Source: a virus
Length of the DNA stretch: 64,000 nucleotides
Reading direction: 5' to 3' (one strand)
IMG/VR virus record: IMGVR_UViG_3300042691_015660
Shown piece after piece: positions 1 to 64,000 of this stretch. A program made the translations under genes and the position numbers. Below the pieces are notes generated by a model. It was given only the letters and a program-made list of their open reading frames with translations. It had not been told where the DNA came from and ran no database searches. Numbering within the stretch: the first letter of the stretch is position 1; every line of letters begins with the position of its first letter.

Positions 1-29
1 ACTTTTTAAACAGTACGAGGAAAGTAAAA

Positions 30-533
30 ATGATCACAATTAAAGATTTTATGGAAGTCGTTGACTATCGCATTACTGAAGGCAGCGATTTCCTATGGCA
101 GTGTTTTGGTCCTAATGCTTACTGCTTAGACAGTTGGAATAGTAATTTTGAAGGTTATAGCATTGGTATAACATTTGATACTAAACATCAAACTGTATAC
201 AAATTTGAAGCACACGATTACAGCAGAAACAATAGCTATCGCTGGATACACCCTGATTGGAAAGAAATAGCTGCCAATGAAGCTAGAAATCGAGGAATAG
301 ATCATAGTGAAGCATGGGACGATGTCAAATATATTGATTTAGATCTAGCAGAAGATATGTTAGAAAAAGCACGAGCTATTGCTAATGGCGTCGATTACGA
401 TGAACGAATTAAAGTTCCATTAGAATTGCCCGATAGCTTAATGAATAAATTATTTAGGTTGGCGCACGAACAAGATATAACTCTCAACGAATTAGTAGAA
501 AACATTCTCAAAGAAGAACTTAAAATTCAATGA
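30..533 (+). CDS. Hypothetical phage protein with C-terminal ribbon-helix-helix-like motif
   Basis: 167 aa ORF with GAGG RBS; C-terminus VPLELPDSLMNKLFRLAHEQDITLNELVENILKE fits the RHH beta-alpha-alpha pattern. Confidence 0.5.
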   Translation: MITIKDFMEVVDYRITEGSDFLWQCFGPNAYCLDSWNSNFEGYSIGITFDTKHQTVYKFEAHDYSRNNSYRWIHPDWKEIAANEARNRGIDHSEAWDDVKYIDLDLAEDMLEKARAIANGVDYDERIKVPLELPDSLMNKLFRLAHEQDITLNELVENILKEELKIQ

Positions 534-1405
534 AGAGTCTTATTATAGGTATGGGCATCGGTCAATTATACAAAAGTGTATTGACCAAGAGTGGATCTGA
601 AATTGTAACAGTGGATTCCGATATTAACAAAGGAGCAGACTTTCCTGATGCTGTATCTGCTATTATGGCACGTGGTCCTTTTGATACCGCACATATCTGT
701 ACTCCTAACTTTACACATTTTCAATTAGCTGTTAAAGTCGCACACGATTGTAAAATAGTCTTTATAGAAAAACCAGGTGTTGCTACGGCTAGTAATTGGA
801 TGACTCTTGTTCATTCTTTTCCTGAAACACGTTTTATGATGGTTAAGAATAATATGTGGCGTAGTAATATCAAAGAACTACAAGAATCGGCACAATCAGC
901 CGACAGAGTCAGACTGAATTGGCTGAACAAAGATCGTGTACCTAGTCCAGGAAGCTGGTTTACTACAAGAAAACTAGCCTACGGTGGTGTTAGTCGTGAT
1001 CTAATGCCTCATTTGCTAAGTCTGTATATAGCATTAAATTCCGATTGGCTAACTACTGGCATGAATGGCAGATCTAGTTTGATGAGATATCATTTAAAAG
1101 ATTTATTAAACACAGAATACGGCACAGTTAATTTAGATGGCACATACGATGTAGATGATTTTGCCACTATACGTTTTAGTAACAAATGGGAACTCACCGC
1201 AGATTGGCGAACACTAGATCAAGATAAACGTAATATAGAAATGGACTTTGGAAATAGCACGTTCAAACACGAATTAGGGCTTTGTCCAGAAGACGCCTAC
1301 GAGCGTATGATTGACGATGCTGTACGAAATCTTAATAATGATAAATTCTGGGCAAGACAAAATACAATAGATTATTGGATACACGAACGAATGGAGAACT
1401 TTTGA
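530..1405 (+). CDS. Gfo/Idh/MocA-family NAD(P)-dependent oxidoreductase
   Basis: N-terminal Rossmann IIGMGIG, HICTPNFTH, family EKP motif, GGVSRDLMPH; ATGA overlap with upstream gene. Confidence 0.8.
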   Translation: MKSLIIGMGIGQLYKSVLTKSGSEIVTVDSDINKGADFPDAVSAIMARGPFDTAHICTPNFTHFQLAVKVAHDCKIVFIEKPGVATASNWMTLVHSFPETRFMMVKNNMWRSNIKELQESAQSADRVRLNWLNKDRVPSPGSWFTTRKLAYGGVSRDLMPHLLSLYIALNSDWLTTGMNGRSSLMRYHLKDLLNTEYGTVNLDGTYDVDDFATIRFSNKWELTADWRTLDQDKRNIEMDFGNSTFKHELGLCPEDAYERMIDDAVRNLNNDKFWARQNTIDYWIHERMENF

Positions 1406-2313
1406 AAGTACGCTTACTAAGAACCTATGGTGATGGAAAGTTTGTGGAAGAAGAATGGACTAAACCTGAACCCACAGACGATGAAATCGAAGTCAAGGCC
1501 GTGATGACAGGTGTATGTCGTAGTGACATAGATATGATGATGGGTAAGTTTCCTATGCTACCTGCTCATATGAGCGGCCACGAAGGGTTAGGCATTGTTA
1601 CTAAAGTTGGCAATCAAATAATAAATGTTAAAGAAGGCGACTATGTAGCAACTCGCGGTGAGCCAGCGTATGCTGACTATTATAATGTTAGAGTTAGAGA
1701 ATTTGTAGTAGTTCCTAGTGATGAACCTAAATATATTTTAGAACCAGTAGCTTGCGGTATTAATATTATTAAACAAAATAGTACATTAATCCAAAGCAAA
1801 GCATACGATACATCTAAATGTTTGATAATTGGTAGTGGCTTTCTTGCCTGGGTAGCATATAATACATTAAAGCTAGACTTTTACAAATTTGGTACAATCG
1901 AAGTTTGGGGGAATAGTAACCAGGAACTTTGGAGTAGTGAAAATGTGCTAGTAGAAAAACCAAGTTACGAAAAATATGATGTGATTATTGACATACGAGA
2001 ACACACAGAAGTGCTAAAGCGTAAACTACTAGCTCCTCAGGGCATTTGGATTATAGCTGCAGAAAAAGAACCGATCACTACTACATTCAGTGAATTACTT
2101 TGGAATGCTAACACCATTGCTATGCCCAGTCCAAGACATCATAGATTTTATGATGCGATGTACGAAGCAAAAGTTTGGGTAAAAACAAATAATTTAAATG
2201 TTGACACATTTTGGTCCAAATGCTACAATCGTAACACTGAGTGGCAACAAGCATTCGAGGATGGATTGAACAGACCAGAAGGCTATAGTAGAGGCTATAT
2301 TAAATGGGATTGA
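1402..2313 (+). CDS. Zn-dependent medium-chain dehydrogenase (threonine/sugar-alcohol dehydrogenase-like)
   Basis: GVCRSD and GHEGLG catalytic Zn motifs, EPVAC, IIGSGFLA; lacks the structural-Zn Cys cluster; likely start is the in-frame TTG at 1402 (TTGA overlap). Confidence 0.8.
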   Translation: MKVRLLRTYGDGKFVEEEWTKPEPTDDEIEVKAVMTGVCRSDIDMMMGKFPMLPAHMSGHEGLGIVTKVGNQIINVKEGDYVATRGEPAYADYYNVRVREFVVVPSDEPKYILEPVACGINIIKQNSTLIQSKAYDTSKCLIIGSGFLAWVAYNTLKLDFYKFGTIEVWGNSNQELWSSENVLVEKPSYEKYDVIIDIREHTEVLKRKLLAPQGIWIIAAEKEPITTTFSELLWNANTIAMPSPRHHRFYDAMYEAKVWVKTNNLNVDTFWSKCYNRNTEWQQAFEDGLNRPEGYSRGYIKWD

Positions 2314-2837
2314 ATACAGAACAGAGACAGGACGTAACTTATTTCACAGGCTATGAAGTAGAACATACAGTAGCCTATGGTATGAGAACACTGTTTGTAG
2401 TAGGAACACCTAGTCTTAAAGATATTTTGGCCATCGCAGAAGATAGTCAAAGTTTTGAAGATGAATCTAAGCGTATTAAACAAATTTACTTTGGAACTAG
2501 TCAAAGTTTTAATCCGGCAACACATGATAACTGGAAAATATGGAATGACAGAATCATGGGATGTTTAGAAGCAGGATACTGGGTCTGTTTAGACTTTGAT
2601 GTTAAGTATGCTGAAGAAATCCACGAAGAAGCTTGGTGTGAACAAGATAGATTTATTCCAATGATTAGTGTAAAATTACCTTACATTAAACTTTACAACT
2701 ACAACGCAACACTTAAAATCGACGACCGTACTTGGGGTGCTACTAACCCCGGAGTATGGACCCATCAGCTACACGACCTAATGAGCAAAGACAAATACAC
2801 TCATTGGGATCAATATACACAGGATACACCAGTATGA
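2304..2837 (+). CDS. Hypothetical protein in the deazaguanine/sugar cluster
   Basis: 177 aa ORF coupled to its neighbours; no family recognised. Confidence 0.6.
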   Translation: MGLNTEQRQDVTYFTGYEVEHTVAYGMRTLFVVGTPSLKDILAIAEDSQSFEDESKRIKQIYFGTSQSFNPATHDNWKIWNDRIMGCLEAGYWVCLDFDVKYAEEIHEEAWCEQDRFIPMISVKLPYIKLYNYNATLKIDDRTWGATNPGVWTHQLHDLMSKDKYTHWDQYTQDTPV

Positions 2838-3358
2838 CTACAGATTGGACAAAAACAAAAACTTATATTATTTCGTTAAGAGGAATAACCGAACCTTGGG
2901 AAATTATAGAAAAATTTAAGCAATTAGGAATTAAAAAACATACCTATCAAATTATATATAAAGGCTACACTTTAAAATTTGGTATGAGCAGTGCTATGAC
3001 TACTCAAGAGGGAGAAAGAACCTATAGACAAATAGGTCATTTAGATTCTTTTAAAAATAAAAAAATTACTGGCCCAAATGGATCTGAATTTTTGGATGTA
3101 GTAGAAAAATTTAAAACGAAATACGGAATTGATATAGATCATAATGATATTACTATTATAATATGGTCATTTGATCACTATGATTTCAGAACAATAGACA
3201 TGTTTAAAGAAGTATTAGACGCAGAAACTGAATTAATTGAAAATTATAAAAAATTATACGGAGAATTGCCTCTTGGAAATATTGATGATAACAAACTGTG
3301 GAGAGGTAAAACTGCTCCTAGAAAAGATGTTTGTGATAATTTGTTCGATTGGTCTTAA
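2834..3358 (+). CDS. Putative divergent GIY-YIG-like endonuclease (free-standing homing endonuclease candidate)
   Basis: HTYQIIYKGYTLKFGMS followed by R (GERTYRQ), E (AETEL) and N (LPLGN) in GIY-YIG order; visibly more AT-rich than flanks; ATG at 2834 overlaps upstream TGA. Confidence 0.45.
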   Translation: MTTDWTKTKTYIISLRGITEPWEIIEKFKQLGIKKHTYQIIYKGYTLKFGMSSAMTTQEGERTYRQIGHLDSFKNKKITGPNGSEFLDVVEKFKTKYGIDIDHNDITIIIWSFDHYDFRTIDMFKEVLDAETELIENYKKLYGELPLGNIDDNKLWRGKTAPRKDVCDNLFDWS

Positions 3359-3360
3359 AA

Positions 3361-3756
3361 ATGATTATTAAACAAGACATCAGACCTAATAAAATGATAT
3401 GGGTAACCTTCCGTAAAGAGGGTATTCATAAATATCCAGCAGCACTAACAGATCCTAACCTAGCAACAGGAGACAAATATGACGTTTCGTTCCTTGGTCA
3501 TCCTCATCGCCATATCTTTCACTTTCGTGTGTGGATTGGCGTTCATCACAATGACAGAGACATTGAATTCATCCAATTTAAAAGATGGCTTGAAGGGTTG
3601 TATAATGGCGACCAAGCTGTATTGCAATTAGATTATAAAAGTTGCGAAATGATGTCAGACGATTTGTATGACATGATTTCTAAAAAGTATCCAAATAGAG
3701 AAGTTTGGATTGAAGTCTCCGAAGATGGAGAAAATGGTAGTTTTATCAAATATTAA
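3361..3756 (+). CDS. queD: QueD/6-pyruvoyl-tetrahydropterin synthase-like T-fold protein
   Basis: EGIH..HPHRH Zn-binding histidines, SCE and EVSED T-fold motifs; clustered with folE and queE. Confidence 0.65.
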   Translation: MIIKQDIRPNKMIWVTFRKEGIHKYPAALTDPNLATGDKYDVSFLGHPHRHIFHFRVWIGVHHNDRDIEFIQFKRWLEGLYNGDQAVLQLDYKSCEMMSDDLYDMISKKYPNREVWIEVSEDGENGSFIKY

Positions 3757-3774
3757 TTTATATAGGAAAAAAAA

Positions 3775-3999
3775 ATGGCTCGTAACTACAGAGGCTACGC
3801 ATACTTCGATAATAATCCCAATATCGTTAAAATCTTTGACGATTTAGAAGCGTTACTGGATTTTTGTCGTTGGGAACTCTTACCTTACAATCAAGCAGAT
3901 CTTTATAATAAAGAAAGCGATGTTTGGAAGAGATTTTTACAGGCTAATAGAAATTTTAAAGGACGGAGTAATAACTATCGTAAACAAAGAGATCGTTAA
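3775..3999 (+). CDS. Hypothetical protein
   Basis: 74 aa ORF with AGGA RBS; stop overlaps the next start. Confidence 0.6.
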   Translation: MARNYRGYAYFDNNPNIVKIFDDLEALLDFCRWELLPYNQADLYNKESDVWKRFLQANRNFKGRSNNYRKQRDR

Positions 4000-5096
4000 T
4001 GACAATCTATATTGTAGACTTAGAAGCAGTAGAAACTAGATATACTGCTCAATGGAAGGAACATCTTCCTCGAGCATTGCGAAAGGTTCATAAAGATGTT
4101 GAAGTTATCTCTGGTCCTGAGGATATTCCTAGTGCCACTACTCCTGGCGCCTTTCTTAATTTTGGCGGGACTAATATTTACAAGTCTCGTCAAACTGAAG
4201 AAATTAGTAGGCTGTTTACCACCGGTAAGATAAAGGCCTATGATCATTTTTTGTTTACAGATGCTTGGCATCCAGGCATCATAAACTTAAAATACATGAG
4301 TGAACTACTTAGTATTCCTATTAAGATTCACGCATTATGGCATGCTGGCAGTTATGATCCTCAGGATTTCTTAGGCAGACTGATAGGTAATAAACCATGG
4401 GTAAGGTATACTGAAAAGGCATTCTTTTATGCTATTGACTATAATTACTTCGCCACTAAATTTCATATCGAAATGTTTGTTCGTAATTTGTTAAATGACG
4501 GTACTATAGAAAATCCTTGGTTACAAGACGACCTTTATGAAGTGTTAACTGGAAAGTGGTCGAACATTGTACAATCAGGATGGCCTATGGAGTATATGAA
4601 AGATATACTTACTCAATACCAAGGAATGCCCAAACGTGATTTAATTCTCTTTCCTCATAGACTTGCTCCAGAAAAACAAGTCAATATCTTCAGAGACTTG
4701 AAAGAATTATTACCACAATATGAATTTATAATTTGTCAAGAACAACAACTAACAAAGAACGAATATCATAATTTATTAGGCGAAGCTAAGATTGTATTTT
4801 CAGCAAACTTACAAGAAACACTAGGAATTAGTTGTTACGAAGGATGTATAGTAAATGCTATTCCTATGGTACCAGACAGACTCTCATACTCAGAAATGTA
4901 TTACAACACATTTAAGTATCCTAGTAACTGGACAGATACGTGGGATCATTATATGAATCATAGGCAGATGTTGGTAAAAACAATTATTGATCATATGGAA
5001 TTTTACGAAACTCGACTGCCAATGTTACACAAACAAACGGAGGCACTACGTGAACGATTCTTCTCAGGAACCGATCTTTACAATAACTTTAGATAA
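3999..5096 (+). CDS. GT-B fold glycosyltransferase (GT4/RfaG-like)
   Basis: FPHRLAPEK and ETLGISCYEG (E-x7-E) donor-binding motifs, PDRLSYSE. Confidence 0.75.
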   Translation: MTIYIVDLEAVETRYTAQWKEHLPRALRKVHKDVEVISGPEDIPSATTPGAFLNFGGTNIYKSRQTEEISRLFTTGKIKAYDHFLFTDAWHPGIINLKYMSELLSIPIKIHALWHAGSYDPQDFLGRLIGNKPWVRYTEKAFFYAIDYNYFATKFHIEMFVRNLLNDGTIENPWLQDDLYEVLTGKWSNIVQSGWPMEYMKDILTQYQGMPKRDLILFPHRLAPEKQVNIFRDLKELLPQYEFIICQEQQLTKNEYHNLLGEAKIVFSANLQETLGISCYEGCIVNAIPMVPDRLSYSEMYYNTFKYPSNWTDTWDHYMNHRQMLVKTIIDHMEFYETRLPMLHKQTEALRERFFSGTDLYNNFR

Positions 5097-5463
5097 TACC
5101 GCAGATTCTACAACAACTGAAAAACTTAATACCAACGACATAGTTATTAGTAATTGGGATAGTAGTGGTATTTCAGCACTTACATCCGCCGATATTATTA
5201 CATTAACTGGAGGGTATGGATCAGGATCTATAACATATAATAGTATGGAAACTATCGATTTGAGCAAAATCGAAACATTCACTTCATTTACAAATTTCTA
5301 TAAAGACGAATTTGATGGCAGATTTCCAGATTTTGAACGTGTTCAAGAGATGTGTAAAGACTATCCGGGATTGGAGATCGCATATCGCAAATTTAAAGAA
5401 GTTTACAAAATGGTTAAAGAAGATTTTGACGGAAAAGAAAGAGAACGTAATAGTCACAAGTAA
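5050..5463 (+). CDS. Hypothetical protein, Ser/Thr-rich N-terminus and helical C-terminus
   Basis: Likely GTG start at 5050 after GGAGG; ends in YPGLEIAYRKFKEVYKMV motif. Confidence 0.55.
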   Translation: MNDSSQEPIFTITLDNTADSTTTEKLNTNDIVISNWDSSGISALTSADIITLTGGYGSGSITYNSMETIDLSKIETFTSFTNFYKDEFDGRFPDFERVQEMCKDYPGLEIAYRKFKEVYKMVKEDFDGKERERNSHK

Positions 5464-5464
5464 T

Positions 5465-5842
5465 ATGGCAACTTACACATTACCAATAACTCCAACAAGT
5501 ACCGGACAAATTTACATCACAGCAACAGGCAATGCGGGTGGTGGCAGCGGCGGCATGTGGTCTAATACGATTCATCCGACTACACAATTTGGGAGCATTA
5601 ACGGAAAGCCTGTTATGGAAATTCCGAATAACAGTGATCCTAGTATCAGAATTAACGGCAAGATAGAATGGAATGGTGAAGACTTACACGAAAGATTAAA
5701 ACGAATAGAAACTATGTTGAACATTCCTACAAGAGATGCTATAATGGAAGAGAAGTACTCAAAACTTAAGAAGATTAATGATGAATACAACAAAGCGTTA
5801 GCAGAATATAAAACTTGGGAAACTTTAAAGGACTCGAAATGA
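5465..5842 (+). CDS. Hypothetical protein, Thr/Gly-rich N-terminus and coiled-coil C-terminus
   Basis: ATG at 5465 directly after the upstream stop. Confidence 0.55.
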   Translation: MATYTLPITPTSTGQIYITATGNAGGGSGGMWSNTIHPTTQFGSINGKPVMEIPNNSDPSIRINGKIEWNGEDLHERLKRIETMLNIPTRDAIMEEKYSKLKKINDEYNKALAEYKTWETLKDSK

Positions 5843-6051
5843 TTGAACAACTAATAACAGATCAACCGGCTTGGAAACTTCGTTTAAAAGTCAATGACTG
5901 TATGAAACCAGACGGACTTAAACATCTTATGTTTACCGGAGAACAGTATAACGACAATGGTGAATTAACCAATTCTAGTACATACGATTTCTTTCTAAAT
6001 CAAGAAGAAGTCGCTAAACTTTGGACAACCTTAGCAAATGGTGTAAGATGA
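5839..6051 (+). CDS. Hypothetical protein
   Basis: ATGA overlaps on both sides. Confidence 0.55.
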   Translation: MIEQLITDQPAWKLRLKVNDCMKPDGLKHLMFTGEQYNDNGELTNSSTYDFFLNQEEVAKLWTTLANGVR

Positions 6052-6623
6052 AAAAAATACATGTAACTTGGTCGGATATTCAAGGCAGTGTTATCGAAAT
6101 TGCTAGGCAATTACAAAAAGATAACTGGCGTCCAGATTACATCGTAGGAATCACACGCGGTGGCGCTATTCCTGCGGTGATGCTTAGTCAATATCTTGGA
6201 GTGCCTATGAGACCGCTAGTAGTTAGTCTACGCGACGGCGGCGAATGTGTAAGCGATTTAGGCATGGCCGAAGACGCTTTTGGATATGTGTCTATGGATG
6301 ATCGAGGGTATGAGCATTTTGAGATTACTGGGTTGCCTGTACGTCACGATCCTACTAATCGAGAACTACGTAAAAAGATTTTGATAGTAGATGACATTAA
6401 CGATACCGGTGCCACCATTGCCTGGATCAAAAAAGACTGGCCTAGTGGATGCCTTCCGAATAATCATGCTTGGAAAAATATCTTTCATAACAATGTAAGA
6501 TTTGCCGTAATTCATAATAATCTTGCCAGTAAAGAAGAAGTAGATTATTCAACTATCGAAATTAACAAAGTCGAAGAAGACTGCTGGATCGTTTATCCAT
6601 GGGAGGAGTTTTGGCGTGGATAA
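6048..6623 (+). CDS. Type I phosphoribosyltransferase (xanthine/guanine PRTase-like)
   Basis: IVGITRGG, PRPP-binding ILIVDDINDTGAT, C-terminal WIVYPWE. Confidence 0.85.
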   Translation: MKKIHVTWSDIQGSVIEIARQLQKDNWRPDYIVGITRGGAIPAVMLSQYLGVPMRPLVVSLRDGGECVSDLGMAEDAFGYVSMDDRGYEHFEITGLPVRHDPTNRELRKKILIVDDINDTGATIAWIKKDWPSGCLPNNHAWKNIFHNNVRFAVIHNNLASKEEVDYSTIEINKVEEDCWIVYPWEEFWRG

Positions 6624-6996
6624 CAAAGAACTAGATCGATTCTGCTGTAATTGGGATATACAATTACGACATAGTTCTCGTACTATAAGAAGAGCTAAAC
6701 CACCACAAATTAACACTTATCAAGACGCACATGATTTTTATTTTGCTACAGAAGATTTAGAATGTTATGATATTCTGATACCTAAAGATAATTTTCATGC
6801 CTTAGCTGAGATTGATCAGAGATTGCATGACGTTGTTACTAAATCTCGGGTAGATCAAGATTATGTTAGTCACATGAAACGCAAAGAGATGATTGAAATT
6901 AAAGCAAGAAACAATAATCCAGCTGTTAAAAAAGCCTGGGATAATTATTCTACATTAATGGATATGGTTTGGAACGAGTATGCTGACAGATATTGA
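6616..6996 (+). CDS. Hypothetical protein
   Basis: GTG start after GGAGGAG; C-terminal NPAVKKAWDNYSTLMDMV. Confidence 0.6.
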   Translation: MDNKELDRFCCNWDIQLRHSSRTIRRAKPPQINTYQDAHDFYFATEDLECYDILIPKDNFHALAEIDQRLHDVVTKSRVDQDYVSHMKRKEMIEIKARNNNPAVKKAWDNYSTLMDMVWNEYADRY

Positions 6997-7399
6997 AAAG
7001 GCCTTAAATGAAAAAAGAGCACCGTGGACAGAAATTGAATACAGAACAAAAGACTTCTGGGTCTTCAGAGACGCTTACGCAGTTACCGAAGGGCATTTGT
7101 TATTTGTGCCTACCGAAGAAAACTGGAACAATCTCTGGGAGTGCTACAAAGCAGCTTACAAGTTCGGACACGAAGGTGTTGAATCTAAAAGGTGGGATGC
7201 TTTTAACATCGGCCAAAATGTTGGAGAAGCTGCTGGCCAAACAGTGATGTATCCGCATGTACACATGATACCAAGACGCAACGGAGATATGGAGGATCCA
7301 AGAGGTGGAGTCAGACATGTTATACCCGAACGAGGAAACTATAAAAAATCCACACACAGTATGGATCAATTGGCAACATCCAGATATGCCGTGGACTGA
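6980..7399 (+). CDS. HIT-family nucleotide hydrolase
   Basis: VTEGHLLFVP and AGQTVMYPHVHMIPR; the first triad His position is Y. Confidence 0.85.
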   Translation: MLTDIEKALNEKRAPWTEIEYRTKDFWVFRDAYAVTEGHLLFVPTEENWNNLWECYKAAYKFGHEGVESKRWDAFNIGQNVGEAAGQTVMYPHVHMIPRRNGDMEDPRGGVRHVIPERGNYKKSTHSMDQLATSRYAVD

Positions 7400-7547
7400 A
7401 ATCTGTGCTAAGGTAATGGAGGTATTTGGATTGCCTGGCCACAGATATACTACACATCCTACTACGCACTTTATGACGTTTACATTTAAATCAGAACGAG
7501 ATCGTGTATTATGTGAAATATTATTAAGCGAGTACATAGTTCAGTGA
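7317..7547 (+). CDS. Hypothetical protein overlapping the HIT 3' end
   Basis: ATG at 7317 preceded by GGTGGAG; stop overlaps the ugd GTG. Confidence 0.55.
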   Translation: MLYPNEETIKNPHTVWINWQHPDMPWTEICAKVMEVFGLPGHRYTTHPTTHFMTFTFKSERDRVLCEILLSEYIVQ

Positions 7548-8341
7548 AGTATGAAAAAATAGGTATTATTGGACACGGGTATGTGGGCGAAGCCATTGCT
7601 CAGAGCATAATGCCTCCGTTTCAATCCGTAATTATAGATCCTGCCAAAGGATATACAGCTACCTACGACGAAATTAAAAAAGAGTGCTCTAATATATTTG
7701 TATGTGTGCCTAGTCCGCAAGGCGTAGATGGAAGTTGTGATACTAGTATATTAGAAGATGTATTAAACAAATTAGAAGGCTATCACGGTACTATTATTAG
7801 TAAAGTGACAGCACCTCCTGACTTTTATGAAACTTGGAGTAAAAAACTACCTAATCTAATCTATGTTCCTGAATTCCTAAGAGCAGAAAGTCATATGACT
7901 GATTTTAGTAGGACAGAGTGGATTATAATTGGCGGCACAGTCGGAGCATATCAGCGAGAAGCTGGCAGATTACTTCAACAATTACAACCCGAAATAAAAA
8001 AGATTGAACACTGTGATATAGGCCAAGCAGCATTTGTAAAATATGCCGTCAATAGTTTTCTTGCTACTAAAGTAGTTTTTATGAACGAACTTAGTCAACT
8101 AGCAGAAAGTCACAATTATGATTGGAAACATACATCTTACCTAATAAAGATGGATCGACGTATCGGAGATAGTCATACACAAGTTCCTGGTCCTGACGGG
8201 CATTATGGTTTTGGCGGAGCTTGTTTTCCCAAAGACACAGAAGCACTGCTAAAATATGCCGAAGACCGTGGCGTAAACCTAAATACATTAGGTACTGCGG
8301 TAAAGAAAAATACTCTATTGCGGTTGACTAAACCTAAATAA
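7544..8341 (+). CDS. ugd: UDP-glucose/GDP-mannose 6-dehydrogenase family, short form without C-terminal domain
   Basis: GIIGHGYVG, CVPSP, PEFLR, KYAVNSFLATKV, catalytic GFGGACFPKD. Confidence 0.85.
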   Translation: MKYEKIGIIGHGYVGEAIAQSIMPPFQSVIIDPAKGYTATYDEIKKECSNIFVCVPSPQGVDGSCDTSILEDVLNKLEGYHGTIISKVTAPPDFYETWSKKLPNLIYVPEFLRAESHMTDFSRTEWIIIGGTVGAYQREAGRLLQQLQPEIKKIEHCDIGQAAFVKYAVNSFLATKVVFMNELSQLAESHNYDWKHTSYLIKMDRRIGDSHTQVPGPDGHYGFGGACFPKDTEALLKYAEDRGVNLNTLGTAVKKNTLLRLTKPK

Positions 8342-8352
8342 TATATTAAAAT
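8324..8352 (+). promoter_or_regulatory. sigma70-type promoter for folE with embedded TAAATA
   Basis: TTGACT (8324-8329), 17 bp spacer, TAAAAT (8347-8352); TAAATA at 8335-8340. Confidence 0.55.
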
Positions 8353-8370
8353 AATAACAAAGGAAAACTT

Positions 8371-9135
8371 ATGGTATATAACAAAATGTATGAAAGTAAC
8401 GATGGCACTGGATTAGATGCTATGGCCGGCGATGGTGGATACTCGGAGTCAACCTTGTCGGCTGCTATTCGTGCTAGAATGAAACGCGACGGCAAGAGAT
8501 ATTGGGCTGGAGACAATATTAGTGATTACTTACACGACAGTGACAAAGAACACTTGATTAATGAAGCTACTGAAGCATTTGAACAAGTATTAGATACTTT
8601 ACTAATTGATAGAGAGACAGATCCTAATAGTAAAGGCACAGCAAGGCGTCTTGCTAAAATGTATTACAATGAAATAATGGCAGGAAGATATGAGCCGGCA
8701 CCAGATTGTACAGCATTTCCTAATGATAGCGAAGAACGTTATGAAGGAATGTTAGTAGTGCGTAGTGAATTAAGAAGTATGTGTAGTCATCATCATCAGC
8801 CAGTCAATGGTGTAGCATATATTGGTATCATTGCTGCTAACAAGCTTATTGGCTTATCTAAGTACACTCGCATTGCTCAGTGGTGTGCCCGTCGCGGTAC
8901 ACTACAAGAAGAACTAGCTAATGATATCGCAAGAGAGATTGGCAAGGCTACTGATGCTAAAGATGTAGGAGTATATATTCAAGCCACGCATGGCTGCTGT
9001 GAAAACAGAGGTATTATGGCACATAGCAGTCTTACACAGACTACAGTGTTAAAAGGTGCGTTTAAAGACGATCAAGGCACTAAAAAAGAATTCTTTGATA
9101 ACATCAAACTACAACAAGACTTTGCGCCAAGATAA
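8371..9135 (+). CDS. folE: GTP cyclohydrolase I
   Basis: SMCSHHHQP, GLSKYTR, LQEEL, HGCCENRG motifs; N-terminal extension. Confidence 0.93.
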   Translation: MVYNKMYESNDGTGLDAMAGDGGYSESTLSAAIRARMKRDGKRYWAGDNISDYLHDSDKEHLINEATEAFEQVLDTLLIDRETDPNSKGTARRLAKMYYNEIMAGRYEPAPDCTAFPNDSEERYEGMLVVRSELRSMCSHHHQPVNGVAYIGIIAANKLIGLSKYTRIAQWCARRGTLQEELANDIAREIGKATDAKDVGVYIQATHGCCENRGIMAHSSLTQTTVLKGAFKDDQGTKKEFFDNIKLQQDFAPR

Positions 9136-9150
9136 TTAAGGAGAAATAAA

Positions 9151-9342
9151 ATGAATGTAAGCGACAAACTGACAAAAGTAACAGATAGTTTTACTATTAA
9201 TATGTACGATAACGGTTATATGATAGAAATTTCTGGTAAGGATCACGACGGTGAATGGAAATCTGCCAAAATACTTTGTCAAAATTTAGAAGAAGTAATA
9301 GCTATAGTTACTGAAATAACTAAAATGGAAAGAGACAGCTAA
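9151..9342 (+). CDS. Hypothetical protein
   Basis: 63 aa ORF with AAGGAG RBS. Confidence 0.6.
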   Translation: MNVSDKLTKVTDSFTINMYDNGYMIEISGKDHDGEWKSAKILCQNLEEVIAIVTEITKMERDS

Positions 9343-9560
9343 TGAACACAGACGTCGATGATGTGCTTTTTAGAATGCGTAATCTAAAAGAATTCAAAGT
9401 TAAACGTACAATGGAAGATGACTTTATTTTAAATGGTAAAATGCCTTATGATGTTAAACTTGACAAAAATAATGTATTAACTGTAACATTAATGGCTGTT
9501 GATAAACAAGAAGCTGAACGACGAGTCAGTGAATTTATAGCGAGTATGAAAAATGATTAA
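9342..9560 (+). CDS. Hypothetical protein
   Basis: 72 aa ORF, TAATG coupling. Confidence 0.55.
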   Translation: MNTDVDDVLFRMRNLKEFKVKRTMEDDFILNGKMPYDVKLDKNNVLTVTLMAVDKQEAERRVSEFIASMKND

Positions 9561-9852
9561 ATGGTTTAAGAAAAAATTTAAACAATGGTCAATAGAAGCG
9601 TGGAATAGTGAAAGATTAGAAAAAGATGTATCGATAGGGATTGGCATTAGTACTATCGAATCTCGTTCTATTCATAGCGATCCTGTTCTCAATTTTACAA
9701 TTTATAATGCTATCGGTGGAAAAATTGTAGAATTTAGATATCATGATCGAAAAAGTGATCGCAGCCATACACAAATGTATATTATTGGCAAGGACGATGA
9801 TTTTGGTGAACGAATCGCAAAAATCGCTACACTAGAGGTACTAAAACAATGA
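9553..9852 (+). CDS. Hypothetical protein
   Basis: 99 aa ORF overlapping both neighbours. Confidence 0.55.
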   Translation: MIKWFKKKFKQWSIEAWNSERLEKDVSIGIGISTIESRSIHSDPVLNFTIYNAIGGKIVEFRYHDRKSDRSHTQMYIIGKDDDFGERIAKIATLEVLKQ

Positions 9853-10697
9853 GTAAAATAAAAATAGCAGAACTATTCTATAGCATACAAGGAGAAGGAC
9901 GCTTCATGGGTGTGCCTTCTATTTTCTTACGTACATTTGGTTGTAATTTTACTTGTGCTGGGTTCGGTATGCCACGTGGTGAACGTAGCACTGCCAACGA
10001 TGATATTGCGGAAGTAGTACATTTATACAACAAATATGAAGAACTTCCTATTGTAGAAACTGGCTGTGACAGCTATGCCTCTTGGGATCCTCGATTCAAG
10101 GATCTAAGTCCGGTATTAACAGTAGATGCTATTGCTGATAGAATAGTAGAAATACTTCCTGACAATAAATGGCGAGGTGTACACTTAGTTATTACCGGCG
10201 GCGAGCCTTTACTAGGCTGGCAACGTAGTTATCCAGACTTATTAAGTCATGAAAAACTAAAAAAATTAGAAGATATTACATTTGAAACAAATGGAACTCA
10301 AGAGTTAACTAAAGAATTTAAACTCTATCTATATAAGTGGACTCACAAACACGGTTATCATAACTTAACATTTAGTGTAAGTCCTAAATTAAGTGTTAGT
10401 GGCGAAAGTAGAGAGGATGCTATTCGACCAGATATTGTAAGGGAATACGAAGATTTAGGACATACCTATTTAAAATTTGTTGTAGCTACTAACGACGATG
10501 TAGACGAAGCTTTAGAAGTTATTAATTTGTACAAAAAAGAAGGATTTTCTGGACACGTATATCTAATGCCAGTGGGCGGTGTAGAAAGTGTGTACACACT
10601 AAATAATCGTCGAGTAGCAGAACTGGCGATGAAACATGGTCTTAGATATAGTGATAGATTGCAAGTTCCGTTATTTAAAAACGCTTGGGGAACTTGA
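9849..10697 (+). CDS. queE: 7-carboxy-7-deazaguanine synthase (radical SAM)
   Basis: ELFYSIQGEG, FLRTFGCNFTC...CDS, VITGGEP, FETNGT, SVSPK. Confidence 0.88.
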   Translation: MSKIKIAELFYSIQGEGRFMGVPSIFLRTFGCNFTCAGFGMPRGERSTANDDIAEVVHLYNKYEELPIVETGCDSYASWDPRFKDLSPVLTVDAIADRIVEILPDNKWRGVHLVITGGEPLLGWQRSYPDLLSHEKLKKLEDITFETNGTQELTKEFKLYLYKWTHKHGYHNLTFSVSPKLSVSGESREDAIRPDIVREYEDLGHTYLKFVVATNDDVDEALEVINLYKKEGFSGHVYLMPVGGVESVYTLNNRRVAELAMKHGLRYSDRLQVPLFKNAWGT

Positions 10698-11146
10698 TGA
10701 AAAAAATTATAAAAAAATTACTAGGTTTTGATAAACTAGAAGAAGAAAAAGAAATACTACAAGCAGCAAGAGACAAAGCTGTTGCTGAAACTGTACGAGC
10801 ACAAGAAGAAGCAGAAGATGCTAAAGAGCAAGAACGATTGGCTAAACTTACACCAAAAGATCGTGCTACGGAACTTAAAGAACCATGGGTAACTGTTTTG
10901 GATACTAAAGTTAACCCAGATAATATTAGAAATGGCTTTTTTGAACTTGACTGGAACGAGTATTTTGTAGTACAATTGAAGCAAGCTGGGTACGGATTTG
11001 ATGGTGATCCAGAAGAAGAAATTGTAGATCGTTGGTTCCGCGATTTAGCACGTAATATCTTGGCAGAGGAAGGACAAGATATTACACGTGGTGCTGGTTA
11101 TATTAACGTCATTCCTATCGAGAAAGGCCGTTCAGAAGTTTCATGA
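10697..11146 (+). CDS. Hypothetical protein
   Basis: TGATG coupling to queE; charged helical N-terminal half. Confidence 0.6.
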   Translation: MKKIIKKLLGFDKLEEEKEILQAARDKAVAETVRAQEEAEDAKEQERLAKLTPKDRATELKEPWVTVLDTKVNPDNIRNGFFELDWNEYFVVQLKQAGYGFDGDPEEEIVDRWFRDLARNILAEEGQDITRGAGYINVIPIEKGRSEVS

Positions 11147-12141
11147 ATTATATTTTAGTAGATACTGCTAACACATTTTTTAGATCAAGACATGTAGTAA
11201 GAGGCGATGCCGATATAAAACTTGGTATGGCTCTACATATAACCTTTAACAGTATTAAAAAAGCATGGCAAGATTTTAAAGGTAACCATGTTGTATTCTG
11301 CCTCGAAGGTCGATCATGGCGCAAGGACTTTTATGCTCCTTATAAAGCTAATCGAGCAGAAAGTCGTGCTGCCATGACTGTTAAAGAACAAGAAGAAGAT
11401 AAATTATTTTGGGAAACATTTGATCAGTTTAAAAATTTTATTATAGAGAAAACTAACTGTACAGTATTACAAAATTCACAACTAGAAGCCGACGACCTTA
11501 TAGCAGGATTTATTCAAAGTCATCCTGATGATAATCATATAATTATCAGTACTGACAGCGACTTTCATCAACTAATTGCTCCCAATGTTAGTCAATATAA
11601 CGGAGTGGCCGAAACTACAACCACGTATGACGGAATTTTCGATAAAAAAGGTAAACGGGTAATAGATAAAAAAACTAAAGCAGAGGTTTCGGCACCAGAT
11701 CCAGAATGGATACTTTTTGAAAAGTGTATGAGAGGCGACACAAGTGATAACGTATTCTCTGCTTTTCCTGGAGTTCGCACTAAAGGTACAAAAAATAAAG
11801 TAGGCCTCACTGAAGCGTTTCAAGATCGTAAAAGCAAAGGATATTCGTGGAACAATCTCATGCTGCAAAAATGGGTCGATCATGAAAAGAAAGAACATAG
11901 AGTATTAGATGATTATGAACGAAATCGTCGACTAATCGATTTAAGTTATCAACCGGATAACATCAAAGAGATTATATTAGAAACAATACGTACACAAACA
12001 AACGAACCTAAAGACATTAGTCAAGTTGGAATCAGGCTGTTAAAATTCTGCCAACTTTATGATATGAAAAAAATTATAGATAATATACAAAGTTATGCAG
12101 AACCCTTTCAAGCGAGATATACACATGAACATAAAAGCTAA
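11143..12141 (+). CDS. rnh: T4 RNase H-like 5'-3' exonuclease / flap endonuclease
   Basis: ILVD, SWRK..YKANR, EADD, STDSD, GDTSDN acidic PIN/FEN motifs. Confidence 0.88.
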   Translation: MNYILVDTANTFFRSRHVVRGDADIKLGMALHITFNSIKKAWQDFKGNHVVFCLEGRSWRKDFYAPYKANRAESRAAMTVKEQEEDKLFWETFDQFKNFIIEKTNCTVLQNSQLEADDLIAGFIQSHPDDNHIIISTDSDFHQLIAPNVSQYNGVAETTTTYDGIFDKKGKRVIDKKTKAEVSAPDPEWILFEKCMRGDTSDNVFSAFPGVRTKGTKNKVGLTEAFQDRKSKGYSWNNLMLQKWVDHEKKEHRVLDDYERNRRLIDLSYQPDNIKEIILETIRTQTNEPKDISQVGIRLLKFCQLYDMKKIIDNIQSYAEPFQARYTHEHKS

Positions 12142-12601
12142 ACCGATTGTCGATGGAAAGTTTTGGATTGTCGAAGAAGACGGAGAAAAAATTGGAACTC
12201 TTCATAAAAAAGAAAACAATAAATTTATGTTAAGTTCCAAAGGCGGAGAAAAATATTTTAATCGTAAGGATGATTTAACAAAAGTTTTTGGTAAAGATTT
12301 TTTTGAAACTAAAATTAAAACTCAGATTAGTCATACTGAGGTAAGAGAAGTATATGGATTCCCTACTAGCTGTTATCCATTTAATCCATTGTTTAATGTT
12401 CAAAAAAAATTACCGTTATTTACTAAAAGTTTAGCAAGTAAAAGTCTGTACTGTGCCGGCTACTATACAATTAAATTTGATAAAGGATGGGTAAAGAGTT
12501 TTTGTCCTAAATTAATTACTATCGAAAGATACGAGCACAGAGGACCATTTAAAACAGAACTAGAAATGAAACAGGCACTGTCCAATGCAAAATCCAATTA
12601 A
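12125..12601 (+). CDS. Hypothetical protein
   Basis: Likely ATG at 12125 (MNIKAKPIV). Confidence 0.6.
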   Translation: MNIKAKPIVDGKFWIVEEDGEKIGTLHKKENNKFMLSSKGGEKYFNRKDDLTKVFGKDFFETKIKTQISHTEVREVYGFPTSCYPFNPLFNVQKKLPLFTKSLASKSLYCAGYYTIKFDKGWVKSFCPKLITIERYEHRGPFKTELEMKQALSNAKSN

Positions 12602-12821
12602 TACACAACCTATACAAAGTTTCATTCAACAAGTAAAGGCAGCAGAATTATCTCAACAAAAAGAAATAAAATTGGATATTAAGACTGCCAAAATACTAAT
12701 GTATTGTGTAGCAGATGTAAATGCTCGACTATTAGAAAATTATGACGTTTTATTACAAAGAGTCTTACAAAATACAGGAGAAAGTGTTAATATCCAAATG
12801 GATGGTGGTGGCTTTAAATAA
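12585..12821 (+). CDS. Hypothetical protein
   Basis: 78 aa ORF ending MDGGGFK. Confidence 0.55.
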   Translation: MQNPINTQPIQSFIQQVKAAELSQQKEIKLDIKTAKILMYCVADVNARLLENYDVLLQRVLQNTGESVNIQMDGGGFK

Positions 12822-12828
12822 AAGCAGA

Positions 12829-12834
12829 TAAATA
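12829..12834 (+). promoter_or_regulatory. Candidate T4-like late promoter core (TAAATA)
   Basis: Intergenic TAAATA about 24 nt before the ATG at 12858. Confidence 0.4.
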
Positions 12835-12857
12835 TATACGTATATTTGGAGACGTAT

Positions 12858-13151
12858 ATGAGTAGGCCTAAACCAAAAGTGCTATTAGAGTACATTAATA
12901 AGAAAAATTATAAAAGCGAACAAATTTTAGAAGCAGAAGCTATTTGGGCAGTGTTTTATAACGGCGAGCCGTTTAATCTTAAAAGTGCTAATAGTCTAAC
13001 AAGTTATCCTGGTCCAAAGTATAAAAAAGTAAGCTTTAGTAATCCAGGTCATGCTTACAACTTAGCCAAAAAACTTAACCAGATGTTTAACTGTACTGAT
13101 TTCGAAGTATATAAACTAACCACCGGAACCGTTGTTCCCCATGATTTCTAA
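12858..13151 (+). CDS. Hypothetical protein
   Basis: ATG at 12858 after GGAG. Confidence 0.6.
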   Translation: MSRPKPKVLLEYINKKNYKSEQILEAEAIWAVFYNGEPFNLKSANSLTSYPGPKYKKVSFSNPGHAYNLAKKLNQMFNCTDFEVYKLTTGTVVPHDF

Positions 13152-13542
13152 AGAATCCTATACTAAAATATTTTTAACTCAAAAAGACCATAGTACCGAT
13201 TCCGCTAATGTAAAATTACATTTATATAAATGGTGGCAAAGTCATAGATCAAAAACAGAAGGCGGGCTCAGATTAAGTGAAGAAGGATTCGAATTTCTTT
13301 CGAACGAGCTAGAAATTAAAAGTTATACTGTACCTTTTACAGATCCAATTGATTTGAGTCCACAGGTTATTATCTTTTTCGACAGAAATATGGACTGCCC
13401 ATACTTTCTTACTAATTCAGCAATAACTGTTTTTTCAGAAAAGAAAAGTTTTGAACTTTATATGTTTTCTGACGATATACGTCGATATGGACTAGTAAAG
13501 GCTATGAATAAACAACTTAAAGATAACCAAATTGAAGAATAA
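13141..13542 (+). CDS. Hypothetical protein
   Basis: ATG at 13141 overlapping the upstream gene. Confidence 0.6.
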   Translation: MISKESYTKIFLTQKDHSTDSANVKLHLYKWWQSHRSKTEGGLRLSEEGFEFLSNELEIKSYTVPFTDPIDLSPQVIIFFDRNMDCPYFLTNSAITVFSEKKSFELYMFSDDIRRYGLVKAMNKQLKDNQIEE

Positions 13543-13555
13543 ATCAAAAAAGTCT

Positions 13556-13584
13556 TTGACAATGTATAGTTTCTACAGTATAAT
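13556..13584 (+). promoter_or_regulatory. Perfect-consensus sigma70 promoter
   Basis: TTGACA (13556-13561), 17 bp spacer, TATAAT (13579-13584), A-tract upstream; intergenic before the MoxR gene. Confidence 0.88.
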
Positions 13585-13648
13585 CACTTTACTGTAATAC
13601 GAAAATACAGAAAGAATTCTTTTTATTTTTTAACAACGAAAGGTAATC

Positions 13649-14752
13649 ATGAGTGAAGTAATTAGTCGTCAAGTTGGTCCGAAAGCTGCCAAGAAAGCTG
13701 TACAGCGAGCATTTAAAGCTAATAAAGGTATCGGACGTCCTATCTTTATTTGGGGTCCTCCAGGTATTGGTAAATCAGATATCATTAAGCAGATGGGTGA
13801 AGATCTTGACGCTCATGTTATTGATATTCGTTTGAGTCTTTGGGAACCTACTGACATCAAAGGTATTCCATATTTTGATAGCGATAATGGAAAAATGTCG
13901 TGGGCACCTCCTATTGAACTGCCAGATGCTGACATGGCAAAAAAACACAAAAAAATCATTTTGTTTATGGACGAGATGAACAGTGCAGCTCCTGCTGTAC
14001 AGGCAGCAGCATATCAGTTAGTTCTTAATCGCCGTGTTGGCACTTACTACTTGCCAGATAACGTACTAATCGTTGCCGCAGGTAATCGTGAAAGCGACAA
14101 GGGTGTTACTTATCGTATGCCTGCGCCTTTGGCTAATCGTTTTGTTCACTTAGAGATGAAAGTAGAATGGGATGATTATTTTGGTTGGGCTACTGATAAT
14201 CGTATTCATAAAGATGTACTAGGTTTCCTTTCTTTTAGTAAGAAAGATTTGTATGACTTTGATCCTAAGAGTGGTAGCCGTGCTTTTGCTACACCCCGTA
14301 GTTGGGCATTTGTTTCCGAATTGTTATTCGATGACGACGAAGATGAAGGTACATTGACTGATCTTATCTCAGGTGCTGTCGGAGAAGGGTTAGCCGTTAA
14401 GTTTATGGCACACCGTAAAATTGCTAGCAAGATGCCCAAACCCGAAGATATCTTGTCAGGCAAAGTTACTAAAATGGAATCTAAAGAGATTTCAGCTATG
14501 TATTCACTGACTGTTAGCTTGTGCTACGAACTCAAAGATGCTTGCGATAAGCAAGACAAGAAATGGAATGATAAAGTTAACAATTTCTTTAACTTTATTA
14601 TGAATAATTTCGAAACTGAGTTAGTTGTTATGGGTACTAAATTAGCACTTACACAGTATCAGCTGCCGCTAGATCCAGACGAAATCGAATGTTTCGATCA
14701 GTTTCACGCAAAATACGGCAAGTATATTGCAGCTGCTACAGATCGAAATTGA
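13649..14752 (+). CDS. MoxR-like AAA+ ATPase
   Basis: Walker A GPPGIGKS, Walker B ILFMDE, AAGN sensor I, LANRF arginine finger, TPRSW sensor II. Confidence 0.88.
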   Translation: MSEVISRQVGPKAAKKAVQRAFKANKGIGRPIFIWGPPGIGKSDIIKQMGEDLDAHVIDIRLSLWEPTDIKGIPYFDSDNGKMSWAPPIELPDADMAKKHKKIILFMDEMNSAAPAVQAAAYQLVLNRRVGTYYLPDNVLIVAAGNRESDKGVTYRMPAPLANRFVHLEMKVEWDDYFGWATDNRIHKDVLGFLSFSKKDLYDFDPKSGSRAFATPRSWAFVSELLFDDDEDEGTLTDLISGAVGEGLAVKFMAHRKIASKMPKPEDILSGKVTKMESKEISAMYSLTVSLCYELKDACDKQDKKWNDKVNNFFNFIMNNFETELVVMGTKLALTQYQLPLDPDEIECFDQFHAKYGKYIAAATDRN

Positions 14753-14763
14753 TTATTATTCGA

Positions 14764-14792
14764 TTGACAGGGCCTGCGGGCCCTGTTATAAT
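14764..14792 (+). promoter_or_regulatory. Perfect-consensus sigma70 promoter with extended -10
   Basis: TTGACA (14764-14769), 17 bp spacer, TGn-TATAAT (14787-14792); TAAATA at 14805-14810. Confidence 0.85.
14767..14790 (+). terminator. GC-rich hairpin after the MoxR gene, possible intrinsic terminator
   Basis: ACAGGGCC-TGCG-GGCCCTGT, 8 bp perfect stem at 14767-14786; only a weak T-tail. Confidence 0.45.
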
Positions 14793-14821
14793 GTATAAGT
14801 ACAGTAAATAACGGAGCAAAA

Positions 14822-15991
14822 ATGAGCTATTTAGATCCTGTAGTTGATAAAATTGTCGTAGCACGAGTAGGATTACTACTACGTCATCCATTTTTTGGTA
14901 ACATGGCCACTCGTCTTAAAATTATGGACGGTAGTGATTGGTGTCCTACTGCGGCTACCGATGGCCGTAACTTATATTATAATCGAGAGTTTTTCGAAAA
15001 ACTCACAAATAAACAAGTAGAATTTGTAGTAGCACACGAAATTCTTCATAATGTATTCGATCATATGATGCGTGTAGAAGGTCGAGATCGATTCATTTGG
15101 AATGCGGCTGCTGACTATAGTGTAAACGGTCAATTAATTCGTGACCGTATTGGCGAAGTGCCTCCAGATATTAAAATCTTTCACGATACTCAGCATTACG
15201 GTAAAGGTACTGAACAAATCTACGACGAAATTTTTGAGAAATACGACGAGGAACAATTAGCAGCACTTGGCCAATTACTCGATGAGCATATCGACTGGGA
15301 GAAAGAAGGCAAAGGTAATCGTCCAGTTTATTCTAAAGAAGAACTAAAACAGATTCGAGACGAGATCAAAGAAGCAACTATCCAAGCAGCACAGGCAGCA
15401 GGAGCAGGAAATACCCCTGCTAGTATAGCACGTATGATTAAGGATTTAACTGAGCCTAAAATGAATTGGCGTGAAATTCTGCGTCAACAAATTCAAAGTG
15501 TAATTAAGAACGATTATACTTTTATGCGTCCTAGTCGTAAAGCTTGGCATATGAGTGCTATTTTGCCTGGCACACAATTTGAAGAAACTATTGACATTTG
15601 CTGTTCTATTGATATGTCAGGTAGTATCAGTGACGAAATGGGTAAAGACTTTATCAGTGAAGTCAAAGGTATCATGGAAGAATACAAGGACTATAAGATT
15701 AAATTATGGTGTTTTGATACCAAAGTCTATAATGAAGCCGATTTTGACGGATATAACGACGACATTATGGGCTATGAATTAATGGGCGGCGGCGGCACTG
15801 ACTTTATGTGTAATTGGGAATATATGAAGGAACATGATATCAATCCTAAAAAACTGATTATGTTTACCGATGGTTATCCCTGGGACAGCTGGGGAGATCC
15901 AGACTACTGTGATACTGTGTTTATCATTCATGGTAACGACACAATTGTTCCACCATTTGGAACTCATGCGTATTACGAATTTAAGAAATAA
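14822..15991 (+). CDS. HEXXH metallopeptidase-like plus vWA domain protein (DUF2201-type MoxR partner)
   Basis: TAATDG, AHEILH, MIDAS DMSGS, GGGTDF, FTDG. Confidence 0.85.
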   Translation: MSYLDPVVDKIVVARVGLLLRHPFFGNMATRLKIMDGSDWCPTAATDGRNLYYNREFFEKLTNKQVEFVVAHEILHNVFDHMMRVEGRDRFIWNAAADYSVNGQLIRDRIGEVPPDIKIFHDTQHYGKGTEQIYDEIFEKYDEEQLAALGQLLDEHIDWEKEGKGNRPVYSKEELKQIRDEIKEATIQAAQAAGAGNTPASIARMIKDLTEPKMNWREILRQQIQSVIKNDYTFMRPSRKAWHMSAILPGTQFEETIDICCSIDMSGSISDEMGKDFISEVKGIMEEYKDYKIKLWCFDTKVYNEADFDGYNDDIMGYELMGGGGTDFMCNWEYMKEHDINPKKLIMFTDGYPWDSWGDPDYCDTVFIIHGNDTIVPPFGTHAYYEFKK

Positions 15992-16269
15992 TGGCACTTA
16001 AAAACGGAAAGGTAAATCCTTTGAATGCGCTGGGATTAAGAAGATGTAATTTCCCAGCGCATCATTTTCACTACATTATAGTGCCTAAATATAGTCCGTT
16101 AAGTTATAAAAGTATAGATAAATGGATCTATGCTAATCTAAATGGTAGATACTATATAGGGCAGTCTATTGATATCATAGATAATACTATCACGTATGTT
16201 TTGAAAATCGGGTTCGAGCAAGAGAAAGAAGTAAGTTTCTTCAAAATTGCGTGTCCTTTTATAAAATAA
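15991..16269 (+). CDS. Hypothetical protein
   Basis: 92 aa ORF, TAATG coupling. Confidence 0.55.
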   Translation: MALKNGKVNPLNALGLRRCNFPAHHFHYIIVPKYSPLSYKSIDKWIYANLNGRYYIGQSIDIIDNTITYVLKIGFEQEKEVSFFKIACPFIK

Positions 16270-16307
16270 AGATAATTAAACATATACTTTTATACTAAGG
16301 AGTAAGT

Positions 16308-16553
16308 ATGACTGACGAAAATAAAAATTTAGCAGAAACCACAGTACCACCGGCACCACCAGCTGATGCTGTAGCACCAACAGAAGCAGCAGAGCTTAAC
16401 ATAGCTGATTTAAATGCTATGAAGACTATTATCGATGTAGCAAGTTCAAGAGGAGCATTTAAGCCAGCAGAAATGACTATTGTTGGACAAACTTATACAA
16501 AGTTAAGTAATTTTCTAGATTCTGTAGCTAAACAGCAGCCAAAAGGAGCCTAA
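16308..16553 (+). CDS. Hypothetical protein
   Basis: TAAGGAG RBS; Pro/Ala-rich N-terminus, IIDVASSRGAF core. Confidence 0.65.
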   Translation: MTDENKNLAETTVPPAPPADAVAPTEAAELNIADLNAMKTIIDVASSRGAFKPAEMTIVGQTYTKLSNFLDSVAKQQPKGA

Positions 16554-16554
16554 T

Positions 16555-17169
16555 ATGGCTGATATCAAACATATAGGCAGAATTAAAGATAATGGTAGAA
16601 AATGTATTGTCGTTTTTAGAACACTACCCGGCGATGCCTTTAGTTGTTTAGTTGTGATGACCGAATCGTTAACTGATAGTTATCACGACTCATTAATTAA
16701 TCTCGTTGAATCAAACGCTGCTCAAGGAAATAGTGAACTCAGTGAAGTTTTAGCAAGGGCTGTATTTTCAGACGGCAGCACAATGCTGCCATCTTTGCAT
16801 GTAAAAGGATTACTAACTAAAGTTCCAACAAATGTTGTAGAAATGACTCCTAATTCTTCTGTGAATATTTTATTATCTGAGTTGAATCAGTTAATCGCAG
16901 AGCAAAGAGGTGTCAGTGTACAAGATTTAGCTCTACAACCAAATGCTCCTAATCCCGATATCGAAGTGAAAGAGATAGCAACTGCTAAAGATATTAGTCC
17001 AAAATCAAATAATACTGATCCATTAATAGATCAGTTGACATTAAATGACGAAGACTTAGCTAAAAAATATCGAAGCGATGCAGATCGATTAAGTAAAGAA
17101 GCAGCACAATTGAGAAGATTAGCGGAAGAACTAGTGCCTACAAAGAAAAAGGTAGCTGTAGCTAAGTGA
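16555..17169 (+). CDS. Hypothetical protein
   Basis: AGGAG RBS; C-terminal coiled coil. Confidence 0.65.
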   Translation: MADIKHIGRIKDNGRKCIVVFRTLPGDAFSCLVVMTESLTDSYHDSLINLVESNAAQGNSELSEVLARAVFSDGSTMLPSLHVKGLLTKVPTNVVEMTPNSSVNILLSELNQLIAEQRGVSVQDLALQPNAPNPDIEVKEIATAKDISPKSNNTDPLIDQLTLNDEDLAKKYRSDADRLSKEAAQLRRLAEELVPTKKKVAVAK

Positions 17170-17474
17170 CCATTGGGAAGAAATTTCCCAAAGAAGTTAT
17201 CGAACATTGGCCAGAAGTTTTTGGAGAAATTAATTTAAATGTTGTACCGCTACGATATTTAGATTCAATGACTGTGAAATTTAGAAACGGTAAGGTTTGG
17301 GAAATAGATTTAGCAAATAAGGACTGGGAATTGTTCGAGCCTAGCCTCAAAGATATGCTGTCCACATACGAAAGTGATATCGATAATGTAGATTTTAAAC
17401 TAGACACAGAAAGAATTAAAAAAGATATGATAAAATATACTAATAAATTTTTAAAGAAAAGAAAGCTTAAATAA
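17166..17474 (+). CDS. Hypothetical protein
   Basis: GTGA overlap, 102 aa. Confidence 0.6.
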   Translation: MTIGKKFPKEVIEHWPEVFGEINLNVVPLRYLDSMTVKFRNGKVWEIDLANKDWELFEPSLKDMLSTYESDIDNVDFKLDTERIKKDMIKYTNKFLKKRKLK

Positions 17475-18149
17475 ATGCATGTCAAACTCGTTTCCTACAG
17501 TCAGCCAACTAGCGACTATACCTCCATGGGAATCACAGATGCACAAGAGCTCATCGCCTTCTGTGCCCGAGTCTCAAACCCAAGTAATCAGTTCAACAAC
17601 GACACCAGTAGCAAGCTCATCCGGTACCTCGTACGACACAAACACTGGAGTCCACTCGAGATGGTTTCAGCTTGCTTGGAAATTACGACGACACGAGATA
17701 TTGCTAGGCAAATCTTACGTCACAGAAGTTTCAGTTTCCAGGAGTTCAGTCAAAGATATGCAGACCCTACAAAAGATCTTAACTTCGTTAGACGAGAAGC
17801 AAGACTCCAAGACACAACAAATAGACAAAACAGTATAGAAACTGACGATCAAGATTTACAAAAAAGTTGGGAAAGATGGCAGAATAATGTAATTACTGAA
17901 TCGCGTATGGCCTATAATTGGGCCATAGAAAACGGTATTGCTAAAGAACAAGCTCGTGCTGTATTGCCTGAAGGGTTAATTGAAAGTCGATTATACATGA
18001 ACGGTACATTACGTAGTTGGGTTCACTTCATCGAACTACGATGTGCTAATGGCACACAAAAAGAACATCAAGAAGTAGCAGTAGCTTGTGCCAAAGTTAT
18101 CGCTGATGTATTTCCACTTATCGAAACTATGAATCAAACTACTTCCTAA
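17475..18149 (+). CDS. thyX: Flavin-dependent thymidylate synthase
   Basis: HWSPLE, RHRSFSFQEFSQRY (RHRx7SxR), EQARAVLP. Confidence 0.95.
   Translation: MHVKLVSYSQPTSDYTSMGITDAQELIAFCARVSNPSNQFNNDTSSKLIRYLVRHKHWSPLEMVSACLEITTTRDIARQILRHRSFSFQEFSQRYADPTKDLNFVRREARLQDTTNRQNSIETDDQDLQKSWERWQNNVITESRMAYNWAIENGIAKEQARAVLPEGLIESRLYMNGTLRSWVHFIELRCANGTQKEHQEVAVACAKVIADVFPLIETMNQTTS
17479..17838 (+). CDS. Candidate overprinted ORF in the +1 frame of thyX (Ser/Thr-rich, 119 aa)
   Basis: Open from ATG 17479 to TAG 17838; thyX codons over this span avoid those that would create +1 stops. Confidence 0.35.
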   Translation: MSNSFPTVSQLATIPPWESQMHKSSSPSVPESQTQVISSTTTPVASSSGTSYDTNTGVHSRWFQLAWKLRRHEILLGKSYVTEVSVSRSSVKDMQTLQKILTSLDEKQDSKTQQIDKTV

Positions 18150-19308
18150 AAGTTTTATCTCCTGGCCACAAAGGTAATTCTGTATTAGGAGCTCTTTTCG
18201 GAATTTTACTATCGGCACTACTTACACAACTAGGACTAATACAGGGTTTTGGATTATCAAATAATCTAAACCCTGTTTCTATATTCCCTAAAGGTACATC
18301 ATAACAACTATAACTTCGTTTTATACTACCGTCTGGTTCTCTAATAATAATACTACGATACCCGCTAGAACATTCCCATCCTTCAAATTTATTAAAATTA
18401 AAAGCATTAAATCTTTCAGCTTGATCCATATACCAAACTTTATTACTGCTATCAATAAATTCTACTTGAAAATGTTGAGGAATAGTAGAATTCTCATCTT
18501 GATATATTGGATCAGGTGTTGTAAAAAACTTAGGTTTTGGTCTTTTTACTATATTAAAAATCTGTGCTCTGTTTTCCGTAAACGCTCTTTGAGGCATTCC
18601 ATTATGAAGTTTTTCTAACATAGACGGAGTATATCCGTCTACAACAAAACTAGCAGTAGGATCGCTTTGAGGTTTAAGTGTAACATTAATACCTTGTTCA
18701 TGAAAGAATAAAGCATTATCATAATCTTTATCGAACCACTCTGGAACCATAACCATATTAATAGTTACTTGTACATCATACACTTGGCATAATTTTAATT
18801 TGTCCGCAAACTCCTGCATTTTTTCTTTAGTGTTTACATGCTCTGTATGAAGGCTGGCTGTAATACTAGCTCTATGAAATTTATTAACATTGGGACAGTA
18901 ATTAGTTTCAAACCATGCCATAGGCCTACTCATATTACTAGTCATATGAACACTAGTATAATTCGTGTTCTCTACATCATCATTAAGGTATTTCAGTATA
19001 TCTATATAGCCTGGATGAAACGTAGGCTCTCCACCACTTAGACTAAAATGAAAACTATTAAAGTTTCTTTCTCTCGCTTGACGTTTAATTTCATCAATCG
19101 TTTTCAAACATAACTCTGTTGGTCTGTGGTCTTTACTATCGCTACGAGCATATGGCCAACAATAACTACACCGATAGTTACAATATCTTCCTAATAACCA
19201 GCTTACAGTAAATATATCTTTATACAACATAGTTCGTTGTCCTACTCGAACAATGTCCTGATAAGGTATCTTAGTAAAATCGTAACTACTTTTTTTTAAA
19301 TCACTCAT
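18139..19308 (-). CDS. Radical SAM enzyme (subtype A, C-terminal Cys-rich auxiliary region)
   Basis: CNYRCSYC, SGGEPT, C-terminal GWECSSG..SC..PCISPSC. Confidence 0.88.
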   Translation of the reverse strand: MSDLKKSSYDFTKIPYQDIVRVGQRTMLYKDIFTVSWLLGRYCNYRCSYCWPYARSDSKDHRPTELCLKTIDEIKRQARERNFNSFHFSLSGGEPTFHPGYIDILKYLNDDVENTNYTSVHMTSNMSRPMAWFETNYCPNVNKFHRASITASLHTEHVNTKEKMQEFADKLKLCQVYDVQVTINMVMVPEWFDKDYDNALFFHEQGINVTLKPQSDPTASFVVDGYTPSMLEKLHNGMPQRAFTENRAQIFNIVKRPKPKFFTTPDPIYQDENSTIPQHFQVEFIDSSNKVWYMDQAERFNAFNFNKFEGWECSSGYRSIIIREPDGSIKRSYSCYDVPLGNIETGFRLFDNPKPCISPSCVSSADSKIPKRAPNTELPLWPGDKTFRK

Positions 19309-20419
19309 AAAACTCTTTTAGCATATCGTACAATTCTGGATTAGCATCTTTCCAATGCTCGTTTCTAATGTCATTTAACTTATCATCCATTACTTTAAAT
19401 TTAGCAAAATTTCCTGGTCTAACTAAATGATCATATACTATTCCCCTAAATTCTATTATTTCTTGATGAGACGATTCATTGATCCTTTTCATAAATTTGT
19501 CTTTAATTTCTACTGGCAGATTACAAGGTCTCATCCAATCAGGACCGTCAACCATAACAAACTGAAAATGAGTATTGGGATATTTGTCTTTTACATGTTC
19601 CAATAAGTATTCTATTTGATTGATATTATAGATACTTACCACTGAATGAACCATTACCATTTCAAAATTATTAGAATACCATCGTAAATTTTTATCTACT
19701 TCTTCCCAAACACTTCCTTTACGTAAAAAGTCATTTAACTTGCCGTAAGCATCGATACTACAAGCAATTTTAACATGTTTACATCTACGAAATAATTTCA
19801 TTAGTTCAGCAGAAGGTTTCACAGTTACATTAGTAGCTAAAAATATTGATAAATTAGATAAATTACATCTGTTTAATATTTGTATAAATTTTTCTTGTTC
19901 TAGTAAAGGCTCTCCACCAATGAGTTTGATAAAAGTTAGTTTACTAACATCAATATTTTTCAAAGGATCTAAATTTTTAACAATGCCTTTGTTAATAGGA
20001 ATCCCTAATATCTTAGCATCTGGATACCAATTAGTGCTTAGTTCAGGACCACACATTCTACATTTATTATTACATACATTACTGAGTGCTAGATCTATAT
20101 AACCTAATTGTGGGTTCTCTGGTATTATAAAAGGAGATCCTGCTAATCTCTCAAAATTTTCTAAACTGTCTATCCTCATACTTTTTCCAGAATTCTTTTC
20201 ATCTAGATAGCACTGTTGACATCCGGAAACAGGTTGACCATCTGTAATCTGATTCCTTATCTGTTTTAAAAATGGATGATTCATTACATCAGTATGATCT
20301 AAATTGAATTCCTCTGGAGTTTCTTCATGTCTGAAATAGCAGCAAGGATACAATCTGCCATCTGGCCGAATGGCAACATGATGCCAAGGTAACGGACATA
20401 ATACATTTTCTTTATTCAT
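19301..20419 (-). CDS. Radical SAM enzyme with N-terminal twitch/SPASM-like domain (subtype B)
   Basis: CPLPW..PCC..CQQC, then CNNKCRMC, GGEP. Confidence 0.88.
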   Translation of the reverse strand: MNKENVLCPLPWHHVAIRPDGRLYPCCYFRHEETPEEFNLDHTDVMNHPFLKQIRNQITDGQPVSGCQQCYLDEKNSGKSMRIDSLENFERLAGSPFIIPENPQLGYIDLALSNVCNNKCRMCGPELSTNWYPDAKILGIPINKGIVKNLDPLKNIDVSKLTFIKLIGGEPLLEQEKFIQILNRCNLSNLSIFLATNVTVKPSAELMKLFRRCKHVKIACSIDAYGKLNDFLRKGSVWEEVDKNLRWYSNNFEMVMVHSVVSIYNINQIEYLLEHVKDKYPNTHFQFVMVDGPDWMRPCNLPVEIKDKFMKRINESSHQEIIEFRGIVYDHLVRPGNFAKFKVMDDKLNDIRNEHWKDANPELYDMLKEFYE

Positions 20420-20975
20420 TATACCACCTTGTATTTTGTACTGGATCTATACTAATTTCGTTTATATTAAGTTCTTTAGGCTGATCGATTATCCATTTAA
20501 TATACTGTGCAGCCTTATCTATATTCATTGTACGTCTTTCAGGATGTTTGTTTTGATTATTGCTTAAAGTACCAAAACTAATATAACTAACTTTAGGGCC
20601 TTTATCCCAAACTCCTGCTATACCTAAAGTATTAGAATAGTCTCGTAGTGCTTTCTTTTCAGCATTGTACAACCAGGCTTTACCGTTCTTGACTCTATCT
20701 GTTGTACTGCCTACATTTATGATATGAATATTATGATTAGCAGTCATACACACTTTATAAATTGTTTCTAATAACACAGTTTGATTAAACTTCCATAGTG
20801 CAGCACAATTAATAAAAATATCATATTCTAATATAAGGTCTGCTAATCTATTTTGACCTAAATGTGATGTTAAATCAAACCCGGTAGTCCGACTTGCAAA
20901 CAAAGCATCTGGATAACATTTATATAGTTCAGCAGCAAGTCCTGCGTTTTTATTTCCGGTAATAATTATTTTCAC
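20412..20975 (-). CDS. Short-chain dehydrogenase/reductase, compact form
   Basis: IIITG..AGLA, INCA, INVGS, YNAEK (YxxxK); GTG at 20975 overlaps upstream TGA. Confidence 0.75.
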   Translation of the reverse strand: MKIIITGNKNAGLAAELYKCYPDALFASRTTGFDLTSHLGQNRLADLILEYDIFINCAALWKFNQTVLLETIYKVCMTANHNIHIINVGSTTDRVKNGKAWLYNAEKKALRDYSNTLGIAGVWDKGPKVSYISFGTLSNNQNKHPERRTMNIDKAAQYIKWIIDQPKELNINEISIDPVQNTRWYNE

Positions 20976-22213
20976 GAATCCAACCATTCTACTAAATCAG
21001 GATCAAGATAATCTCTATAAGATTGATTTCTAGACTTATCAAATAATTCTGTTTCTGCTTTTATTAATGACTTGTTTTCTTTATTGTATAAAATAGCATT
21101 ATCTACCATCTTCAACAAGTTTATGACAGAGTGTTCTTCAGAACCGTCTCTGTAAATATATTTTTCTATCCTCTGTCTAGCAGTCTTTAATAATTTTACA
21201 GGCAAATGCTTAATAGCAATTCCCCTATCCATGTCATAAATTTCACCGTATTGTACTCCTACTTCAGTGGGCAATTCTCTTACCCAACGTATATATTTGT
21301 CGGTGTCTAAAAGATTGTGAGCACTAATTATCTTAGCAAATGGCACAATTCTATTATAATTTTTAACTTCTTTGAAATATAAATTTATACTAGTTTCTAA
21401 TTGTTCAAAAGTAGCAGGATATCTTATGTATTCGTAGGTCTTTCCCATTCCATCAATACTGAACACATGATCATTTTTTTTAAATTCATTTAAAATTTTA
21501 ATAATTTTATCATCAAACAAAGTAGCATTTGTATGAAAATGTAATATTGTATTTTTAGCATTGCCTGTTTCAATATAACGTTCCATTAATTTTATCATTT
21601 TTTTATCATAAAAAGGTTCGCCACCACTAGCCTTTACATACTTTATTTTATCAGTATTTTCTAATAACCATTTCCATTGAGGAGATTCAACGGCCCTTAC
21701 AGCCTGTTCGATGATTCCCCATCTTTTAGTAATTTTATGCACTTCTGGTAATAAACCATTTTTTTCAAAGTAACGATGATCGATCATAAGCTCATTACTA
21801 GATGTAGGAGAACACATTCTACATCGAAGATTGCAAACGTTGGAAAAAGTCAAATCTACAATCGATAGTCCATCCTCTTTTTCATATAATTCCGCTTCAT
21901 TACTCCATTGTCTAAAAGATTTAAGACCTCTATCCTCTTGATGCCAACAAGTTTCGCAAGCAGGATCTCTTATATTATTAGATAAGTTATGCCTTAACTC
22001 TTGCATTCTTGGATGATCATACATCTCTTGCGGTGTTAGTTTCCAAACTTCTTTAATCTTTAACACATCAGGATCTCTGTTCGTTGTTATAGGATTGGGC
22101 ATCATACAACAAGGCCAAAAAGTTTCTAATTTATCTCCAGAAAACATTTTCATAGCTATTTCTCTGAAAGGTTGTATACAGTATGTAGTTGATTTTTTTG
22201 ACTCGGCACTCAT
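20972..22213 (-). CDS. Radical SAM enzyme, N-terminal twitch (subtype B)
   Basis: CIQPF..PCC..CETC; CNLRCRMC; SGGEP. Confidence 0.88.
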   Translation of the reverse strand: MSAESKKSTTYCIQPFREIAMKMFSGDKLETFWPCCMMPNPITTNRDPDVLKIKEVWKLTPQEMYDHPRMQELRHNLSNNIRDPACETCWHQEDRGLKSFRQWSNEAELYEKEDGLSIVDLTFSNVCNLRCRMCSPTSSNELMIDHRYFEKNGLLPEVHKITKRWGIIEQAVRAVESPQWKWLLENTDKIKYVKASGGEPFYDKKMIKLMERYIETGNAKNTILHFHTNATLFDDKIIKILNEFKKNDHVFSIDGMGKTYEYIRYPATFEQLETSINLYFKEVKNYNRIVPFAKIISAHNLLDTDKYIRWVRELPTEVGVQYGEIYDMDRGIAIKHLPVKLLKTARQRIEKYIYRDGSEEHSVINLLKMVDNAILYNKENKSLIKAETELFDKSRNQSYRDYLDPDLVEWLDS

Positions 22214-23418
22214 ATAATTTCCCTTGTATCTGTGTTATCAAGAACGTCGATGTTAAAGTGCGTTCGAATTACATTAATATAATTTTCCTTAAACTTGCTC
22301 TTGGGCGCACATAGTCCGCAACCACATGTGTGCTTAGGACAAACTATAGTAGGCATAGTATTGTTTTTTAAATTGTTTTCTAAATTTTCAAGAATTTTAT
22401 CACTTTCACTTAATTTTCCAATAGGTCCTCGTATTTGCCCAAACTTTGCTTGACATGTTTGATGATGAAAAACACTGTCTGTTTGCTGCTCTATGTGCAT
22501 GAAGAACCAGTTAACACTGCAATACCATCCTTTGAATTCCCTTAGATCCACAAACTTACTCTTTCGACTTTCACCTTGATTACTTAAACACATTGTACGA
22601 CTTCCGCAGCATGGGCGGCCAATCGTTAATCCTAATTTCTTTTGCGGAGTAGTGCTATCTTGTGTAGCAGCACTAATTCCAAAATCTGTGTTTTGTCTAA
22701 TTTCTTCTGAGCTAGGGTTATTAACTTTTTCTGTATTAGTCTTCCAGTAGTCTTTCATCCATACTAATTGCTTTTCCGTATATTGATGAGCAAAGTTACT
22801 ACGACTATCTGGCTCTTCTCCTATAACACGTGGTACATACTTGATACCTTTACTGTCGAAATAAGCACAAAGGTCCTGACACTCTTCGAAATAACCGGCG
22901 TGAAACATCACGTTAATACTTATAGTACAATTTCTTTCTGTACCATATTTACTAAATTGTTCGATACGTTCGACTACCTGTTTTTTTAATTTTTCATCTG
23001 CTTCAGTATGATAACTGATTGTAATATGATCCATATGCTCCATTACAGCGTCAGCCATTTTAGCACTCATAGCACCATTACTTGTTAAAGCAAATCCGGC
23101 TCGCCACTTACCCTGATACTTTTCTTGATACTGTTCTTTTAGATATTTTATAAATGGAATAAAATTAGGATTAACAGTAGGTTCGCCACCAGTAAAACTA
23201 ATGCTAGTTTCTTTAAAATACCTGTGATTCATATACAAATCAATATACTTGTATAAAAAATCAACATTGCCTTTCAAAGTTTCTAATGTAGCATGAGGAC
23301 TAAAATTATCATGTCTATGACTTGGACAATAACTACAATCGTAATTGCATCTACGTCCTACGTCCCATGTAACTTGAAATACATTGCCGTCTAATAAATC
23401 TACTGTATCAAAACTCAT
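22210..23418 (-). CDS. Radical SAM enzyme (subtype A)
   Basis: CNYDCSYC, TGGEPT, C-terminal PCCG..GWYC..TC..CPKHTCGCGLC. Confidence 0.88.
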   Translation of the reverse strand: MSFDTVDLLDGNVFQVTWDVGRRCNYDCSYCPSHRHDNFSPHATLETLKGNVDFLYKYIDLYMNHRYFKETSISFTGGEPTVNPNFIPFIKYLKEQYQEKYQGKWRAGFALTSNGAMSAKMADAVMEHMDHITISYHTEADEKLKKQVVERIEQFSKYGTERNCTISINVMFHAGYFEECQDLCAYFDSKGIKYVPRVIGEEPDSRSNFAHQYTEKQLVWMKDYWKTNTEKVNNPSSEEIRQNTDFGISAATQDSTTPQKKLGLTIGRPCCGSRTMCLSNQGESRKSKFVDLREFKGWYCSVNWFFMHIEQQTDSVFHHQTCQAKFGQIRGPIGKLSESDKILENLENNLKNNTMPTIVCPKHTCGCGLCAPKSKFKENYINVIRTHFNIDVLDNTDTREII

Positions 23419-24305
23419 AGTTGCTTATCACTCAAATAATAAATCTTGTTTTCAATTGACCAATTTCTTTCAGCACAATGAAAACAATTATTTAATTCAT
23501 TGCACCCTCCTTTAGTTACTGGGCAACTTTCGGTCATATCAAAAAGTTCTTCTAAATCAAAATTAGAATATTGGGCAGTAACCCAACTTTTTTCTACACG
23601 CTCAAAAGGTAATATTGATGTTAAATTTTTAAAAAACTCATTTTTAAAAATGCTAGGACTAAAATTAAATAATCTTTCTGTTGCTTGCCTAAATTTAGGA
23701 GAATTTGGTATGTCTTTTGCGTAAGCTGGATTAGTGGTCGTTCCATCGTATATCGCATTTAGCAAATATTTTTTGCTTACCCAGTTATTAAAATATCTAA
23801 AATATAAAACATCAGAGGTAGCATTGACATCAATCAAATTTTGAAATTCTCTTTTACTTTTATTATCTAGAATAGTTAAATTTTTAATTGGAGTATTTTC
23901 AAAAGGTGTGGGTATAAATCCCCACACTACTGGTTGTATGATTGAAGGAAACAAATTACTTAGATAAGCATGAATTTTTTCTTTAACTACTTCACTAAAA
24001 TCTGATGTATCAGAAAATCTTATCACGGACAACGGAACTAACTTAGTATCGCATTTTAAATGTTCTATAATTTTTGCTAACATATACATTAACATTGTAC
24101 TATCAGCACCTCCACTAAAATTGATACCTACATTTTTAAAATTAGTATTAAAATGAATTGGTAAACCGTTAACTGTTACATAATCTAAAAATCTACCTTC
24201 GACTATATTTTTGTCTAGCCATGCTTGTAGAAATCTAAAATAATGATCATGTGGAATATTATTTAAGTTTACTCTTTCAAATCCTATGGTACCTAAACTA
24301 GGCAT
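23415..24305 (-). CDS. QueC-like PP-loop ATPase (AANH superfamily)
   Basis: SGGADS PP-loop; C-terminal TESC..C..CFHCAER. Confidence 0.7.
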   Translation of the reverse strand: MPSLGTIGFERVNLNNIPHDHYFRFLQAWLDKNIVEGRFLDYVTVNGLPIHFNTNFKNVGINFSGGADSTMLMYMLAKIIEHLKCDTKLVPLSVIRFSDTSDFSEVVKEKIHAYLSNLFPSIIQPVVWGFIPTPFENTPIKNLTILDNKSKREFQNLIDVNATSDVLYFRYFNNWVSKKYLLNAIYDGTTTNPAYAKDIPNSPKFRQATERLFNFSPSIFKNEFFKNLTSILPFERVEKSWVTAQYSNFDLEELFDMTESCPVTKGGCNELNNCFHCAERNWSIENKIYYLSDKQL

Positions 24306-25608
24306 TTATATATTCCTTAAATCTTGGTTCTACATAAAAAATACTTTCATATCGTATAATATCTAACTTTTTAGTATATTCTACAAATTCTTGCCAGTGT
24401 GAATCATAATAATTTTCGCTATTCATGTAACTAACTACTCCATTTACGATTTCATGAGCCTGTTTTTGAACATAGTTATTGTATTTGTTTTCCTCGACCC
24501 ACTTTAAAAAATCATAAAATTTTTCTGTTAACTCCTGTTTGTACTGATGTGGCAACACTCTGATATTTAGGTGCTTAGGATTATGAGCAACATGATGTGT
24601 AATAATAGGGCGTCTATTAGTACTGTTAATTTTTATAAACCCGCTCTTTACTAACTTCCATTTCATAAAATCAATCATATGATTAACATTATAAGCAGTT
24701 ACAGTAAATGCTAACCAAGCTATAATGTTAGCAGGCATACTGTCTAGATATTCTAAATTTCTTAAAGTTTTCTCCCACTTAGCAGGATATCTTTGATATT
24801 CTAACATACTACCCATACCATCTATACTAGCTCCAACCCTGACCTGCTTAAAGCTTTCCCATAGTTTGGTTACACGAGTAGGTAACGTACTCATATTAGT
24901 ATTATACTCGATAATCATATTTTTAGCAACATCTTGATCTATACACCTTTCCAAAAAATCATAATGTCGTTCTATGAGCATAGGTTCGCCTCCAGCAAAA
25001 TAAACATGCTGAATGTTATGAACATTTGATTCCAATTGATCCCAGAACGGTTCATGATTGGGCCAATCAAATTCTGTTGAGTAGTAACCTTTGCTATCTT
25101 CTAAAATAGAAACTTCACCTGAAGTATCCTTGAATTTATTTGTTCCTGTAAGTTTAATCCAGTCGTCATACCAAGCACTGCTATCTGTTGGGCCGCACAT
25201 ACGGCATTTTAAATTACAAAAATTTCCAAATCGTAAGTCATAATAAATTACAGGAACATCACTAATAGTGCCGTCTGATGTTGTTTTAGATCTTGCCTCA
25301 TCTATTGTAAATTTCCATTGCTGATTTTCATAAGTCCTTCGACTTACTAAACCGTTTTCTTCTTCTTTTTTACAACGACCACACTCTTCGCTCCATACAC
25401 CGTTAAGCATATTAAGACGAATATTTTTCATCATTTCTGCATTTCTGCTTTCTTCTAAAACGTCCTGACCAGCATTATATGCCGTACCATCCAACTTTCT
25501 TATTACTCCTTGATTTTTTGTTACATTGGCTTGACAGCAAACACGTATATCACCGTTAGCTCTTACTGCTTGAAATATCCAAGGTATAGGACAATATGTA
25601 TCAGACAT
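24298..25608 (-). CDS. Radical SAM enzyme, N-terminal twitch (subtype B)
   Basis: CPIPW..VCC..CGRC; CNLKCRMC; AGGEP. Confidence 0.88.
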   Translation of the reverse strand: MSDTYCPIPWIFQAVRANGDIRVCCQANVTKNQGVIRKLDGTAYNAGQDVLEESRNAEMMKNIRLNMLNGVWSEECGRCKKEEENGLVSRRTYENQQWKFTIDEARSKTTSDGTISDVPVIYYDLRFGNFCNLKCRMCGPTDSSAWYDDWIKLTGTNKFKDTSGEVSILEDSKGYYSTEFDWPNHEPFWDQLESNVHNIQHVYFAGGEPMLIERHYDFLERCIDQDVAKNMIIEYNTNMSTLPTRVTKLWESFKQVRVGASIDGMGSMLEYQRYPAKWEKTLRNLEYLDSMPANIIAWLAFTVTAYNVNHMIDFMKWKLVKSGFIKINSTNRRPIITHHVAHNPKHLNIRVLPHQYKQELTEKFYDFLKWVEENKYNNYVQKQAHEIVNGVVSYMNSENYYDSHWQEFVEYTKKLDIIRYESIFYVEPRFKEYINA

Positions 25609-26458
25609 CTTTTATTTCCTCCACTACTTTTTCAACTACGCTTTCTGCCCACTCTCTTTCTTTACACCACCAGCAATGCCCACATTTAGGTAAAATTTCA
25701 ACTGTGTGATCTATCGAATCGTATACTTCTAAACTCGGAACTACTTCTTTAATTTTAGGATCATTAATATCTCCTTCACAGCTACGTGTCATATTGTATA
25801 AATCTAATTTTTCAAATAAATGATATTGTGCTAAAATATAAGACTTATCTACAAATCTAAATGGGTGACAAATAGTATAGCCTTCTTTTTGCATTATTAA
25901 ATCTTTTAACACACCTTCACTAGCAGGTTTTTCTCTGTTTTTCATACCACCTGTCCAATTACTACCTTCTGGGTTGGCACTAGTAGCATTGTAGACTACA
26001 TCAAGTTTTTCTTTGTGTATAATATAATTGTTAAAACTACCAACACAGATTTGATCACCGCTCCTAGGACGACCATCTTCGTCTTGTGTAATCGGACCAA
26101 GAACTCCCCATTCTAGTTCAGGAGGAATAAAATTAGTATGCCTTACAAAATGAATGCTAGGGTAATAATCTTTAACAAATTTATCAAACACATCAAGTGC
26201 TATAGGACCTTGCCATGGCCTAGTATTATAACATCGAACATGACTAATAACATGTATCATACATCTTGATTTATTTCTTGTAATAATATTACATAATAGT
26301 GTAAGTAGGCAGCTACTATCAGCTCCGCCACTAAGATTTATTCCTATTTTCCTCCATGAAGGATTGAAAGGAATATCCAGTCCATTGAATCTAAAAAGTT
26401 GTATTCCGCTCTCGGAATCTAACTGTTCATAGATAGCATTATTATCCTTAAAATTCAT
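25601..26458 (-). CDS. QueC-like PP-loop ATPase (AANH superfamily)
   Basis: SGGADS; HPF..K; TRSC...CGHCWWCKER Zn-site motif. Confidence 0.72.
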   Translation of the reverse strand: MNFKDNNAIYEQLDSESGIQLFRFNGLDIPFNPSWRKIGINLSGGADSSCLLTLLCNIITRNKSRCMIHVISHVRCYNTRPWQGPIALDVFDKFVKDYYPSIHFVRHTNFIPPELEWGVLGPITQDEDGRPRSGDQICVGSFNNYIIHKEKLDVVYNATSANPEGSNWTGGMKNREKPASEGVLKDLIMQKEGYTICHPFRFVDKSYILAQYHLFEKLDLYNMTRSCEGDINDPKIKEVVPSLEVYDSIDHTVEILPKCGHCWWCKEREWAESVVEKVVEEIKDV

Positions 26459-27792
26459 AACATTTCCTTTCTTAGAATTTTATAATCTACAAATTTATAG
26501 TTTTGAAAATAATTATTAAAATTATGCTCCCATAAAGTATCTGTTTTTTTAATATAGACCATAAAAGCTTCCCAATGTTTATAAAGAGGTTTATGATTCA
26601 TAATATAATTTTCGATACCTTTTACAGCATTATAAGCACTTTCAATATCTTGAAAAATTTGTTTACCTTTACGCCATGTTCTCATTTTTTGACTTTCTTC
26701 AAAATTGTCCATACGTTGTTTTTTTACTCTATCAATCATAGCATAAGTATTTTTTATATCCTGTATAACATGATCCTTATAATCAAACATTAAAATAGCA
26801 GGATTCAAATAATCTGGCGTATACACTATAGAACTATCTATCCAGTCTATGTCTAAACTTAAAAAGCTTTCGAATACATTTTCTATATCCATCATTTGAT
26901 AAACACTAGTAGTACATACAACATTCAAGTCAACATTTTTACTCGTGTTAGCTATCTTAAATCTTCTTATATTATCTTTTAAAACATTCCAGTCGCCAGT
27001 TCTAAAGTAACTGTATATGTTAGTGCCAGCATCAATACTCATCATAATAGTTACATATCTAAAAGGTGCTAAAGCATTTGACAATTCTTCTGGGTCAAAT
27101 TTTGCGTTAAAATTAGTATGAAAACTAATATGAAGTTGATCTGCTTGTGGGTGTTTCGCTAAAGCATGTAAACAAGGTATAAATTGTTTCTGGTATAATA
27201 CTTCGCCGCCAGTAAAATCAATTTTTTGAAGATTAGGAAAATTAGAGTTTAAATCGTCTACAATTTTATACATATCTTCAAGACTCATATCGATGCTTAG
27301 TGTATCGTTAAATCCAGCACGATGCATAGTTTTTGTCAACTGTATAAGTCTATGATTCCAATCATCTTTGTCTGGTTCGTAATGTTTTAATTTTGACATC
27401 CACCCACTACTAAAAACTTCACTACAGTGTAAGCACGCCATATTACAAGCATTACTAAACCTAAACTCTACATGATTAAGTCCTTTAAAATCTATCATGC
27501 CTGTTAAATCATCGTAATGTGATTCGTCGGCTTCATAATCCATACGCATACTGTGGCCGGCATTAGCGTCCTCAACATTTTTACATAAGTGACATCCTGG
27601 ACTCCATTTACCTGACATCATATCCATTCTATGTTTACGAAATCCTTCACTATTGATAATTTCAGAAGGTTTAATAACTTGTGTACCTTCCATTATATGA
27701 AGTTTATCACTTTGCTGAGGACACGAAGTAACAAAACCATTTTTATAGTTAAGGCCGCCTAATGTATACCAACAAGCTATCTTCTTAGCCAT
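26455..27792 (-). CDS. Radical SAM enzyme, N-terminal twitch (subtype B, divergent)
   Basis: C..SCP..CHLC; CNMACLHC; TGGEV. Confidence 0.85.
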   Translation of the reverse strand: MAKKIACWYTLGGLNYKNGFVTSCPQQSDKLHIMEGTQVIKPSEIINSEGFRKHRMDMMSGKWSPGCHLCKNVEDANAGHSMRMDYEADESHYDDLTGMIDFKGLNHVEFRFSNACNMACLHCSEVFSSGWMSKLKHYEPDKDDWNHRLIQLTKTMHRAGFNDTLSIDMSLEDMYKIVDDLNSNFPNLQKIDFTGGEVLYQKQFIPCLHALAKHPQADQLHISFHTNFNAKFDPEELSNALAPFRYVTIMMSIDAGTNIYSYFRTGDWNVLKDNIRRFKIANTSKNVDLNVVCTTSVYQMMDIENVFESFLSLDIDWIDSSIVYTPDYLNPAILMFDYKDHVIQDIKNTYAMIDRVKKQRMDNFEESQKMRTWRKGKQIFQDIESAYNAVKGIENYIMNHKPLYKHWEAFMVYIKKTDTLWEHNFNNYFQNYKFVDYKILRKEML

Positions 27793-29191
27793 TAAAAATC
27801 TCCTTCATTTCAGGAAAGGTTTCAGCAAAATTAAGACCACGCTGATTATCGATCAGCTGAATGTATTCTTTTAATTCGGGCAATCTTATACTCCAATCTT
27901 CACTTTCCATAAATTGTAACATACCCTCTAATCTATTAATTCCGTAACTGGCATCACGCCACATATCATATGTTACATAATCTTTTTTTGACTCAGGAAC
28001 TCCTTTTTGCCAATTAGCTTCCCACCACGGATAAAATTCTTCGTATTTTTGTCTACATTTTTCTTTAAACCATTTTGGAAGAACTTTAACATTTAGGTGC
28101 GGAGGATGATACACAAAATGATAATTTATTCCGCCGGCTCCTAATGGCCACATATTAACTTTTTTAAAATTCTGACTTAATTTCCATTTTAAAAAATCTG
28201 GAAGATAATAAACATTTAATGCCTGAACAGCACACGCGATAGTTACTTCTACATTAGAAGAAGTAGCTTTATCTAATATATGAAATACTTCGTGAGTCCT
28301 GTCCCACTCGCTTGGATAACGTATATAACTATTCATTTTTTCAATACTATCTACACTATAATGAAACCGTACTAGTTTAAATTCCTTCCACAATTTAAAT
28401 AAATCTTCTCTCCATTCCACACCATTACTATTATAACGCAATTCTAAATTCTTGGCATGGCCTTGTCTAATAGCTTCTTCTAGTATTTCGTAATGTTCTT
28501 CAATAATTAAACTTTCGCCGCCAGCAAAATATAGTTGTTGCATGTGCGGTATTTGTTCATTAAACTGTTTCCAAAAGGTGGGGTTATTTTTATGCCAGTT
28601 ATAACTACTTCCGTTAATACTACCTTTATTTGACCACTGCGCAGTTTCTTTTAAACTTGTATTTTGTATCTGAGGATATATGGCTTGCCAATCTTTGATC
28701 CAACCTGAACTGTCATGCGGGCTACACATTACACAGGCAAGTTGACATTTGGTTCCGAATCGCAAATCAATATAACTAAGTTGAGGTGGAATACTACCAT
28801 CCTCTGATGTATTGGCTATTAGTTGTTCTAAATCTACTCTCTGCCGCCAATACTCCGTTTCCCACATACGCTTACTATTGTGCCCGGCTTCTTCTTCCTT
28901 ATAACATTTAGTACAGCTCGGAGGTTCTTCACCAGCTAACATTTTTAATCTAACGTTTTTCATATAAGTACTATTCCAGCTACTTAAGAAGTCGCTAACA
29001 TTTAAATTACTAGGCTTGCCTTCGTCTGTTTTTAATACGCCTACCATACCTCCATGCTGTTTATCATTAGTAGGACCCACACTACTAGCATTAGCTGTAC
29101 AACATACTCTCATACTGCCGTCTGGTCGTGTACTTAAATGTATCCAAGGAAGGAGACAAAATGTTTTACTAGGTAATTTATTTGTTGACAT
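27785..29191 (-). CDS. Radical SAM enzyme, N-terminal twitch (subtype B)
   Basis: CLLPW..VCC..CTKC; CQLACVMC; AGGES. Confidence 0.88.
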   Translation of the reverse strand: MSTNKLPSKTFCLLPWIHLSTRPDGSMRVCCTANASSVGPTNDKQHGGMVGVLKTDEGKPSNLNVSDFLSSWNSTYMKNVRLKMLAGEEPPSCTKCYKEEEAGHNSKRMWETEYWRQRVDLEQLIANTSEDGSIPPQLSYIDLRFGTKCQLACVMCSPHDSSGWIKDWQAIYPQIQNTSLKETAQWSNKGSINGSSYNWHKNNPTFWKQFNEQIPHMQQLYFAGGESLIIEEHYEILEEAIRQGHAKNLELRYNSNGVEWREDLFKLWKEFKLVRFHYSVDSIEKMNSYIRYPSEWDRTHEVFHILDKATSSNVEVTIACAVQALNVYYLPDFLKWKLSQNFKKVNMWPLGAGGINYHFVYHPPHLNVKVLPKWFKEKCRQKYEEFYPWWEANWQKGVPESKKDYVTYDMWRDASYGINRLEGMLQFMESEDWSIRLPELKEYIQLIDNQRGLNFAETFPEMKEIFNG

Positions 29192-30245
29192 AATTTATTT
29201 CGTTTTGATATGCTTTATTATAAGCACAAGTTCTGATACATCTTATAAAATGTTTGGCGTGAATAGGGTTCCAACTTTCGGATAATATATGATCAAACCA
29301 AGGATGTGCCAATACTTCATCAATAGAATGCTCACGTAAACTATTCCAACCTTCTGTATATTCACCTAATTTTTCTGCAATACTTTCTTTATTTTTAAAC
29401 ATACTATCCCATAAAAAACAACAAGGCCACATAGTTTGATTACTAGCTATAAAAATTTCACCTTCGTGGACAAGTTTGCATGCTATTGAATTTAAAATTT
29501 CTTGCTGTTTATCAACTATTGGAATCATAAACATTCCTTTATTGTATGTCGAAATAAACTTGTCTAAATCTTTAACTAGATCTTTTTTACTATGTTCTTT
29601 AGTACCTGTCGTGGTAATTACTACTTGCTCTTTTGTTTTATCTTTCTTTCTAATTTCTGCTATCCAATTATGATAACTATTTCTCATACCTGTTCTTGTA
29701 GCGAATTTAAAACCTAATTGATTAGCGTGATTCTGTGCTATTGTTAATTCGTGCTCGTTATGATCAAATACTATGTAAATCCACGTAGCCTGTCCGTGTG
29801 CCTCAGAATAAGCTATCATATTTTTTTCTATAACGCTAAAAAGTGTATTAACTCTATAGATATGATTAGTTTCCTTATGTCCATCAACACAAAAATTAAC
29901 ATCAACTAAATTAGTTTTCTTACTTAATTCTCCGAGTTTACCCCACCAGCTCGCTGAATTCAATCCGCCATTTGTACTAATTTGACAGTATCCATTATTA
30001 GTAACCAGATAGTCTATCATGTCATAGCATTCTTTATTAGCAATAGGATCGCCTAACACACCACAAAATTTAAATTCTTTACCTTGTATATGTCTTGTAG
30101 TAGGAAACATTCTTTTTAAATCGTCTAGCCCAAAACTGTTTATTTCTAAAATATCAGGATTTTGTGTTCGTGCGCATCCAGGACAAGCAGCATTACAATT
30201 GCTAGTAATTTCTAATTCTACTTTTTTAATATTATCTATATTCAT
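29178..30245 (-). CDS. Radical SAM enzyme with C-terminal twitch/SPASM (subtype C)
   Basis: CNAACPGC, CGVLGDP, C-terminal CK..PCC..CIRTC. Confidence 0.88.
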   Translation of the reverse strand: MNIDNIKKVELEITSNCNAACPGCARTQNPDILEINSFGLDDLKRMFPTTRHIQGKEFKFCGVLGDPIANKECYDMIDYLVTNNGYCQISTNGGLNSASWWGKLGELSKKTNLVDVNFCVDGHKETNHIYRVNTLFSVIEKNMIAYSEAHGQATWIYIVFDHNEHELTIAQNHANQLGFKFATRTGMRNSYHNWIAEIRKKDKTKEQVVITTTGTKEHSKKDLVKDLDKFISTYNKGMFMIPIVDKQQEILNSIACKLVHEGEIFIASNQTMWPCCFLWDSMFKNKESIAEKLGEYTEGWNSLREHSIDEVLAHPWFDHILSESWNPIHAKHFIRCIRTCAYNKAYQNEINYVNK

Positions 30246-31414
30246 TTAAATTGATCACTAAAGGCATCATATTTAGCACCACATGTTTTAGCACAAATAG
30301 CTAATTTTCCGTCGGCACAACTTGGCTGATTCCAACTATTAGGAATTACTTCTGTAAAATATTTGCCGTTTATAATATCTTCCAATCTGTTCAGTTTAGC
30401 ATTTAAGTTGTTTTTACCTACTTCATTGATTGCTTGCCAGATCTGTCCTCCTAACGGCTTCCAATACCAAACATACATTTGCCCGGCTGTCCAGCAACAA
30501 GGTTGAACTATACCTTCGGCACTAATGTAAACGGACTTTTCCTCTGCTACCTTACACTTTATTTCTACTGAGTCCCAATATTTTTCCATTTCTTTCTTTG
30601 TATCGGGATTAAAACTAAACATTTGCCTACCTTGGATTTCCTCAGCATCTTTAGCAGTACTAGGTAAAAATTTAATTTCTGTAATTGTCTCACTAGCTAT
30701 TTTACTTAATTCTTGTAAGCTGCTATTTCTATATTTAGAACTAGTAGGAGATTGTAATAGAGTAGTAGCTATACCTTTTCGATTAGCTGCTTGATGTATT
30801 TCTTTTGTTGTTCCGCTGGCATTACTAAAAAATCTCGCACTTTTTTTGTACTGAAACTTTTCAAATCCCATTTTCTTACTTAAAGCTTCTGCTTGTTCAA
30901 CTTGATGTTCGTTATGAGCAAACACAATATAATCCCAGCGAGCTCGACCGCCGGCATTAATAAATGCTTGGGCATTCTCCATTATTTTAGGCCATATAGT
31001 ATTTTGTCTATATAGATGATTTGTATCTTCTAATCCGTCTATACTAAAAACTACATAACTATTTTTACCTAATACATTCGCTAATTCTTTCCACCAATCA
31101 GATTTTTTAGCACTACCATTAGTATACATGTTAAGATTCATTTTAGAATTATGTCGTCTAAAATAATCAAATACTTCTAAGGTATCTTTAGCAGCGATAG
31201 GATCTCCATAATTACCACACATGTAAAGACGAGTTAATTGTGCTACAAATTCTGGCTCAAATATTTTTTCACAATCAGATAAACTTAATTCTGTACCAGG
31301 CAATTGCGGGTTGTCTTCTCCGCCATTGATATTTCTCGCACACATAGGACAGGCAGCATTACAATTATCTGTCATTTCTAAATGAACTGTTCTAATTTCT
31401 GAATACTTATACAT
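30242..31414 (-). CDS. Radical SAM enzyme with C-terminal twitch/SPASM (subtype C)
   Basis: CNAACPMC, CGNYGDP, C-terminal CK..PCC..CAKTC. Confidence 0.88.
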   Translation of the reverse strand: MYKYSEIRTVHLEMTDNCNAACPMCARNINGGEDNPQLPGTELSLSDCEKIFEPEFVAQLTRLYMCGNYGDPIAAKDTLEVFDYFRRHNSKMNLNMYTNGSAKKSDWWKELANVLGKNSYVVFSIDGLEDTNHLYRQNTIWPKIMENAQAFINAGGRARWDYIVFAHNEHQVEQAEALSKKMGFEKFQYKKSARFFSNASGTTKEIHQAANRKGIATTLLQSPTSSKYRNSSLQELSKIASETITEIKFLPSTAKDAEEIQGRQMFSFNPDTKKEMEKYWDSVEIKCKVAEEKSVYISAEGIVQPCCWTAGQMYVWYWKPLGGQIWQAINEVGKNNLNAKLNRLEDIINGKYFTEVIPNSWNQPSCADGKLAICAKTCGAKYDAFSDQFK

Positions 31415-31637
31415 TATCTAAAATAATATTAACTGTGACTCCAGGCCCGACACGACTAGGTAAATCACCGTACTGATCAATATACCATCTAATAACAGAT
31501 TTGTACCAATTTTGACTGTTATGATGCGCTTGTTGATTAAATTTATAAATGTTATTATTAGTTGCTTCCATAGTAGCCACAGCTCGAGCACACTCTTTCT
31601 GTAAGGTTCTTAAATCATATTGATCTAAATCTATCAT
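31407..31637 (-). CDS. Small hypothetical protein heading the radical SAM run
   Basis: 76 aa, overlaps both neighbours. Confidence 0.6.
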   Translation of the reverse strand: MIDLDQYDLRTLQKECARAVATMEATNNNIYKFNQQAHHNSQNWYKSVIRWYIDQYGDLPSRVGPGVTVNIILDNV

Positions 31638-32485
31638 GGGTATCCAATTAACATAACTCTTTTATATCCTTTTAATTGTAATTCGCCTTCATAAAGGATT
31701 TCACTCATGGGATATTTCTTTTTCATATGATCTATACTGTGAACACAATTGATGTGTTCTTCTACATCAAATAAGTTGTTACTTTGAATTACTACAATGG
31801 GTTTATTTTCAAACTCTTTGAATCTAATAGAATCATACCATCTTTCATCCATGTGTTCAGCAGATGTATTAACTATAAGATCTGGCATGAAAGTTTCACT
31901 AAAAATTTTCGATTCTACATTCTTAAAGTTTTCGACATTGAGCATATATCCAGATTTATGAATAATAAGATCGCTTATATCAGCACATATAGATTTAACT
32001 CTATAATTTTCAATTAAATGTAAATTAAAAATATCGTCGCTAATTAAACAGGCTGATCGGTCCATGTCTACTACTCTTACTTTTCCAAATTTTAATTCTC
32101 TAAAATATTGAAGAAGTTGTCCGTACCATCCTGCTAATATTAAAACATTTTTATGTTCTGTTCGAATTTTTCTCAATTCCTCTGCTAGCCATACCTTACT
32201 TTGTACTTGACCTCTGCTAAAAGCATCTTGTAAATGTCTAGGATTATGTTCCTCTCTGTAATACTTATGAAAAGCAGTAAAAATATTATTATGAGTAAAT
32301 TTTCTTAACATACTAATAAATTCTACAATATCAGCTTCTTCAGTTAAAGTAATCATTGGATTGTTAGCGTATAACATTTTTAAAATAAAATCTACATAAT
32401 TACTAGATGTTTCGTCGCCTTGAAACTTAAAAAATTCTTGTAGCCCGTGTAACCAAGATATAGCACTTTTATCAACTTCTTCCAT
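31634..32485 (-). CDS. Class I SAM-dependent methyltransferase-like protein
   Basis: VLILAGWYG motif I, VVDMD motif II, IVNTSAEHM. Confidence 0.6.
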   Translation of the reverse strand: MEEVDKSAISWLHGLQEFFKFQGDETSSNYVDFILKMLYANNPMITLTEEADIVEFISMLRKFTHNNIFTAFHKYYREEHNPRHLQDAFSRGQVQSKVWLAEELRKIRTEHKNVLILAGWYGQLLQYFRELKFGKVRVVDMDRSACLISDDIFNLHLIENYRVKSICADISDLIIHKSGYMLNVENFKNVESKIFSETFMPDLIVNTSAEHMDERWYDSIRFKEFENKPIVVIQSNNLFDVEEHINCVHSIDHMKKKYPMSEILYEGELQLKGYKRVMLIGYP

Positions 32486-33158
32486 TATAACTCCTATTAA
32501 ATTGCTCTTTCAACCACGTAAAGTCATTAATTTTTTTTAATTCTTCTAAATTATCTTTATTCTCAATTCCATATTTTTCGCCGTCAATTGCTCCGCGAAT
32601 AGCATATTCCCCAAATGGTCTATCATTACCTATAGTTTTCCAAACAAGTAGACGATTTTCTGTTTCGTCTGTCTTTTGTCTATCTATGACTTTACTAGAT
32701 AATTTACAACACTCTCTAAAAGCACTTCTCCAAGTACTGAATGGTTCTGTATTAAAAGCAGTAATGTTACTAACTTCTGTCATAGGTTTAAAATGTTTAC
32801 TGATACTAGTAGTCATATCTGGTCTAGTAGTATCCATATCTAGTGTAGCTAATCTGGGTAATAATTTTACTCCGCCAAATCCATACTCTAAGTCATTAAT
32901 AGGATTACGACTTCTCCAAACATGTACAAAATTTGTTTCTTTTGTTGTGTAACTAAAATCAAAACTTTCTAAAATTTCAGCATCGGCATCTACTACCCAA
33001 AACATATTAGTAAAACATTTACTAGCTGCGGCAATGTGAGCCCGATGTATACCTGTAATTCCTGATACTCTTTTAGCCCACGGGAATCTATTAGCCAGAT
33101 ATTGCCAATTTTTTTCAGCATTTAATTCATTATAACTTATAAAAACAATATCGTACAT
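32472..33158 (-). CDS. GT-A (GT2-like) glycosyltransferase, paralog 1
   Basis: DIVFISYNE, AHIAAA, WVVDAD (DxD), YGFGGVK, WRSAFRE. Confidence 0.7.
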   Translation of the reverse strand: MYDIVFISYNELNAEKNWQYLANRFPWAKRVSGITGIHRAHIAAASKCFTNMFWVVDADAEILESFDFSYTTKETNFVHVWRSRNPINDLEYGFGGVKLLPRLATLDMDTTRPDMTTSISKHFKPMTEVSNITAFNTEPFSTWRSAFRECCKLSSKVIDRQKTDETENRLLVWKTIGNDRPFGEYAIRGAIDGEKYGIENKDNLEELKKINDFTWLKEQFNRSYNGRS

Positions 33159-34075
33159 TACGAAATCACCATGTTATTTTTCATCCTTGGAGGATTTGTA
33201 TACAGCGTTTTAAACAGAATACTCTGGTTACCATTAAATGGAGCGTCTACATTGATACCTAATTCATGTTCTAGTGTTTCGCCTATACTTATTATTTCGT
33301 ATGGCAATATATCAGTAGATATTTTACTTTCTATTTCCTCCCAGAAAGCATTTAACCGTTTAAAATCTCTAACATTTAGATAATCCCACTCAGAGCAATT
33401 AGTCATATAACATCCTTGTCTAGCTCCATAGATTGCCCAAATGCCATTTTGTACATCCATCCCAACATGCATCCAAATTAATAAACGATGTAAATTTTTC
33501 CAGTGTATTTGTCTATCAAATGATCTATCCTTAGTAGGTTTAGAGCCTTCTAATAAACTCATCTTTACACCTTCGCGAAATCCTGCTCGCCATGCTTGTT
33601 GTGGACTACCGTTATTATAAACATCGCTCATACATTTGTCCATTTGAATATAATTTATATCCCAACAGAAATCGACTTGAGTTTTAGAATTGTCGGATTC
33701 AGCATTTTCATGTGTACGCATGTTTAAAATTAATTCTGTTGGCCAACATTTAATACCGCCATTTCCGTAAATTAATCCATTAATAACATTTCTTGCTCCC
33801 CAACTTATTACACAATTCATATCAGAATCATTGTAAAACTCTACTTCTTGATTAATTAATTCTGGCCTGACAATATTGTCACCGTCAATAATCACTACTC
33901 TTTCAGTTTCTGCTATTCTTGCACAAGCTTTGTGAGCACTATCACTTCCATCTACTCCGTGTACACGTTTAGCCCATGGTATTTTCGTTAACAGATCGGC
34001 GTAATTTTGTTCGGCATTTGGCTCATCATAACTTAGATAAACTATATCGCATTCTGCTACTTTTATTTTAGGCAT
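33158..34075 (-). CDS. GT-A (GT2-like) glycosyltransferase, paralog 2
   Basis: DIVYLSYDE, AHKACA, IIDGD (DxD), YGNGGIK, WRAGFRE. Confidence 0.7.
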   Translation of the reverse strand: MPKIKVAECDIVYLSYDEPNAEQNYADLLTKIPWAKRVHGVDGSDSAHKACARIAETERVVIIDGDNIVRPELINQEVEFYNDSDMNCVISWGARNVINGLIYGNGGIKCWPTELILNMRTHENAESDNSKTQVDFCWDINYIQMDKCMSDVYNNGSPQQAWRAGFREGVKMSLLEGSKPTKDRSFDRQIHWKNLHRLLIWMHVGMDVQNGIWAIYGARQGCYMTNCSEWDYLNVRDFKRLNAFWEEIESKISTDILPYEIISIGETLEHELGINVDAPFNGNQSILFKTLYTNPPRMKNNMVIS

Positions 34076-34571
34076 AATCTATTCCGTAAGAGTCATGTAT
34101 TTTTTTAGTTAACACAATAAAATCTTCGTTGTGTTCTTCTAAATCAACAATAAATGGTATTGAGCTAATTTTTTTAGCAGGAACTTTAATTTCTCGAAAT
34201 AAGAAATTTAAATTATCTTTTTTACAGATGTAAAAACTAAATTCAACTAATTTAGCCTGATCGTCTAGTTTTATATCCCACGAAGATTTTTTCGAATTAT
34301 GAAATATTATTACTTGTTCTTTTCCAGTAGCTTTACTAATTTCATAGAAATCTTTATAAACAGAAATCGATGTTTCCGTTGTTAATTTTATCTGTTTAGT
34401 TCCAGAACCTAAACTTTGAATTTTAAATTTAGTAAAATCTTTTGATCCGTTTAAAAAATCCGATATCTCATTTTCTTCTGCTTCTATAAAATCTCCAGAA
34501 GATCTTTTTTCATTTGTAATAGAAGTTATATTTCCTTCTTCGTCATAATATACAAAAAATTTAAATGCCAC
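34068..34571 (-). CDS. Hypothetical protein
   Basis: 167 aa, overlaps both neighbours. Confidence 0.6.
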   Translation of the reverse strand: MAFKFFVYYDEEGNITSITNEKRSSGDFIEAEENEISDFLNGSKDFTKFKIQSLGSGTKQIKLTTETSISVYKDFYEISKATGKEQVIIFHNSKKSSWDIKLDDQAKLVEFSFYICKKDNLNFLFREIKVPAKKISSIPFIVDLEEHNEDFIVLTKKIHDSYGIDYA

Positions 34572-35394
34572 AACTAACCTCTATTTTCTTTAAAATATTG
34601 TTTGTTAAGAAATTATCTTCTGTATAATGAAATACACCTTGTTGTAAAATGTTGTTTATTCTAAGTTGTAACTTGTCATTAAAATGAACACTCACTGTTG
34701 ATTGCCACGATGCTGGCGGCGGATACCATCCCTGAATAGCCGGTTTCATATGTGTAAAAATTAATGGGTTGGCTTTAGAAAATTCATTTTCAGCATTCAT
34801 AATCATTGTAGCTATAGCAGCACTTACATCCATACTACAAAACTTTTGAGTATTATTTCTTGTATGTTCATTATAAAATAATCTCCAATTTTGAACAATT
34901 ATTTCTAACCATTTATAAAACTCATAAGCTATTCTATCTTTTTTAAAGTAATGTAAACCAAAATAAACATTTGGTAATTTGTTATCCACAAAAGTTTTTC
35001 TATAAACATAATCATACACAGGAACGTTTCTATAAGTGACTACATTATTAGTTAATGCCACACTTTTGTTTTCTAAATAATCCCACCAGTGGTCATTAGA
35101 CGTGAGCAATAACATATCACTGTCATATACTATAGTTTCGTCAAATGGACTTATGTGTATTAATTTCCAACGATTTTCTATTTTCCAATTGCTATGTGCT
35201 GCATCGTCTGCCCACGGCACAGTTTCTATTCTGTCAAAAGCTTTTAAATATTTTAATGGAACAACTTCGTTTGTAATCAAACAAGTTTTATTATATTTGT
35301 TGAATTTTTTAATAGTTAACGCAGCAGCATAGGCTTGTGTAACATAATCTACTGTTGTATTCTGAGCAAAAAACAAATGACCTCTACTATTCAT
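34561..35394 (-). CDS. GT-A (GT8-like) glycosyltransferase, paralog 1
   Basis: SPFDETIVYDSD (DxD), FTHMK, FHY. Confidence 0.65.
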   Translation of the reverse strand: MNSRGHLFFAQNTTVDYVTQAYAAALTIKKFNKYNKTCLITNEVVPLKYLKAFDRIETVPWADDAAHSNWKIENRWKLIHISPFDETIVYDSDMLLLTSNDHWWDYLENKSVALTNNVVTYRNVPVYDYVYRKTFVDNKLPNVYFGLHYFKKDRIAYEFYKWLEIIVQNWRLFYNEHTRNNTQKFCSMDVSAAIATMIMNAENEFSKANPLIFTHMKPAIQGWYPPPASWQSTVSVHFNDKLQLRINNILQQGVFHYTEDNFLTNNILKKIEVSCGI

Positions 35395-36217
35395 AATACG
35401 CCCTTAGTAAACTAAACTTATTCATAACATGAACGTCTAGACCATTAGTTTTTACTCCAGTAAATTCTCCTAATACCTTTTCTTTTTCTACAAGAAAAGT
35501 CATAGATTCTTTGTTTATTTTTAAAAGAATATCTTTATCTAAAGTATAAAACATTTTACCTGGAAAAGTGTCAGAAAAAAGATCGCCATCATTACCGTTT
35601 AACAAATGTATAGCTATACTAAATGCATAATCATTTCTAAATTTTTTATCATTAATTTGATAAATTAATCTATAATACTCCCAATTATCTCTAATATATT
35701 CAATTAAGCTAAAAAATATTTCATTTGATTTCACTTTTGTAAAGTAAAAAACTGTAGCCCAATAGAATGGAATAGAATATTGATTAATATATTCGAACTC
35801 TGCTGTATTTCTCCATCCCGCTAAATCGCAAGATTTTCTAAAACATAAAAAATCTTTCTGTTGATTAAACACATTAAGCAAAAAATCAGAATTAATTACG
35901 TAGTCCACATCCATAACTAAAGTTTGATCATACGGAGTTATCTGATAGGAACTTGCTCTATTTGAATTTTTCCATGTATATCTTTCTGAAAATCCATGAC
36001 CATCGCAAAACTTTTTTGTTTGTCCTGTATTATCTTTTTTTCTAATAATATTATCAAATATGTTTGAATTAAAATTTTTATGTAGATAATCTTCGCTGTC
36101 AGTTATTATTGTAACCGGCAAATTTAAATAATGTTTAATACGTTCGGTTAGCTTTATAGCTAACTTAACATAATTCATTTCTGAATTTAACGCAAAAAGT
36201 AATATACCTTTGCTCAT
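35387..36217 (-). CDS. GT-A (GT8-like) glycosyltransferase, paralog 2
   Basis: TPYDQTLVMDVD (DxD), FRND, VHVMNK. Confidence 0.65.
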   Translation of the reverse strand: MSKGILLFALNSEMNYVKLAIKLTERIKHYLNLPVTIITDSEDYLHKNFNSNIFDNIIRKKDNTGQTKKFCDGHGFSERYTWKNSNRASSYQITPYDQTLVMDVDYVINSDFLLNVFNQQKDFLCFRKSCDLAGWRNTAEFEYINQYSIPFYWATVFYFTKVKSNEIFFSLIEYIRDNWEYYRLIYQINDKKFRNDYAFSIAIHLLNGNDGDLFSDTFPGKMFYTLDKDILLKINKESMTFLVEKEKVLGEFTGVKTNGLDVHVMNKFSLLRAYYE

Positions 36218-36564
36218 AAATCTAATATACTCTTAGTATTTCTATTTTTTTTAAGTAAATCAAACTTAGAAAAGTAAGAATTATTTGCTTGGAAATGTTT
36301 ATCTAATAAGGATTCTAAAAACTTATCAATATCTTCTATTTGTATTGGCATAAAATTAGAATCAATTATTACTAATTTTTTTTCATTTGTTAAATCTTTT
36401 AAGGATTTAATGTACGTGATAGTAGCACTATCTGCTTTAAAAATTCCACCATTTTCGAAATGGAAAAGAGACTGTTCGTATTCTTCTTTTAAAATACGTT
36501 TTTGATTAGCAATGGTTGCCATGAGATTGCTAATTTCAAAGGCTTTTTCAATATTTTGATTCAC
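36214..36564 (-). CDS. Hypothetical protein, first gene of the enzyme array
   Basis: GTG start with GGAG RBS; 116 aa. Confidence 0.6.
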   Translation of the reverse strand: MNQNIEKAFEISNLMATIANQKRILKEEYEQSLFHFENGGIFKADSATITYIKSLKDLTNEKKLVIIDSNFMPIQIEDIDKFLESLLDKHFQANNSYFSKFDLLKKNRNTKSILDL

Positions 36565-36625
36565 AAAAACTCCACAATTATAACAGTATATTATAATTAT
36601 GCGTTTTTAAGAGTAGGAGAGTGAA

Positions 36626-37588
36626 TTATGAACCGGTTAAGCCGGACGAAGATCCGGTAGGAGCAGTAACACTAACATTGCTACCTGAAGGTCTGAATAT
36701 AGTCACTACACTGCCAGTCGTTCCGGTAACTGTTTCATCGACTTTATTAGGATAAGGATCAGCTGGAGTAGTATCGTCTCCGATATCAGCATCTACAAAA
36801 TTAACAGTGATAATTACTTGTGAAGGATTTAGTGCGGTGTTTACTCTAGCTTGAATTTGATAATAATTTTCAGCATAGTTTCCGGCAGGAGCATTTTTAA
36901 TATATATTTGTTGATTTGTTGCTGTTAAATCATAAAAGCCGATAGCACTACCAGTACCCCGTTGATCAGAAGGACTTGTGTCGAAACTACCAGCAACTGT
37001 ATCTGTTAAGGTGTAATTCATATATATAGTGCCTTGACCTTTGACCGTGGCATTATCTCCTAACATGTTAGTCCAAACAGTGTCCTTAGATGTAGCAGCA
37101 GCACCTGATCTGTAAGCACGTATTCTTATATCTCCACCGGCATTAAAAAAATATCTAGCATCATTGTTTGTACTAAAATCAATTGTTATAGTATGAGTGA
37201 TTAAGACCTTCCAATTTGAAAAAGTCGAGGATCCACCAGTAATTGACTCTACACTACCTTGATTACTTGCTACTTCTCTTTTATTAGATGTTATAACATC
37301 TGCAAAAACATCTGCTTGATTCCAAACAGCATATGAAAGTTTTTCAGATGACGTTACTGCTACAAGACTACCTTCAGGATCTACTCCTGTTTGGTGATAC
37401 CTAGCTTTGATTAAATCGTTTCTTAAATTAGTCCAAGATGCTACAGAGATATCGTTATTCAATGATTCACTAGCACTCGAGAGTACTTGTCCATAACCAT
37501 CGGTATTTGTACCCATTACAGCATTAATTTTGTTATAAATTATGTTATAATCACTTGCTTGAATTTTTTGACCAATTGCTATAGTCAT
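36626..37588 (-). CDS. Putative virion structural protein (paralog of 37599-38507)
   Basis: Thr/Ser/Gly-rich; shares GYGQVLSS, RYFFNAGG, SKDTxWTN, KVDExVTG, FRPSGSNVSV. Confidence 0.65.
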   Translation of the reverse strand: MTIAIGQKIQASDYNIIYNKINAVMGTNTDGYGQVLSSASESLNNDISVASWTNLRNDLIKARYHQTGVDPEGSLVAVTSSEKLSYAVWNQADVFADVITSNKREVASNQGSVESITGGSSTFSNWKVLITHTITIDFSTNNDARYFFNAGGDIRIRAYRSGAAATSKDTVWTNMLGDNATVKGQGTIYMNYTLTDTVAGSFDTSPSDQRGTGSAIGFYDLTATNQQIYIKNAPAGNYAENYYQIQARVNTALNPSQVIITVNFVDADIGDDTTPADPYPNKVDETVTGTTGSVVTIFRPSGSNVSVTAPTGSSSGLTGS

Positions 37589-37598
37589 TTATAGTCCT

Positions 37599-38507
37599 TT
37601 AAGCAAGAGAAGTTTGTGTAGCAGTTGGTCCGGTTACCGAGACATTACTACCAGATGGTCTAAAACTTGATACTGTACTTGTTAAGACACCCGTAACTGG
37701 TTCGTCTACCTTTGGGCCATACGGGGGCGGTCCAGGAGGAGGAACCGGACTATTTCCTAGATCGTCATCTCTGAATTCAATTCGAAAAGTAATTATACGG
37801 GGAGTAGTAGCATTATCTACTCTAGCTGCTATATTATAATCATTTTCTTGGTATGCGTAAACACTCGACCCTTTTATAAACAGTGTTTGAAAAGTAGTTG
37901 TCAAATTATAAAATCCTCTGGCACTTCCTGATCCGCTTCCTCCAGGTAAAAAACCTGAACTATTATGATTCATGTACAAAGTTCCCATACTAGACAATAC
38001 ATTCGTCCAGTTAGTGTCTTTACTTGTTGCTGCTGTTCCAGTCCTCGAAGCACTGAATCTTATTTGGCCGCCAGCATTAAAAAAATACCTAGCTCGTAAT
38101 GTATCAGTAAATGTCACTGTAACAGTATGAGTTATTGTTCCATTCCAAGCCAGTGTTCTAACGGCAGTTACTAAATTTTCAACTGTAGCTTGATTATTAG
38201 CTATGACACGTTGATTAGTGCTAATTAATGTGATAAAAGCATCATATTGATTAATAAGAGCTGTGGAGATATCAGTTGACGTTGTTACTGTAGATAGATT
38301 ACTACTTTCACTAACACCTGTTTGGTGTTGTCTTGTTTTTAACATATCTGTTCTTAGATTATCCCACATAGCTAACGTAAACGTTTCTCCTGCTTGAACA
38401 CTAGAGCTAGATAACACTTGTCCGTACCCAGTAGAGCCAAGACCCATAACTAGATTAAGTCTATCTCTTAAGTTATTATAAGTAGATGCAGTAATAGGTG
38501 TTGACAT
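37599..38507 (-). CDS. Putative virion structural protein (paralog of 36626-37588)
   Basis: Same shared blocks; contains a PVPPPGPPPYGP loop. Confidence 0.65.
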   Translation of the reverse strand: MSTPITASTYNNLRDRLNLVMGLGSTGYGQVLSSSSVQAGETFTLAMWDNLRTDMLKTRQHQTGVSESSNLSTVTTSTDISTALINQYDAFITLISTNQRVIANNQATVENLVTAVRTLAWNGTITHTVTVTFTDTLRARYFFNAGGQIRFSASRTGTAATSKDTNWTNVLSSMGTLYMNHNSSGFLPGGSGSGSARGFYNLTTTFQTLFIKGSSVYAYQENDYNIAARVDNATTPRIITFRIEFRDDDLGNSPVPPPGPPPYGPKVDEPVTGVLTSTVSSFRPSGSNVSVTGPTATQTSLA

Positions 38508-38517
38508 AATTTTTCCG

Positions 38518-39990
38518 TTACAGCACTAGGCATTCGACTAATTTAACTGCAGCATCTTCATTTGTTTCTAATGCTACAGCAAATACATCTATATTATTAC
38601 CAAAAGCTGCTTGAGCAGTTCCGTTTGGTCCAGCTACTAACTTTTGACCTTTAATTACAGATCCTGTTATTTTTACAGGCACTCGGCCTTTTAGAGCAAT
38701 AGCTGTGCCGCCTTCTAAGTCGCTATTCATTAAATGTGCTGGATTTGCACTAACAGCTCCTATTGCTAACTGTCCTGGTGAACAAGCTGTTACTTCCTTT
38801 TCTCCGCCAATTACAACCACTGTTCCTACTTCATAATCAGTATCAGCTAGATATTTTTCAGCTAAGTCAGCAAATCTTGCTCTTGTAGCTGTTCCTTGAA
38901 ATAGAATAGCATAAATGTCGCCTGCGCTATCTCTTGCCGCAATAGTATTAACACTAGCTGCTGTAGAGGCAGAACGATATGTTCCGCCAACATTTAAAGT
39001 ATTTGCTTGTGTGGCTACACCGCTAAATGATAACGCATGAACAACATTATATTTTAAAGTAGTAGATCCAATATTTGACTGTATGTTAGAACCAGGTAAA
39101 ATATCATTTCCTACTAAAGTTAATGGCGTTTTTGTGCCCGCACTAGTAGTTTGAAATTTAATGGAATCAGCTAAATTATTCTTGATGACTGGAGTTACAC
39201 CGTCGACATCAATAAAAATCCCCAAATCATCACTATTTCCTATGGTAAGTCCGGGGTCTACAAATTTTGCTACTGCTGTGAATTGAGCAGTCGAAGCTTT
39301 AACATACTCAGTAGCGGATTCGCCGTTTAGTTTCAATGCGTTACTTGCTGTTCCCCAGAATCTATGGGCAGAAGATGTAATACCAGATGTTCCAGTGTTA
39401 GTCATAGTAACACCAGTTTTAATTTTTGTGAACCCTAACGCAGCTAAATCAGTATGAAAAGTAGTATCTAAATCGAAATCGGAGTCTGAATTAATAATAA
39501 AGACTACATCACCGTCTGCAACAGCTTCAATCACAGCATGATTAACATTGCCTAAATCTCTAATCGCTCTGGAACGCATAGCAGTGGTGCCAAAACCAGA
39601 CACACCTTGCGGGCCGATTAATACAAATTCTGTTCCGTTCTTGTTAGCGTACAGTTGATCATTGGCAGTGTCCCACCAAAAATCTCCGGTTGTAAGCCCT
39701 GACGGCGGTGCCGGGGAAACTTCTGCTCCTCCAGTAGTTCTCCACTTGGTAGCATCATAAAATTTTAATTTTTTAGTTCCGCTATCATACCAAATTTGCC
39801 CACTGATAGGCTTAGGAGGCGCAGTTGTTCCTGAAAAACTTTCAAGCATGTGTAATAAGTTTTCATTTTGAACTTCGCCGTATCCAGCATAATTTTTACC
39901 AATTAATTTAATATCTAATGTGGTATCAATTGTACCGTCCTCGATTACTGTTAATGTTGTCCCATTATATCTATCAATGCTGTATGGCAT
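38518..39990 (-). CDS. Tail fibre/baseplate-associated protein
   Basis: N-terminal LIGKNYAGYGE..GQIWYD module; C-terminal ADLAEKY...ALKGRVPVK domain typical of phage fibre ends. Confidence 0.7.
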   Translation of the reverse strand: MPYSIDRYNGTTLTVIEDGTIDTTLDIKLIGKNYAGYGEVQNENLLHMLESFSGTTAPPKPISGQIWYDSGTKKLKFYDATKWRTTGGAEVSPAPPSGLTTGDFWWDTANDQLYANKNGTEFVLIGPQGVSGFGTTAMRSRAIRDLGNVNHAVIEAVADGDVVFIINSDSDFDLDTTFHTDLAALGFTKIKTGVTMTNTGTSGITSSAHRFWGTASNALKLNGESATEYVKASTAQFTAVAKFVDPGLTIGNSDDLGIFIDVDGVTPVIKNNLADSIKFQTTSAGTKTPLTLVGNDILPGSNIQSNIGSTTLKYNVVHALSFSGVATQANTLNVGGTYRSASTAASVNTIAARDSAGDIYAILFQGTATRARFADLAEKYLADTDYEVGTVVVIGGEKEVTACSPGQLAIGAVSANPAHLMNSDLEGGTAIALKGRVPVKITGSVIKGQKLVAGPNGTAQAAFGNNIDVFAVALETNEDAAVKLVECLVL

Positions 39991-40012
39991 CTAATTACCC
40001 CTTAACTTTATA

Positions 40013-40018
40013 TATTTA
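40013..40018 (-). promoter_or_regulatory. Candidate T4-like late promoter core (TAAATA)
   Basis: Intergenic TAAATA about 23 nt before the ATG at 39990. Confidence 0.45.
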
Positions 40019-40024
40019 GTTTGA

Positions 40025-41887
40025 TTACGGTGTTATGATTGGTCCGCTACCATTGCCAGTCCAGATCCAAACACCACTTGATATCTGGAATAATTTAACA
40101 ATTCTAGAAACTTGTACAGTAGCACTACCTAAATCTATACTAGCATTGGTATCAAAATCCTGTAGTACTGGTTCGTTTGGTTTAGCTCCTATATTAGCAG
40201 TATTATCTACAGCAATATAGTATTTTACAAAATCCCCAGATGTATCAAGCGGACCGGTACTAGATGTAAACGACACTGATGGATAAGAAACTAATTGATA
40301 TGTACAAAGAATTCGTGCTATTGTTCCCTCTTCAAAATCAGGATACGGTGCTATCTCATCTAATACTACCGCAATATCATTGTCAGACAACCCGGTACAA
40401 TCCATGCTTAAAGCCAACGGTTTTGTTTTAACTTGTGTTTCTAGAGTAGTCAAGTTCACAGCATCGTTAGGGTTAACTGGGCTGGATAAATTAGTTATTC
40501 TTGAACTTGCTACATTTACATTAGCTGTGCCATCTGGGCTAAGAATTATATCCTGCGAGCTAGCAGCTATAGTACTAATAGTGTTACCGTTTAAATTAAT
40601 ATCATCTACTGTTAAGAATGTCAATCCAGATAATGTTGTAATACCAGGAGCAGAAGTAATACCAGATCCTAGACTAGTTCCATCAATTACTTTTACTCCG
40701 TTAATTCTATACTCTTTTCCAACTGCTAGATCCCAATGTTCGCTACTTTTCCAAGAACTTACCGGAGCTTTGCTCCAGATAATACTATGATCTGTTGTTC
40801 CTCTTAAAACTATACCGCCTTGGTTAGCATAATCGTCTGATACTGAACTATCTTGATTTGCGGCTAATTCAATAATATGATCTTCAACAACTAAATTATT
40901 AGTATTAATTGTAGTTGTAGATCCTTCAACTAGTAGATCTCCTGTGATTCTTAGGTCTCCACTTACATCTAAAGTGTAAGCAGGAGTAGATTGAAAAATT
41001 CCTACTTTGCTAGAAGCAGCGTTAATAGTAATTGCGTCATTAGTACCTAAAGAATTTTTAACAAGTATTCTAAAATTCTGATTAGTTATATTCGACTTTA
41101 ACTGAAAATTACTTCCGTCTGCTATAACTTCATTATTTCCTAAGCTACCTAAAATTAAAGGCATTGAATTAGCTATAGAAACTGTGCCAGTCGTTCCAGT
41201 AGACTGATTCGTTCTCATAAAGAAGTTAGGACTAATTACATTACCTACGTCATCTATTAAATTATTTGCTCTAGTAGCAGTTACATTAAATTTTAATCCA
41301 CTTAATGTACTAGCATTAAATCCTGGACCAATGGCTCCAGTAAATCCTGGGATAGCCAACTTAGGAAAAAACTGTAATACTTCTTTACTCCAAATACCTA
41401 ATAATGTACTGCCAGCCCATTGTTTTACAATAACTCTTGGTATATTATTTGTATCAAAAATTGTTTCTACAGTTTCACCGCTGATCCCTTGACTATCTTT
41501 ATAAATTGGGCCGGCTAATTGCAAATCTGTTCCGTCGTAAAAATACAGTTGATTTTCTGCGCTATCAATCCATAGATCGCCTTGTACCAATGTTACAGGT
41601 GTTTCTCCTGACACAATTGGGCCGCTACCTAACCTAAATCCACTACCATCATAGGCCTTGAGCCTATTTTCTGTAGTGTCATACCATAATTGTCCTCGAA
41701 CAGGATTACTTGGTTGACTTTCTGAAGCAAAATTTTCTAATAGTTTTACAAAATTTTCATTAATATACTCGCCATAGCCAGAAACATTTTTACCGATTAA
41801 TGTTAGATCCGTAGCGGTTTGATCAATAGCACTGTCTACTATCTCAGTTAATAACGAACCATCTGTTTTATTAATTTGATAAGCCAT
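40025..41887 (-). CDS. Tail fibre/baseplate-associated protein
   Basis: Same N-terminal module; VGI..TP.YTLDV.G fibre repeat; RITNLSSP..DAVN stalk motif. Confidence 0.7.
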   Translation of the reverse strand: MAYQINKTDGSLLTEIVDSAIDQTATDLTLIGKNVSGYGEYINENFVKLLENFASESQPSNPVRGQLWYDTTENRLKAYDGSGFRLGSGPIVSGETPVTLVQGDLWIDSAENQLYFYDGTDLQLAGPIYKDSQGISGETVETIFDTNNIPRVIVKQWAGSTLLGIWSKEVLQFFPKLAIPGFTGAIGPGFNASTLSGLKFNVTATRANNLIDDVGNVISPNFFMRTNQSTGTTGTVSIANSMPLILGSLGNNEVIADGSNFQLKSNITNQNFRILVKNSLGTNDAITINAASSKVGIFQSTPAYTLDVSGDLRITGDLLVEGSTTTINTNNLVVEDHIIELAANQDSSVSDDYANQGGIVLRGTTDHSIIWSKAPVSSWKSSEHWDLAVGKEYRINGVKVIDGTSLGSGITSAPGITTLSGLTFLTVDDINLNGNTISTIAASSQDIILSPDGTANVNVASSRITNLSSPVNPNDAVNLTTLETQVKTKPLALSMDCTGLSDNDIAVVLDEIAPYPDFEEGTIARILCTYQLVSYPSVSFTSSTGPLDTSGDFVKYYIAVDNTANIGAKPNEPVLQDFDTNASIDLGSATVQVSRIVKLFQISSGVWIWTGNGSGPIITP

Positions 41888-41895
41888 TGTAATCC

Positions 41896-44031
41896 TTAAT
41901 TGTAAGTTCCTGAGAATATAATATAATTGATAGTCAAATACGGATTCATCTTATTCACTGGTTGTCCAAGTGATGGTGAATCAACGCCGCCGCTATTTGT
42001 TAGGTATTGTCCATTAGCTAAACTATCTGGTCCATTAGTAGTATGTGGTACAGCATCCACATCAGTAATAGCATCGGCGGTATTTCTTATAGCATAATAT
42101 TGATTACCTTTAGACCCTGTAGAAGTTGTGCCTCGCATATCATGTTTGTGATCTGGTAATTGAGAAAGATTTAATGTAGTTTCTTCTTCTCCGTTACCTG
42201 AACCGATATTATCGGCTGTAACATCTGTTACTCTGTTTGCTGTTGGATTAGGAACTCCGTTTTTATCAAGAATGGTGCTGATAAAATTGCCTAATCCATC
42301 CGGAACTAGAGTACCATTATCCATGTTGTCAGCGCCAAGAGCGAATCTGCCTCTTAAATCTGGAACACAAAAAGTAGAAGCACCTTGTAAAAGACTTTGT
42401 GATCTATAAGTGTATCCAATTACAGCAAACAATGCCGGGTACGCACTGATCGATTGTTCACTACCATCACATAACAAAAATCCATTTGGTACACTTGTTC
42501 CGGCGAAAGGTAAAATGATGCCAGCAGGCATAACTCCTGCGTTAGATAGAAAATTAGTTTTAGTAATTTTTCTTAAACCAACACTAGGAATGTTTACTAA
42601 AAGTTGCGCATTAGCTGTTGTAGTTTCAACTGCTACCTTGGCATTGATTAGATCAGCTGTAATTGTTGTATTGAACGTAGACACACCACTAGGTTGCTGT
42701 CCATTGAAGTTAATTGTATTACTACTAACATCACCTGTTAATGAAAATGCTGTACTACTAGCTAGTCTACTAGCTGTTCCGGATACACTACCTGCTAGTT
42801 GTCCTGAAAAACTTCCAAAAAATGTATCAGCAAATATTTCTCTACCGTAAATTGATTTAAACCTATTATTATTAGATCCTAAATCATGAGCATTAGTAGT
42901 CAAAGGTATTATACTTTGAGAACTTATTTGTCCTGTTACAGTAGCTCCTGTGCCTACGTATAAACTTTTTGCTATACTCGCTCCTCCGGCAGTTTTAATA
43001 CTTCCAGAAGTTAAATCAACAGCGTTTGTAGTTCCTGTTACTATAAGTTGATCATTAGTTTGTATGTTACCAACTACATCTAATGTAGCAGTTGGATTAG
43101 TTTTATTAATTCCAACGTTAGTACCACTGACTGATATAACATCGTTAGCCGTTCCAGATTGATTTGTTCTGATAAAAATACTAGAACCTTCGGTTTTATT
43201 GTAAAGGATAGCCGCACCATTGTTATCAATAGTTAAACTTGTAGCTAAATCTGATCCTATTGTTAAACCTAGATTATTTCTGATACTTAAACTGCTATTA
43301 GAAGTACTTGCTACGTCTGATCTTAAAAAACTATCTGAAGAAATAGTTCTTCCAGCTACTACTAACGCATCTGCTTTTTCTGCTGTTCCCCATAATTTAT
43401 TTAATGACGAAACATTGCCACTATCATCTATAGAAGTTACGTTTATTCCTCGTTTAATAATACTAAAACCAGGAATAGCTAATTTAGGAGTGAACTCAGA
43501 TTTACTAAAAATTACAATTACTCTGTTACCAACATAAAAATTAATTAATAAATGAGTACCGTTTCCTGTATCAAAGACTGTTTCTATCTTAGGACCAGTT
43601 AATGTGCCTTCGCTAAACTGAGGACCAACCAAAACCCAATTTGATCCAGAGTATAAGTATAACTGTTGATTAGTAGTATCTGTCCATAAATCTCCCTTAA
43701 TAGCATTTAATGGAGGACTTCCTGACTTTACTAAATTACCTGCTGGTACCCAATTTGTGCCATCATAAATTTTTAACTGAGGTTGTCTATTTTCTTCTAT
43801 AACATCTGCTTCAGTGTCGTACCATAATTGTCCTTGAACTGGCGCGGTTGGCGCAGTTGCGCTGGCAAAGTGTTCCATCAAATGAAGAAAATTTTCAGCA
43901 ATAGTTTTGCTGTAACCAGTATAATTTTTTCCTACAAACCCAATACTCGTTGTACGATTAACATCTTGATCAGCAACTGTTATACTGCCGTTGTTAGGTC
44001 TATCTGTATGATCAATTGTATATGACATCAT
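41896..44031 (-). CDS. Tail fibre protein with tail collar domain
   Basis: Same N-terminal module; collar PAGIILPFAG..GFLLCDG..YPALFAVIG..PDLRGRF; C-terminal PYLTINYII. Confidence 0.8.
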   Translation of the reverse strand: MMSYTIDHTDRPNNGSITVADQDVNRTTSIGFVGKNYTGYSKTIAENFLHLMEHFASATAPTAPVQGQLWYDTEADVIEENRQPQLKIYDGTNWVPAGNLVKSGSPPLNAIKGDLWTDTTNQQLYLYSGSNWVLVGPQFSEGTLTGPKIETVFDTGNGTHLLINFYVGNRVIVIFSKSEFTPKLAIPGFSIIKRGINVTSIDDSGNVSSLNKLWGTAEKADALVVAGRTISSDSFLRSDVASTSNSSLSIRNNLGLTIGSDLATSLTIDNNGAAILYNKTEGSSIFIRTNQSGTANDVISVSGTNVGINKTNPTATLDVVGNIQTNDQLIVTGTTNAVDLTSGSIKTAGGASIAKSLYVGTGATVTGQISSQSIIPLTTNAHDLGSNNNRFKSIYGREIFADTFFGSFSGQLAGSVSGTASRLASSTAFSLTGDVSSNTINFNGQQPSGVSTFNTTITADLINAKVAVETTTANAQLLVNIPSVGLRKITKTNFLSNAGVMPAGIILPFAGTSVPNGFLLCDGSEQSISAYPALFAVIGYTYRSQSLLQGASTFCVPDLRGRFALGADNMDNGTLVPDGLGNFISTILDKNGVPNPTANRVTDVTADNIGSGNGEEETTLNLSQLPDHKHDMRGTTSTGSKGNQYYAIRNTADAITDVDAVPHTTNGPDSLANGQYLTNSGGVDSPSLGQPVNKMNPYLTINYIIFSGTYN

Positions 44032-44639
44032 TGAACCTCACTTAAACCTGTTAGACTTTGTATTCTCACAGTATAATCAATTTGAATTAATCTGTTCAAG
44101 CTTTTTTGAACAGGGTGAAATATTACATGCGTTAGCAATCTACTAGTGCCTGTGTTGCTGTAACTTTTTAATCCTAGTTCGTCAAATACATAATCACTTT
44201 TATTATCGCTAGTATTGTCGAATGCTTCTTGTCCTGTAGGCTCGCCGTAGTCCAACAAGCAGGTTACAAATACGTCTGTATAGTTTACACCCGTGATATG
44301 TCTTGTTTCTATTCTATTACGTATTGGATCTACATTACTCACGCTACGATCATCAACAACCTTACTGTAAGTTTGGTTATACAAAGCAGCATTAGTACCT
44401 GTACTATTAGGAGTCAAGTAAGTAATTATACCAGTAGGATCAACAGTAGTTCCTCCATTACCGAAAACAAGCTCGTAAATAAAACCTTGTCCTGAATTGG
44501 CAATAGATTCAGCAAGAGCAATACTCATATTTTCATAATGAATAGCATTACGCTTGTTGATATATACTTCTTGAGTTGTAGGGTCATAAATTTTAATATG
44601 CCCTTCGATATGTATTCCTGATAAATCTCTACCTTGCAT
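44028..44639 (-). CDS. Putative baseplate/tail-associated structural protein
   Basis: GHIKI..NAI, FGNGG, FDELGL, THVIFHPVQKS; lies among fibre genes. Confidence 0.6.
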   Translation of the reverse strand: MQGRDLSGIHIEGHIKIYDPTTQEVYINKRNAIHYENMSIALAESIANSGQGFIYELVFGNGGTTVDPTGIITYLTPNSTGTNAALYNQTYSKVVDDRSVSNVDPIRNRIETRHITGVNYTDVFVTCLLDYGEPTGQEAFDNTSDNKSDYVFDELGLKSYSNTGTSRLLTHVIFHPVQKSLNRLIQIDYTVRIQSLTGLSEVQ

Positions 44640-44659
44640 AAGTTTTCTCTTTATTTGAA

Positions 44660-44665
44660 TATTTA
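44660..44665 (-). promoter_or_regulatory. Candidate T4-like late promoter core (TAAATA)
   Basis: Intergenic TAAATA about 21 nt before the ATG at 44639. Confidence 0.45.
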
Positions 44666-44688
44666 CCTAAAAGTATAAAGTGCGTATT

Positions 44689-44997
44689 TTACTTAGGAAA
44701 CTGCTCTTTAATTGCTTGTATCTGTGCTCGCCATGCTTCATAGCCGCCGTGAAACATCAAATCTAACTGTTCTTCAATACTAGGATAAGCTTCTGCTCGT
44801 TGTCTTTGATAATCTTTTCTATCATATTCAGCTTGTAATCTTTGCAATTCAGCGTCGACTTCTTGTAAAGTTGGCTTAGGCACATTTTCGCTGTACCACT
44901 CTATGGTACTATAATCATCACCCCACATACTGAATTCAGCATTTGGTCTTAAAGATTTTATAGCATCAGTAATTCTAATTCCGTTTTCTTCTATCAT
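44689..44997 (-). CDS. Tail fibre assembly chaperone-like protein (XkdW-like)
   Basis: AIKSLRPNA..W..PKPT..YQRQRAEAYPSIEEQLD..IKEQFPK; directly after the long fibre gene. Confidence 0.65.
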   Translation of the reverse strand: MIEENGIRITDAIKSLRPNAEFSMWGDDYSTIEWYSENVPKPTLQEVDAELQRLQAEYDRKDYQRQRAEAYPSIEEQLDLMFHGGYEAWRAQIQAIKEQFPK

Positions 44998-45008
44998 AAA
45001 TTGTCCTA

Positions 45009-47897
45009 TTATGGTCTAAATTCTGTAACGATCATATTACTGTAGTTTGGCATATCAACAACAGTAGACCTGTTATTAATTCCTAAATTACGAGCAACGT
45101 TAGCCCAAAAGGAACAAGCATATAATCTGTAAGTGATAGTTTCGCCGACATTAGGAGCCACTGGATCTATATAATTAAAATTGACTCTTTGCTGATGATA
45201 ACTGTTGCCATCGTTAACTGGAAAATAGGTAAAATTAACATTTTGTAATCCGGGGCCAAAGGTACCGTAGCCTTGAGGGTTTCCTGCTGTTACTAACATA
45301 GTATTTACAGTAGCTACAAAAGGACCTCCATTAATAGATTTTCTTATTGCCCAATAACTTACATAAGTTGCTGCTGATGCCACATCTACATTAACCATAA
45401 ATCTGCTATCTAAGCTATATGGCGATATAGTCACTTGTAGAAAGTTTCCAAAAGGAGCCTGTACAGCCACCGGAACAGTCGAATTAATGAGTTGATAAGC
45501 TCGAGCATTGGAGCCGCCTTGGTCCCAATTGTTAATACCCCCATTCCACTCTGGTCTACCATATCCAATAGTTTTAGTTTTTACCTGTCTAACTTCACTG
45601 TTAGCTAAAAAACTTATTCTATCATCTACATAATTTTTAGTAGCTGCTTGTAATGCTGATGTTGGTTTGGCATGTAAAAATAAAGAACCTGATAAAGATC
45701 CTCCAGTTAGAGGTAATTTTGTATTGTCTATTGTAGTTACTGAATTAAATTTAGTGTCTACATAAGCTTTATTAGCAGCATGATTAGCACTAGACGGATT
45801 TCCATTTAGCGTTAAGAATCCGCTCATTGTTCCGCCTGTAGTTGGCAAGAATGTGCTAGTATTAACTGTACTAGAAATTATACTATAAGAACCTGATGTT
45901 TGTATATCGATGCCTGTGCCTGCTTGTAATGTACCTCCTCCTGACCCGTCATCACTAGCTTTAATAATATAGTACACACCAATGTAAGGAGGAAGATTAG
46001 CATTTGTGCCACTGGCTCCTTCTGTTGAAATAGCTACAGTTGTATTAACTGAACCACTAGGTACGCCAGAACTCGAAGAATTTATCGTTCCAGAAGGTGT
46101 GCCTGCTGATGTTGAAATAATATTAATACCTACTGTAGAACGTTGTGTTTGAAGTATAGTAGGCTGCGGATTATTTGAATTAGCACTATCAATATACGAT
46201 GCGCTATCTCCATTATCATTTCCAGATTCTAAAACATAATGAGCATGTCCAGGATCAGAATAAGCATGGGAATGGGCTGGCAAAGAATTACCTGAAAATG
46301 TATGACTATGATTAGGAAGTACATTGCCTGTAAATAAAGATTGAGCAGTAGCAGTGTGTTGGTGGGCAATAACAATCTGGTCTTTACTGCCGCCAGTTGA
46401 GTTGGCGCTGTACAGTCCTCCTGCTCCAACTGGAAATTTATTAATTAAATTTGGTAGGTTAAAAAAATCTCCGCTGCCGCCATAATTATAACCAATTCTA
46501 GAAAATAATGTAGGATAAAAAAGTTTGCTTACACTCTGTCCATTGCATAGTAGCCAATTTGTTGGAGGAGTAGCACTTCCCCACATTTTAATACTACCTG
46601 CTAGTTCATCTACCTTTGCTGCGCTAGCAGGTAATTGAATATCTTGGGTTCCGTCAAAATTTACTCCATTTATTTTTCTAGCAGTATTAAGTCTAGATGC
46701 TGTATCAGCATTACCAATTACATTACCTGTGACATTACCTGTGACATTACCTACAAAATTAGTAGCAACTACAGAAGTCGCTTGGAAATCTCCGTTAGAA
46801 TCTCTAGCAACTACCGTATTGGGTGTAGCAGAGGATGTAGCATTAACACTCCACGTACTGGCTTCATTACCATTATATGCGCTTGATCCACCTGTAATAT
46901 AATTACCTCTTGTTAATGCTTGAGGATTAGCAGCAGTTATAGTGATATTTTGTGTACCGTTAAACGGCTCGCCGTTAATCGTTCTTGATGTTTGAAGTTG
47001 TGTAGCAGTACTAGAATTGCCTGTGACATTACCGGTAACATTACCAATAAAATTGTTAGCATTAATATTACCTATACTATCTCTAGCTACGATTGTATCA
47101 GTAACAGGACTAGTACTAGCAGACAAATAATCTAATCCTACAAGTAAACTATCTGCTTCTGTGCTTTTTGTTGCTGTTCCTGTGACATTACCGATAAAGT
47201 TACTTGCGTATACTTTACTCCAACGTAAACTTGGAGTACCTAAGTTCATAGGCTGGCCACTAAAATCTGGCACTAGAGCTGGAGCAGTTTCATCTCCTAG
47301 TCCTACTGTATTAGCACGAGATATTAAACGTATATCAGCAAGATTGCCTGCCATACTAGTATCTCTTACACTTAAAACTATTACACCGTTAACATCATCT
47401 TTAATAGTTGGCGTATTACTATCTTCTACATAAAATAAGAAATCATTTTGATTTCCTATTGTTATTCCAGAATCATCAAATGCTTCTACGCTGATTGGAA
47501 TTGTAGAAAGTATACCATTTGAAATAGTAAGACCTTCCCCAACTTTTATTCCACCTAGTACTGTAGGAGTAGCTATGGGTAAAGTATACGCAGAAGTGAG
47601 TACTCCTGCTTCGTTTACAGTTAGTCCTTCGCCTATAATTACACCGCCTAGTTGATTCTGTGTAGCTGGTGCTAATGTAAAAGCATCAAAATTTAAAACA
47701 CTTACTGTGCCTGTATTGTCTATACTAAGCCCTGTACCAATTTTAATTGTGCCTAGCTGAGTTCCCGAAGCAACTGTATTAATAGAAGTTTTAAGGTCTA
47801 AAAAACTTATTTTCTTAGTTGTTAACCCGTCACTGATTGGTAAAACATTCCCGTCATTAGGACTAGTAATTTTTGCTAAATCTGATATCTTTGCCAT
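45009..47897 (-). CDS. Long tail fibre protein with collar domain and distinct C-terminal tip
   Basis: 3 copies of an A..LG..K/IIG.GL repeat, GNVTGN repeats, RTING.FNG repeats, collar WLLCNG..YPTLFSRIG, AANKAYVD motifs. Confidence 0.82.
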   Translation of the reverse strand: MAKISDLAKITSPNDGNVLPISDGLTTKKISFLDLKTSINTVASGTQLGTIKIGTGLSIDNTGTVSVLNFDAFTLAPATQNQLGGVIIGEGLTVNEAGVLTSAYTLPIATPTVLGGIKVGEGLTISNGILSTIPISVEAFDDSGITIGNQNDFLFYVEDSNTPTIKDDVNGVIVLSVRDTSMAGNLADIRLISRANTVGLGDETAPALVPDFSGQPMNLGTPSLRWSKVYASNFIGNVTGTATKSTEADSLLVGLDYLSASTSPVTDTIVARDSIGNINANNFIGNVTGNVTGNSSTATQLQTSRTINGEPFNGTQNITITAANPQALTRGNYITGGSSAYNGNEASTWSVNATSSATPNTVVARDSNGDFQATSVVATNFVGNVTGNVTGNVIGNADTASRLNTARKINGVNFDGTQDIQLPASAAKVDELAGSIKMWGSATPPTNWLLCNGQSVSKLFYPTLFSRIGYNYGGSGDFFNLPNLINKFPVGAGGLYSANSTGGSKDQIVIAHQHTATAQSLFTGNVLPNHSHTFSGNSLPAHSHAYSDPGHAHYVLESGNDNGDSASYIDSANSNNPQPTILQTQRSTVGINIISTSAGTPSGTINSSSSGVPSGSVNTTVAISTEGASGTNANLPPYIGVYYIIKASDDGSGGGTLQAGTGIDIQTSGSYSIISSTVNTSTFLPTTGGTMSGFLTLNGNPSSANHAANKAYVDTKFNSVTTIDNTKLPLTGGSLSGSLFLHAKPTSALQAATKNYVDDRISFLANSEVRQVKTKTIGYGRPEWNGGINNWDQGGSNARAYQLINSTVPVAVQAPFGNFLQVTISPYSLDSRFMVNVDVASAATYVSYWAIRKSINGGPFVATVNTMLVTAGNPQGYGTFGPGLQNVNFTYFPVNDGNSYHQQRVNFNYIDPVAPNVGETITYRLYACSFWANVARNLGINNRSTVVDMPNYSNMIVTEFRP
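46709..46751. repeat. 12 bp coding tandem repeat (CATTACCTGTGA)
   Basis: Two exact copies, one partial and one degenerate copy; encodes GNVTGNVTGNVIGN on the minus strand. Confidence 0.7.
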
Positions 47898-50800
47898 TTA
47901 ATCAAGCTCCAGGGGTTCATCGCCATCTACAGTTATAGACTCGCCAGTGTCTGTTAATAACACATATTGATATTTATCAGCCAAGTATTGTGGCCAAATT
48001 GCCTCGGTATTTTTTAGGAAATTAGCTATTGGATTATCAGATTCTGATAAACTAGTAGTAGTATATCCAGATTTAGCACCTTGCCCTTGGTAAGTATAGC
48101 TTACAATACTAGAAGAACTATCGTCTGAAACATCTGTAACTGTGATTATTATATCATTTTCCGGAGTAGACCCTCCTAATCTTGTACCTAAAATTGTCAA
48201 AGTATTACCTACAGCATAGTTTGTGCCACCACGTTTCATTGTAAGCACATATTGATTACTGTTTTTAATTACGTCAAACACTGCGCCGCCACTACCTACT
48301 GGAATATTCTTAAATACTCTTTCTGGTGGAGCAGCATCCTCCCAAACTCGACCAACTTTCTTAATAACAGTAATCTTTACATTTTCAGCCACTTCATTAG
48401 TCAGATGAACTTGATCTGTACCGTCAACACTAAACTCTGACTCATACTGATCATCTGCTTCAGGGCTATCAGGATACTGATTACTTTCACCGAATAAACT
48501 ATAAGCATTCTTTTTAAGTCTGTATCCTCCTACGAACACTTCAATTTCATTAGATTGTCCGTAAGTTATGCCCCTAGCTTTTCCTGATCCTGAACCAGCT
48601 TTAGCAGCGACGAATGTCGATCCAGTAGTGTACGTTATACCTGATGTTCCAGCAATGGTATTCCAGTTAGTTGTTCCTAGTTCAACAATCTGATACTGCC
48701 TACCTGCCGATAAATCATACGCATTTTCTATATCTTTTATAGGAGCATAACTTAATCCAATATTTTTAGTATTTCCGGAACCAAAACTAGATTCTACGAT
48801 AAAGTCATCATTGTAAGGTATGGTTTCAGTAGGACCTATGTCTAATACAACAGACGTCATTTTATGAATAGCAGGACTGCCTGTGCCTAATGTAGCCCTT
48901 CTTAGTTGTCCTAATACATCTCCGTTTTTAGTTAGATATTCAATACGTTCCCCATTAATTTCAACAATACCTGGAAGATTTAACGATCTATTAGGATCTG
49001 TTAATACAGAACCATTTTCTACCGTTATAATTAAATCTTTTTGTTTTAAATCTTTAGCTAAACGAGTAGATTTATTTTTACTAATTCTCTTGTAGTGTGT
49101 TCTATTAAGCATGTCTTTAAACTGCATAAATCCAAAGCTATTAGTAACATTATTATCTCCGAAAAGAATTACATCGATAACGTCAGTTTCATCAAAGACA
49201 TCTTTAAATTTTATAGTTCTATAATCATCATCTAGGTAATAATCTACACTATGAACTAGTAACTTTCTATTCTTTGCTATCCAGACATAATCTTCTGATT
49301 GTGTTGTTCTAAATAGTTTAAGAGAGCCTCCTCTAATACTATGATATTGATAATAAGTTAAACTTCCTGGAACTAAAGACGATGTTATATTAAAAAATTC
49401 TTTTGTTCTAATAATGTTTTGTACAGTATGATTGAAAAATGTCACTACTTCTACGTCGCCGCTCGGAGCAGAATCGAAGATAATATTGTTTCCACTGATA
49501 GTATAATCAGTATCTTCGAATCTAGTAAGTGTTAAAATACCGCCTTCAACGTAGACAAAATCTCGAATCTCAATAGTTAAGTTGCCATTATTTAATGTGT
49601 AGTCTAAAGAACTTAATTGTTCTCCATTAATATAAACTTTAATAGTACTAGGATCTAAAGTAAATGGCAGTGCTTTATAATCTGTTATATTATAAATGTA
49701 CTCATTGTCTTTTAATAGCCAATAAATTGACTCTCCAGGACGTAGTAAATTACCATTATTAATTACTAATAGGTAATTTTCATAAGGCTTAGCCATATCT
49801 TGAGGAATATTACCTAAACTATAAGACACAGTTGACCCATCAATATCAAGAGCTGAAGAGTTCACTAATGATATTGTGGTATTAGCATCACCTGTCATTA
49901 TATAATTGATAACAGCGTTGTCCTCAGGAGGTTCTGGAAATCTTATTCCTATAAATCCTGTAGTTTCATAAGATTCGTCAGTTCTAAATAATTCATATTC
50001 TACAGTTTCGTTATTAACTAACACTATCGAGCCTAGACGATCTATGCTTTGTTGAAAATCGCTGTCTGAATATAGCTGCGGCCAAGGAGCATTAGTAATA
50101 TAATCAGATGTACTTCCATCAGCAACAAAATAATTAGAATCAAGAATATTATTGCTAGCAGCACCAAAACTTGATATATTAATTATTTTTTTATCGGCCG
50201 GAGCTACAATCATATTAACTGTTTTTGTTTGCCAATCAATAGTGTAATCCGTATCTTTTTGTAGAATAGTGTTTTCTAAATTAACGAACACTCCGGCAGT
50301 ATTATTAGGAAATTGTCCAATATCAAAAGCTGTTGTCGCCCCGTCACAGATATAATTTTTAGAAATAATTCTAGAAGATCCAGACTGCGGAACTCTAAAC
50401 ACTTTAATATTCAACGTGTCGGTTATATGTCCTGGTACTATTTCTTCGGGAGCATGACTAGTTTCTGGTGTAACAAATCTACCGCCGCCTTCGACTAATA
50501 TATCATCCGGGGCAAAACCTGTGGCTGTTGTATAACTTAAATTGCCGCCCTGAAGCTGTGTATCAAAGCTCTTTGGATCTGGATTAATACTACCGTCGCT
50601 GGTATTTCTACGTAAAATAACTTGATCGTTTTCGTTAATATCTAATGGTATGGCACTAGTCAGATTAGGCAATTCTATAATAGAATTAATTCCGTCTCCT
50701 ACCCAGGTCTGCATTACCCTACCTTCTGGAGCACTAGTTCTTCCGTTAGGCTGGACCGTTACTCCATCATAACTATCAAAATATTCATCATCTATTCTTA

Positions 50801-53800
50801 CTCCATTGACATAAACGTTAATTTGTTCACCAGCAGCTGGAACATTTCCATCTCCAAAGTCTCTAAAATCGAATGTATAAGTGCTATCATTGACGCGAAT
50901 AATAATATCTGTGAATCCAACATCGTATCCATCCCATCCTTCACTGAACCAAGGCTGGCTATCCCATCCGCCGCCGATACTTAATCCTAAGCCAGTTACT
51001 ATAACTCCACCATAATCGATGCCTGTCATTAGTTGGGCTAGATCTTTACCTAACTGTCCTGTCTGTGGGTTATAATATTCCTTAATTCTATCAGCAGCAG
51101 ACAAGTGTTCGAAATTTTTATCATAAGTGATTTCTATTGTAGCACCTATGGCAGGAGCATTTTCAAAAGTTAAAATACCGTAATAACTAGTGAATCCTTT
51201 TACAGTGGTTTTCTTTACTGATAAGGCATAGTCATCTCGTAGAATTTCATTATCATTTACTTTAACAGTAGTGTGTCCAATAGTTAATACTGGACTGAAC
51301 CTTAAAGCAAATTGTTTTCTACTGCCTGTGCCTGTAAAATTTTCTACCTGAGTAAGTGCCGTAACAAAATAATTTCTAGTAATTCTATCAAACTTAACAA
51401 TAATTTTGCTAGATCTTATAACGTTACTTTTTAAAATAGCCACAGCTTTCGCAGGTCTATTTACAATTGTAGTATCTAATCCTCCTTCAAATTCTATCCT
51501 TGGAGCTTTAAAATATCCAGATCCTGAAGTAATTAAAGATACTCTTGTTACTTTTCCATTTGTAATATATGCTTTGGCTATTGCTTGTACAGCGTTACTG
51601 TTAAAGATATTATATGTTCTTGGAGGAGTACCTTTTCCGTTACTAGCATCATTACGATCTTGAGGAGCAGCATCTCCAAAGAATGTTGGTCCAATGACAT
51701 AAGGATAAACAGGTGTTCCGGCATTTGTAGTAGTTACAAAATATGCATAAGTACCGTTAGGATAATCTGGTGTAATACAATATCTACCATTGTGCTTGTC
51801 TAAAGTACCATTTCCTGTATACTCATAATCTTGTATAAACATACCCATAGGATAAGTTTGTAAATCAGATATTATGCCAATCCTATAAGAAGAAACTTTA
51901 AGTCCATAACTAGAAGTCATTCTAGATATTCCGCTCGAAGGATCTGTAGCTACACTATATCCATTAGGTCCATAAATTGGATAACCGTCAAGAGCAAATC
52001 CTAAAATTTTACTATGTCCGTCAGCATGTTCTAATCCTGTACGCAAATATGGAATTTCAGATATTTCAATCTTATCTGCGTCGTTAAGGTCGTTACCTAT
52101 ACCTGATATCCAAGCGTTTCTAAAACTGAAATCTCTGTAAGAATACTGTCCATCTGAATCAGCTATTCCGCCTGCTTGATCCTGATTAAATGTATATTCT
52201 AATGTTTGAGAACTAGCATACGCAGCATTATAATCAAAATTGGTAACTAATTCTAATCCTTCAGGTGCTAGATTTCCAGCACTTGGATTAAAAACTGCTA
52301 CACCGTTTAAACAATAACCTATAATCCCTTCTGGGATATTGGCATGACCTCCGGCGGCGTAGGTGCCGCCTCTAAGAGGTATAATTTGACTGTACGATTG
52401 ATCAGTTGCTAAATTTTCAGATTGAACATTTCCATAACTGTGGTATGGTAATCCAGTGGCCACAATTTTCATTGTGCCTTCGTTTAAAATCCAAAAACTA
52501 TTAGGGCCATCAAAATTAGATTTAAGCTCATTAGTCGATGTTACAATTCCGTAATCATCTATTATTTTTATGGTAGGAGGTTCTAAATATCCTATTCCGC
52601 CATCAACTAATTCTAAAGTTTCGATAGAATAAGAAGCATTATCGTACCAATGTTTCCACGGATAGTCTAACAATTGACTATACGATGACCCGATGGCAAA
52701 ATTTTCATTCAAAGAAGCAGTTAACGGATAGATTTTTAATTCTTCATCTATAACAGGGGGTAAATCAAAATCAGTTACTGAAAGAGGCGCATTTTCAACT
52801 CTATTATATGCGCTTACATATTCTCTAACTTTCGTTCTAAAAGGCTTAACTTCCTTGACATAGCTCTCAAAATCTTGTAAATTATCACTATTATAAGTAA
52901 TTTTTTGTTTTAATTCGCCTGCGTGATGTGTTGCTTTTACGAAACTGGTTTTCATTGCCCAATCTAAAAAAGGCTGCTCGTATAAAGCATATCTAACACT
53001 AGCAAAGAACAGCTTTAAATATTCTGTTCTTAAATTATCTACTAATATTTTAGTTTTAATTGTATCTAAGATTATACTAAGTTCTGTAGTAGGAACAGTA
53101 TCGTATTGATCAGAGTCATATAACGGACCATCAAATCCTAAAGATTGATTTTTAAAATTATATAATAAATCTAAAAATTTTATAGTTCCGTTCTGACGAC
53201 CTATTACTTTATAATTTCGAGTATAATCGATAGTTGTTTCATTATTATATTTTTCTAGTAGTAACCACCCTCCGGATCCTACATTTTTTACCTTAACTAT
53301 ACTACCGATACTAGATTCAAGAGATGCTAATCCGTAAGTATTTTCTACAATGTAATTAATTTTTGTAAATTGATTATATCCTACCGAATACCAGTCAATA
53401 TACTGCCAAAATCTAGATACATCAAAAGTTTGCGTTCTAGCTTTACTCCATGTCTTATCTTTCTTAATGTAATGATAGATAGTCCACTTATCATAACTAT
53501 CACTATCACTTAGTACTAACACACTGAAAGGACGAGTGCTTAAAACTGTATCACTTCTGTAGCCGAATCCTTGAGACAAGATTTCAACCGTTTGAACAGC
53601 GCCTGCTTCTGTTAAAATAACTTTAACTTCTGCTCCTTGTCCTTTACCTGTTATACGAACTGGCGGAGCGTGGTGATAGCCTTTTCCTGGATTGACTATG
53701 TCCACGTCTACAATTTTTCCGTTTTCTATTACTGGGGAAAGAATAATTTGCTCTAATTGACTAGTTCCTACAAATCTAAGTTCTGGATCTGTATCGATAG

Positions 53801-56800
53801 TCACATCCCATAAACCGGTAGCTGCACTAGGTTTTTCCTCAAATCTAGATAGCGGAGTAAGATCAAACTCGTCTACTATTAGATTATCTTTTAATACAGA
53901 ATTTATACGCTCGATAAACTGTTTTAACGCTTCGATTCTATTAACAAACATACTTTGTCGTGGTCTATTTTCAACACCAAAACGTTGTTTTACAGGCAAT
54001 CGTAAATCTGGCACTGTTCTACTATTTTTATCCTTTCCTAATAAACTGTCTAACCATTTTTGTTCTATTTCGTAAGGAATAACAGTATTGGCATGTTCAC
54101 TAATGATCTTCCATTGTGTATGAGCATTACCTTCTTTTTTATCTGTAATCCAATATTGTACACTTAATACAATATCTTTATCTTTAAGATAGCTATCACA
54201 ATTTAAAAGACTAAAACTATCAGGTCCTAATAATGCTAAACAAGGATAGCCGTAACTCTTAGGATCAGCAATTAGTCTTGATATTGTATCAGCTGATAGA
54301 AGTCTTCCTTCTTTATTAGGTGTAATAGTTGAATTTTTAACCCAATAATAATAAGTATTGATAAAATTTTTACTTATAGTATCGTACTTTTTCTTAATAC
54401 TATAAACAGTATCTCCATACTTTGATTTTCCACTTATTCCTGAAATAAGTCCTTTTTCTGTATCGGCTATTTTATCTCTTTCCGATGGCAACAACTTACT
54501 TTCGATCCACTCGTAGATATCTATACTTGCTGTTTCGTATAGTGTGTTCCATGTAGTAGATCTAAAAATTATCTCTCCTCCCTGATTTTCTAAAAATCTT
54601 GCGTTAGTTAAATCCCACCATAGTGTTCCAACATGCTTGTTAGTCCAAGACATTCCGTCATCAATATTGACTGTGTTATCACCTACTGTGTATGTTGCTG
54701 GATCAAAATAAGTTTTAAATTTAATTTCTTGTTCTGCTGGTCCTGGAATCTTTCCTTGTATTGGATCTACAACATCAAGGTACTTTACTAAAATATTTTC
54801 TTTACGGTTGTATAAAAATGCTTTCTTTATTTGATACACGTTAGGTCTAGCACGCTCATAGTGCAGTACACTCCAACTAGTTTTACCAGCAGGTTTGCGA
54901 TATGTGTATACTACTCCTGAATCTGTATAATTGTTATCTTCTTCTTTAGGAGCGGCTACTACAAGATTATTTGAACCAACAGATATACTAGTTCCGTACC
55001 CATCTGTACTATCATTAAAAGACTCAGTTGTTAAGCTTTCACCAAAAATATAATTTGTATTATATCTGTCAAATATATCAACTCGACCACTCAACACTTG
55101 TAAATCAACAATTCTTAAGGTATTGTTATCAAATTTTGTAGTAGAACTATCAAAAACAGTTTCATTTTTGATATCGGCATTTGGACTAAACACTACCATA
55201 GTTTCAGCATCATTCATAAATTCAACATAGTGTCCAAATTTATGATTAGTTCCTGGAGTTATACTAGTTAACGTTTGATATGGCGACCAAGAACCTGAAT
55301 ATGCTTCAAAAACTTTTACGGCACCTTGATTAGAGAACTGATCAGTGTATAAAGTTGTTGATACAGCTAAGTGACTACCAGATTCAGTAACACTTAGACT
55401 TTCTCCAAATCTTTGTTCAAAATTTAAATTAAGATTCTGTGCTCCTAGTGTATCAATTAGTATAAATGTGTCGCCGTCATACTGATAAGTGAATATTTTT
55501 CCTGTACCATTATTTTTTTCTGTAGATATTAAAGACCACTTATTAGGAGCAAATGTTCCTGCTACTGAACTATCAAATGTTACATTATATCTATAATAAC
55601 CAGCAGAAAGATAAACTGTGCCGGTACCGGATCCTGTTCCTGTAGCTACAAATGTTTTACCTTCTGATAAAGTTTTACCATCAAAATTAAGATTACTATT
55701 AGACGTACTGATATTATAAAAACCAGGGCCGCCTTCAAGTAAACTACTTACAGTTCCACCAGGACCAAGAGAACCTGCTCCTCCTATTCCAAATTGCGTA
55801 TCAATTCTCGCTCTAAAACTGTTATTGCTTGTTAACCCCAGAATTGTAAACGTTCCATTGCATCGATCGTCGGATACACCTGAAATTCTAAATTTCATTC
55901 CTGATCCAAAAACTAGTCCTGAAGGAAGTGCTGGAGTAACTGTAACTGTAAATAAATTATTAGACGTTCTAACTACATCAGTGATATCCCAAGAAGGAAC
56001 TCCTGTAATTGTAGTACCAGGAACAACTCCAGTACCATACAAAGCAGCTCCAACTTTTATCCTACCTGTAAATCCTGAAGATAATACTGCTAAAGTGGTA
56101 CTGCCTCGAATACCTGCCGTAAAAGTAGCATCGGGTATCGCACCTACTTGTGTAAAGTCAGTCGTTCCAATAGTTATAATATCATAAGACTGCCCTATTG
56201 ATAAGGAACCTACATTAACATTACCGCCGTTATAATAAACTACATCATTTAAGTCATACTTTTCTGTTGATCTGAATATGCCTTTATAGTTAGTATATGT
56301 ATTTTGATCTGCGTTTGGGGCACTAATAACTAACTTGCTGCCATCGCCGCTCATCTTAACATCGTAACCGAATAAATCTCCTGGCAGTACAGATTCTACA
56401 TTTTGTTCTCTGACAGGAGAATTAATTGCTAAAGTTATAATACCTCCAGAAACAAAAATATATTTAGGATGTGTTATTAATGTTCCAGGCAATTTATCAG
56501 GAAACGTACATTCTATAACAGTCTGTGTGGTTGTACTACTAACAACTAACCAATCTCCATTATAATCAACAGGAACTACTGACCGTATTTCAATAAACTG
56601 CCCTGGTGAAAAAGGAGCAGTTACCTGTGTAGAATAGTAAACTGTAGCTCTTTTAACTTTTTGTCCTACTGCTGCAGCAGGCATATTTGGTAAAATGTTA
56701 GTGATGACAATTGGAGACCTATCCACTACATTAGATACAACCTCTTGTGGAAAATAACCTAATATGTTAATATCATCTAATAACTCCCATCCGCTAGCAT

Positions 56801-59800
56801 TTGTTTCAAAACTATTCGGATCTTGGAGTGTTATACACTGATAAAGCTCATAGTTATAAAATACTATATCGCCTGGATAATATTGTTTTCCAGGACTAAA
56901 GATTCCTTGATATGCTCTGCGATAATCCATGTGCCAGCCAGACACTGAACTATCTTCTTCTAGTTCAGCGTACCTGAACATATACACACGACCTTGATTA
57001 TCATTATATCCTGAACTAGTAATTGCTAACACATACTCATTACCGTTCTTGGCAAAGGTCATTTTAGAACCAAACTTTTCTCCTGAAGTCGGATTAGGAC
57101 TTACAAAAGAATGGAAGAGGTTATACTGTCCGCCGGGTGTTCTAATATATAAGTTTACATACCCTTGATTAACATTAGAGTTAGCCGACTTTGATTCTTC
57201 AGTAGTTACCAGGTAAGCAGGAGCCCAATCTTGGCTAAATCTGTCTATACTAGATCCGTCACCTGCGTATCCTCTTCTAGCACTAAAATGTGTATTTCTA
57301 ACTTGTACGATATCACCAAACCCGTAGGTATTAGAAACAACAAAGTCTCCCTTCCAATTGGATCTAATGTTAGAAGCAGTAGGAGCAGCAATAGCTAGCC
57401 ATTTTCCGTCAGAACTAAATGCTATCTCAGATCCAAAATTTAAATTCACAGAGCTCGCTAAATTAAGCACAGGAGTTATGTATTGCTGCTGGTACCATAA
57501 GTCCGTTCCAGGAGATTTTTCGAAAACATAAACTTCATTAGCTAAATTAGACACGGCCAAATATTTTCCGTTTTTAGCAATCGAAACTTTTGATCCGAAC
57601 TGTAAGTTTTCTGCTGGTGTTACATTATCTAGTGTAGTTCTAAAAAATACTTTTTCGTTAGAATATACTGTATAAGGAATAGCACCGTTATAAGATAAAT
57701 TCCTACTACCTATATCTGCCCATAAGAGTTCTTTATTTTTAATATAAGGAGGAAGACTCTCATTAGCATTATCAATAGAATCTACTCTACTTGAAATAAA
57801 CTTATATGTGAGTATTTGACTACTATCAGTGAAAGGTGGTTTCCAATCTTTAATTGTAGTTTTAATTACTATCTTTCTAGCAGAAAGAGAATCTACTTTA
57901 TAAAATCCTTTTATTTTTTCAGAATGAACAATACCTATAATTTCTCCGACTTGTATGTTAGGAAATTGATTACACTGTAAAGTAAGAATTCCGTCGGCAT
58001 ATTCAACATCTTCTATACTAAAAGTATTTTTTGTAAATCTATAAACATTCCAGTCCCTGTTTTCAAAAGCAGCCCAGACATAATCGCCCTCTTCAAATTC
58101 ATTAATGTCGATAGCTGTCGCATCATCTAATGTATTAACATTTGATTTTACGTCATCGTATCTTACATATCCAGGAGATCTAAGAGTTTTCTTTACACCA
58201 GTTGTAGGCCATGGATTATTATTAAATCCTATTGGTTTAACATATACTTCTCCCGATCTTATACGATAAATTAAATCAGTATTCGATGTTATTTCATTTA
58301 CTAGTTGTATTGGTTGGGGATTTAATCTAAATGCCGATTCGTCTAATTTAAATTCTATTTCATCAAAAACATTACTTGCTCCGTACTCACCCACACGTAC
58401 AGCCCATTCTTCATTGAATGTTAAACTTTCCTGATTATCAGCACTTAGTACGTCAAATAATTTAGTTAAGACATTTTGCGTACCTTTCTCTATAATCATA
58501 CCTTGATAGAATTTATATTGACTAACATCATCTTTAATAATATTTTCAAGGTACTGACGATTTTGATAGCCAATTAAATGCTGCGCCATACGCTGCTGTT
58601 CACTGTCAAAATTATCAGTATCTAAATCATAAAAATCTGTGAATTGTTCTGCTCTATAATCCCAATTAGGCAATAATTCTGGAGTAGGCTTTTCTCTTAA
58701 TAATGTCCATTCGTTCGAGTTAAATGATTCTGCTCCTATTACAAATTTTTTGGCGCTATAATAGTATTCTTTGTACTTTATTATATCTCCTAAATTATAA
58801 TCTGTCCAAGGCGCATAATCTTTTATAGATGCCTGATCGAATATAAATCCAGGGATATCGAAAGCACCATTCCAATTTGTAGTCACATATCCAATTACTT
58901 TAACACGCTCTTGCCTGTAACCTGGTTCTTGGTCGTAAATTATATCATTAAACAAGGTAGTATTATCTAACAACAAAACATGTTCTTTTTGTATTAAGTA
59001 GAAAATTCCACCGTATATTCCGTGAGCTGTATTTTCAGGAATTAAGGTAAATGTATTATCTTCTCTAAACGTACTGGTAAAGTCTGCTGACAATAACTGG
59101 CCGTCTACTCTAAAAATTTTATATCCATAAAATGTATTTCTAATATCATCTACTACAGACTTCTCACTAGATATAATTAATTTTGTAGCCGAAGGGCTTA
59201 AGGATATTGCTGACCCTTCTCCCCAACTTTGAGTAGTCCAGAATAAAAACTCGCTTACACTGTTTTCCCAATTAGCAATAGCTTTAATTTGAGGGTTGTA
59301 TTGATCAAATACAAAACCTTGTTCTTCTAAATAAACACCATATCCTTGTAGAAAATCAACTACTTCTTGAATTGTAGAAAATCTAGTTCCATAAGCTAAA
59401 AACAACTCTTGATTTTTATCCCAACCCTTACGTAGAATAGCTTCGGTTCCGCCGATCATTGGAAGAGCTGGCAATCTAGCATATAAGCTTTCATCAAACG
59501 TATCGCTTGACTGATGTGTTGTTTTTACCCTATAATACACATTGCCATTAGAAACAACTTTTCCTGCTACATAAGTTTTATTAGTATCCCATTCAACATA
59601 ACTTTCTGAAATTCCCCCTATCCTTACTGTTCTATCGTTTTGTCTAAAAGAATAGTAAGTAAAGAAAGGCTCATCAACATTATATCCACGTAATTCATAT
59701 CCATCAGAAAATTTACTTACAATAACGCCACTGTATGCTAATTTTTTAATAGGACTTGAAACATTTAAAAATACATTAAAATTGTCATCTGGTACAAAAA

Positions 59801-62800
59801 CACCTCCAGAACTAGTAGGATTTTTACTATCTAACAAAATATTAAATTTATTTTTGCTTGTAAATCCGCCTAATCTGTAAGAAATTTTATTAGTTAATAA
59901 TTGTAAATCTTGTATATATTCATCAATTTTAAAAGTTATATCTGAAGTAGCATAATCAACAATATAATTTACTAAACCAGAAGAAAAGATTCTAGTAGTA
60001 GAATTAACAGTCGACGGTAATATAATGTCAGATAATTTTATTCTTAGCCCGGTTGGCTGATATATTAATTGATTTGTTAGATTTCTTACCTGCCTACTTC
60101 TGTCAAAACAAGTTGCCATTACAGAATTTGGGCACAATAATAATATAGTCTTTAATAAGGCGAACGGATAGTAACTACTTTTACGCCAAGCATTCTCAAC
60201 AGGACTTCTATCTCCGAACGAATAAAATCCTTCAGCAGTGGACTTAATAGGACCACTTACATAATTTGTATCTAAAGGACTGATTAAATTGCCTAACTCG
60301 TCTACTGGAGCACTAGACAATAATATAGGTCTAGCAAATTTTAAATTATATCTTGGGGGTTTTCCAGGCTCTCTGATAATACCTTGTGCTAAATCCTCCC
60401 ATAATAGCTGATTATCTTTAGTGTAAGGCGCTACACCATAAACCTCTTTCCACCAAGAAGGTTCACTAGAAAATCCTAAACATTCCCATGGATTAGTATG
60501 TGGTCTGTCTGTATCAAACAACCAACAATAAATTCCTCTCCAAAATGCTTGACTATCAGTACCGTCAGGATAATAATTGCCTCTGTAGTTAAAGGTGAAC
60601 GGTTCAGTTCTGTCCCAGTAAGTCTGTTTGGTGAAATCTTGATTAATATTATTAGTCCATTGAAAGAAATTAGGACTTAAAACACGTTCAAATTCTTCTT
60701 TAGAATAAGCAGTTTTTCTACTGTATCCAGGAATATAATCGTAGATATCAAACATACTTGGATCGTAAGTTTGTTTGCAATTATTATAAATTCTTAATTC
60801 TAGTTCTAATAATAAATCATCTCTGTAATCATTGTAGGCTAGAGTAATACTACCATCATGTCCTTGTATTACTAACCGTGGCTCTAAGTAAGTGTCATCG
60901 ATGTATTTTCTAGGTTTAAATTTTGGATATAGTCCTAATTTGGTAGGAGTAGGTGGACAAAAACTACCGTCTGTACTTTCATATTCATAAACTTCGATTA
61001 TATCGTCGTCGTTTAACTCTCCGACTATATTAAAAAATACGTCATCGTTTCCAAAAACATAATCTTGTCCTTCAATTAGCTGTTCTCCGTTTCTGTAAAC
61101 GTAAACGGCTTTATTACTCAACGTATCTAAACTAAATGATCTTGAAATAGAAAAAATTCTTTGAAATCTGCCATCTTCAACAAGATATTCTAATCTCGTC
61201 GCTCCGTCATACCCAAACATATCAGAAAGATAATATGACGATGTTTTAGGCCTATCTTTAAGCATTGTTTCAAGCACTAAATCCACATGTCTACGAGCAT
61301 CCATTTCAACACCCGTATTAGATGCTGTGATTAAAAAAGTTCTTTTAAAAGTTGCATAATCTTCTTGTGATTGTATGATCGACTTTATAACATTTATATC
61401 TGGTTTTGATAAATGATAGAGAGGTAAATTTAGTGGACTACTATGTTGTATAATTCTAGTTCCATAAGCTGTTAAATTTCCCAAGTCTCTTAAATTACCG
61501 CTACCTGGAAAAGTTCCTTTAAAATCAACTATATTATCTACTATCGAACTTACATGATCAACAACTTCGCCTAGAGTAAAAGATTCTAAATTCTTGTTTA
61601 GAGGATTGTTCTGCAATGAAACAGGAATTTCATAATACCCATTATTATTTTTAGATTGTTTTGAAAAACATCGGAGCGTAACGATATCTGTTAAAGAAAC
61701 ATCATTATCTAAAACTACTGAAAATCTTACAACTCCCCTTTCTAGAGTGTATTGTTCTCGATTTAATCTTTTTTCATTAACATATACTCTTACTTCCAAA
61801 TCAGCAAGATCGTCGGTATTGTCGTACACATCGACTGGGAAATTATTTGTTAGTCCAGACTCTTTAAAAATTCTAACTACAGGTTGTATGTTAGGAATAT
61901 CTGATTTTTTCCAACCATTTTCATAAGTCCAAGAGTCTAAGCTAGAATATTTTCTCAAATATCCAATATCTGTACGTTTAGTTTGTACGGACGTAAAAGT
62001 CTTATAGGTAAAAGAATCTTGTAAAAGATCGAATGTAAAAACTATGTCTCCTACATTATTAATATTTTTATAACTTAAAGGAAATCCTAAAATCTTATCA
62101 TTAGACCCGTTACCTGTCTTATAATTAAAAACTTTATTACCATTAAATGTAGAACCGTCATATACAGAGTTGTCTCCGTAACTATGACCATTAGAATCAA
62201 ATATATCAAAATGTATTGCTTGATTAACTTTAACTTTTGTTTGCCCTAATTTCCAACTGTCCCCGTCATACCAGTACATTTTTCCTTTGTTAGTATTTCC
62301 ATTTTTTACTAACACTGTTTCATAATGTAACGGAGTAGAATCTGGCTCTTCTACTAGATTAATTTGTCTTCTTACTCCAGAAAATACTTCGAATTTGTGA
62401 ACACCTGTGCCTCTAGATAATAAATCCACTTGCTTGGTCAATTTACTATCATTGAACAACTTAATTTGAGTAGCACTAACTACAAATACATAATACTGTT
62501 GTCTGTTACTTAATCCATTAATACTGTTATTTCCATTGTTTAAATAAGTTACTTGAGAGCCTGTACTTAAAAAGTGGTCAGTAGTGAAAGTAATGACGTC
62601 TGTATTCGGATTAACTGTACTATCTGTTACAAATTCTATTTGTCTTTGAGGAACAGTGATTTTAACAAAATTTACTTTAAAAATTTTACCAGTAACCAAT
62701 CTGTCTTTATCCGCTGTGAATAAAACTCGCATGCCAGGTGCTAAATCAATAGTGTCTACATTATACCCTGTTGCTCCTTCGATAGTAGAAAACACATCTG

Positions 62801-63998
62801 TAGTAAATGTATCAATTAAATCAATATCTTTTTTAGCTACTTGTCCAAAGTTGTATAATTTTAAATTTGCTTCAAATTCTATAATAGGGCGTGTTGCTCT
62901 TAAAGACTGATCGGTGTCAGGAATTTTTCCATTAGCTTCTGCTGATACTTTTATTACATCCTCGTGGAACCACCGATTATATCTACTCCAAGGATTTCTA
63001 TCTTTAGATCCTCTTGCCATAACAATATAATCGTTATCTCGTGGATAGGCGCTGGCTACACTAAACGGATCTTTATCAAATGCTGTATCGTCAAATAATA
63101 GTTCTGATTCCTCTGTGTAAGTACTGATAATTTCTAAAGCTGACTCTGGTATTAAAGTAATACTAGTGCCAACACCATCTACATACCAGTTTCCTTCTTT
63201 ATATTCAGCAGGATTTATATTTCCTTCAAAATTAAGTTTCATTCCATTAGACAACTTAATTCCTGATGTTAAAGTATAGTCCTTCTTTCCTAAAATATCT
63301 TTATCTAAATCTAAAAATGTATTTTCTTCTATGTCTAAAATTTGTATTACACCACCAGCGGTAGGATCATTTTCATTTACATAATATAATAAATTAGGTG
63401 CGTCTTTTCTAACTTTAAAAGTAATAACACCTTGTTCAACAGAAACCGCACTAACTCCTTTTGTATATCTGTCTAAGTCACCACCAGTCCTTGATAACTT
63501 AAAGCTGAAAGGATTTCCGACACTATTGATAGTAAAATTATAAGTCTGACCTCTAAATAATCTTAAAGTTGGGTTTCTAGTTAATCCATTTGGCGAGAAT
63601 AAAAAAGCATAGTTGTCGTCTTCGTCTACAAGATCTACAGTATATGTGCTTTCTATTTCTAATTGTTGTCCGAATACTTTAATGACATCGGGCCCATAAG
63701 CTAACCAATAGTAATTTTGAAAATTAACAAATTTATCCCAATCAATATGAGGATTCCAGGTATAAGTTTCCTGTTTATTCAGACGTTCGTGATTTTGTAC
63801 ATTCCCGCCAAAGACATTAATCTGATTTATATAATCAATATAATCTTTATAAAAAGTTACATTTTCAAATTTATCTTGAATTACAGCAGCAGGTTCTAAC
63901 TGGTAATCTTGTCTATTCTTGTCAGTAGCATCAATGTATATGTTATCAGATTTTGCTGATTTAGCATTTTGTCTACCAATAAACCCATTTACTTTTCG
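47898..63998 (-). CDS. Giant virion structural protein (baseplate wedge/adhesin-like), 5' end outside the window, at least 5366 aa
   Basis: Manual translation shows the frame stays open from 63254 to the window edge; FG-GAP-like propeller repeats, CBM5/12-like repeats, GxGY repeats, YHYH-like domain, repeated Ig-like V.VNG modules. Confidence 0.8.
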   Translation of the reverse strand, partial: RKVNGFIGRQNAKSAKSDNIYIDATDKNRQDYQLEPAAVIQDKFENVTFYKDYIDYINQINVFGGNVQNHERLNKQETYTWNPHIDWDKFVNFQNYYWLAYGPDVIKVFGQQLEIESTYTVDLVDEDDNYAFLFSPNGLTRNPTLRLFRGQTYNFTINSVGNPFSFKLSRTGGDLDRYTKGVSAVSVEQGVITFKVRKDAPNLLYYVNENDPTAGGVIQILDIEENTFLDLDKDILGKKDYTLTSGIKLSNGMKLNFEGNINPAEYKEGNWYVDGVGTSITLIPESALEIISTYTEESELLFDDTAFDKDPFSVASAYPRDNDYIVMARGSKDRNPWSRYNRWFHEDVIKVSAEANGKIPDTDQSLRATRPIIEFEANLKLYNFGQVAKKDIDLIDTFTTDVFSTIEGATGYNVDTIDLAPGMRVLFTADKDRLVTGKIFKVNFVKITVPQRQIEFVTDSTVNPNTDVITFTTDHFLSTGSQVTYLNNGNNSINGLSNRQQYYVFVVSATQIKLFNDSKLTKQVDLLSRGTGVHKFEVFSGVRRQINLVEEPDSTPLHYETVLVKNGNTNKGKMYWYDGDSWKLGQTKVKVNQAIHFDIFDSNGHSYGDNSVYDGSTFNGNKVFNYKTGNGSNDKILGFPLSYKNINNVGDIVFTFDLLQDSFTYKTFTSVQTKRTDIGYLRKYSSLDSWTYENGWKKSDIPNIQPVVRIFKESGLTNNFPVDVYDNTDDLADLEVRVYVNEKRLNREQYTLERGVVRFSVVLDNDVSLTDIVTLRCFSKQSKNNNGYYEIPVSLQNNPLNKNLESFTLGEVVDHVSSIVDNIVDFKGTFPGSGNLRDLGNLTAYGTRIIQHSSPLNLPLYHLSKPDINVIKSIIQSQEDYATFKRTFLITASNTGVEMDARRHVDLVLETMLKDRPKTSSYYLSDMFGYDGATRLEYLVEDGRFQRIFSISRSFSLDTLSNKAVYVYRNGEQLIEGQDYVFGNDDVFFNIVGELNDDDIIEVYEYESTDGSFCPPTPTKLGLYPKFKPRKYIDDTYLEPRLVIQGHDGSITLAYNDYRDDLLLELELRIYNNCKQTYDPSMFDIYDYIPGYSRKTAYSKEEFERVLSPNFFQWTNNINQDFTKQTYWDRTEPFTFNYRGNYYPDGTDSQAFWRGIYCWLFDTDRPHTNPWECLGFSSEPSWWKEVYGVAPYTKDNQLLWEDLAQGIIREPGKPPRYNLKFARPILLSSAPVDELGNLISPLDTNYVSGPIKSTAEGFYSFGDRSPVENAWRKSSYYPFALLKTILLLCPNSVMATCFDRSRQVRNLTNQLIYQPTGLRIKLSDIILPSTVNSTTRIFSSGLVNYIVDYATSDITFKIDEYIQDLQLLTNKISYRLGGFTSKNKFNILLDSKNPTSSGGVFVPDDNFNVFLNVSSPIKKLAYSGVIVSKFSDGYELRGYNVDEPFFTYYSFRQNDRTVRIGGISESYVEWDTNKTYVAGKVVSNGNVYYRVKTTHQSSDTFDESLYARLPALPMIGGTEAILRKGWDKNQELFLAYGTRFSTIQEVVDFLQGYGVYLEEQGFVFDQYNPQIKAIANWENSVSEFLFWTTQSWGEGSAISLSPSATKLIISSEKSVVDDIRNTFYGYKIFRVDGQLLSADFTSTFREDNTFTLIPENTAHGIYGGIFYLIQKEHVLLLDNTTLFNDIIYDQEPGYRQERVKVIGYVTTNWNGAFDIPGFIFDQASIKDYAPWTDYNLGDIIKYKEYYYSAKKFVIGAESFNSNEWTLLREKPTPELLPNWDYRAEQFTDFYDLDTDNFDSEQQRMAQHLIGYQNRQYLENIIKDDVSQYKFYQGMIIEKGTQNVLTKLFDVLSADNQESLTFNEEWAVRVGEYGASNVFDEIEFKLDESAFRLNPQPIQLVNEITSNTDLIYRIRSGEVYVKPIGFNNNPWPTTGVKKTLRSPGYVRYDDVKSNVNTLDDATAIDINEFEEGDYVWAAFENRDWNVYRFTKNTFSIEDVEYADGILTLQCNQFPNIQVGEIIGIVHSEKIKGFYKVDSLSARKIVIKTTIKDWKPPFTDSSQILTYKFISSRVDSIDNANESLPPYIKNKELLWADIGSRNLSYNGAIPYTVYSNEKVFFRTTLDNVTPAENLQFGSKVSIAKNGKYLAVSNLANEVYVFEKSPGTDLWYQQQYITPVLNLASSVNLNFGSEIAFSSDGKWLAIAAPTASNIRSNWKGDFVVSNTYGFGDIVQVRNTHFSARRGYAGDGSSIDRFSQDWAPAYLVTTEESKSANSNVNQGYVNLYIRTPGGQYNLFHSFVSPNPTSGEKFGSKMTFAKNGNEYVLAITSSGYNDNQGRVYMFRYAELEEDSSVSGWHMDYRRAYQGIFSPGKQYYPGDIVFYNYELYQCITLQDPNSFETNASGWELLDDINILGYFPQEVVSNVVDRSPIVITNILPNMPAAAVGQKVKRATVYYSTQVTAPFSPGQFIEIRSVVPVDYNGDWLVVSSTTTQTVIECTFPDKLPGTLITHPKYIFVSGGIITLAINSPVREQNVESVLPGDLFGYDVKMSGDGSKLVISAPNADQNTYTNYKGIFRSTEKYDLNDVVYYNGGNVNVGSLSIGQSYDIITIGTTDFTQVGAIPDATFTAGIRGSTTLAVLSSGFTGRIKVGAALYGTGVVPGTTITGVPSWDITDVVRTSNNLFTVTVTPALPSGLVFGSGMKFRISGVSDDRCNGTFTILGLTSNNSFRARIDTQFGIGGAGSLGPGGTVSSLLEGGPGFYNISTSNSNLNFDGKTLSEGKTFVATGTGSGTGTVYLSAGYYRYNVTFDSSVAGTFAPNKWSLISTEKNNGTGKIFTYQYDGDTFILIDTLGAQNLNLNFEQRFGESLSVTESGSHLAVSTTLYTDQFSNQGAVKVFEAYSGSWSPYQTLTSITPGTNHKFGHYVEFMNDAETMVVFSPNADIKNETVFDSSTTKFDNNTLRIVDLQVLSGRVDIFDRYNTNYIFGESLTTESFNDSTDGYGTSISVGSNNLVVAAPKEEDNNYTDSGVVYTYRKPAGKTSWSVLHYERARPNVYQIKKAFLYNRKENILVKYLDVVDPIQGKIPGPAEQEIKFKTYFDPATYTVGDNTVNIDDGMSWTNKHVGTLWWDLTNARFLENQGGEIIFRSTTWNTLYETASIDIYEWIESKLLPSERDKIADTEKGLISGISGKSKYGDTVYSIKKKYDTISKNFINTYYYWVKNSTITPNKEGRLLSADTISRLIADPKSYGYPCLALLGPDSFSLLNCDSYLKDKDIVLSVQYWITDKKEGNAHTQWKIISEHANTVIPYEIEQKWLDSLLGKDKNSRTVPDLRLPVKQRFGVENRPRQSMFVNRIEALKQFIERINSVLKDNLIVDEFDLTPLSRFEEKPSAATGLWDVTIDTDPELRFVGTSQLEQIILSPVIENGKIVDVDIVNPGKGYHHAPPVRITGKGQGAEVKVILTEAGAVQTVEILSQGFGYRSDTVLSTRPFSVLVLSDSDSYDKWTIYHYIKKDKTWSKARTQTFDVSRFWQYIDWYSVGYNQFTKINYIVENTYGLASLESSIGSIVKVKNVGSGGWLLLEKYNNETTIDYTRNYKVIGRQNGTIKFLDLLYNFKNQSLGFDGPLYDSDQYDTVPTTELSIILDTIKTKILVDNLRTEYLKLFFASVRYALYEQPFLDWAMKTSFVKATHHAGELKQKITYNSDNLQDFESYVKEVKPFRTKVREYVSAYNRVENAPLSVTDFDLPPVIDEELKIYPLTASLNENFAIGSSYSQLLDYPWKHWYDNASYSIETLELVDGGIGYLEPPTIKIIDDYGIVTSTNELKSNFDGPNSFWILNEGTMKIVATGLPYHSYGNVQSENLATDQSYSQIIPLRGGTYAAGGHANIPEGIIGYCLNGVAVFNPSAGNLAPEGLELVTNFDYNAAYASSQTLEYTFNQDQAGGIADSDGQYSYRDFSFRNAWISGIGNDLNDADKIEISEIPYLRTGLEHADGHSKILGFALDGYPIYGPNGYSVATDPSSGISRMTSSYGLKVSSYRIGIISDLQTYPMGMFIQDYEYTGNGTLDKHNGRYCITPDYPNGTYAYFVTTTNAGTPVYPYVIGPTFFGDAAPQDRNDASNGKGTPPRTYNIFNSNAVQAIAKAYITNGKVTRVSLITSGSGYFKAPRIEFEGGLDTTIVNRPAKAVAILKSNVIRSSKIIVKFDRITRNYFVTALTQVENFTGTGSRKQFALRFSPVLTIGHTTVKVNDNEILRDDYALSVKKTTVKGFTSYYGILTFENAPAIGATIEITYDKNFEHLSAADRIKEYYNPQTGQLGKDLAQLMTGIDYGGVIVTGLGLSIGGGWDSQPWFSEGWDGYDVGFTDIIIRVNDSTYTFDFRDFGDGNVPAAGEQINVYVNGVRIDDEYFDSYDGVTVQPNGRTSAPEGRVMQTWVGDGINSIIELPNLTSAIPLDINENDQVILRRNTSDGSINPDPKSFDTQLQGGNLSYTTATGFAPDDILVEGGGRFVTPETSHAPEEIVPGHITDTLNIKVFRVPQSGSSRIISKNYICDGATTAFDIGQFPNNTAGVFVNLENTILQKDTDYTIDWQTKTVNMIVAPADKKIINISSFGAASNNILDSNYFVADGSTSDYITNAPWPQLYSDSDFQQSIDRLGSIVLVNNETVEYELFRTDESYETTGFIGIRFPEPPEDNAVINYIMTGDANTTISLVNSSALDIDGSTVSYSLGNIPQDMAKPYENYLLVINNGNLLRPGESIYWLLKDNEYIYNITDYKALPFTLDPSTIKVYINGEQLSSLDYTLNNGNLTIEIRDFVYVEGGILTLTRFEDTDYTISGNNIIFDSAPSGDVEVVTFFNHTVQNIIRTKEFFNITSSLVPGSLTYYQYHSIRGGSLKLFRTTQSEDYVWIAKNRKLLVHSVDYYLDDDYRTIKFKDVFDETDVIDVILFGDNNVTNSFGFMQFKDMLNRTHYKRISKNKSTRLAKDLKQKDLIITVENGSVLTDPNRSLNLPGIVEINGERIEYLTKNGDVLGQLRRATLGTGSPAIHKMTSVVLDIGPTETIPYNDDFIVESSFGSGNTKNIGLSYAPIKDIENAYDLSAGRQYQIVELGTTNWNTIAGTSGITYTTGSTFVAAKAGSGSGKARGITYGQSNEIEVFVGGYRLKKNAYSLFGESNQYPDSPEADDQYESEFSVDGTDQVHLTNEVAENVKITVIKKVGRVWEDAAPPERVFKNIPVGSGGAVFDVIKNSNQYVLTMKRGGTNYAVGNTLTILGTRLGGSTPENDIIITVTDVSDDSSSSIVSYTYQGQGAKSGYTTTSLSESDNPIANFLKNTEAIWPQYLADKYQYVLLTDTGESITVDGDEPLELD

Positions 63999-64000
63999 TA

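Follow-up and report, generated by a model that had tools for sequence, protein, structure and literature searches.

A twenty-gene enzyme array behind the tail-fibre genes of a jumbo phage as a candidate carbohydrate-tailoring pathway

The 64,000-nucleotide stretch of viral DNA analysed here (IMG/VR record IMGVR_UViG_3300042691_015660, hereafter the window) raises the question of what a phage makes with a long run of radical SAM, transferase-like and PP-loop genes placed behind its tail fibres, and onto what acceptor the product would be transferred. The phage is a Rak2/Atu_ph07-like jumbo myovirus of about 350-400 kb. The genes upstream of the array encode tail fibres, with Collar domains at E 1e-17 to 1e-19 and PHROG tail-fibre matches, in agreement with the original prediction that the array lies directly downstream of such genes. 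The array itself covers positions 18139-36564 of the minus strand, and the ORF list confirms the 20 co-oriented genes first described: 19 ORFs of 116-468 aa and a conserved 76-aa ORF (31407-31637) fill the whole interval. Overlaps are found at every junction, as had been claimed, although they span 1-16 nt and not 1-14 nt, the largest being the 16 nt at 20972/20987. The measured gap between the array start and the preceding fibre-associated gene (36626-37588) is 61 nt, matching the roughly 60 bp first noted, and at the other end the last array gene overlaps by 11 nt the 3' end of the convergently oriented thyX (17475-18149, plus strand; Thy1 E 1e-45).

Along the direction of transcription, the array consists of an unknown 116-aa protein, two GT8-like proteins, an unknown 167-aa protein, two GT-A proteins, a methyltransferase-like protein and the 76-aa protein, followed by four radical SAM proteins, a PP-loop protein, a radical SAM protein, a second PP-loop protein, two radical SAM proteins, an SDR-like protein and two final radical SAM proteins. 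The enzyme order given earlier is thus retained, with the addition of the three small proteins (116, 167 and 76 aa) that it left out. A TAAATA late-type motif precedes the fibre genes, none is present in the 61-nt gap before the first array gene (g01), and promoter and terminator scans remained at chance level; a single co-transcribed extension of the tail-fibre operon is the best explanation for the 20 genes.

Nine array proteins contain a single CxxxCxxC each and all nine match Pfam Radical_SAM, confirming their initial assignment. Eight pass the gathering score, the exception being g09 (29178-30245; 22.6 versus 29.5), a 27% paralogue of g08 (30242-31414). Both g08 and g09 combine the N-terminal CxxxCxxC with a C-terminal C...PCC...CxxxC auxiliary-cluster region, and the closest solved relative of their profile is BlsE (E 3.5e-6). 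Five others match the N-terminal-twitch family NF033640 (N_Twi_rSAM) over the full length, with scores of 204-418 bits where 170 is the cut-off and with an N-terminal four-Cys module preceding CxxxCxxC in all of them; no tested reaction or substrate for this family was found in the literature searched. The highest score corresponds to g10 (27785-29191; 418 bits), the anchor of the conserved core, while g11 (26455-27792), g13 (24298-25608), g16 (20972-22213) and g18 (19301-20419), with 204-377 bits, belong to a variable tailoring block (19301-27792) that also includes the radical SAM gene g15 (22210-23418), a paralogue of g19. The latter (18139-19308; Radical_SAM 51.9 bits) is of a third type, closes the array and shows a mean column identity of 66% in its family alignment. 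Judging from their sequences, the five N-twitch paralogues are old, distinct orthogroups, each grouping viral and bacterial sequences in a separate clade of the tree (support 98-100).

Both peptide maturases (SkfB, CteB) and sugar-acting enzymes (BlsE, BtrN) are among the best solved relatives of the array twitch enzymes. BtrN (2-deoxy-scyllo-inosamine dehydrogenase) and BlsE (cytosylglucuronate decarboxylase) share with them the radical SAM core and a twitch module with one auxiliary [4Fe-4S] cluster; the N-twitch profile has BlsE among its best solved matches (E 3.9e-7), and the BtrN twitch aligns to the N-terminal module (E 0.05). Nonetheless, the twitch is C-terminal in BtrN and BlsE and N-terminal here, and the similarity is at superfamily level only, SkfB and CteB scoring as well. 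Twitch and SPASM radical SAM enzymes, it should be observed, very often act on peptides, which speaks against a sugar substrate.

The two PP-loop proteins, g12 (25601-26458) and g14 (23415-24305), both within the variable block, carry the SGGADS motif and probably fold most like QueC, as originally proposed: for the g12 model (pLDDT 90) the top matches are QueC structures (3bl5, Z 14.4, rmsd 3.1 over 177 residues; 2pg3, Z 13.6), with Cap9 of type IV CBASS at Z 12.2. QueC and Cap9 share the PP-loop SGGxDS with them, and the whole-protein fold, including a C-terminal Cys cluster, best matches QueC, although the top QueC match leads TilS and NcsA by 1.3-2.2 Z units. Neither g12 nor g14 reaches the Pfam QueC score, a cut-off that their relatives from other arrays do reach. 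Unlike QueC, the array genes are interleaved with radical SAM genes and vary in copy number. For g17 (20412-20987), TGxxxG and YxxxK are visible, but the adh_short match (E 0.068) falls short of the Pfam threshold and the SDR label given to it is weak.

Glycosyltransferase calls are weaker than those for the radical SAM and QueC-like proteins. g05 (33158-34075) and g06 (32472-33158), paralogues at 35% identity with an IDGDN (DxD) motif, had been read as GT2-like; the AlphaFold model of g05 (pLDDT 87) supports a GT-A fold at Z about 10, its N-domain matching B4GALNT1, a Leptospira GT, STIV A197, ThuS/SunS, WrtF and SpsA (Z 10.4-8.4). g02 (35387-36217) and g03 (34561-35394) are indeed a paralogous pair (25% identity) with invariant D103-x-D105 and H263, candidates for retaining glycosyltransferases, but their GT8 label is a lead only: the profile matches glycogenin just at E 0.3, no Pfam match was obtained, and the language-model lead comes from the nearest named ESM Atlas clusters (NDP-sugar transferase, Mannosyl_trans3 and Glyco_transf_8, at 0.96-0.97). 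Similarly, g07 (31634-32485) belongs to a large Rossmann-like family (3467 database clusters at E≤0.001, all of them unnamed and lacking a Pfam match); the methyltransferase label is weak, its sole lead being a match to MJ0882 at E 0.077, and the Pfam threshold is not reached.

Among the small proteins, g01 (36214-36564) is kept in 23 related loci and g04 (34068-34571) is weakly conserved (14 loci, 29% median identity), family searches giving no match for either of them. The 76-aa protein, called s and of unassigned role, occurs in 63 loci with 63% median identity and 26 invariant columns, and was not found in bacterial loci; since its conservation spans the whole length, its sequence makes a RiPP-type precursor unlikely.

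The array is present in at least 110 IMG/VR contigs. Its ends are conserved among relatives and its radical SAM middle varies in presence, the core being formed by g05, g06, g07, g08, g10 and g19. The most conserved gene is g10 (66-96% identity in 80 of the at least 110 viral loci); g08 occurs in 79 of 80 loci, g07 in 72 of 80, g05 and g06 in 65-67 of 80, and g19 shows a median identity of 74% in 60 loci. This core also occurs in Bdellovibrionota, at identities of 60-64% for g10, 59-64% for g19, 45-49% for g08 and 40-43% for g05 and g06, together with g07. These genomes hold 10-17 family copies spread over many contigs, and sampling of 151 genomes in this phylum gave 31 positives, versus 0 of 14 controls. 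The expectation of a glycosyltransferase core fixed beside fibre genes and a changing radical SAM content is therefore borne out for the variable middle but not for the position: in several phages the core begins after divergently oriented or non-structural genes, and in some no fibre gene adjoins it. Neither the GT8-like pair nor a Ser/Thr-rich protein was found in the bacteria with the core, so that the array as a whole is not tied to fibres.

Gene context in the bacteria points to sugars. Within 15 kb of N-twitch genes in 10 Bdellovibrionota genomes were 12 of 53 DegT_DnrJ_EryC1 genes (2.2 expected, P 3e-6), 7 of 18 NodU/CmcH carbamoyltransferases (0.7 expected, P 1e-5) and 7 of 96 epimerases (3.3 expected), statistics that treat clustered genes as independent and hence overstate significance. 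Two NodU/CmcH genes lie 0.4 kb from a g10 orthologue, and in three phage loci carbamoyltransferases stand directly upstream of the GT-A gene. Carbohydrate is the best-supported substrate class because of the GT-A fold, the DegT and NodU/CmcH co-location and these phage carbamoyltransferases, and the array is probably a carbohydrate-tailoring pathway. The window also codes for UDP-glucose-dehydrogenase-like and GFO/IDH/MocA sugar oxidoreductase genes. In such a pathway g10 and g19 would come early, with a common sugar or nucleotide-sugar as substrate, the remaining radical SAM paralogues would edit sugar carbons by oxidation, epimerisation, deoxygenation or C-C/C-methyl chemistry, g17 would reduce a keto intermediate, g12 and g14 would adenylate a carboxylate, for example of a uronic acid, to give an amide or nitrile, g07 would methylate, and the GT-A and GT8-like enzymes would transfer sugars. 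The most speculative step would place the finished glycan, in phages, on two Ser/Thr-rich fibre-associated proteins.

These candidate acceptors, here termed T-domain proteins (36626-37588 and 37599-38507, minus strand), are paralogues at 44% identity with 22-26% Ser plus Thr, keep FRPSGSNVSVT-PT at the C-terminus in their family alignment, and have no match in Pfam, PHROG or PDB. Sixteen loci have both the GT8-like pair and the T-domain genes and 18 have neither; 3 have the GT8-like pair alone and 0 the T-domain genes alone. Among 50,697 phage records, a g05 homologue was found in a single one and so was a T-domain homologue, in both cases the distant cultured Ralstonia phage RsoM2USA, which holds a small version of the array (ORF350 and ORF348, 43-45% identical to g05 and g06; ORF347 for g07). 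There, the T-domain is part of ORF355, joined to the N-terminal domain of a fibre; this ORF lies immediately upstream of the enzyme genes and adjoins virion proteins confirmed by mass spectrometry (PMC8504454). This linkage favours the proposal that the transferases glycosylate fibre or baseplate proteins, but the co-occurrence is not independent evidence because the genes are adjacent in syntenic genomes, and it may reflect shared ancestry. Thus, of the glycan build-and-tailor system originally envisaged, the conserved operon after the fibres and the carbohydrate class stand, while the acceptor is indicated only by linkage; a virion protein in that role is possible but doubtful. Overall, a soluble cytoplasmic pathway that builds and tailors carbohydrate, encoded as an extension of the fibre operon and directed to the fibre tip or baseplate, is the best explanation, at somewhat less than an even chance.

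Alternatively, the enzymes might remodel the host surface, altering LPS O-chain, capsule or another envelope glycan in infection so that superinfecting phages are shut out or progeny does not adsorb to cells that are lysing. A precedent is the host recognition cluster of pelagimyophages and cyanomyophages, a hypervariable region of T4-like aquatic myoviruses that follows a giant structural gene and the tail fibres and contains GT8-type genes and variable radical SAM cassettes; these cassettes receive one sentence, and the glycosyltransferases, at a comparable genome position, are assigned to host O-chain modification (Zaragoza-Solas et al. 2020, PMC7029224). The claim that no characterised viral pathway has this content is fair for the radical SAM enzymes, with the qualification that radical SAM cassettes and GT8 genes at this position had been mentioned in that study; the window phage is not a pelagimyophage. 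Arrays of Bdellovibrionota also lie next to sugar-nucleotide loci, with 11 epimerase/dehydratase genes immediately preceding the g10 orthologue in G071, and the neighbours in L084 include SIS-domain, LpxO-family and desaturase genes. On the contrary, transmembrane segments are absent from all 20 array proteins, the array encodes no flippase, polymerase, ligase or polyprenyl-phosphate transferase, and the position after late fibre genes and the strict co-occurrence of GT8-like with T-domain genes fit a virion target better, making this explanation unlikely.

Still less likely, the array and a FolE, QueE-like and phosphoribosyltransferase block 8-12 kb away might make a free aminoglycoside-like or deazapurine-nucleoside-like compound acting against competitors or defences or in signalling. 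The twitch and QueC-like enzymes resemble sets of aminoglycoside and nucleoside antibiotic clusters, TobZ/NodU-type carbamoyltransferases and DegT aminotransferases accompany relatives and bacterial arrays, respectively, and the block without DpdA recalls the tubercidin and toyocamycin pathways. However, four transferase-like genes adjoin the gene of a putative acceptor protein, an exporter is lacking, the BtrN/BlsE similarity is generic (E 1e-6 to 0.05), and the complete relative G006 retains FolE without a QueC-like gene, so that the deazapurine block can do without QueC-like enzymes. It is improbable that the radical SAM enzymes cross-link, epimerise or edit residues of a virion protein in RiPP-like manner: SPASM/twitch proteins are typical peptide maturases, with SkfB, CteB and anSME among the best solved matches, and Asp/Asn beta-hydroxylase-family genes accompany bacterial arrays, but no Cys-His repeat, RGRR end or polyserine tail appears in ORFs of any frame of the window, no Cys-His-tailed substrate was found, the sole small conserved ORF is unlike a precursor, the 60-77% conservation of g10 and g19 from phage to bacteria is unusual for enzymes tracking a variable peptide, and the co-located DegT and carbamoyltransferase genes suggest a sugar substrate. 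Finally, decoration of a 5-hydroxymethyl-pyrimidine or 7-deazaguanine base in phage DNA, one of the alternatives first offered, is highly improbable in spite of the nearby thyX, FolE and QueE-like genes and of the radical SAM and PP-loop enzymes of thymidine and deazaguanine hypermodification pathways, as no TGT/DpdA family match occurs in 10 relatives (two at least 92% complete, including a complete 399,796-bp genome), the array runs in the same direction as late structural genes and towards the nucleotide-metabolism block, and bacterial chromosomes hold several copies of its core beside sugar genes.

Regarding the proposed virion target, virus-encoded glycosylation of virion proteins is reportedly known from A64R of chlorovirus PBCV-1 and from mycobacteriophage capsids and tails, systems that likewise use soluble virus-encoded GT-A enzymes near structural genes, and Foldseek matches g05 to A64R, among others. 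To our knowledge, none of them includes radical SAM enzymes or QueC-like ligases, and a virion target for the array is a candidate. If it is true, the virion of this phage would carry a decorated fibre tip or baseplate.

The array at 18139-36564 is real, intact, widespread and uncharacterised. It comprises 19 minus-strand open reading frames of 116-468 residues, here named g01 to g19 in the order of transcription, the sole apparent gap between them being occupied by a 76-residue frame (s, 31407-31637) that is conserved over its entire length, and neighbouring genes overlap by 1-16 nt at all 19 junctions of the resulting 20 genes. The array starts 61 nt past gene 36626-37588 and, at its other end, overlaps by 11 nt the 3' end of plus-strand thyX (Thy1, E 1e-45). 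Genes upstream of it encode tail fibres, with Collar domains (E 1e-17 to 1e-19) and many PHROG tail-fibre matches. Thus, the original prediction was correct in its open reading frames, overlaps, CxxxCxxC and SGGADS motifs and upstream fibre genes, and its description of co-oriented overlapping genes stands, with a maximum overlap of 16 nt instead of 14 and with three small proteins without known function (116, 167 and 76 residues) to be added to its gene list. The Collar-domain fibre genes are themselves preceded by an open frame (47898-63998, minus strand) that exceeds 5366 residues and continues past the window end, and the equivalent position in Ralstonia phage RsoM2USA is held by a 2541-residue virion protein.

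The G+C content of the array is 0.28-0.34 (measured over 18001-36000), against 0.36-0.39 in the flanking structural and nucleotide-metabolism genes, and no transmembrane segment was found in any array protein. BLASTP among the array proteins yields six paralogue groups, namely g02/g03, g05/g06, g08/g09, g10+g11+g13+g16+g18, g12/g14 and g15/g19. The profile of the 76-residue protein retrieved nothing usable from the PDB, its matches to designed repeat proteins being compositional.

Nine of the array proteins contain exactly one CxxxCxxC each, and all nine match Pfam Radical_SAM (PF04055), eight of them at 30.2-51.9 bits relative to a gathering cut-off of 29.5 bits; the ninth, g09 (29178-30245), scores 22.6 bits, below the cut-off, and is evidently paralogous to 30242-31414 (E 1e-39). 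Five belong to the N-terminal-twitch family NF033640 (N_Twi_rSAM, cut-off 170 bits), with scores of 418 (g10), 377 (g13), 255 (g18), 237 (g16) and 204 bits (g11) and model coverage extending from about 1-17 to 392-398; in them C12, C30, C93 and C96 are invariant and lie N-terminal to the radical SAM cysteines C149/C153/C156. The remaining four reach 28-53 bits with this model and are non-members, g08/g09 and g15/g19 displaying two further architectures with C-terminal cysteine clusters. Among solved proteins, g08/g09 come closest to BlsE and NifB, and g15/g19 to CteB, anSME and viperin, with scores at superfamily level only; the N-twitch profile likewise matches SkfB, BlsE and CteB, and its N-terminal module matches the twitch domain of BtrN. 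In a FastTree phylogeny of 223 N-twitch representatives, chosen by clustering at 65% identity, the five paralogues fall in separate clades, each containing both viral and bacterial members (support 98-100), indicating that, as far as the tree can tell, they are old and functionally distinct proteins and not recent duplicates.

The SGGADS motif occurs in two array proteins, g12 and g14, at residues 43 and 64. Neither matches Pfam QueC (PF06508) even at E<=10, ATP_bind_3 at 15-16 bits being the only hit, while homologues from a related phage (27.2 bits, C-terminal part) and from a Bdellovibrionales array (23 bits) pass the PF06508 cut-off of 22 bits. Residues S43-S48, C227, C262 and C265 are invariant in 14 homologues, and the AlphaFold model of g12 (pLDDT 90) is closest to QueC over residues 35-285 (3bl5, Z 14.4; 2pg3, Z 13.6), with TilS nearly tied (Z 13.1) and the QueC-like Cap9 at Z 12.2. 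The modelled protein combines a PP-loop SGGxDS, a QueC fold and a C-terminal cysteine (zinc) cluster; the profile of the pair retrieved nothing usable from PDB sequences. As regards action on 7-carboxy-7-deazaguanine in a FolE-QueD-QueE pathway, the window does encode FolE and a QueE-like protein, but several QueC-like copies are found in bacterial arrays and the complete phage relative G006 has FolE and lacks a QueC-like gene. This speaks against g12 and g14 as a missing QueC or as obligate partners of the FolE/QueE block, and both are probably accessory tailoring enzymes.

Regarding the transferases, the AlphaFold model of g05 (pLDDT 87) displays a GT-A domain with an invariant DGD (D64-G-D66), residues 1-155 giving Z values of 10.4 to 8.4 with many GT-A glycosyltransferases and the nucleotidyltransferases IspD and MobA following closely at about Z 9; both the Rossmann-like domain and the DxD of GT-A enzymes are thus present in the model. 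The match to Pfam Glyco_tranf_2_3 (16.8) falls short of the cut-off of 27, and an Atlas search with g05 returned unnamed viral clusters only. In one group of relatives, a domain of the g05/g06 type forms the N-terminus of a 777-residue protein (L035:4075-6405, plus strand) preceded by a NodU/CmcH carbamoyltransferase. The GT8, SDR and methyltransferase labels of g02/g03, g17 and g07 are weak, and these proteins should be read as candidates. The g02/g03 pair has no Pfam GT8 (PF01501) match at E<=10, matches glycogenin weakly over its first 110 residues (E 0.3-0.9), retains an invariant DxD and C-terminal His, and was related to GT8 and Mannosyl_trans3 clusters at 0.96 in an Atlas language-model feature search, taken as a lead only. 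The 191-residue g17 matches adh_short over its YxxxK region at E 0.068 (13 bits, cut-off 26.6), with ITGNKNAG and YNAEK visible where SDRs carry TGxxxGxG and YxxxK. For g07, without matches in Pfam or NCBIfam, the sole hit was a weak one to MJ0882 (E 0.077), and its family contains 3467 database clusters, none of them named. Profile searches of g02, g05, g07 and the T-domain (the Ser/Thr-rich fibre-associated proteins 36626-37588 and 37599-38507) against PDB sequences gave nothing usable.

At the DNA level, neither the array nor 1-18100 matched any of 50,697 phage records. The baseplate-associated protein 44028-44639 shares 45-55% identity with proteins of Rak2/121Q/PBECO4-type and Atu_ph07/Phosso-type jumbo phages, and CheckV estimates for related IMG/VR contigs imply a genome of ~350-400 kb. 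Protein searches with g10 detected at least 110 viral contigs, 80 of which were fetched (66-96% identity) and share a recurring backbone: T-domain genes, g01-g04, g05, g06, g07, s, g08, (g09), g10 ... g19 and convergent thyX. How many radical SAM, PP-loop and SDR genes the middle of the array holds, and of which kinds, varies among relatives. In one paper, which also mentions radical SAM cassettes, GT8 genes at this genome position are attributed to modification of the host O-chain (PMC7029224), and further literature searches found nothing more on such arrays.

The core (the GT-A pair, g07, g08, g10 and g19) is not phage-specific, as judged from its homologues. When one genome per prokaryotic species was scanned, the closest cellular homologues were found in Bdellovibrionota, with identities of 60-64% for g10, 59-64% for g19, 45-49% for g08 and 37-43% for g05/g06, and in those loci relatives of g07, g13, g15, g12 and g17 cluster with the core homologues. 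Mis-binned phage contigs are ruled out as their source, since five such genomes hold 10-17 NF033640 matches each across many contigs, no baseplate homologue was found in them, and the neighbours of their array genes are ordinary bacterial genes; the Bdellovibrionota arrays are genuine bacterial loci. In an even sample of the phylum, 31 of 151 genomes have at least one NF033640 member above the cut-off (0/14 controls). N-twitch homologues were also observed in a DPANN genome (L110, Pacearchaeota MAG, about 10001-12017) and a CPR genome (L121, WWE3 MAG, 7810-9069). Their occurrence there, in Bdellovibrionota and in phages suggests, by presence alone, an enrichment of N-twitch enzymes in organisms that attach to other cells.

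Gene neighbourhoods bear on the class of substrate. Considering families within 15 kb of an N-twitch gene in ten Bdellovibrionota genomes, DegT/DnrJ/EryC1 sugar aminotransferases (12/53 nearby, 2.2 expected; Poisson P 3e-6), NodU/CmcH O-carbamoyltransferases (7/18, in seven genomes, 0.7 expected; P 1e-5) and NAD-dependent epimerase/dehydratases (7/96, 3.3 expected; P 0.05) are associated, the P values overstating significance because genes cluster. This sugar-family signal repeats across many genomes. In two cases the carbamoyltransferase gene is only 0.4 kb away from the g10 orthologue, in the genome G071 the g10 orthologue comes after a 40-kb locus with eleven epimerase/dehydratase genes, and three loci of phages devoid of the GT8/T-domain module have a carbamoyltransferase immediately upstream of the GT-A gene. 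The plus strand of the window itself encodes a UDP-glucose-dehydrogenase-like protein (7544-8341) and GFO/IDH/MocA oxidoreductases, together with ADH_N (within 530-10697). As the associated families act on sugars and nucleotide sugars, a carbohydrate rather than a peptide substrate is favoured. RiPP-like or HXS-like maturation would call for a neighbouring precursor or protein that has either a variable core or a repetitive tail of Cys, His or Ser. When all six frames of the 64-kb window were scanned, Cys-His repeats, RGRR ends and runs of at least 8 Ser (polyserine tails) were all absent, and the sole small conserved frame is conserved at full length.

Asp/Asn beta-hydroxylase genes (LpxO/OlsC-type cupins) were also seen beside bacterial arrays (G149:C1:3545030-3557588; L084:19340-21322; L091:19699-20598). 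This family has only two genes in five genomes, both adjoining an array, and appears in two further array loci, so that a single cluster can encode both enzymes that depend on O2 and enzymes that are sensitive to it.

Concerning the acceptor in phages, the foremost candidate, as originally proposed and on circumstantial support, is a virion protein associated with the fibres. In the 37 viral loci whose sequence extends 3.5 kb or more beyond the GT-A gene on its upstream side, the GT8-like pair and a homologue of the T-domain proteins (36626-38507) occur together in 16 and are both missing from 18; three have the pair alone (probably due to a cut flank) and none has the T-domain alone, although such co-occurrence may reflect inheritance of a single block because the genes are adjacent. 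Against a fibre acceptor, in some phages the core starts after divergent or metabolic genes, and neither T-domain nor GT8-like genes were found in five core-bearing Bdellovibrionota genomes. RsoM2USA, a cultured soil jumbo phage, is the only one of the 50,697 phage records with a g05 homologue, and likewise the only one with a T-domain homologue (MG752970; module loci 215949-223553 and 288923-289783). There, a fibre N-terminal domain is fused to the T-domain (ORF355), followed by a small frame (ORF354), two GT8-like genes (ORF353, ORF352), another small frame (ORF351), a GT-A gene (ORF350), one N-twitch radical SAM gene (ORF349), a second GT-A gene (ORF348) and a g07-like gene (ORF347), all annotated as hypothetical. 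Genes 355-347 adjoin ORF356 and ORF361, whose products were detected in RsoM2USA virions by mass spectrometry (PMC8504454), and ORF417, a further T-domain gene standing on its own, is flanked by two genes that encode very large proteins.

Late-type TAAATA precedes the fibre gene starts at 44639 and 39990 by 26-28 nt and is absent from the 61-nt gap before g01, and generic promoter (sigma-70) and terminator scans were at chance level (96 sites versus 101.7 expected); late read-through from a fibre promoter into the array is therefore inference only. The T4 late-promoter octamer TATAAATA is absent from both strands of the window (14.9 +/- 4.6 in dinucleotide-preserving shuffles), the shorter TAAATA occurring 21 times on the minus and 28 times on the plus strand, two fibre genes among those it precedes.

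A small-molecule product of the array is kept as a rival to a fibre-bound glycan. The window also encodes, on the plus strand, a phosphoribosyltransferase (6021-6623), FolE (8371-9135, E 2e-39) and a QueE-like radical SAM protein (9849-10697), a set that, lacking DpdA, is reminiscent of deazapurine nucleoside pathways. The gene content of the 530-10697 block is suggestive of a deazapurine nucleotide route, from 7-carboxy-7-deazaguanine and PRPP, rather than of base exchange into DNA. DNA modification driven by the array is unlikely, since the transglycosylase of 7-deazaguanine DNA modification, TGT/DpdA (PF01702, E<=0.01), was found in none of 10 related phage records, including G006 (100% complete, 399,796 bp) and another relative, G007 (92%), by a model that recovered 14/14 positive controls and that a highly divergent DpdA might evade.

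Altogether, radical tailoring of an unusual carbohydrate is the best-supported function for the array, and a two-layer picture fits the data best. A portable core would make and tailor the sugar, and a phage-specific module (T-domain proteins, g01, the GT8-like pair and g04) may provide the acceptor and the first transfers. A wider proposal, tentative when its parts are taken jointly, is that a toolkit of the GT-A pair, g07, three architectural types of radical SAM enzyme and QueC-like ligases is mobile among cell-attaching organisms, being shared by jumbo phages, predatory Bdellovibrionota and possibly CPR/DPANN episymbionts; that in phages a heavily radical-tailored glycan is placed on a fibre-tip protein, as a new post-translational decoration of the virion that would tune adsorption or shield the fibre; and that the N-terminal-twitch enzymes catalyse sugar chemistry so far undescribed. 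Compared with the gene sets by which phages are known to modify glycans, two things are new in this array, its radical SAM and QueC-like genes and the sharing of its core with predatory bacteria. RsoM2USA, culturable and with a minimal set of one N-twitch, two GT-A, two GT8-like and one g07-like gene plus a fibre-fused T-domain, makes the proposal testable at the bench. If true, phages would complete their own particles by means of carbohydrate pathways that resemble those of natural products and may comprise up to a dozen radical SAM enzymes, NF033640, a large family present 10-17 times in the genomes of some predatory bacteria, would gain its first biological context, and host recognition by abundant aquatic jumbo phages would have an added layer.
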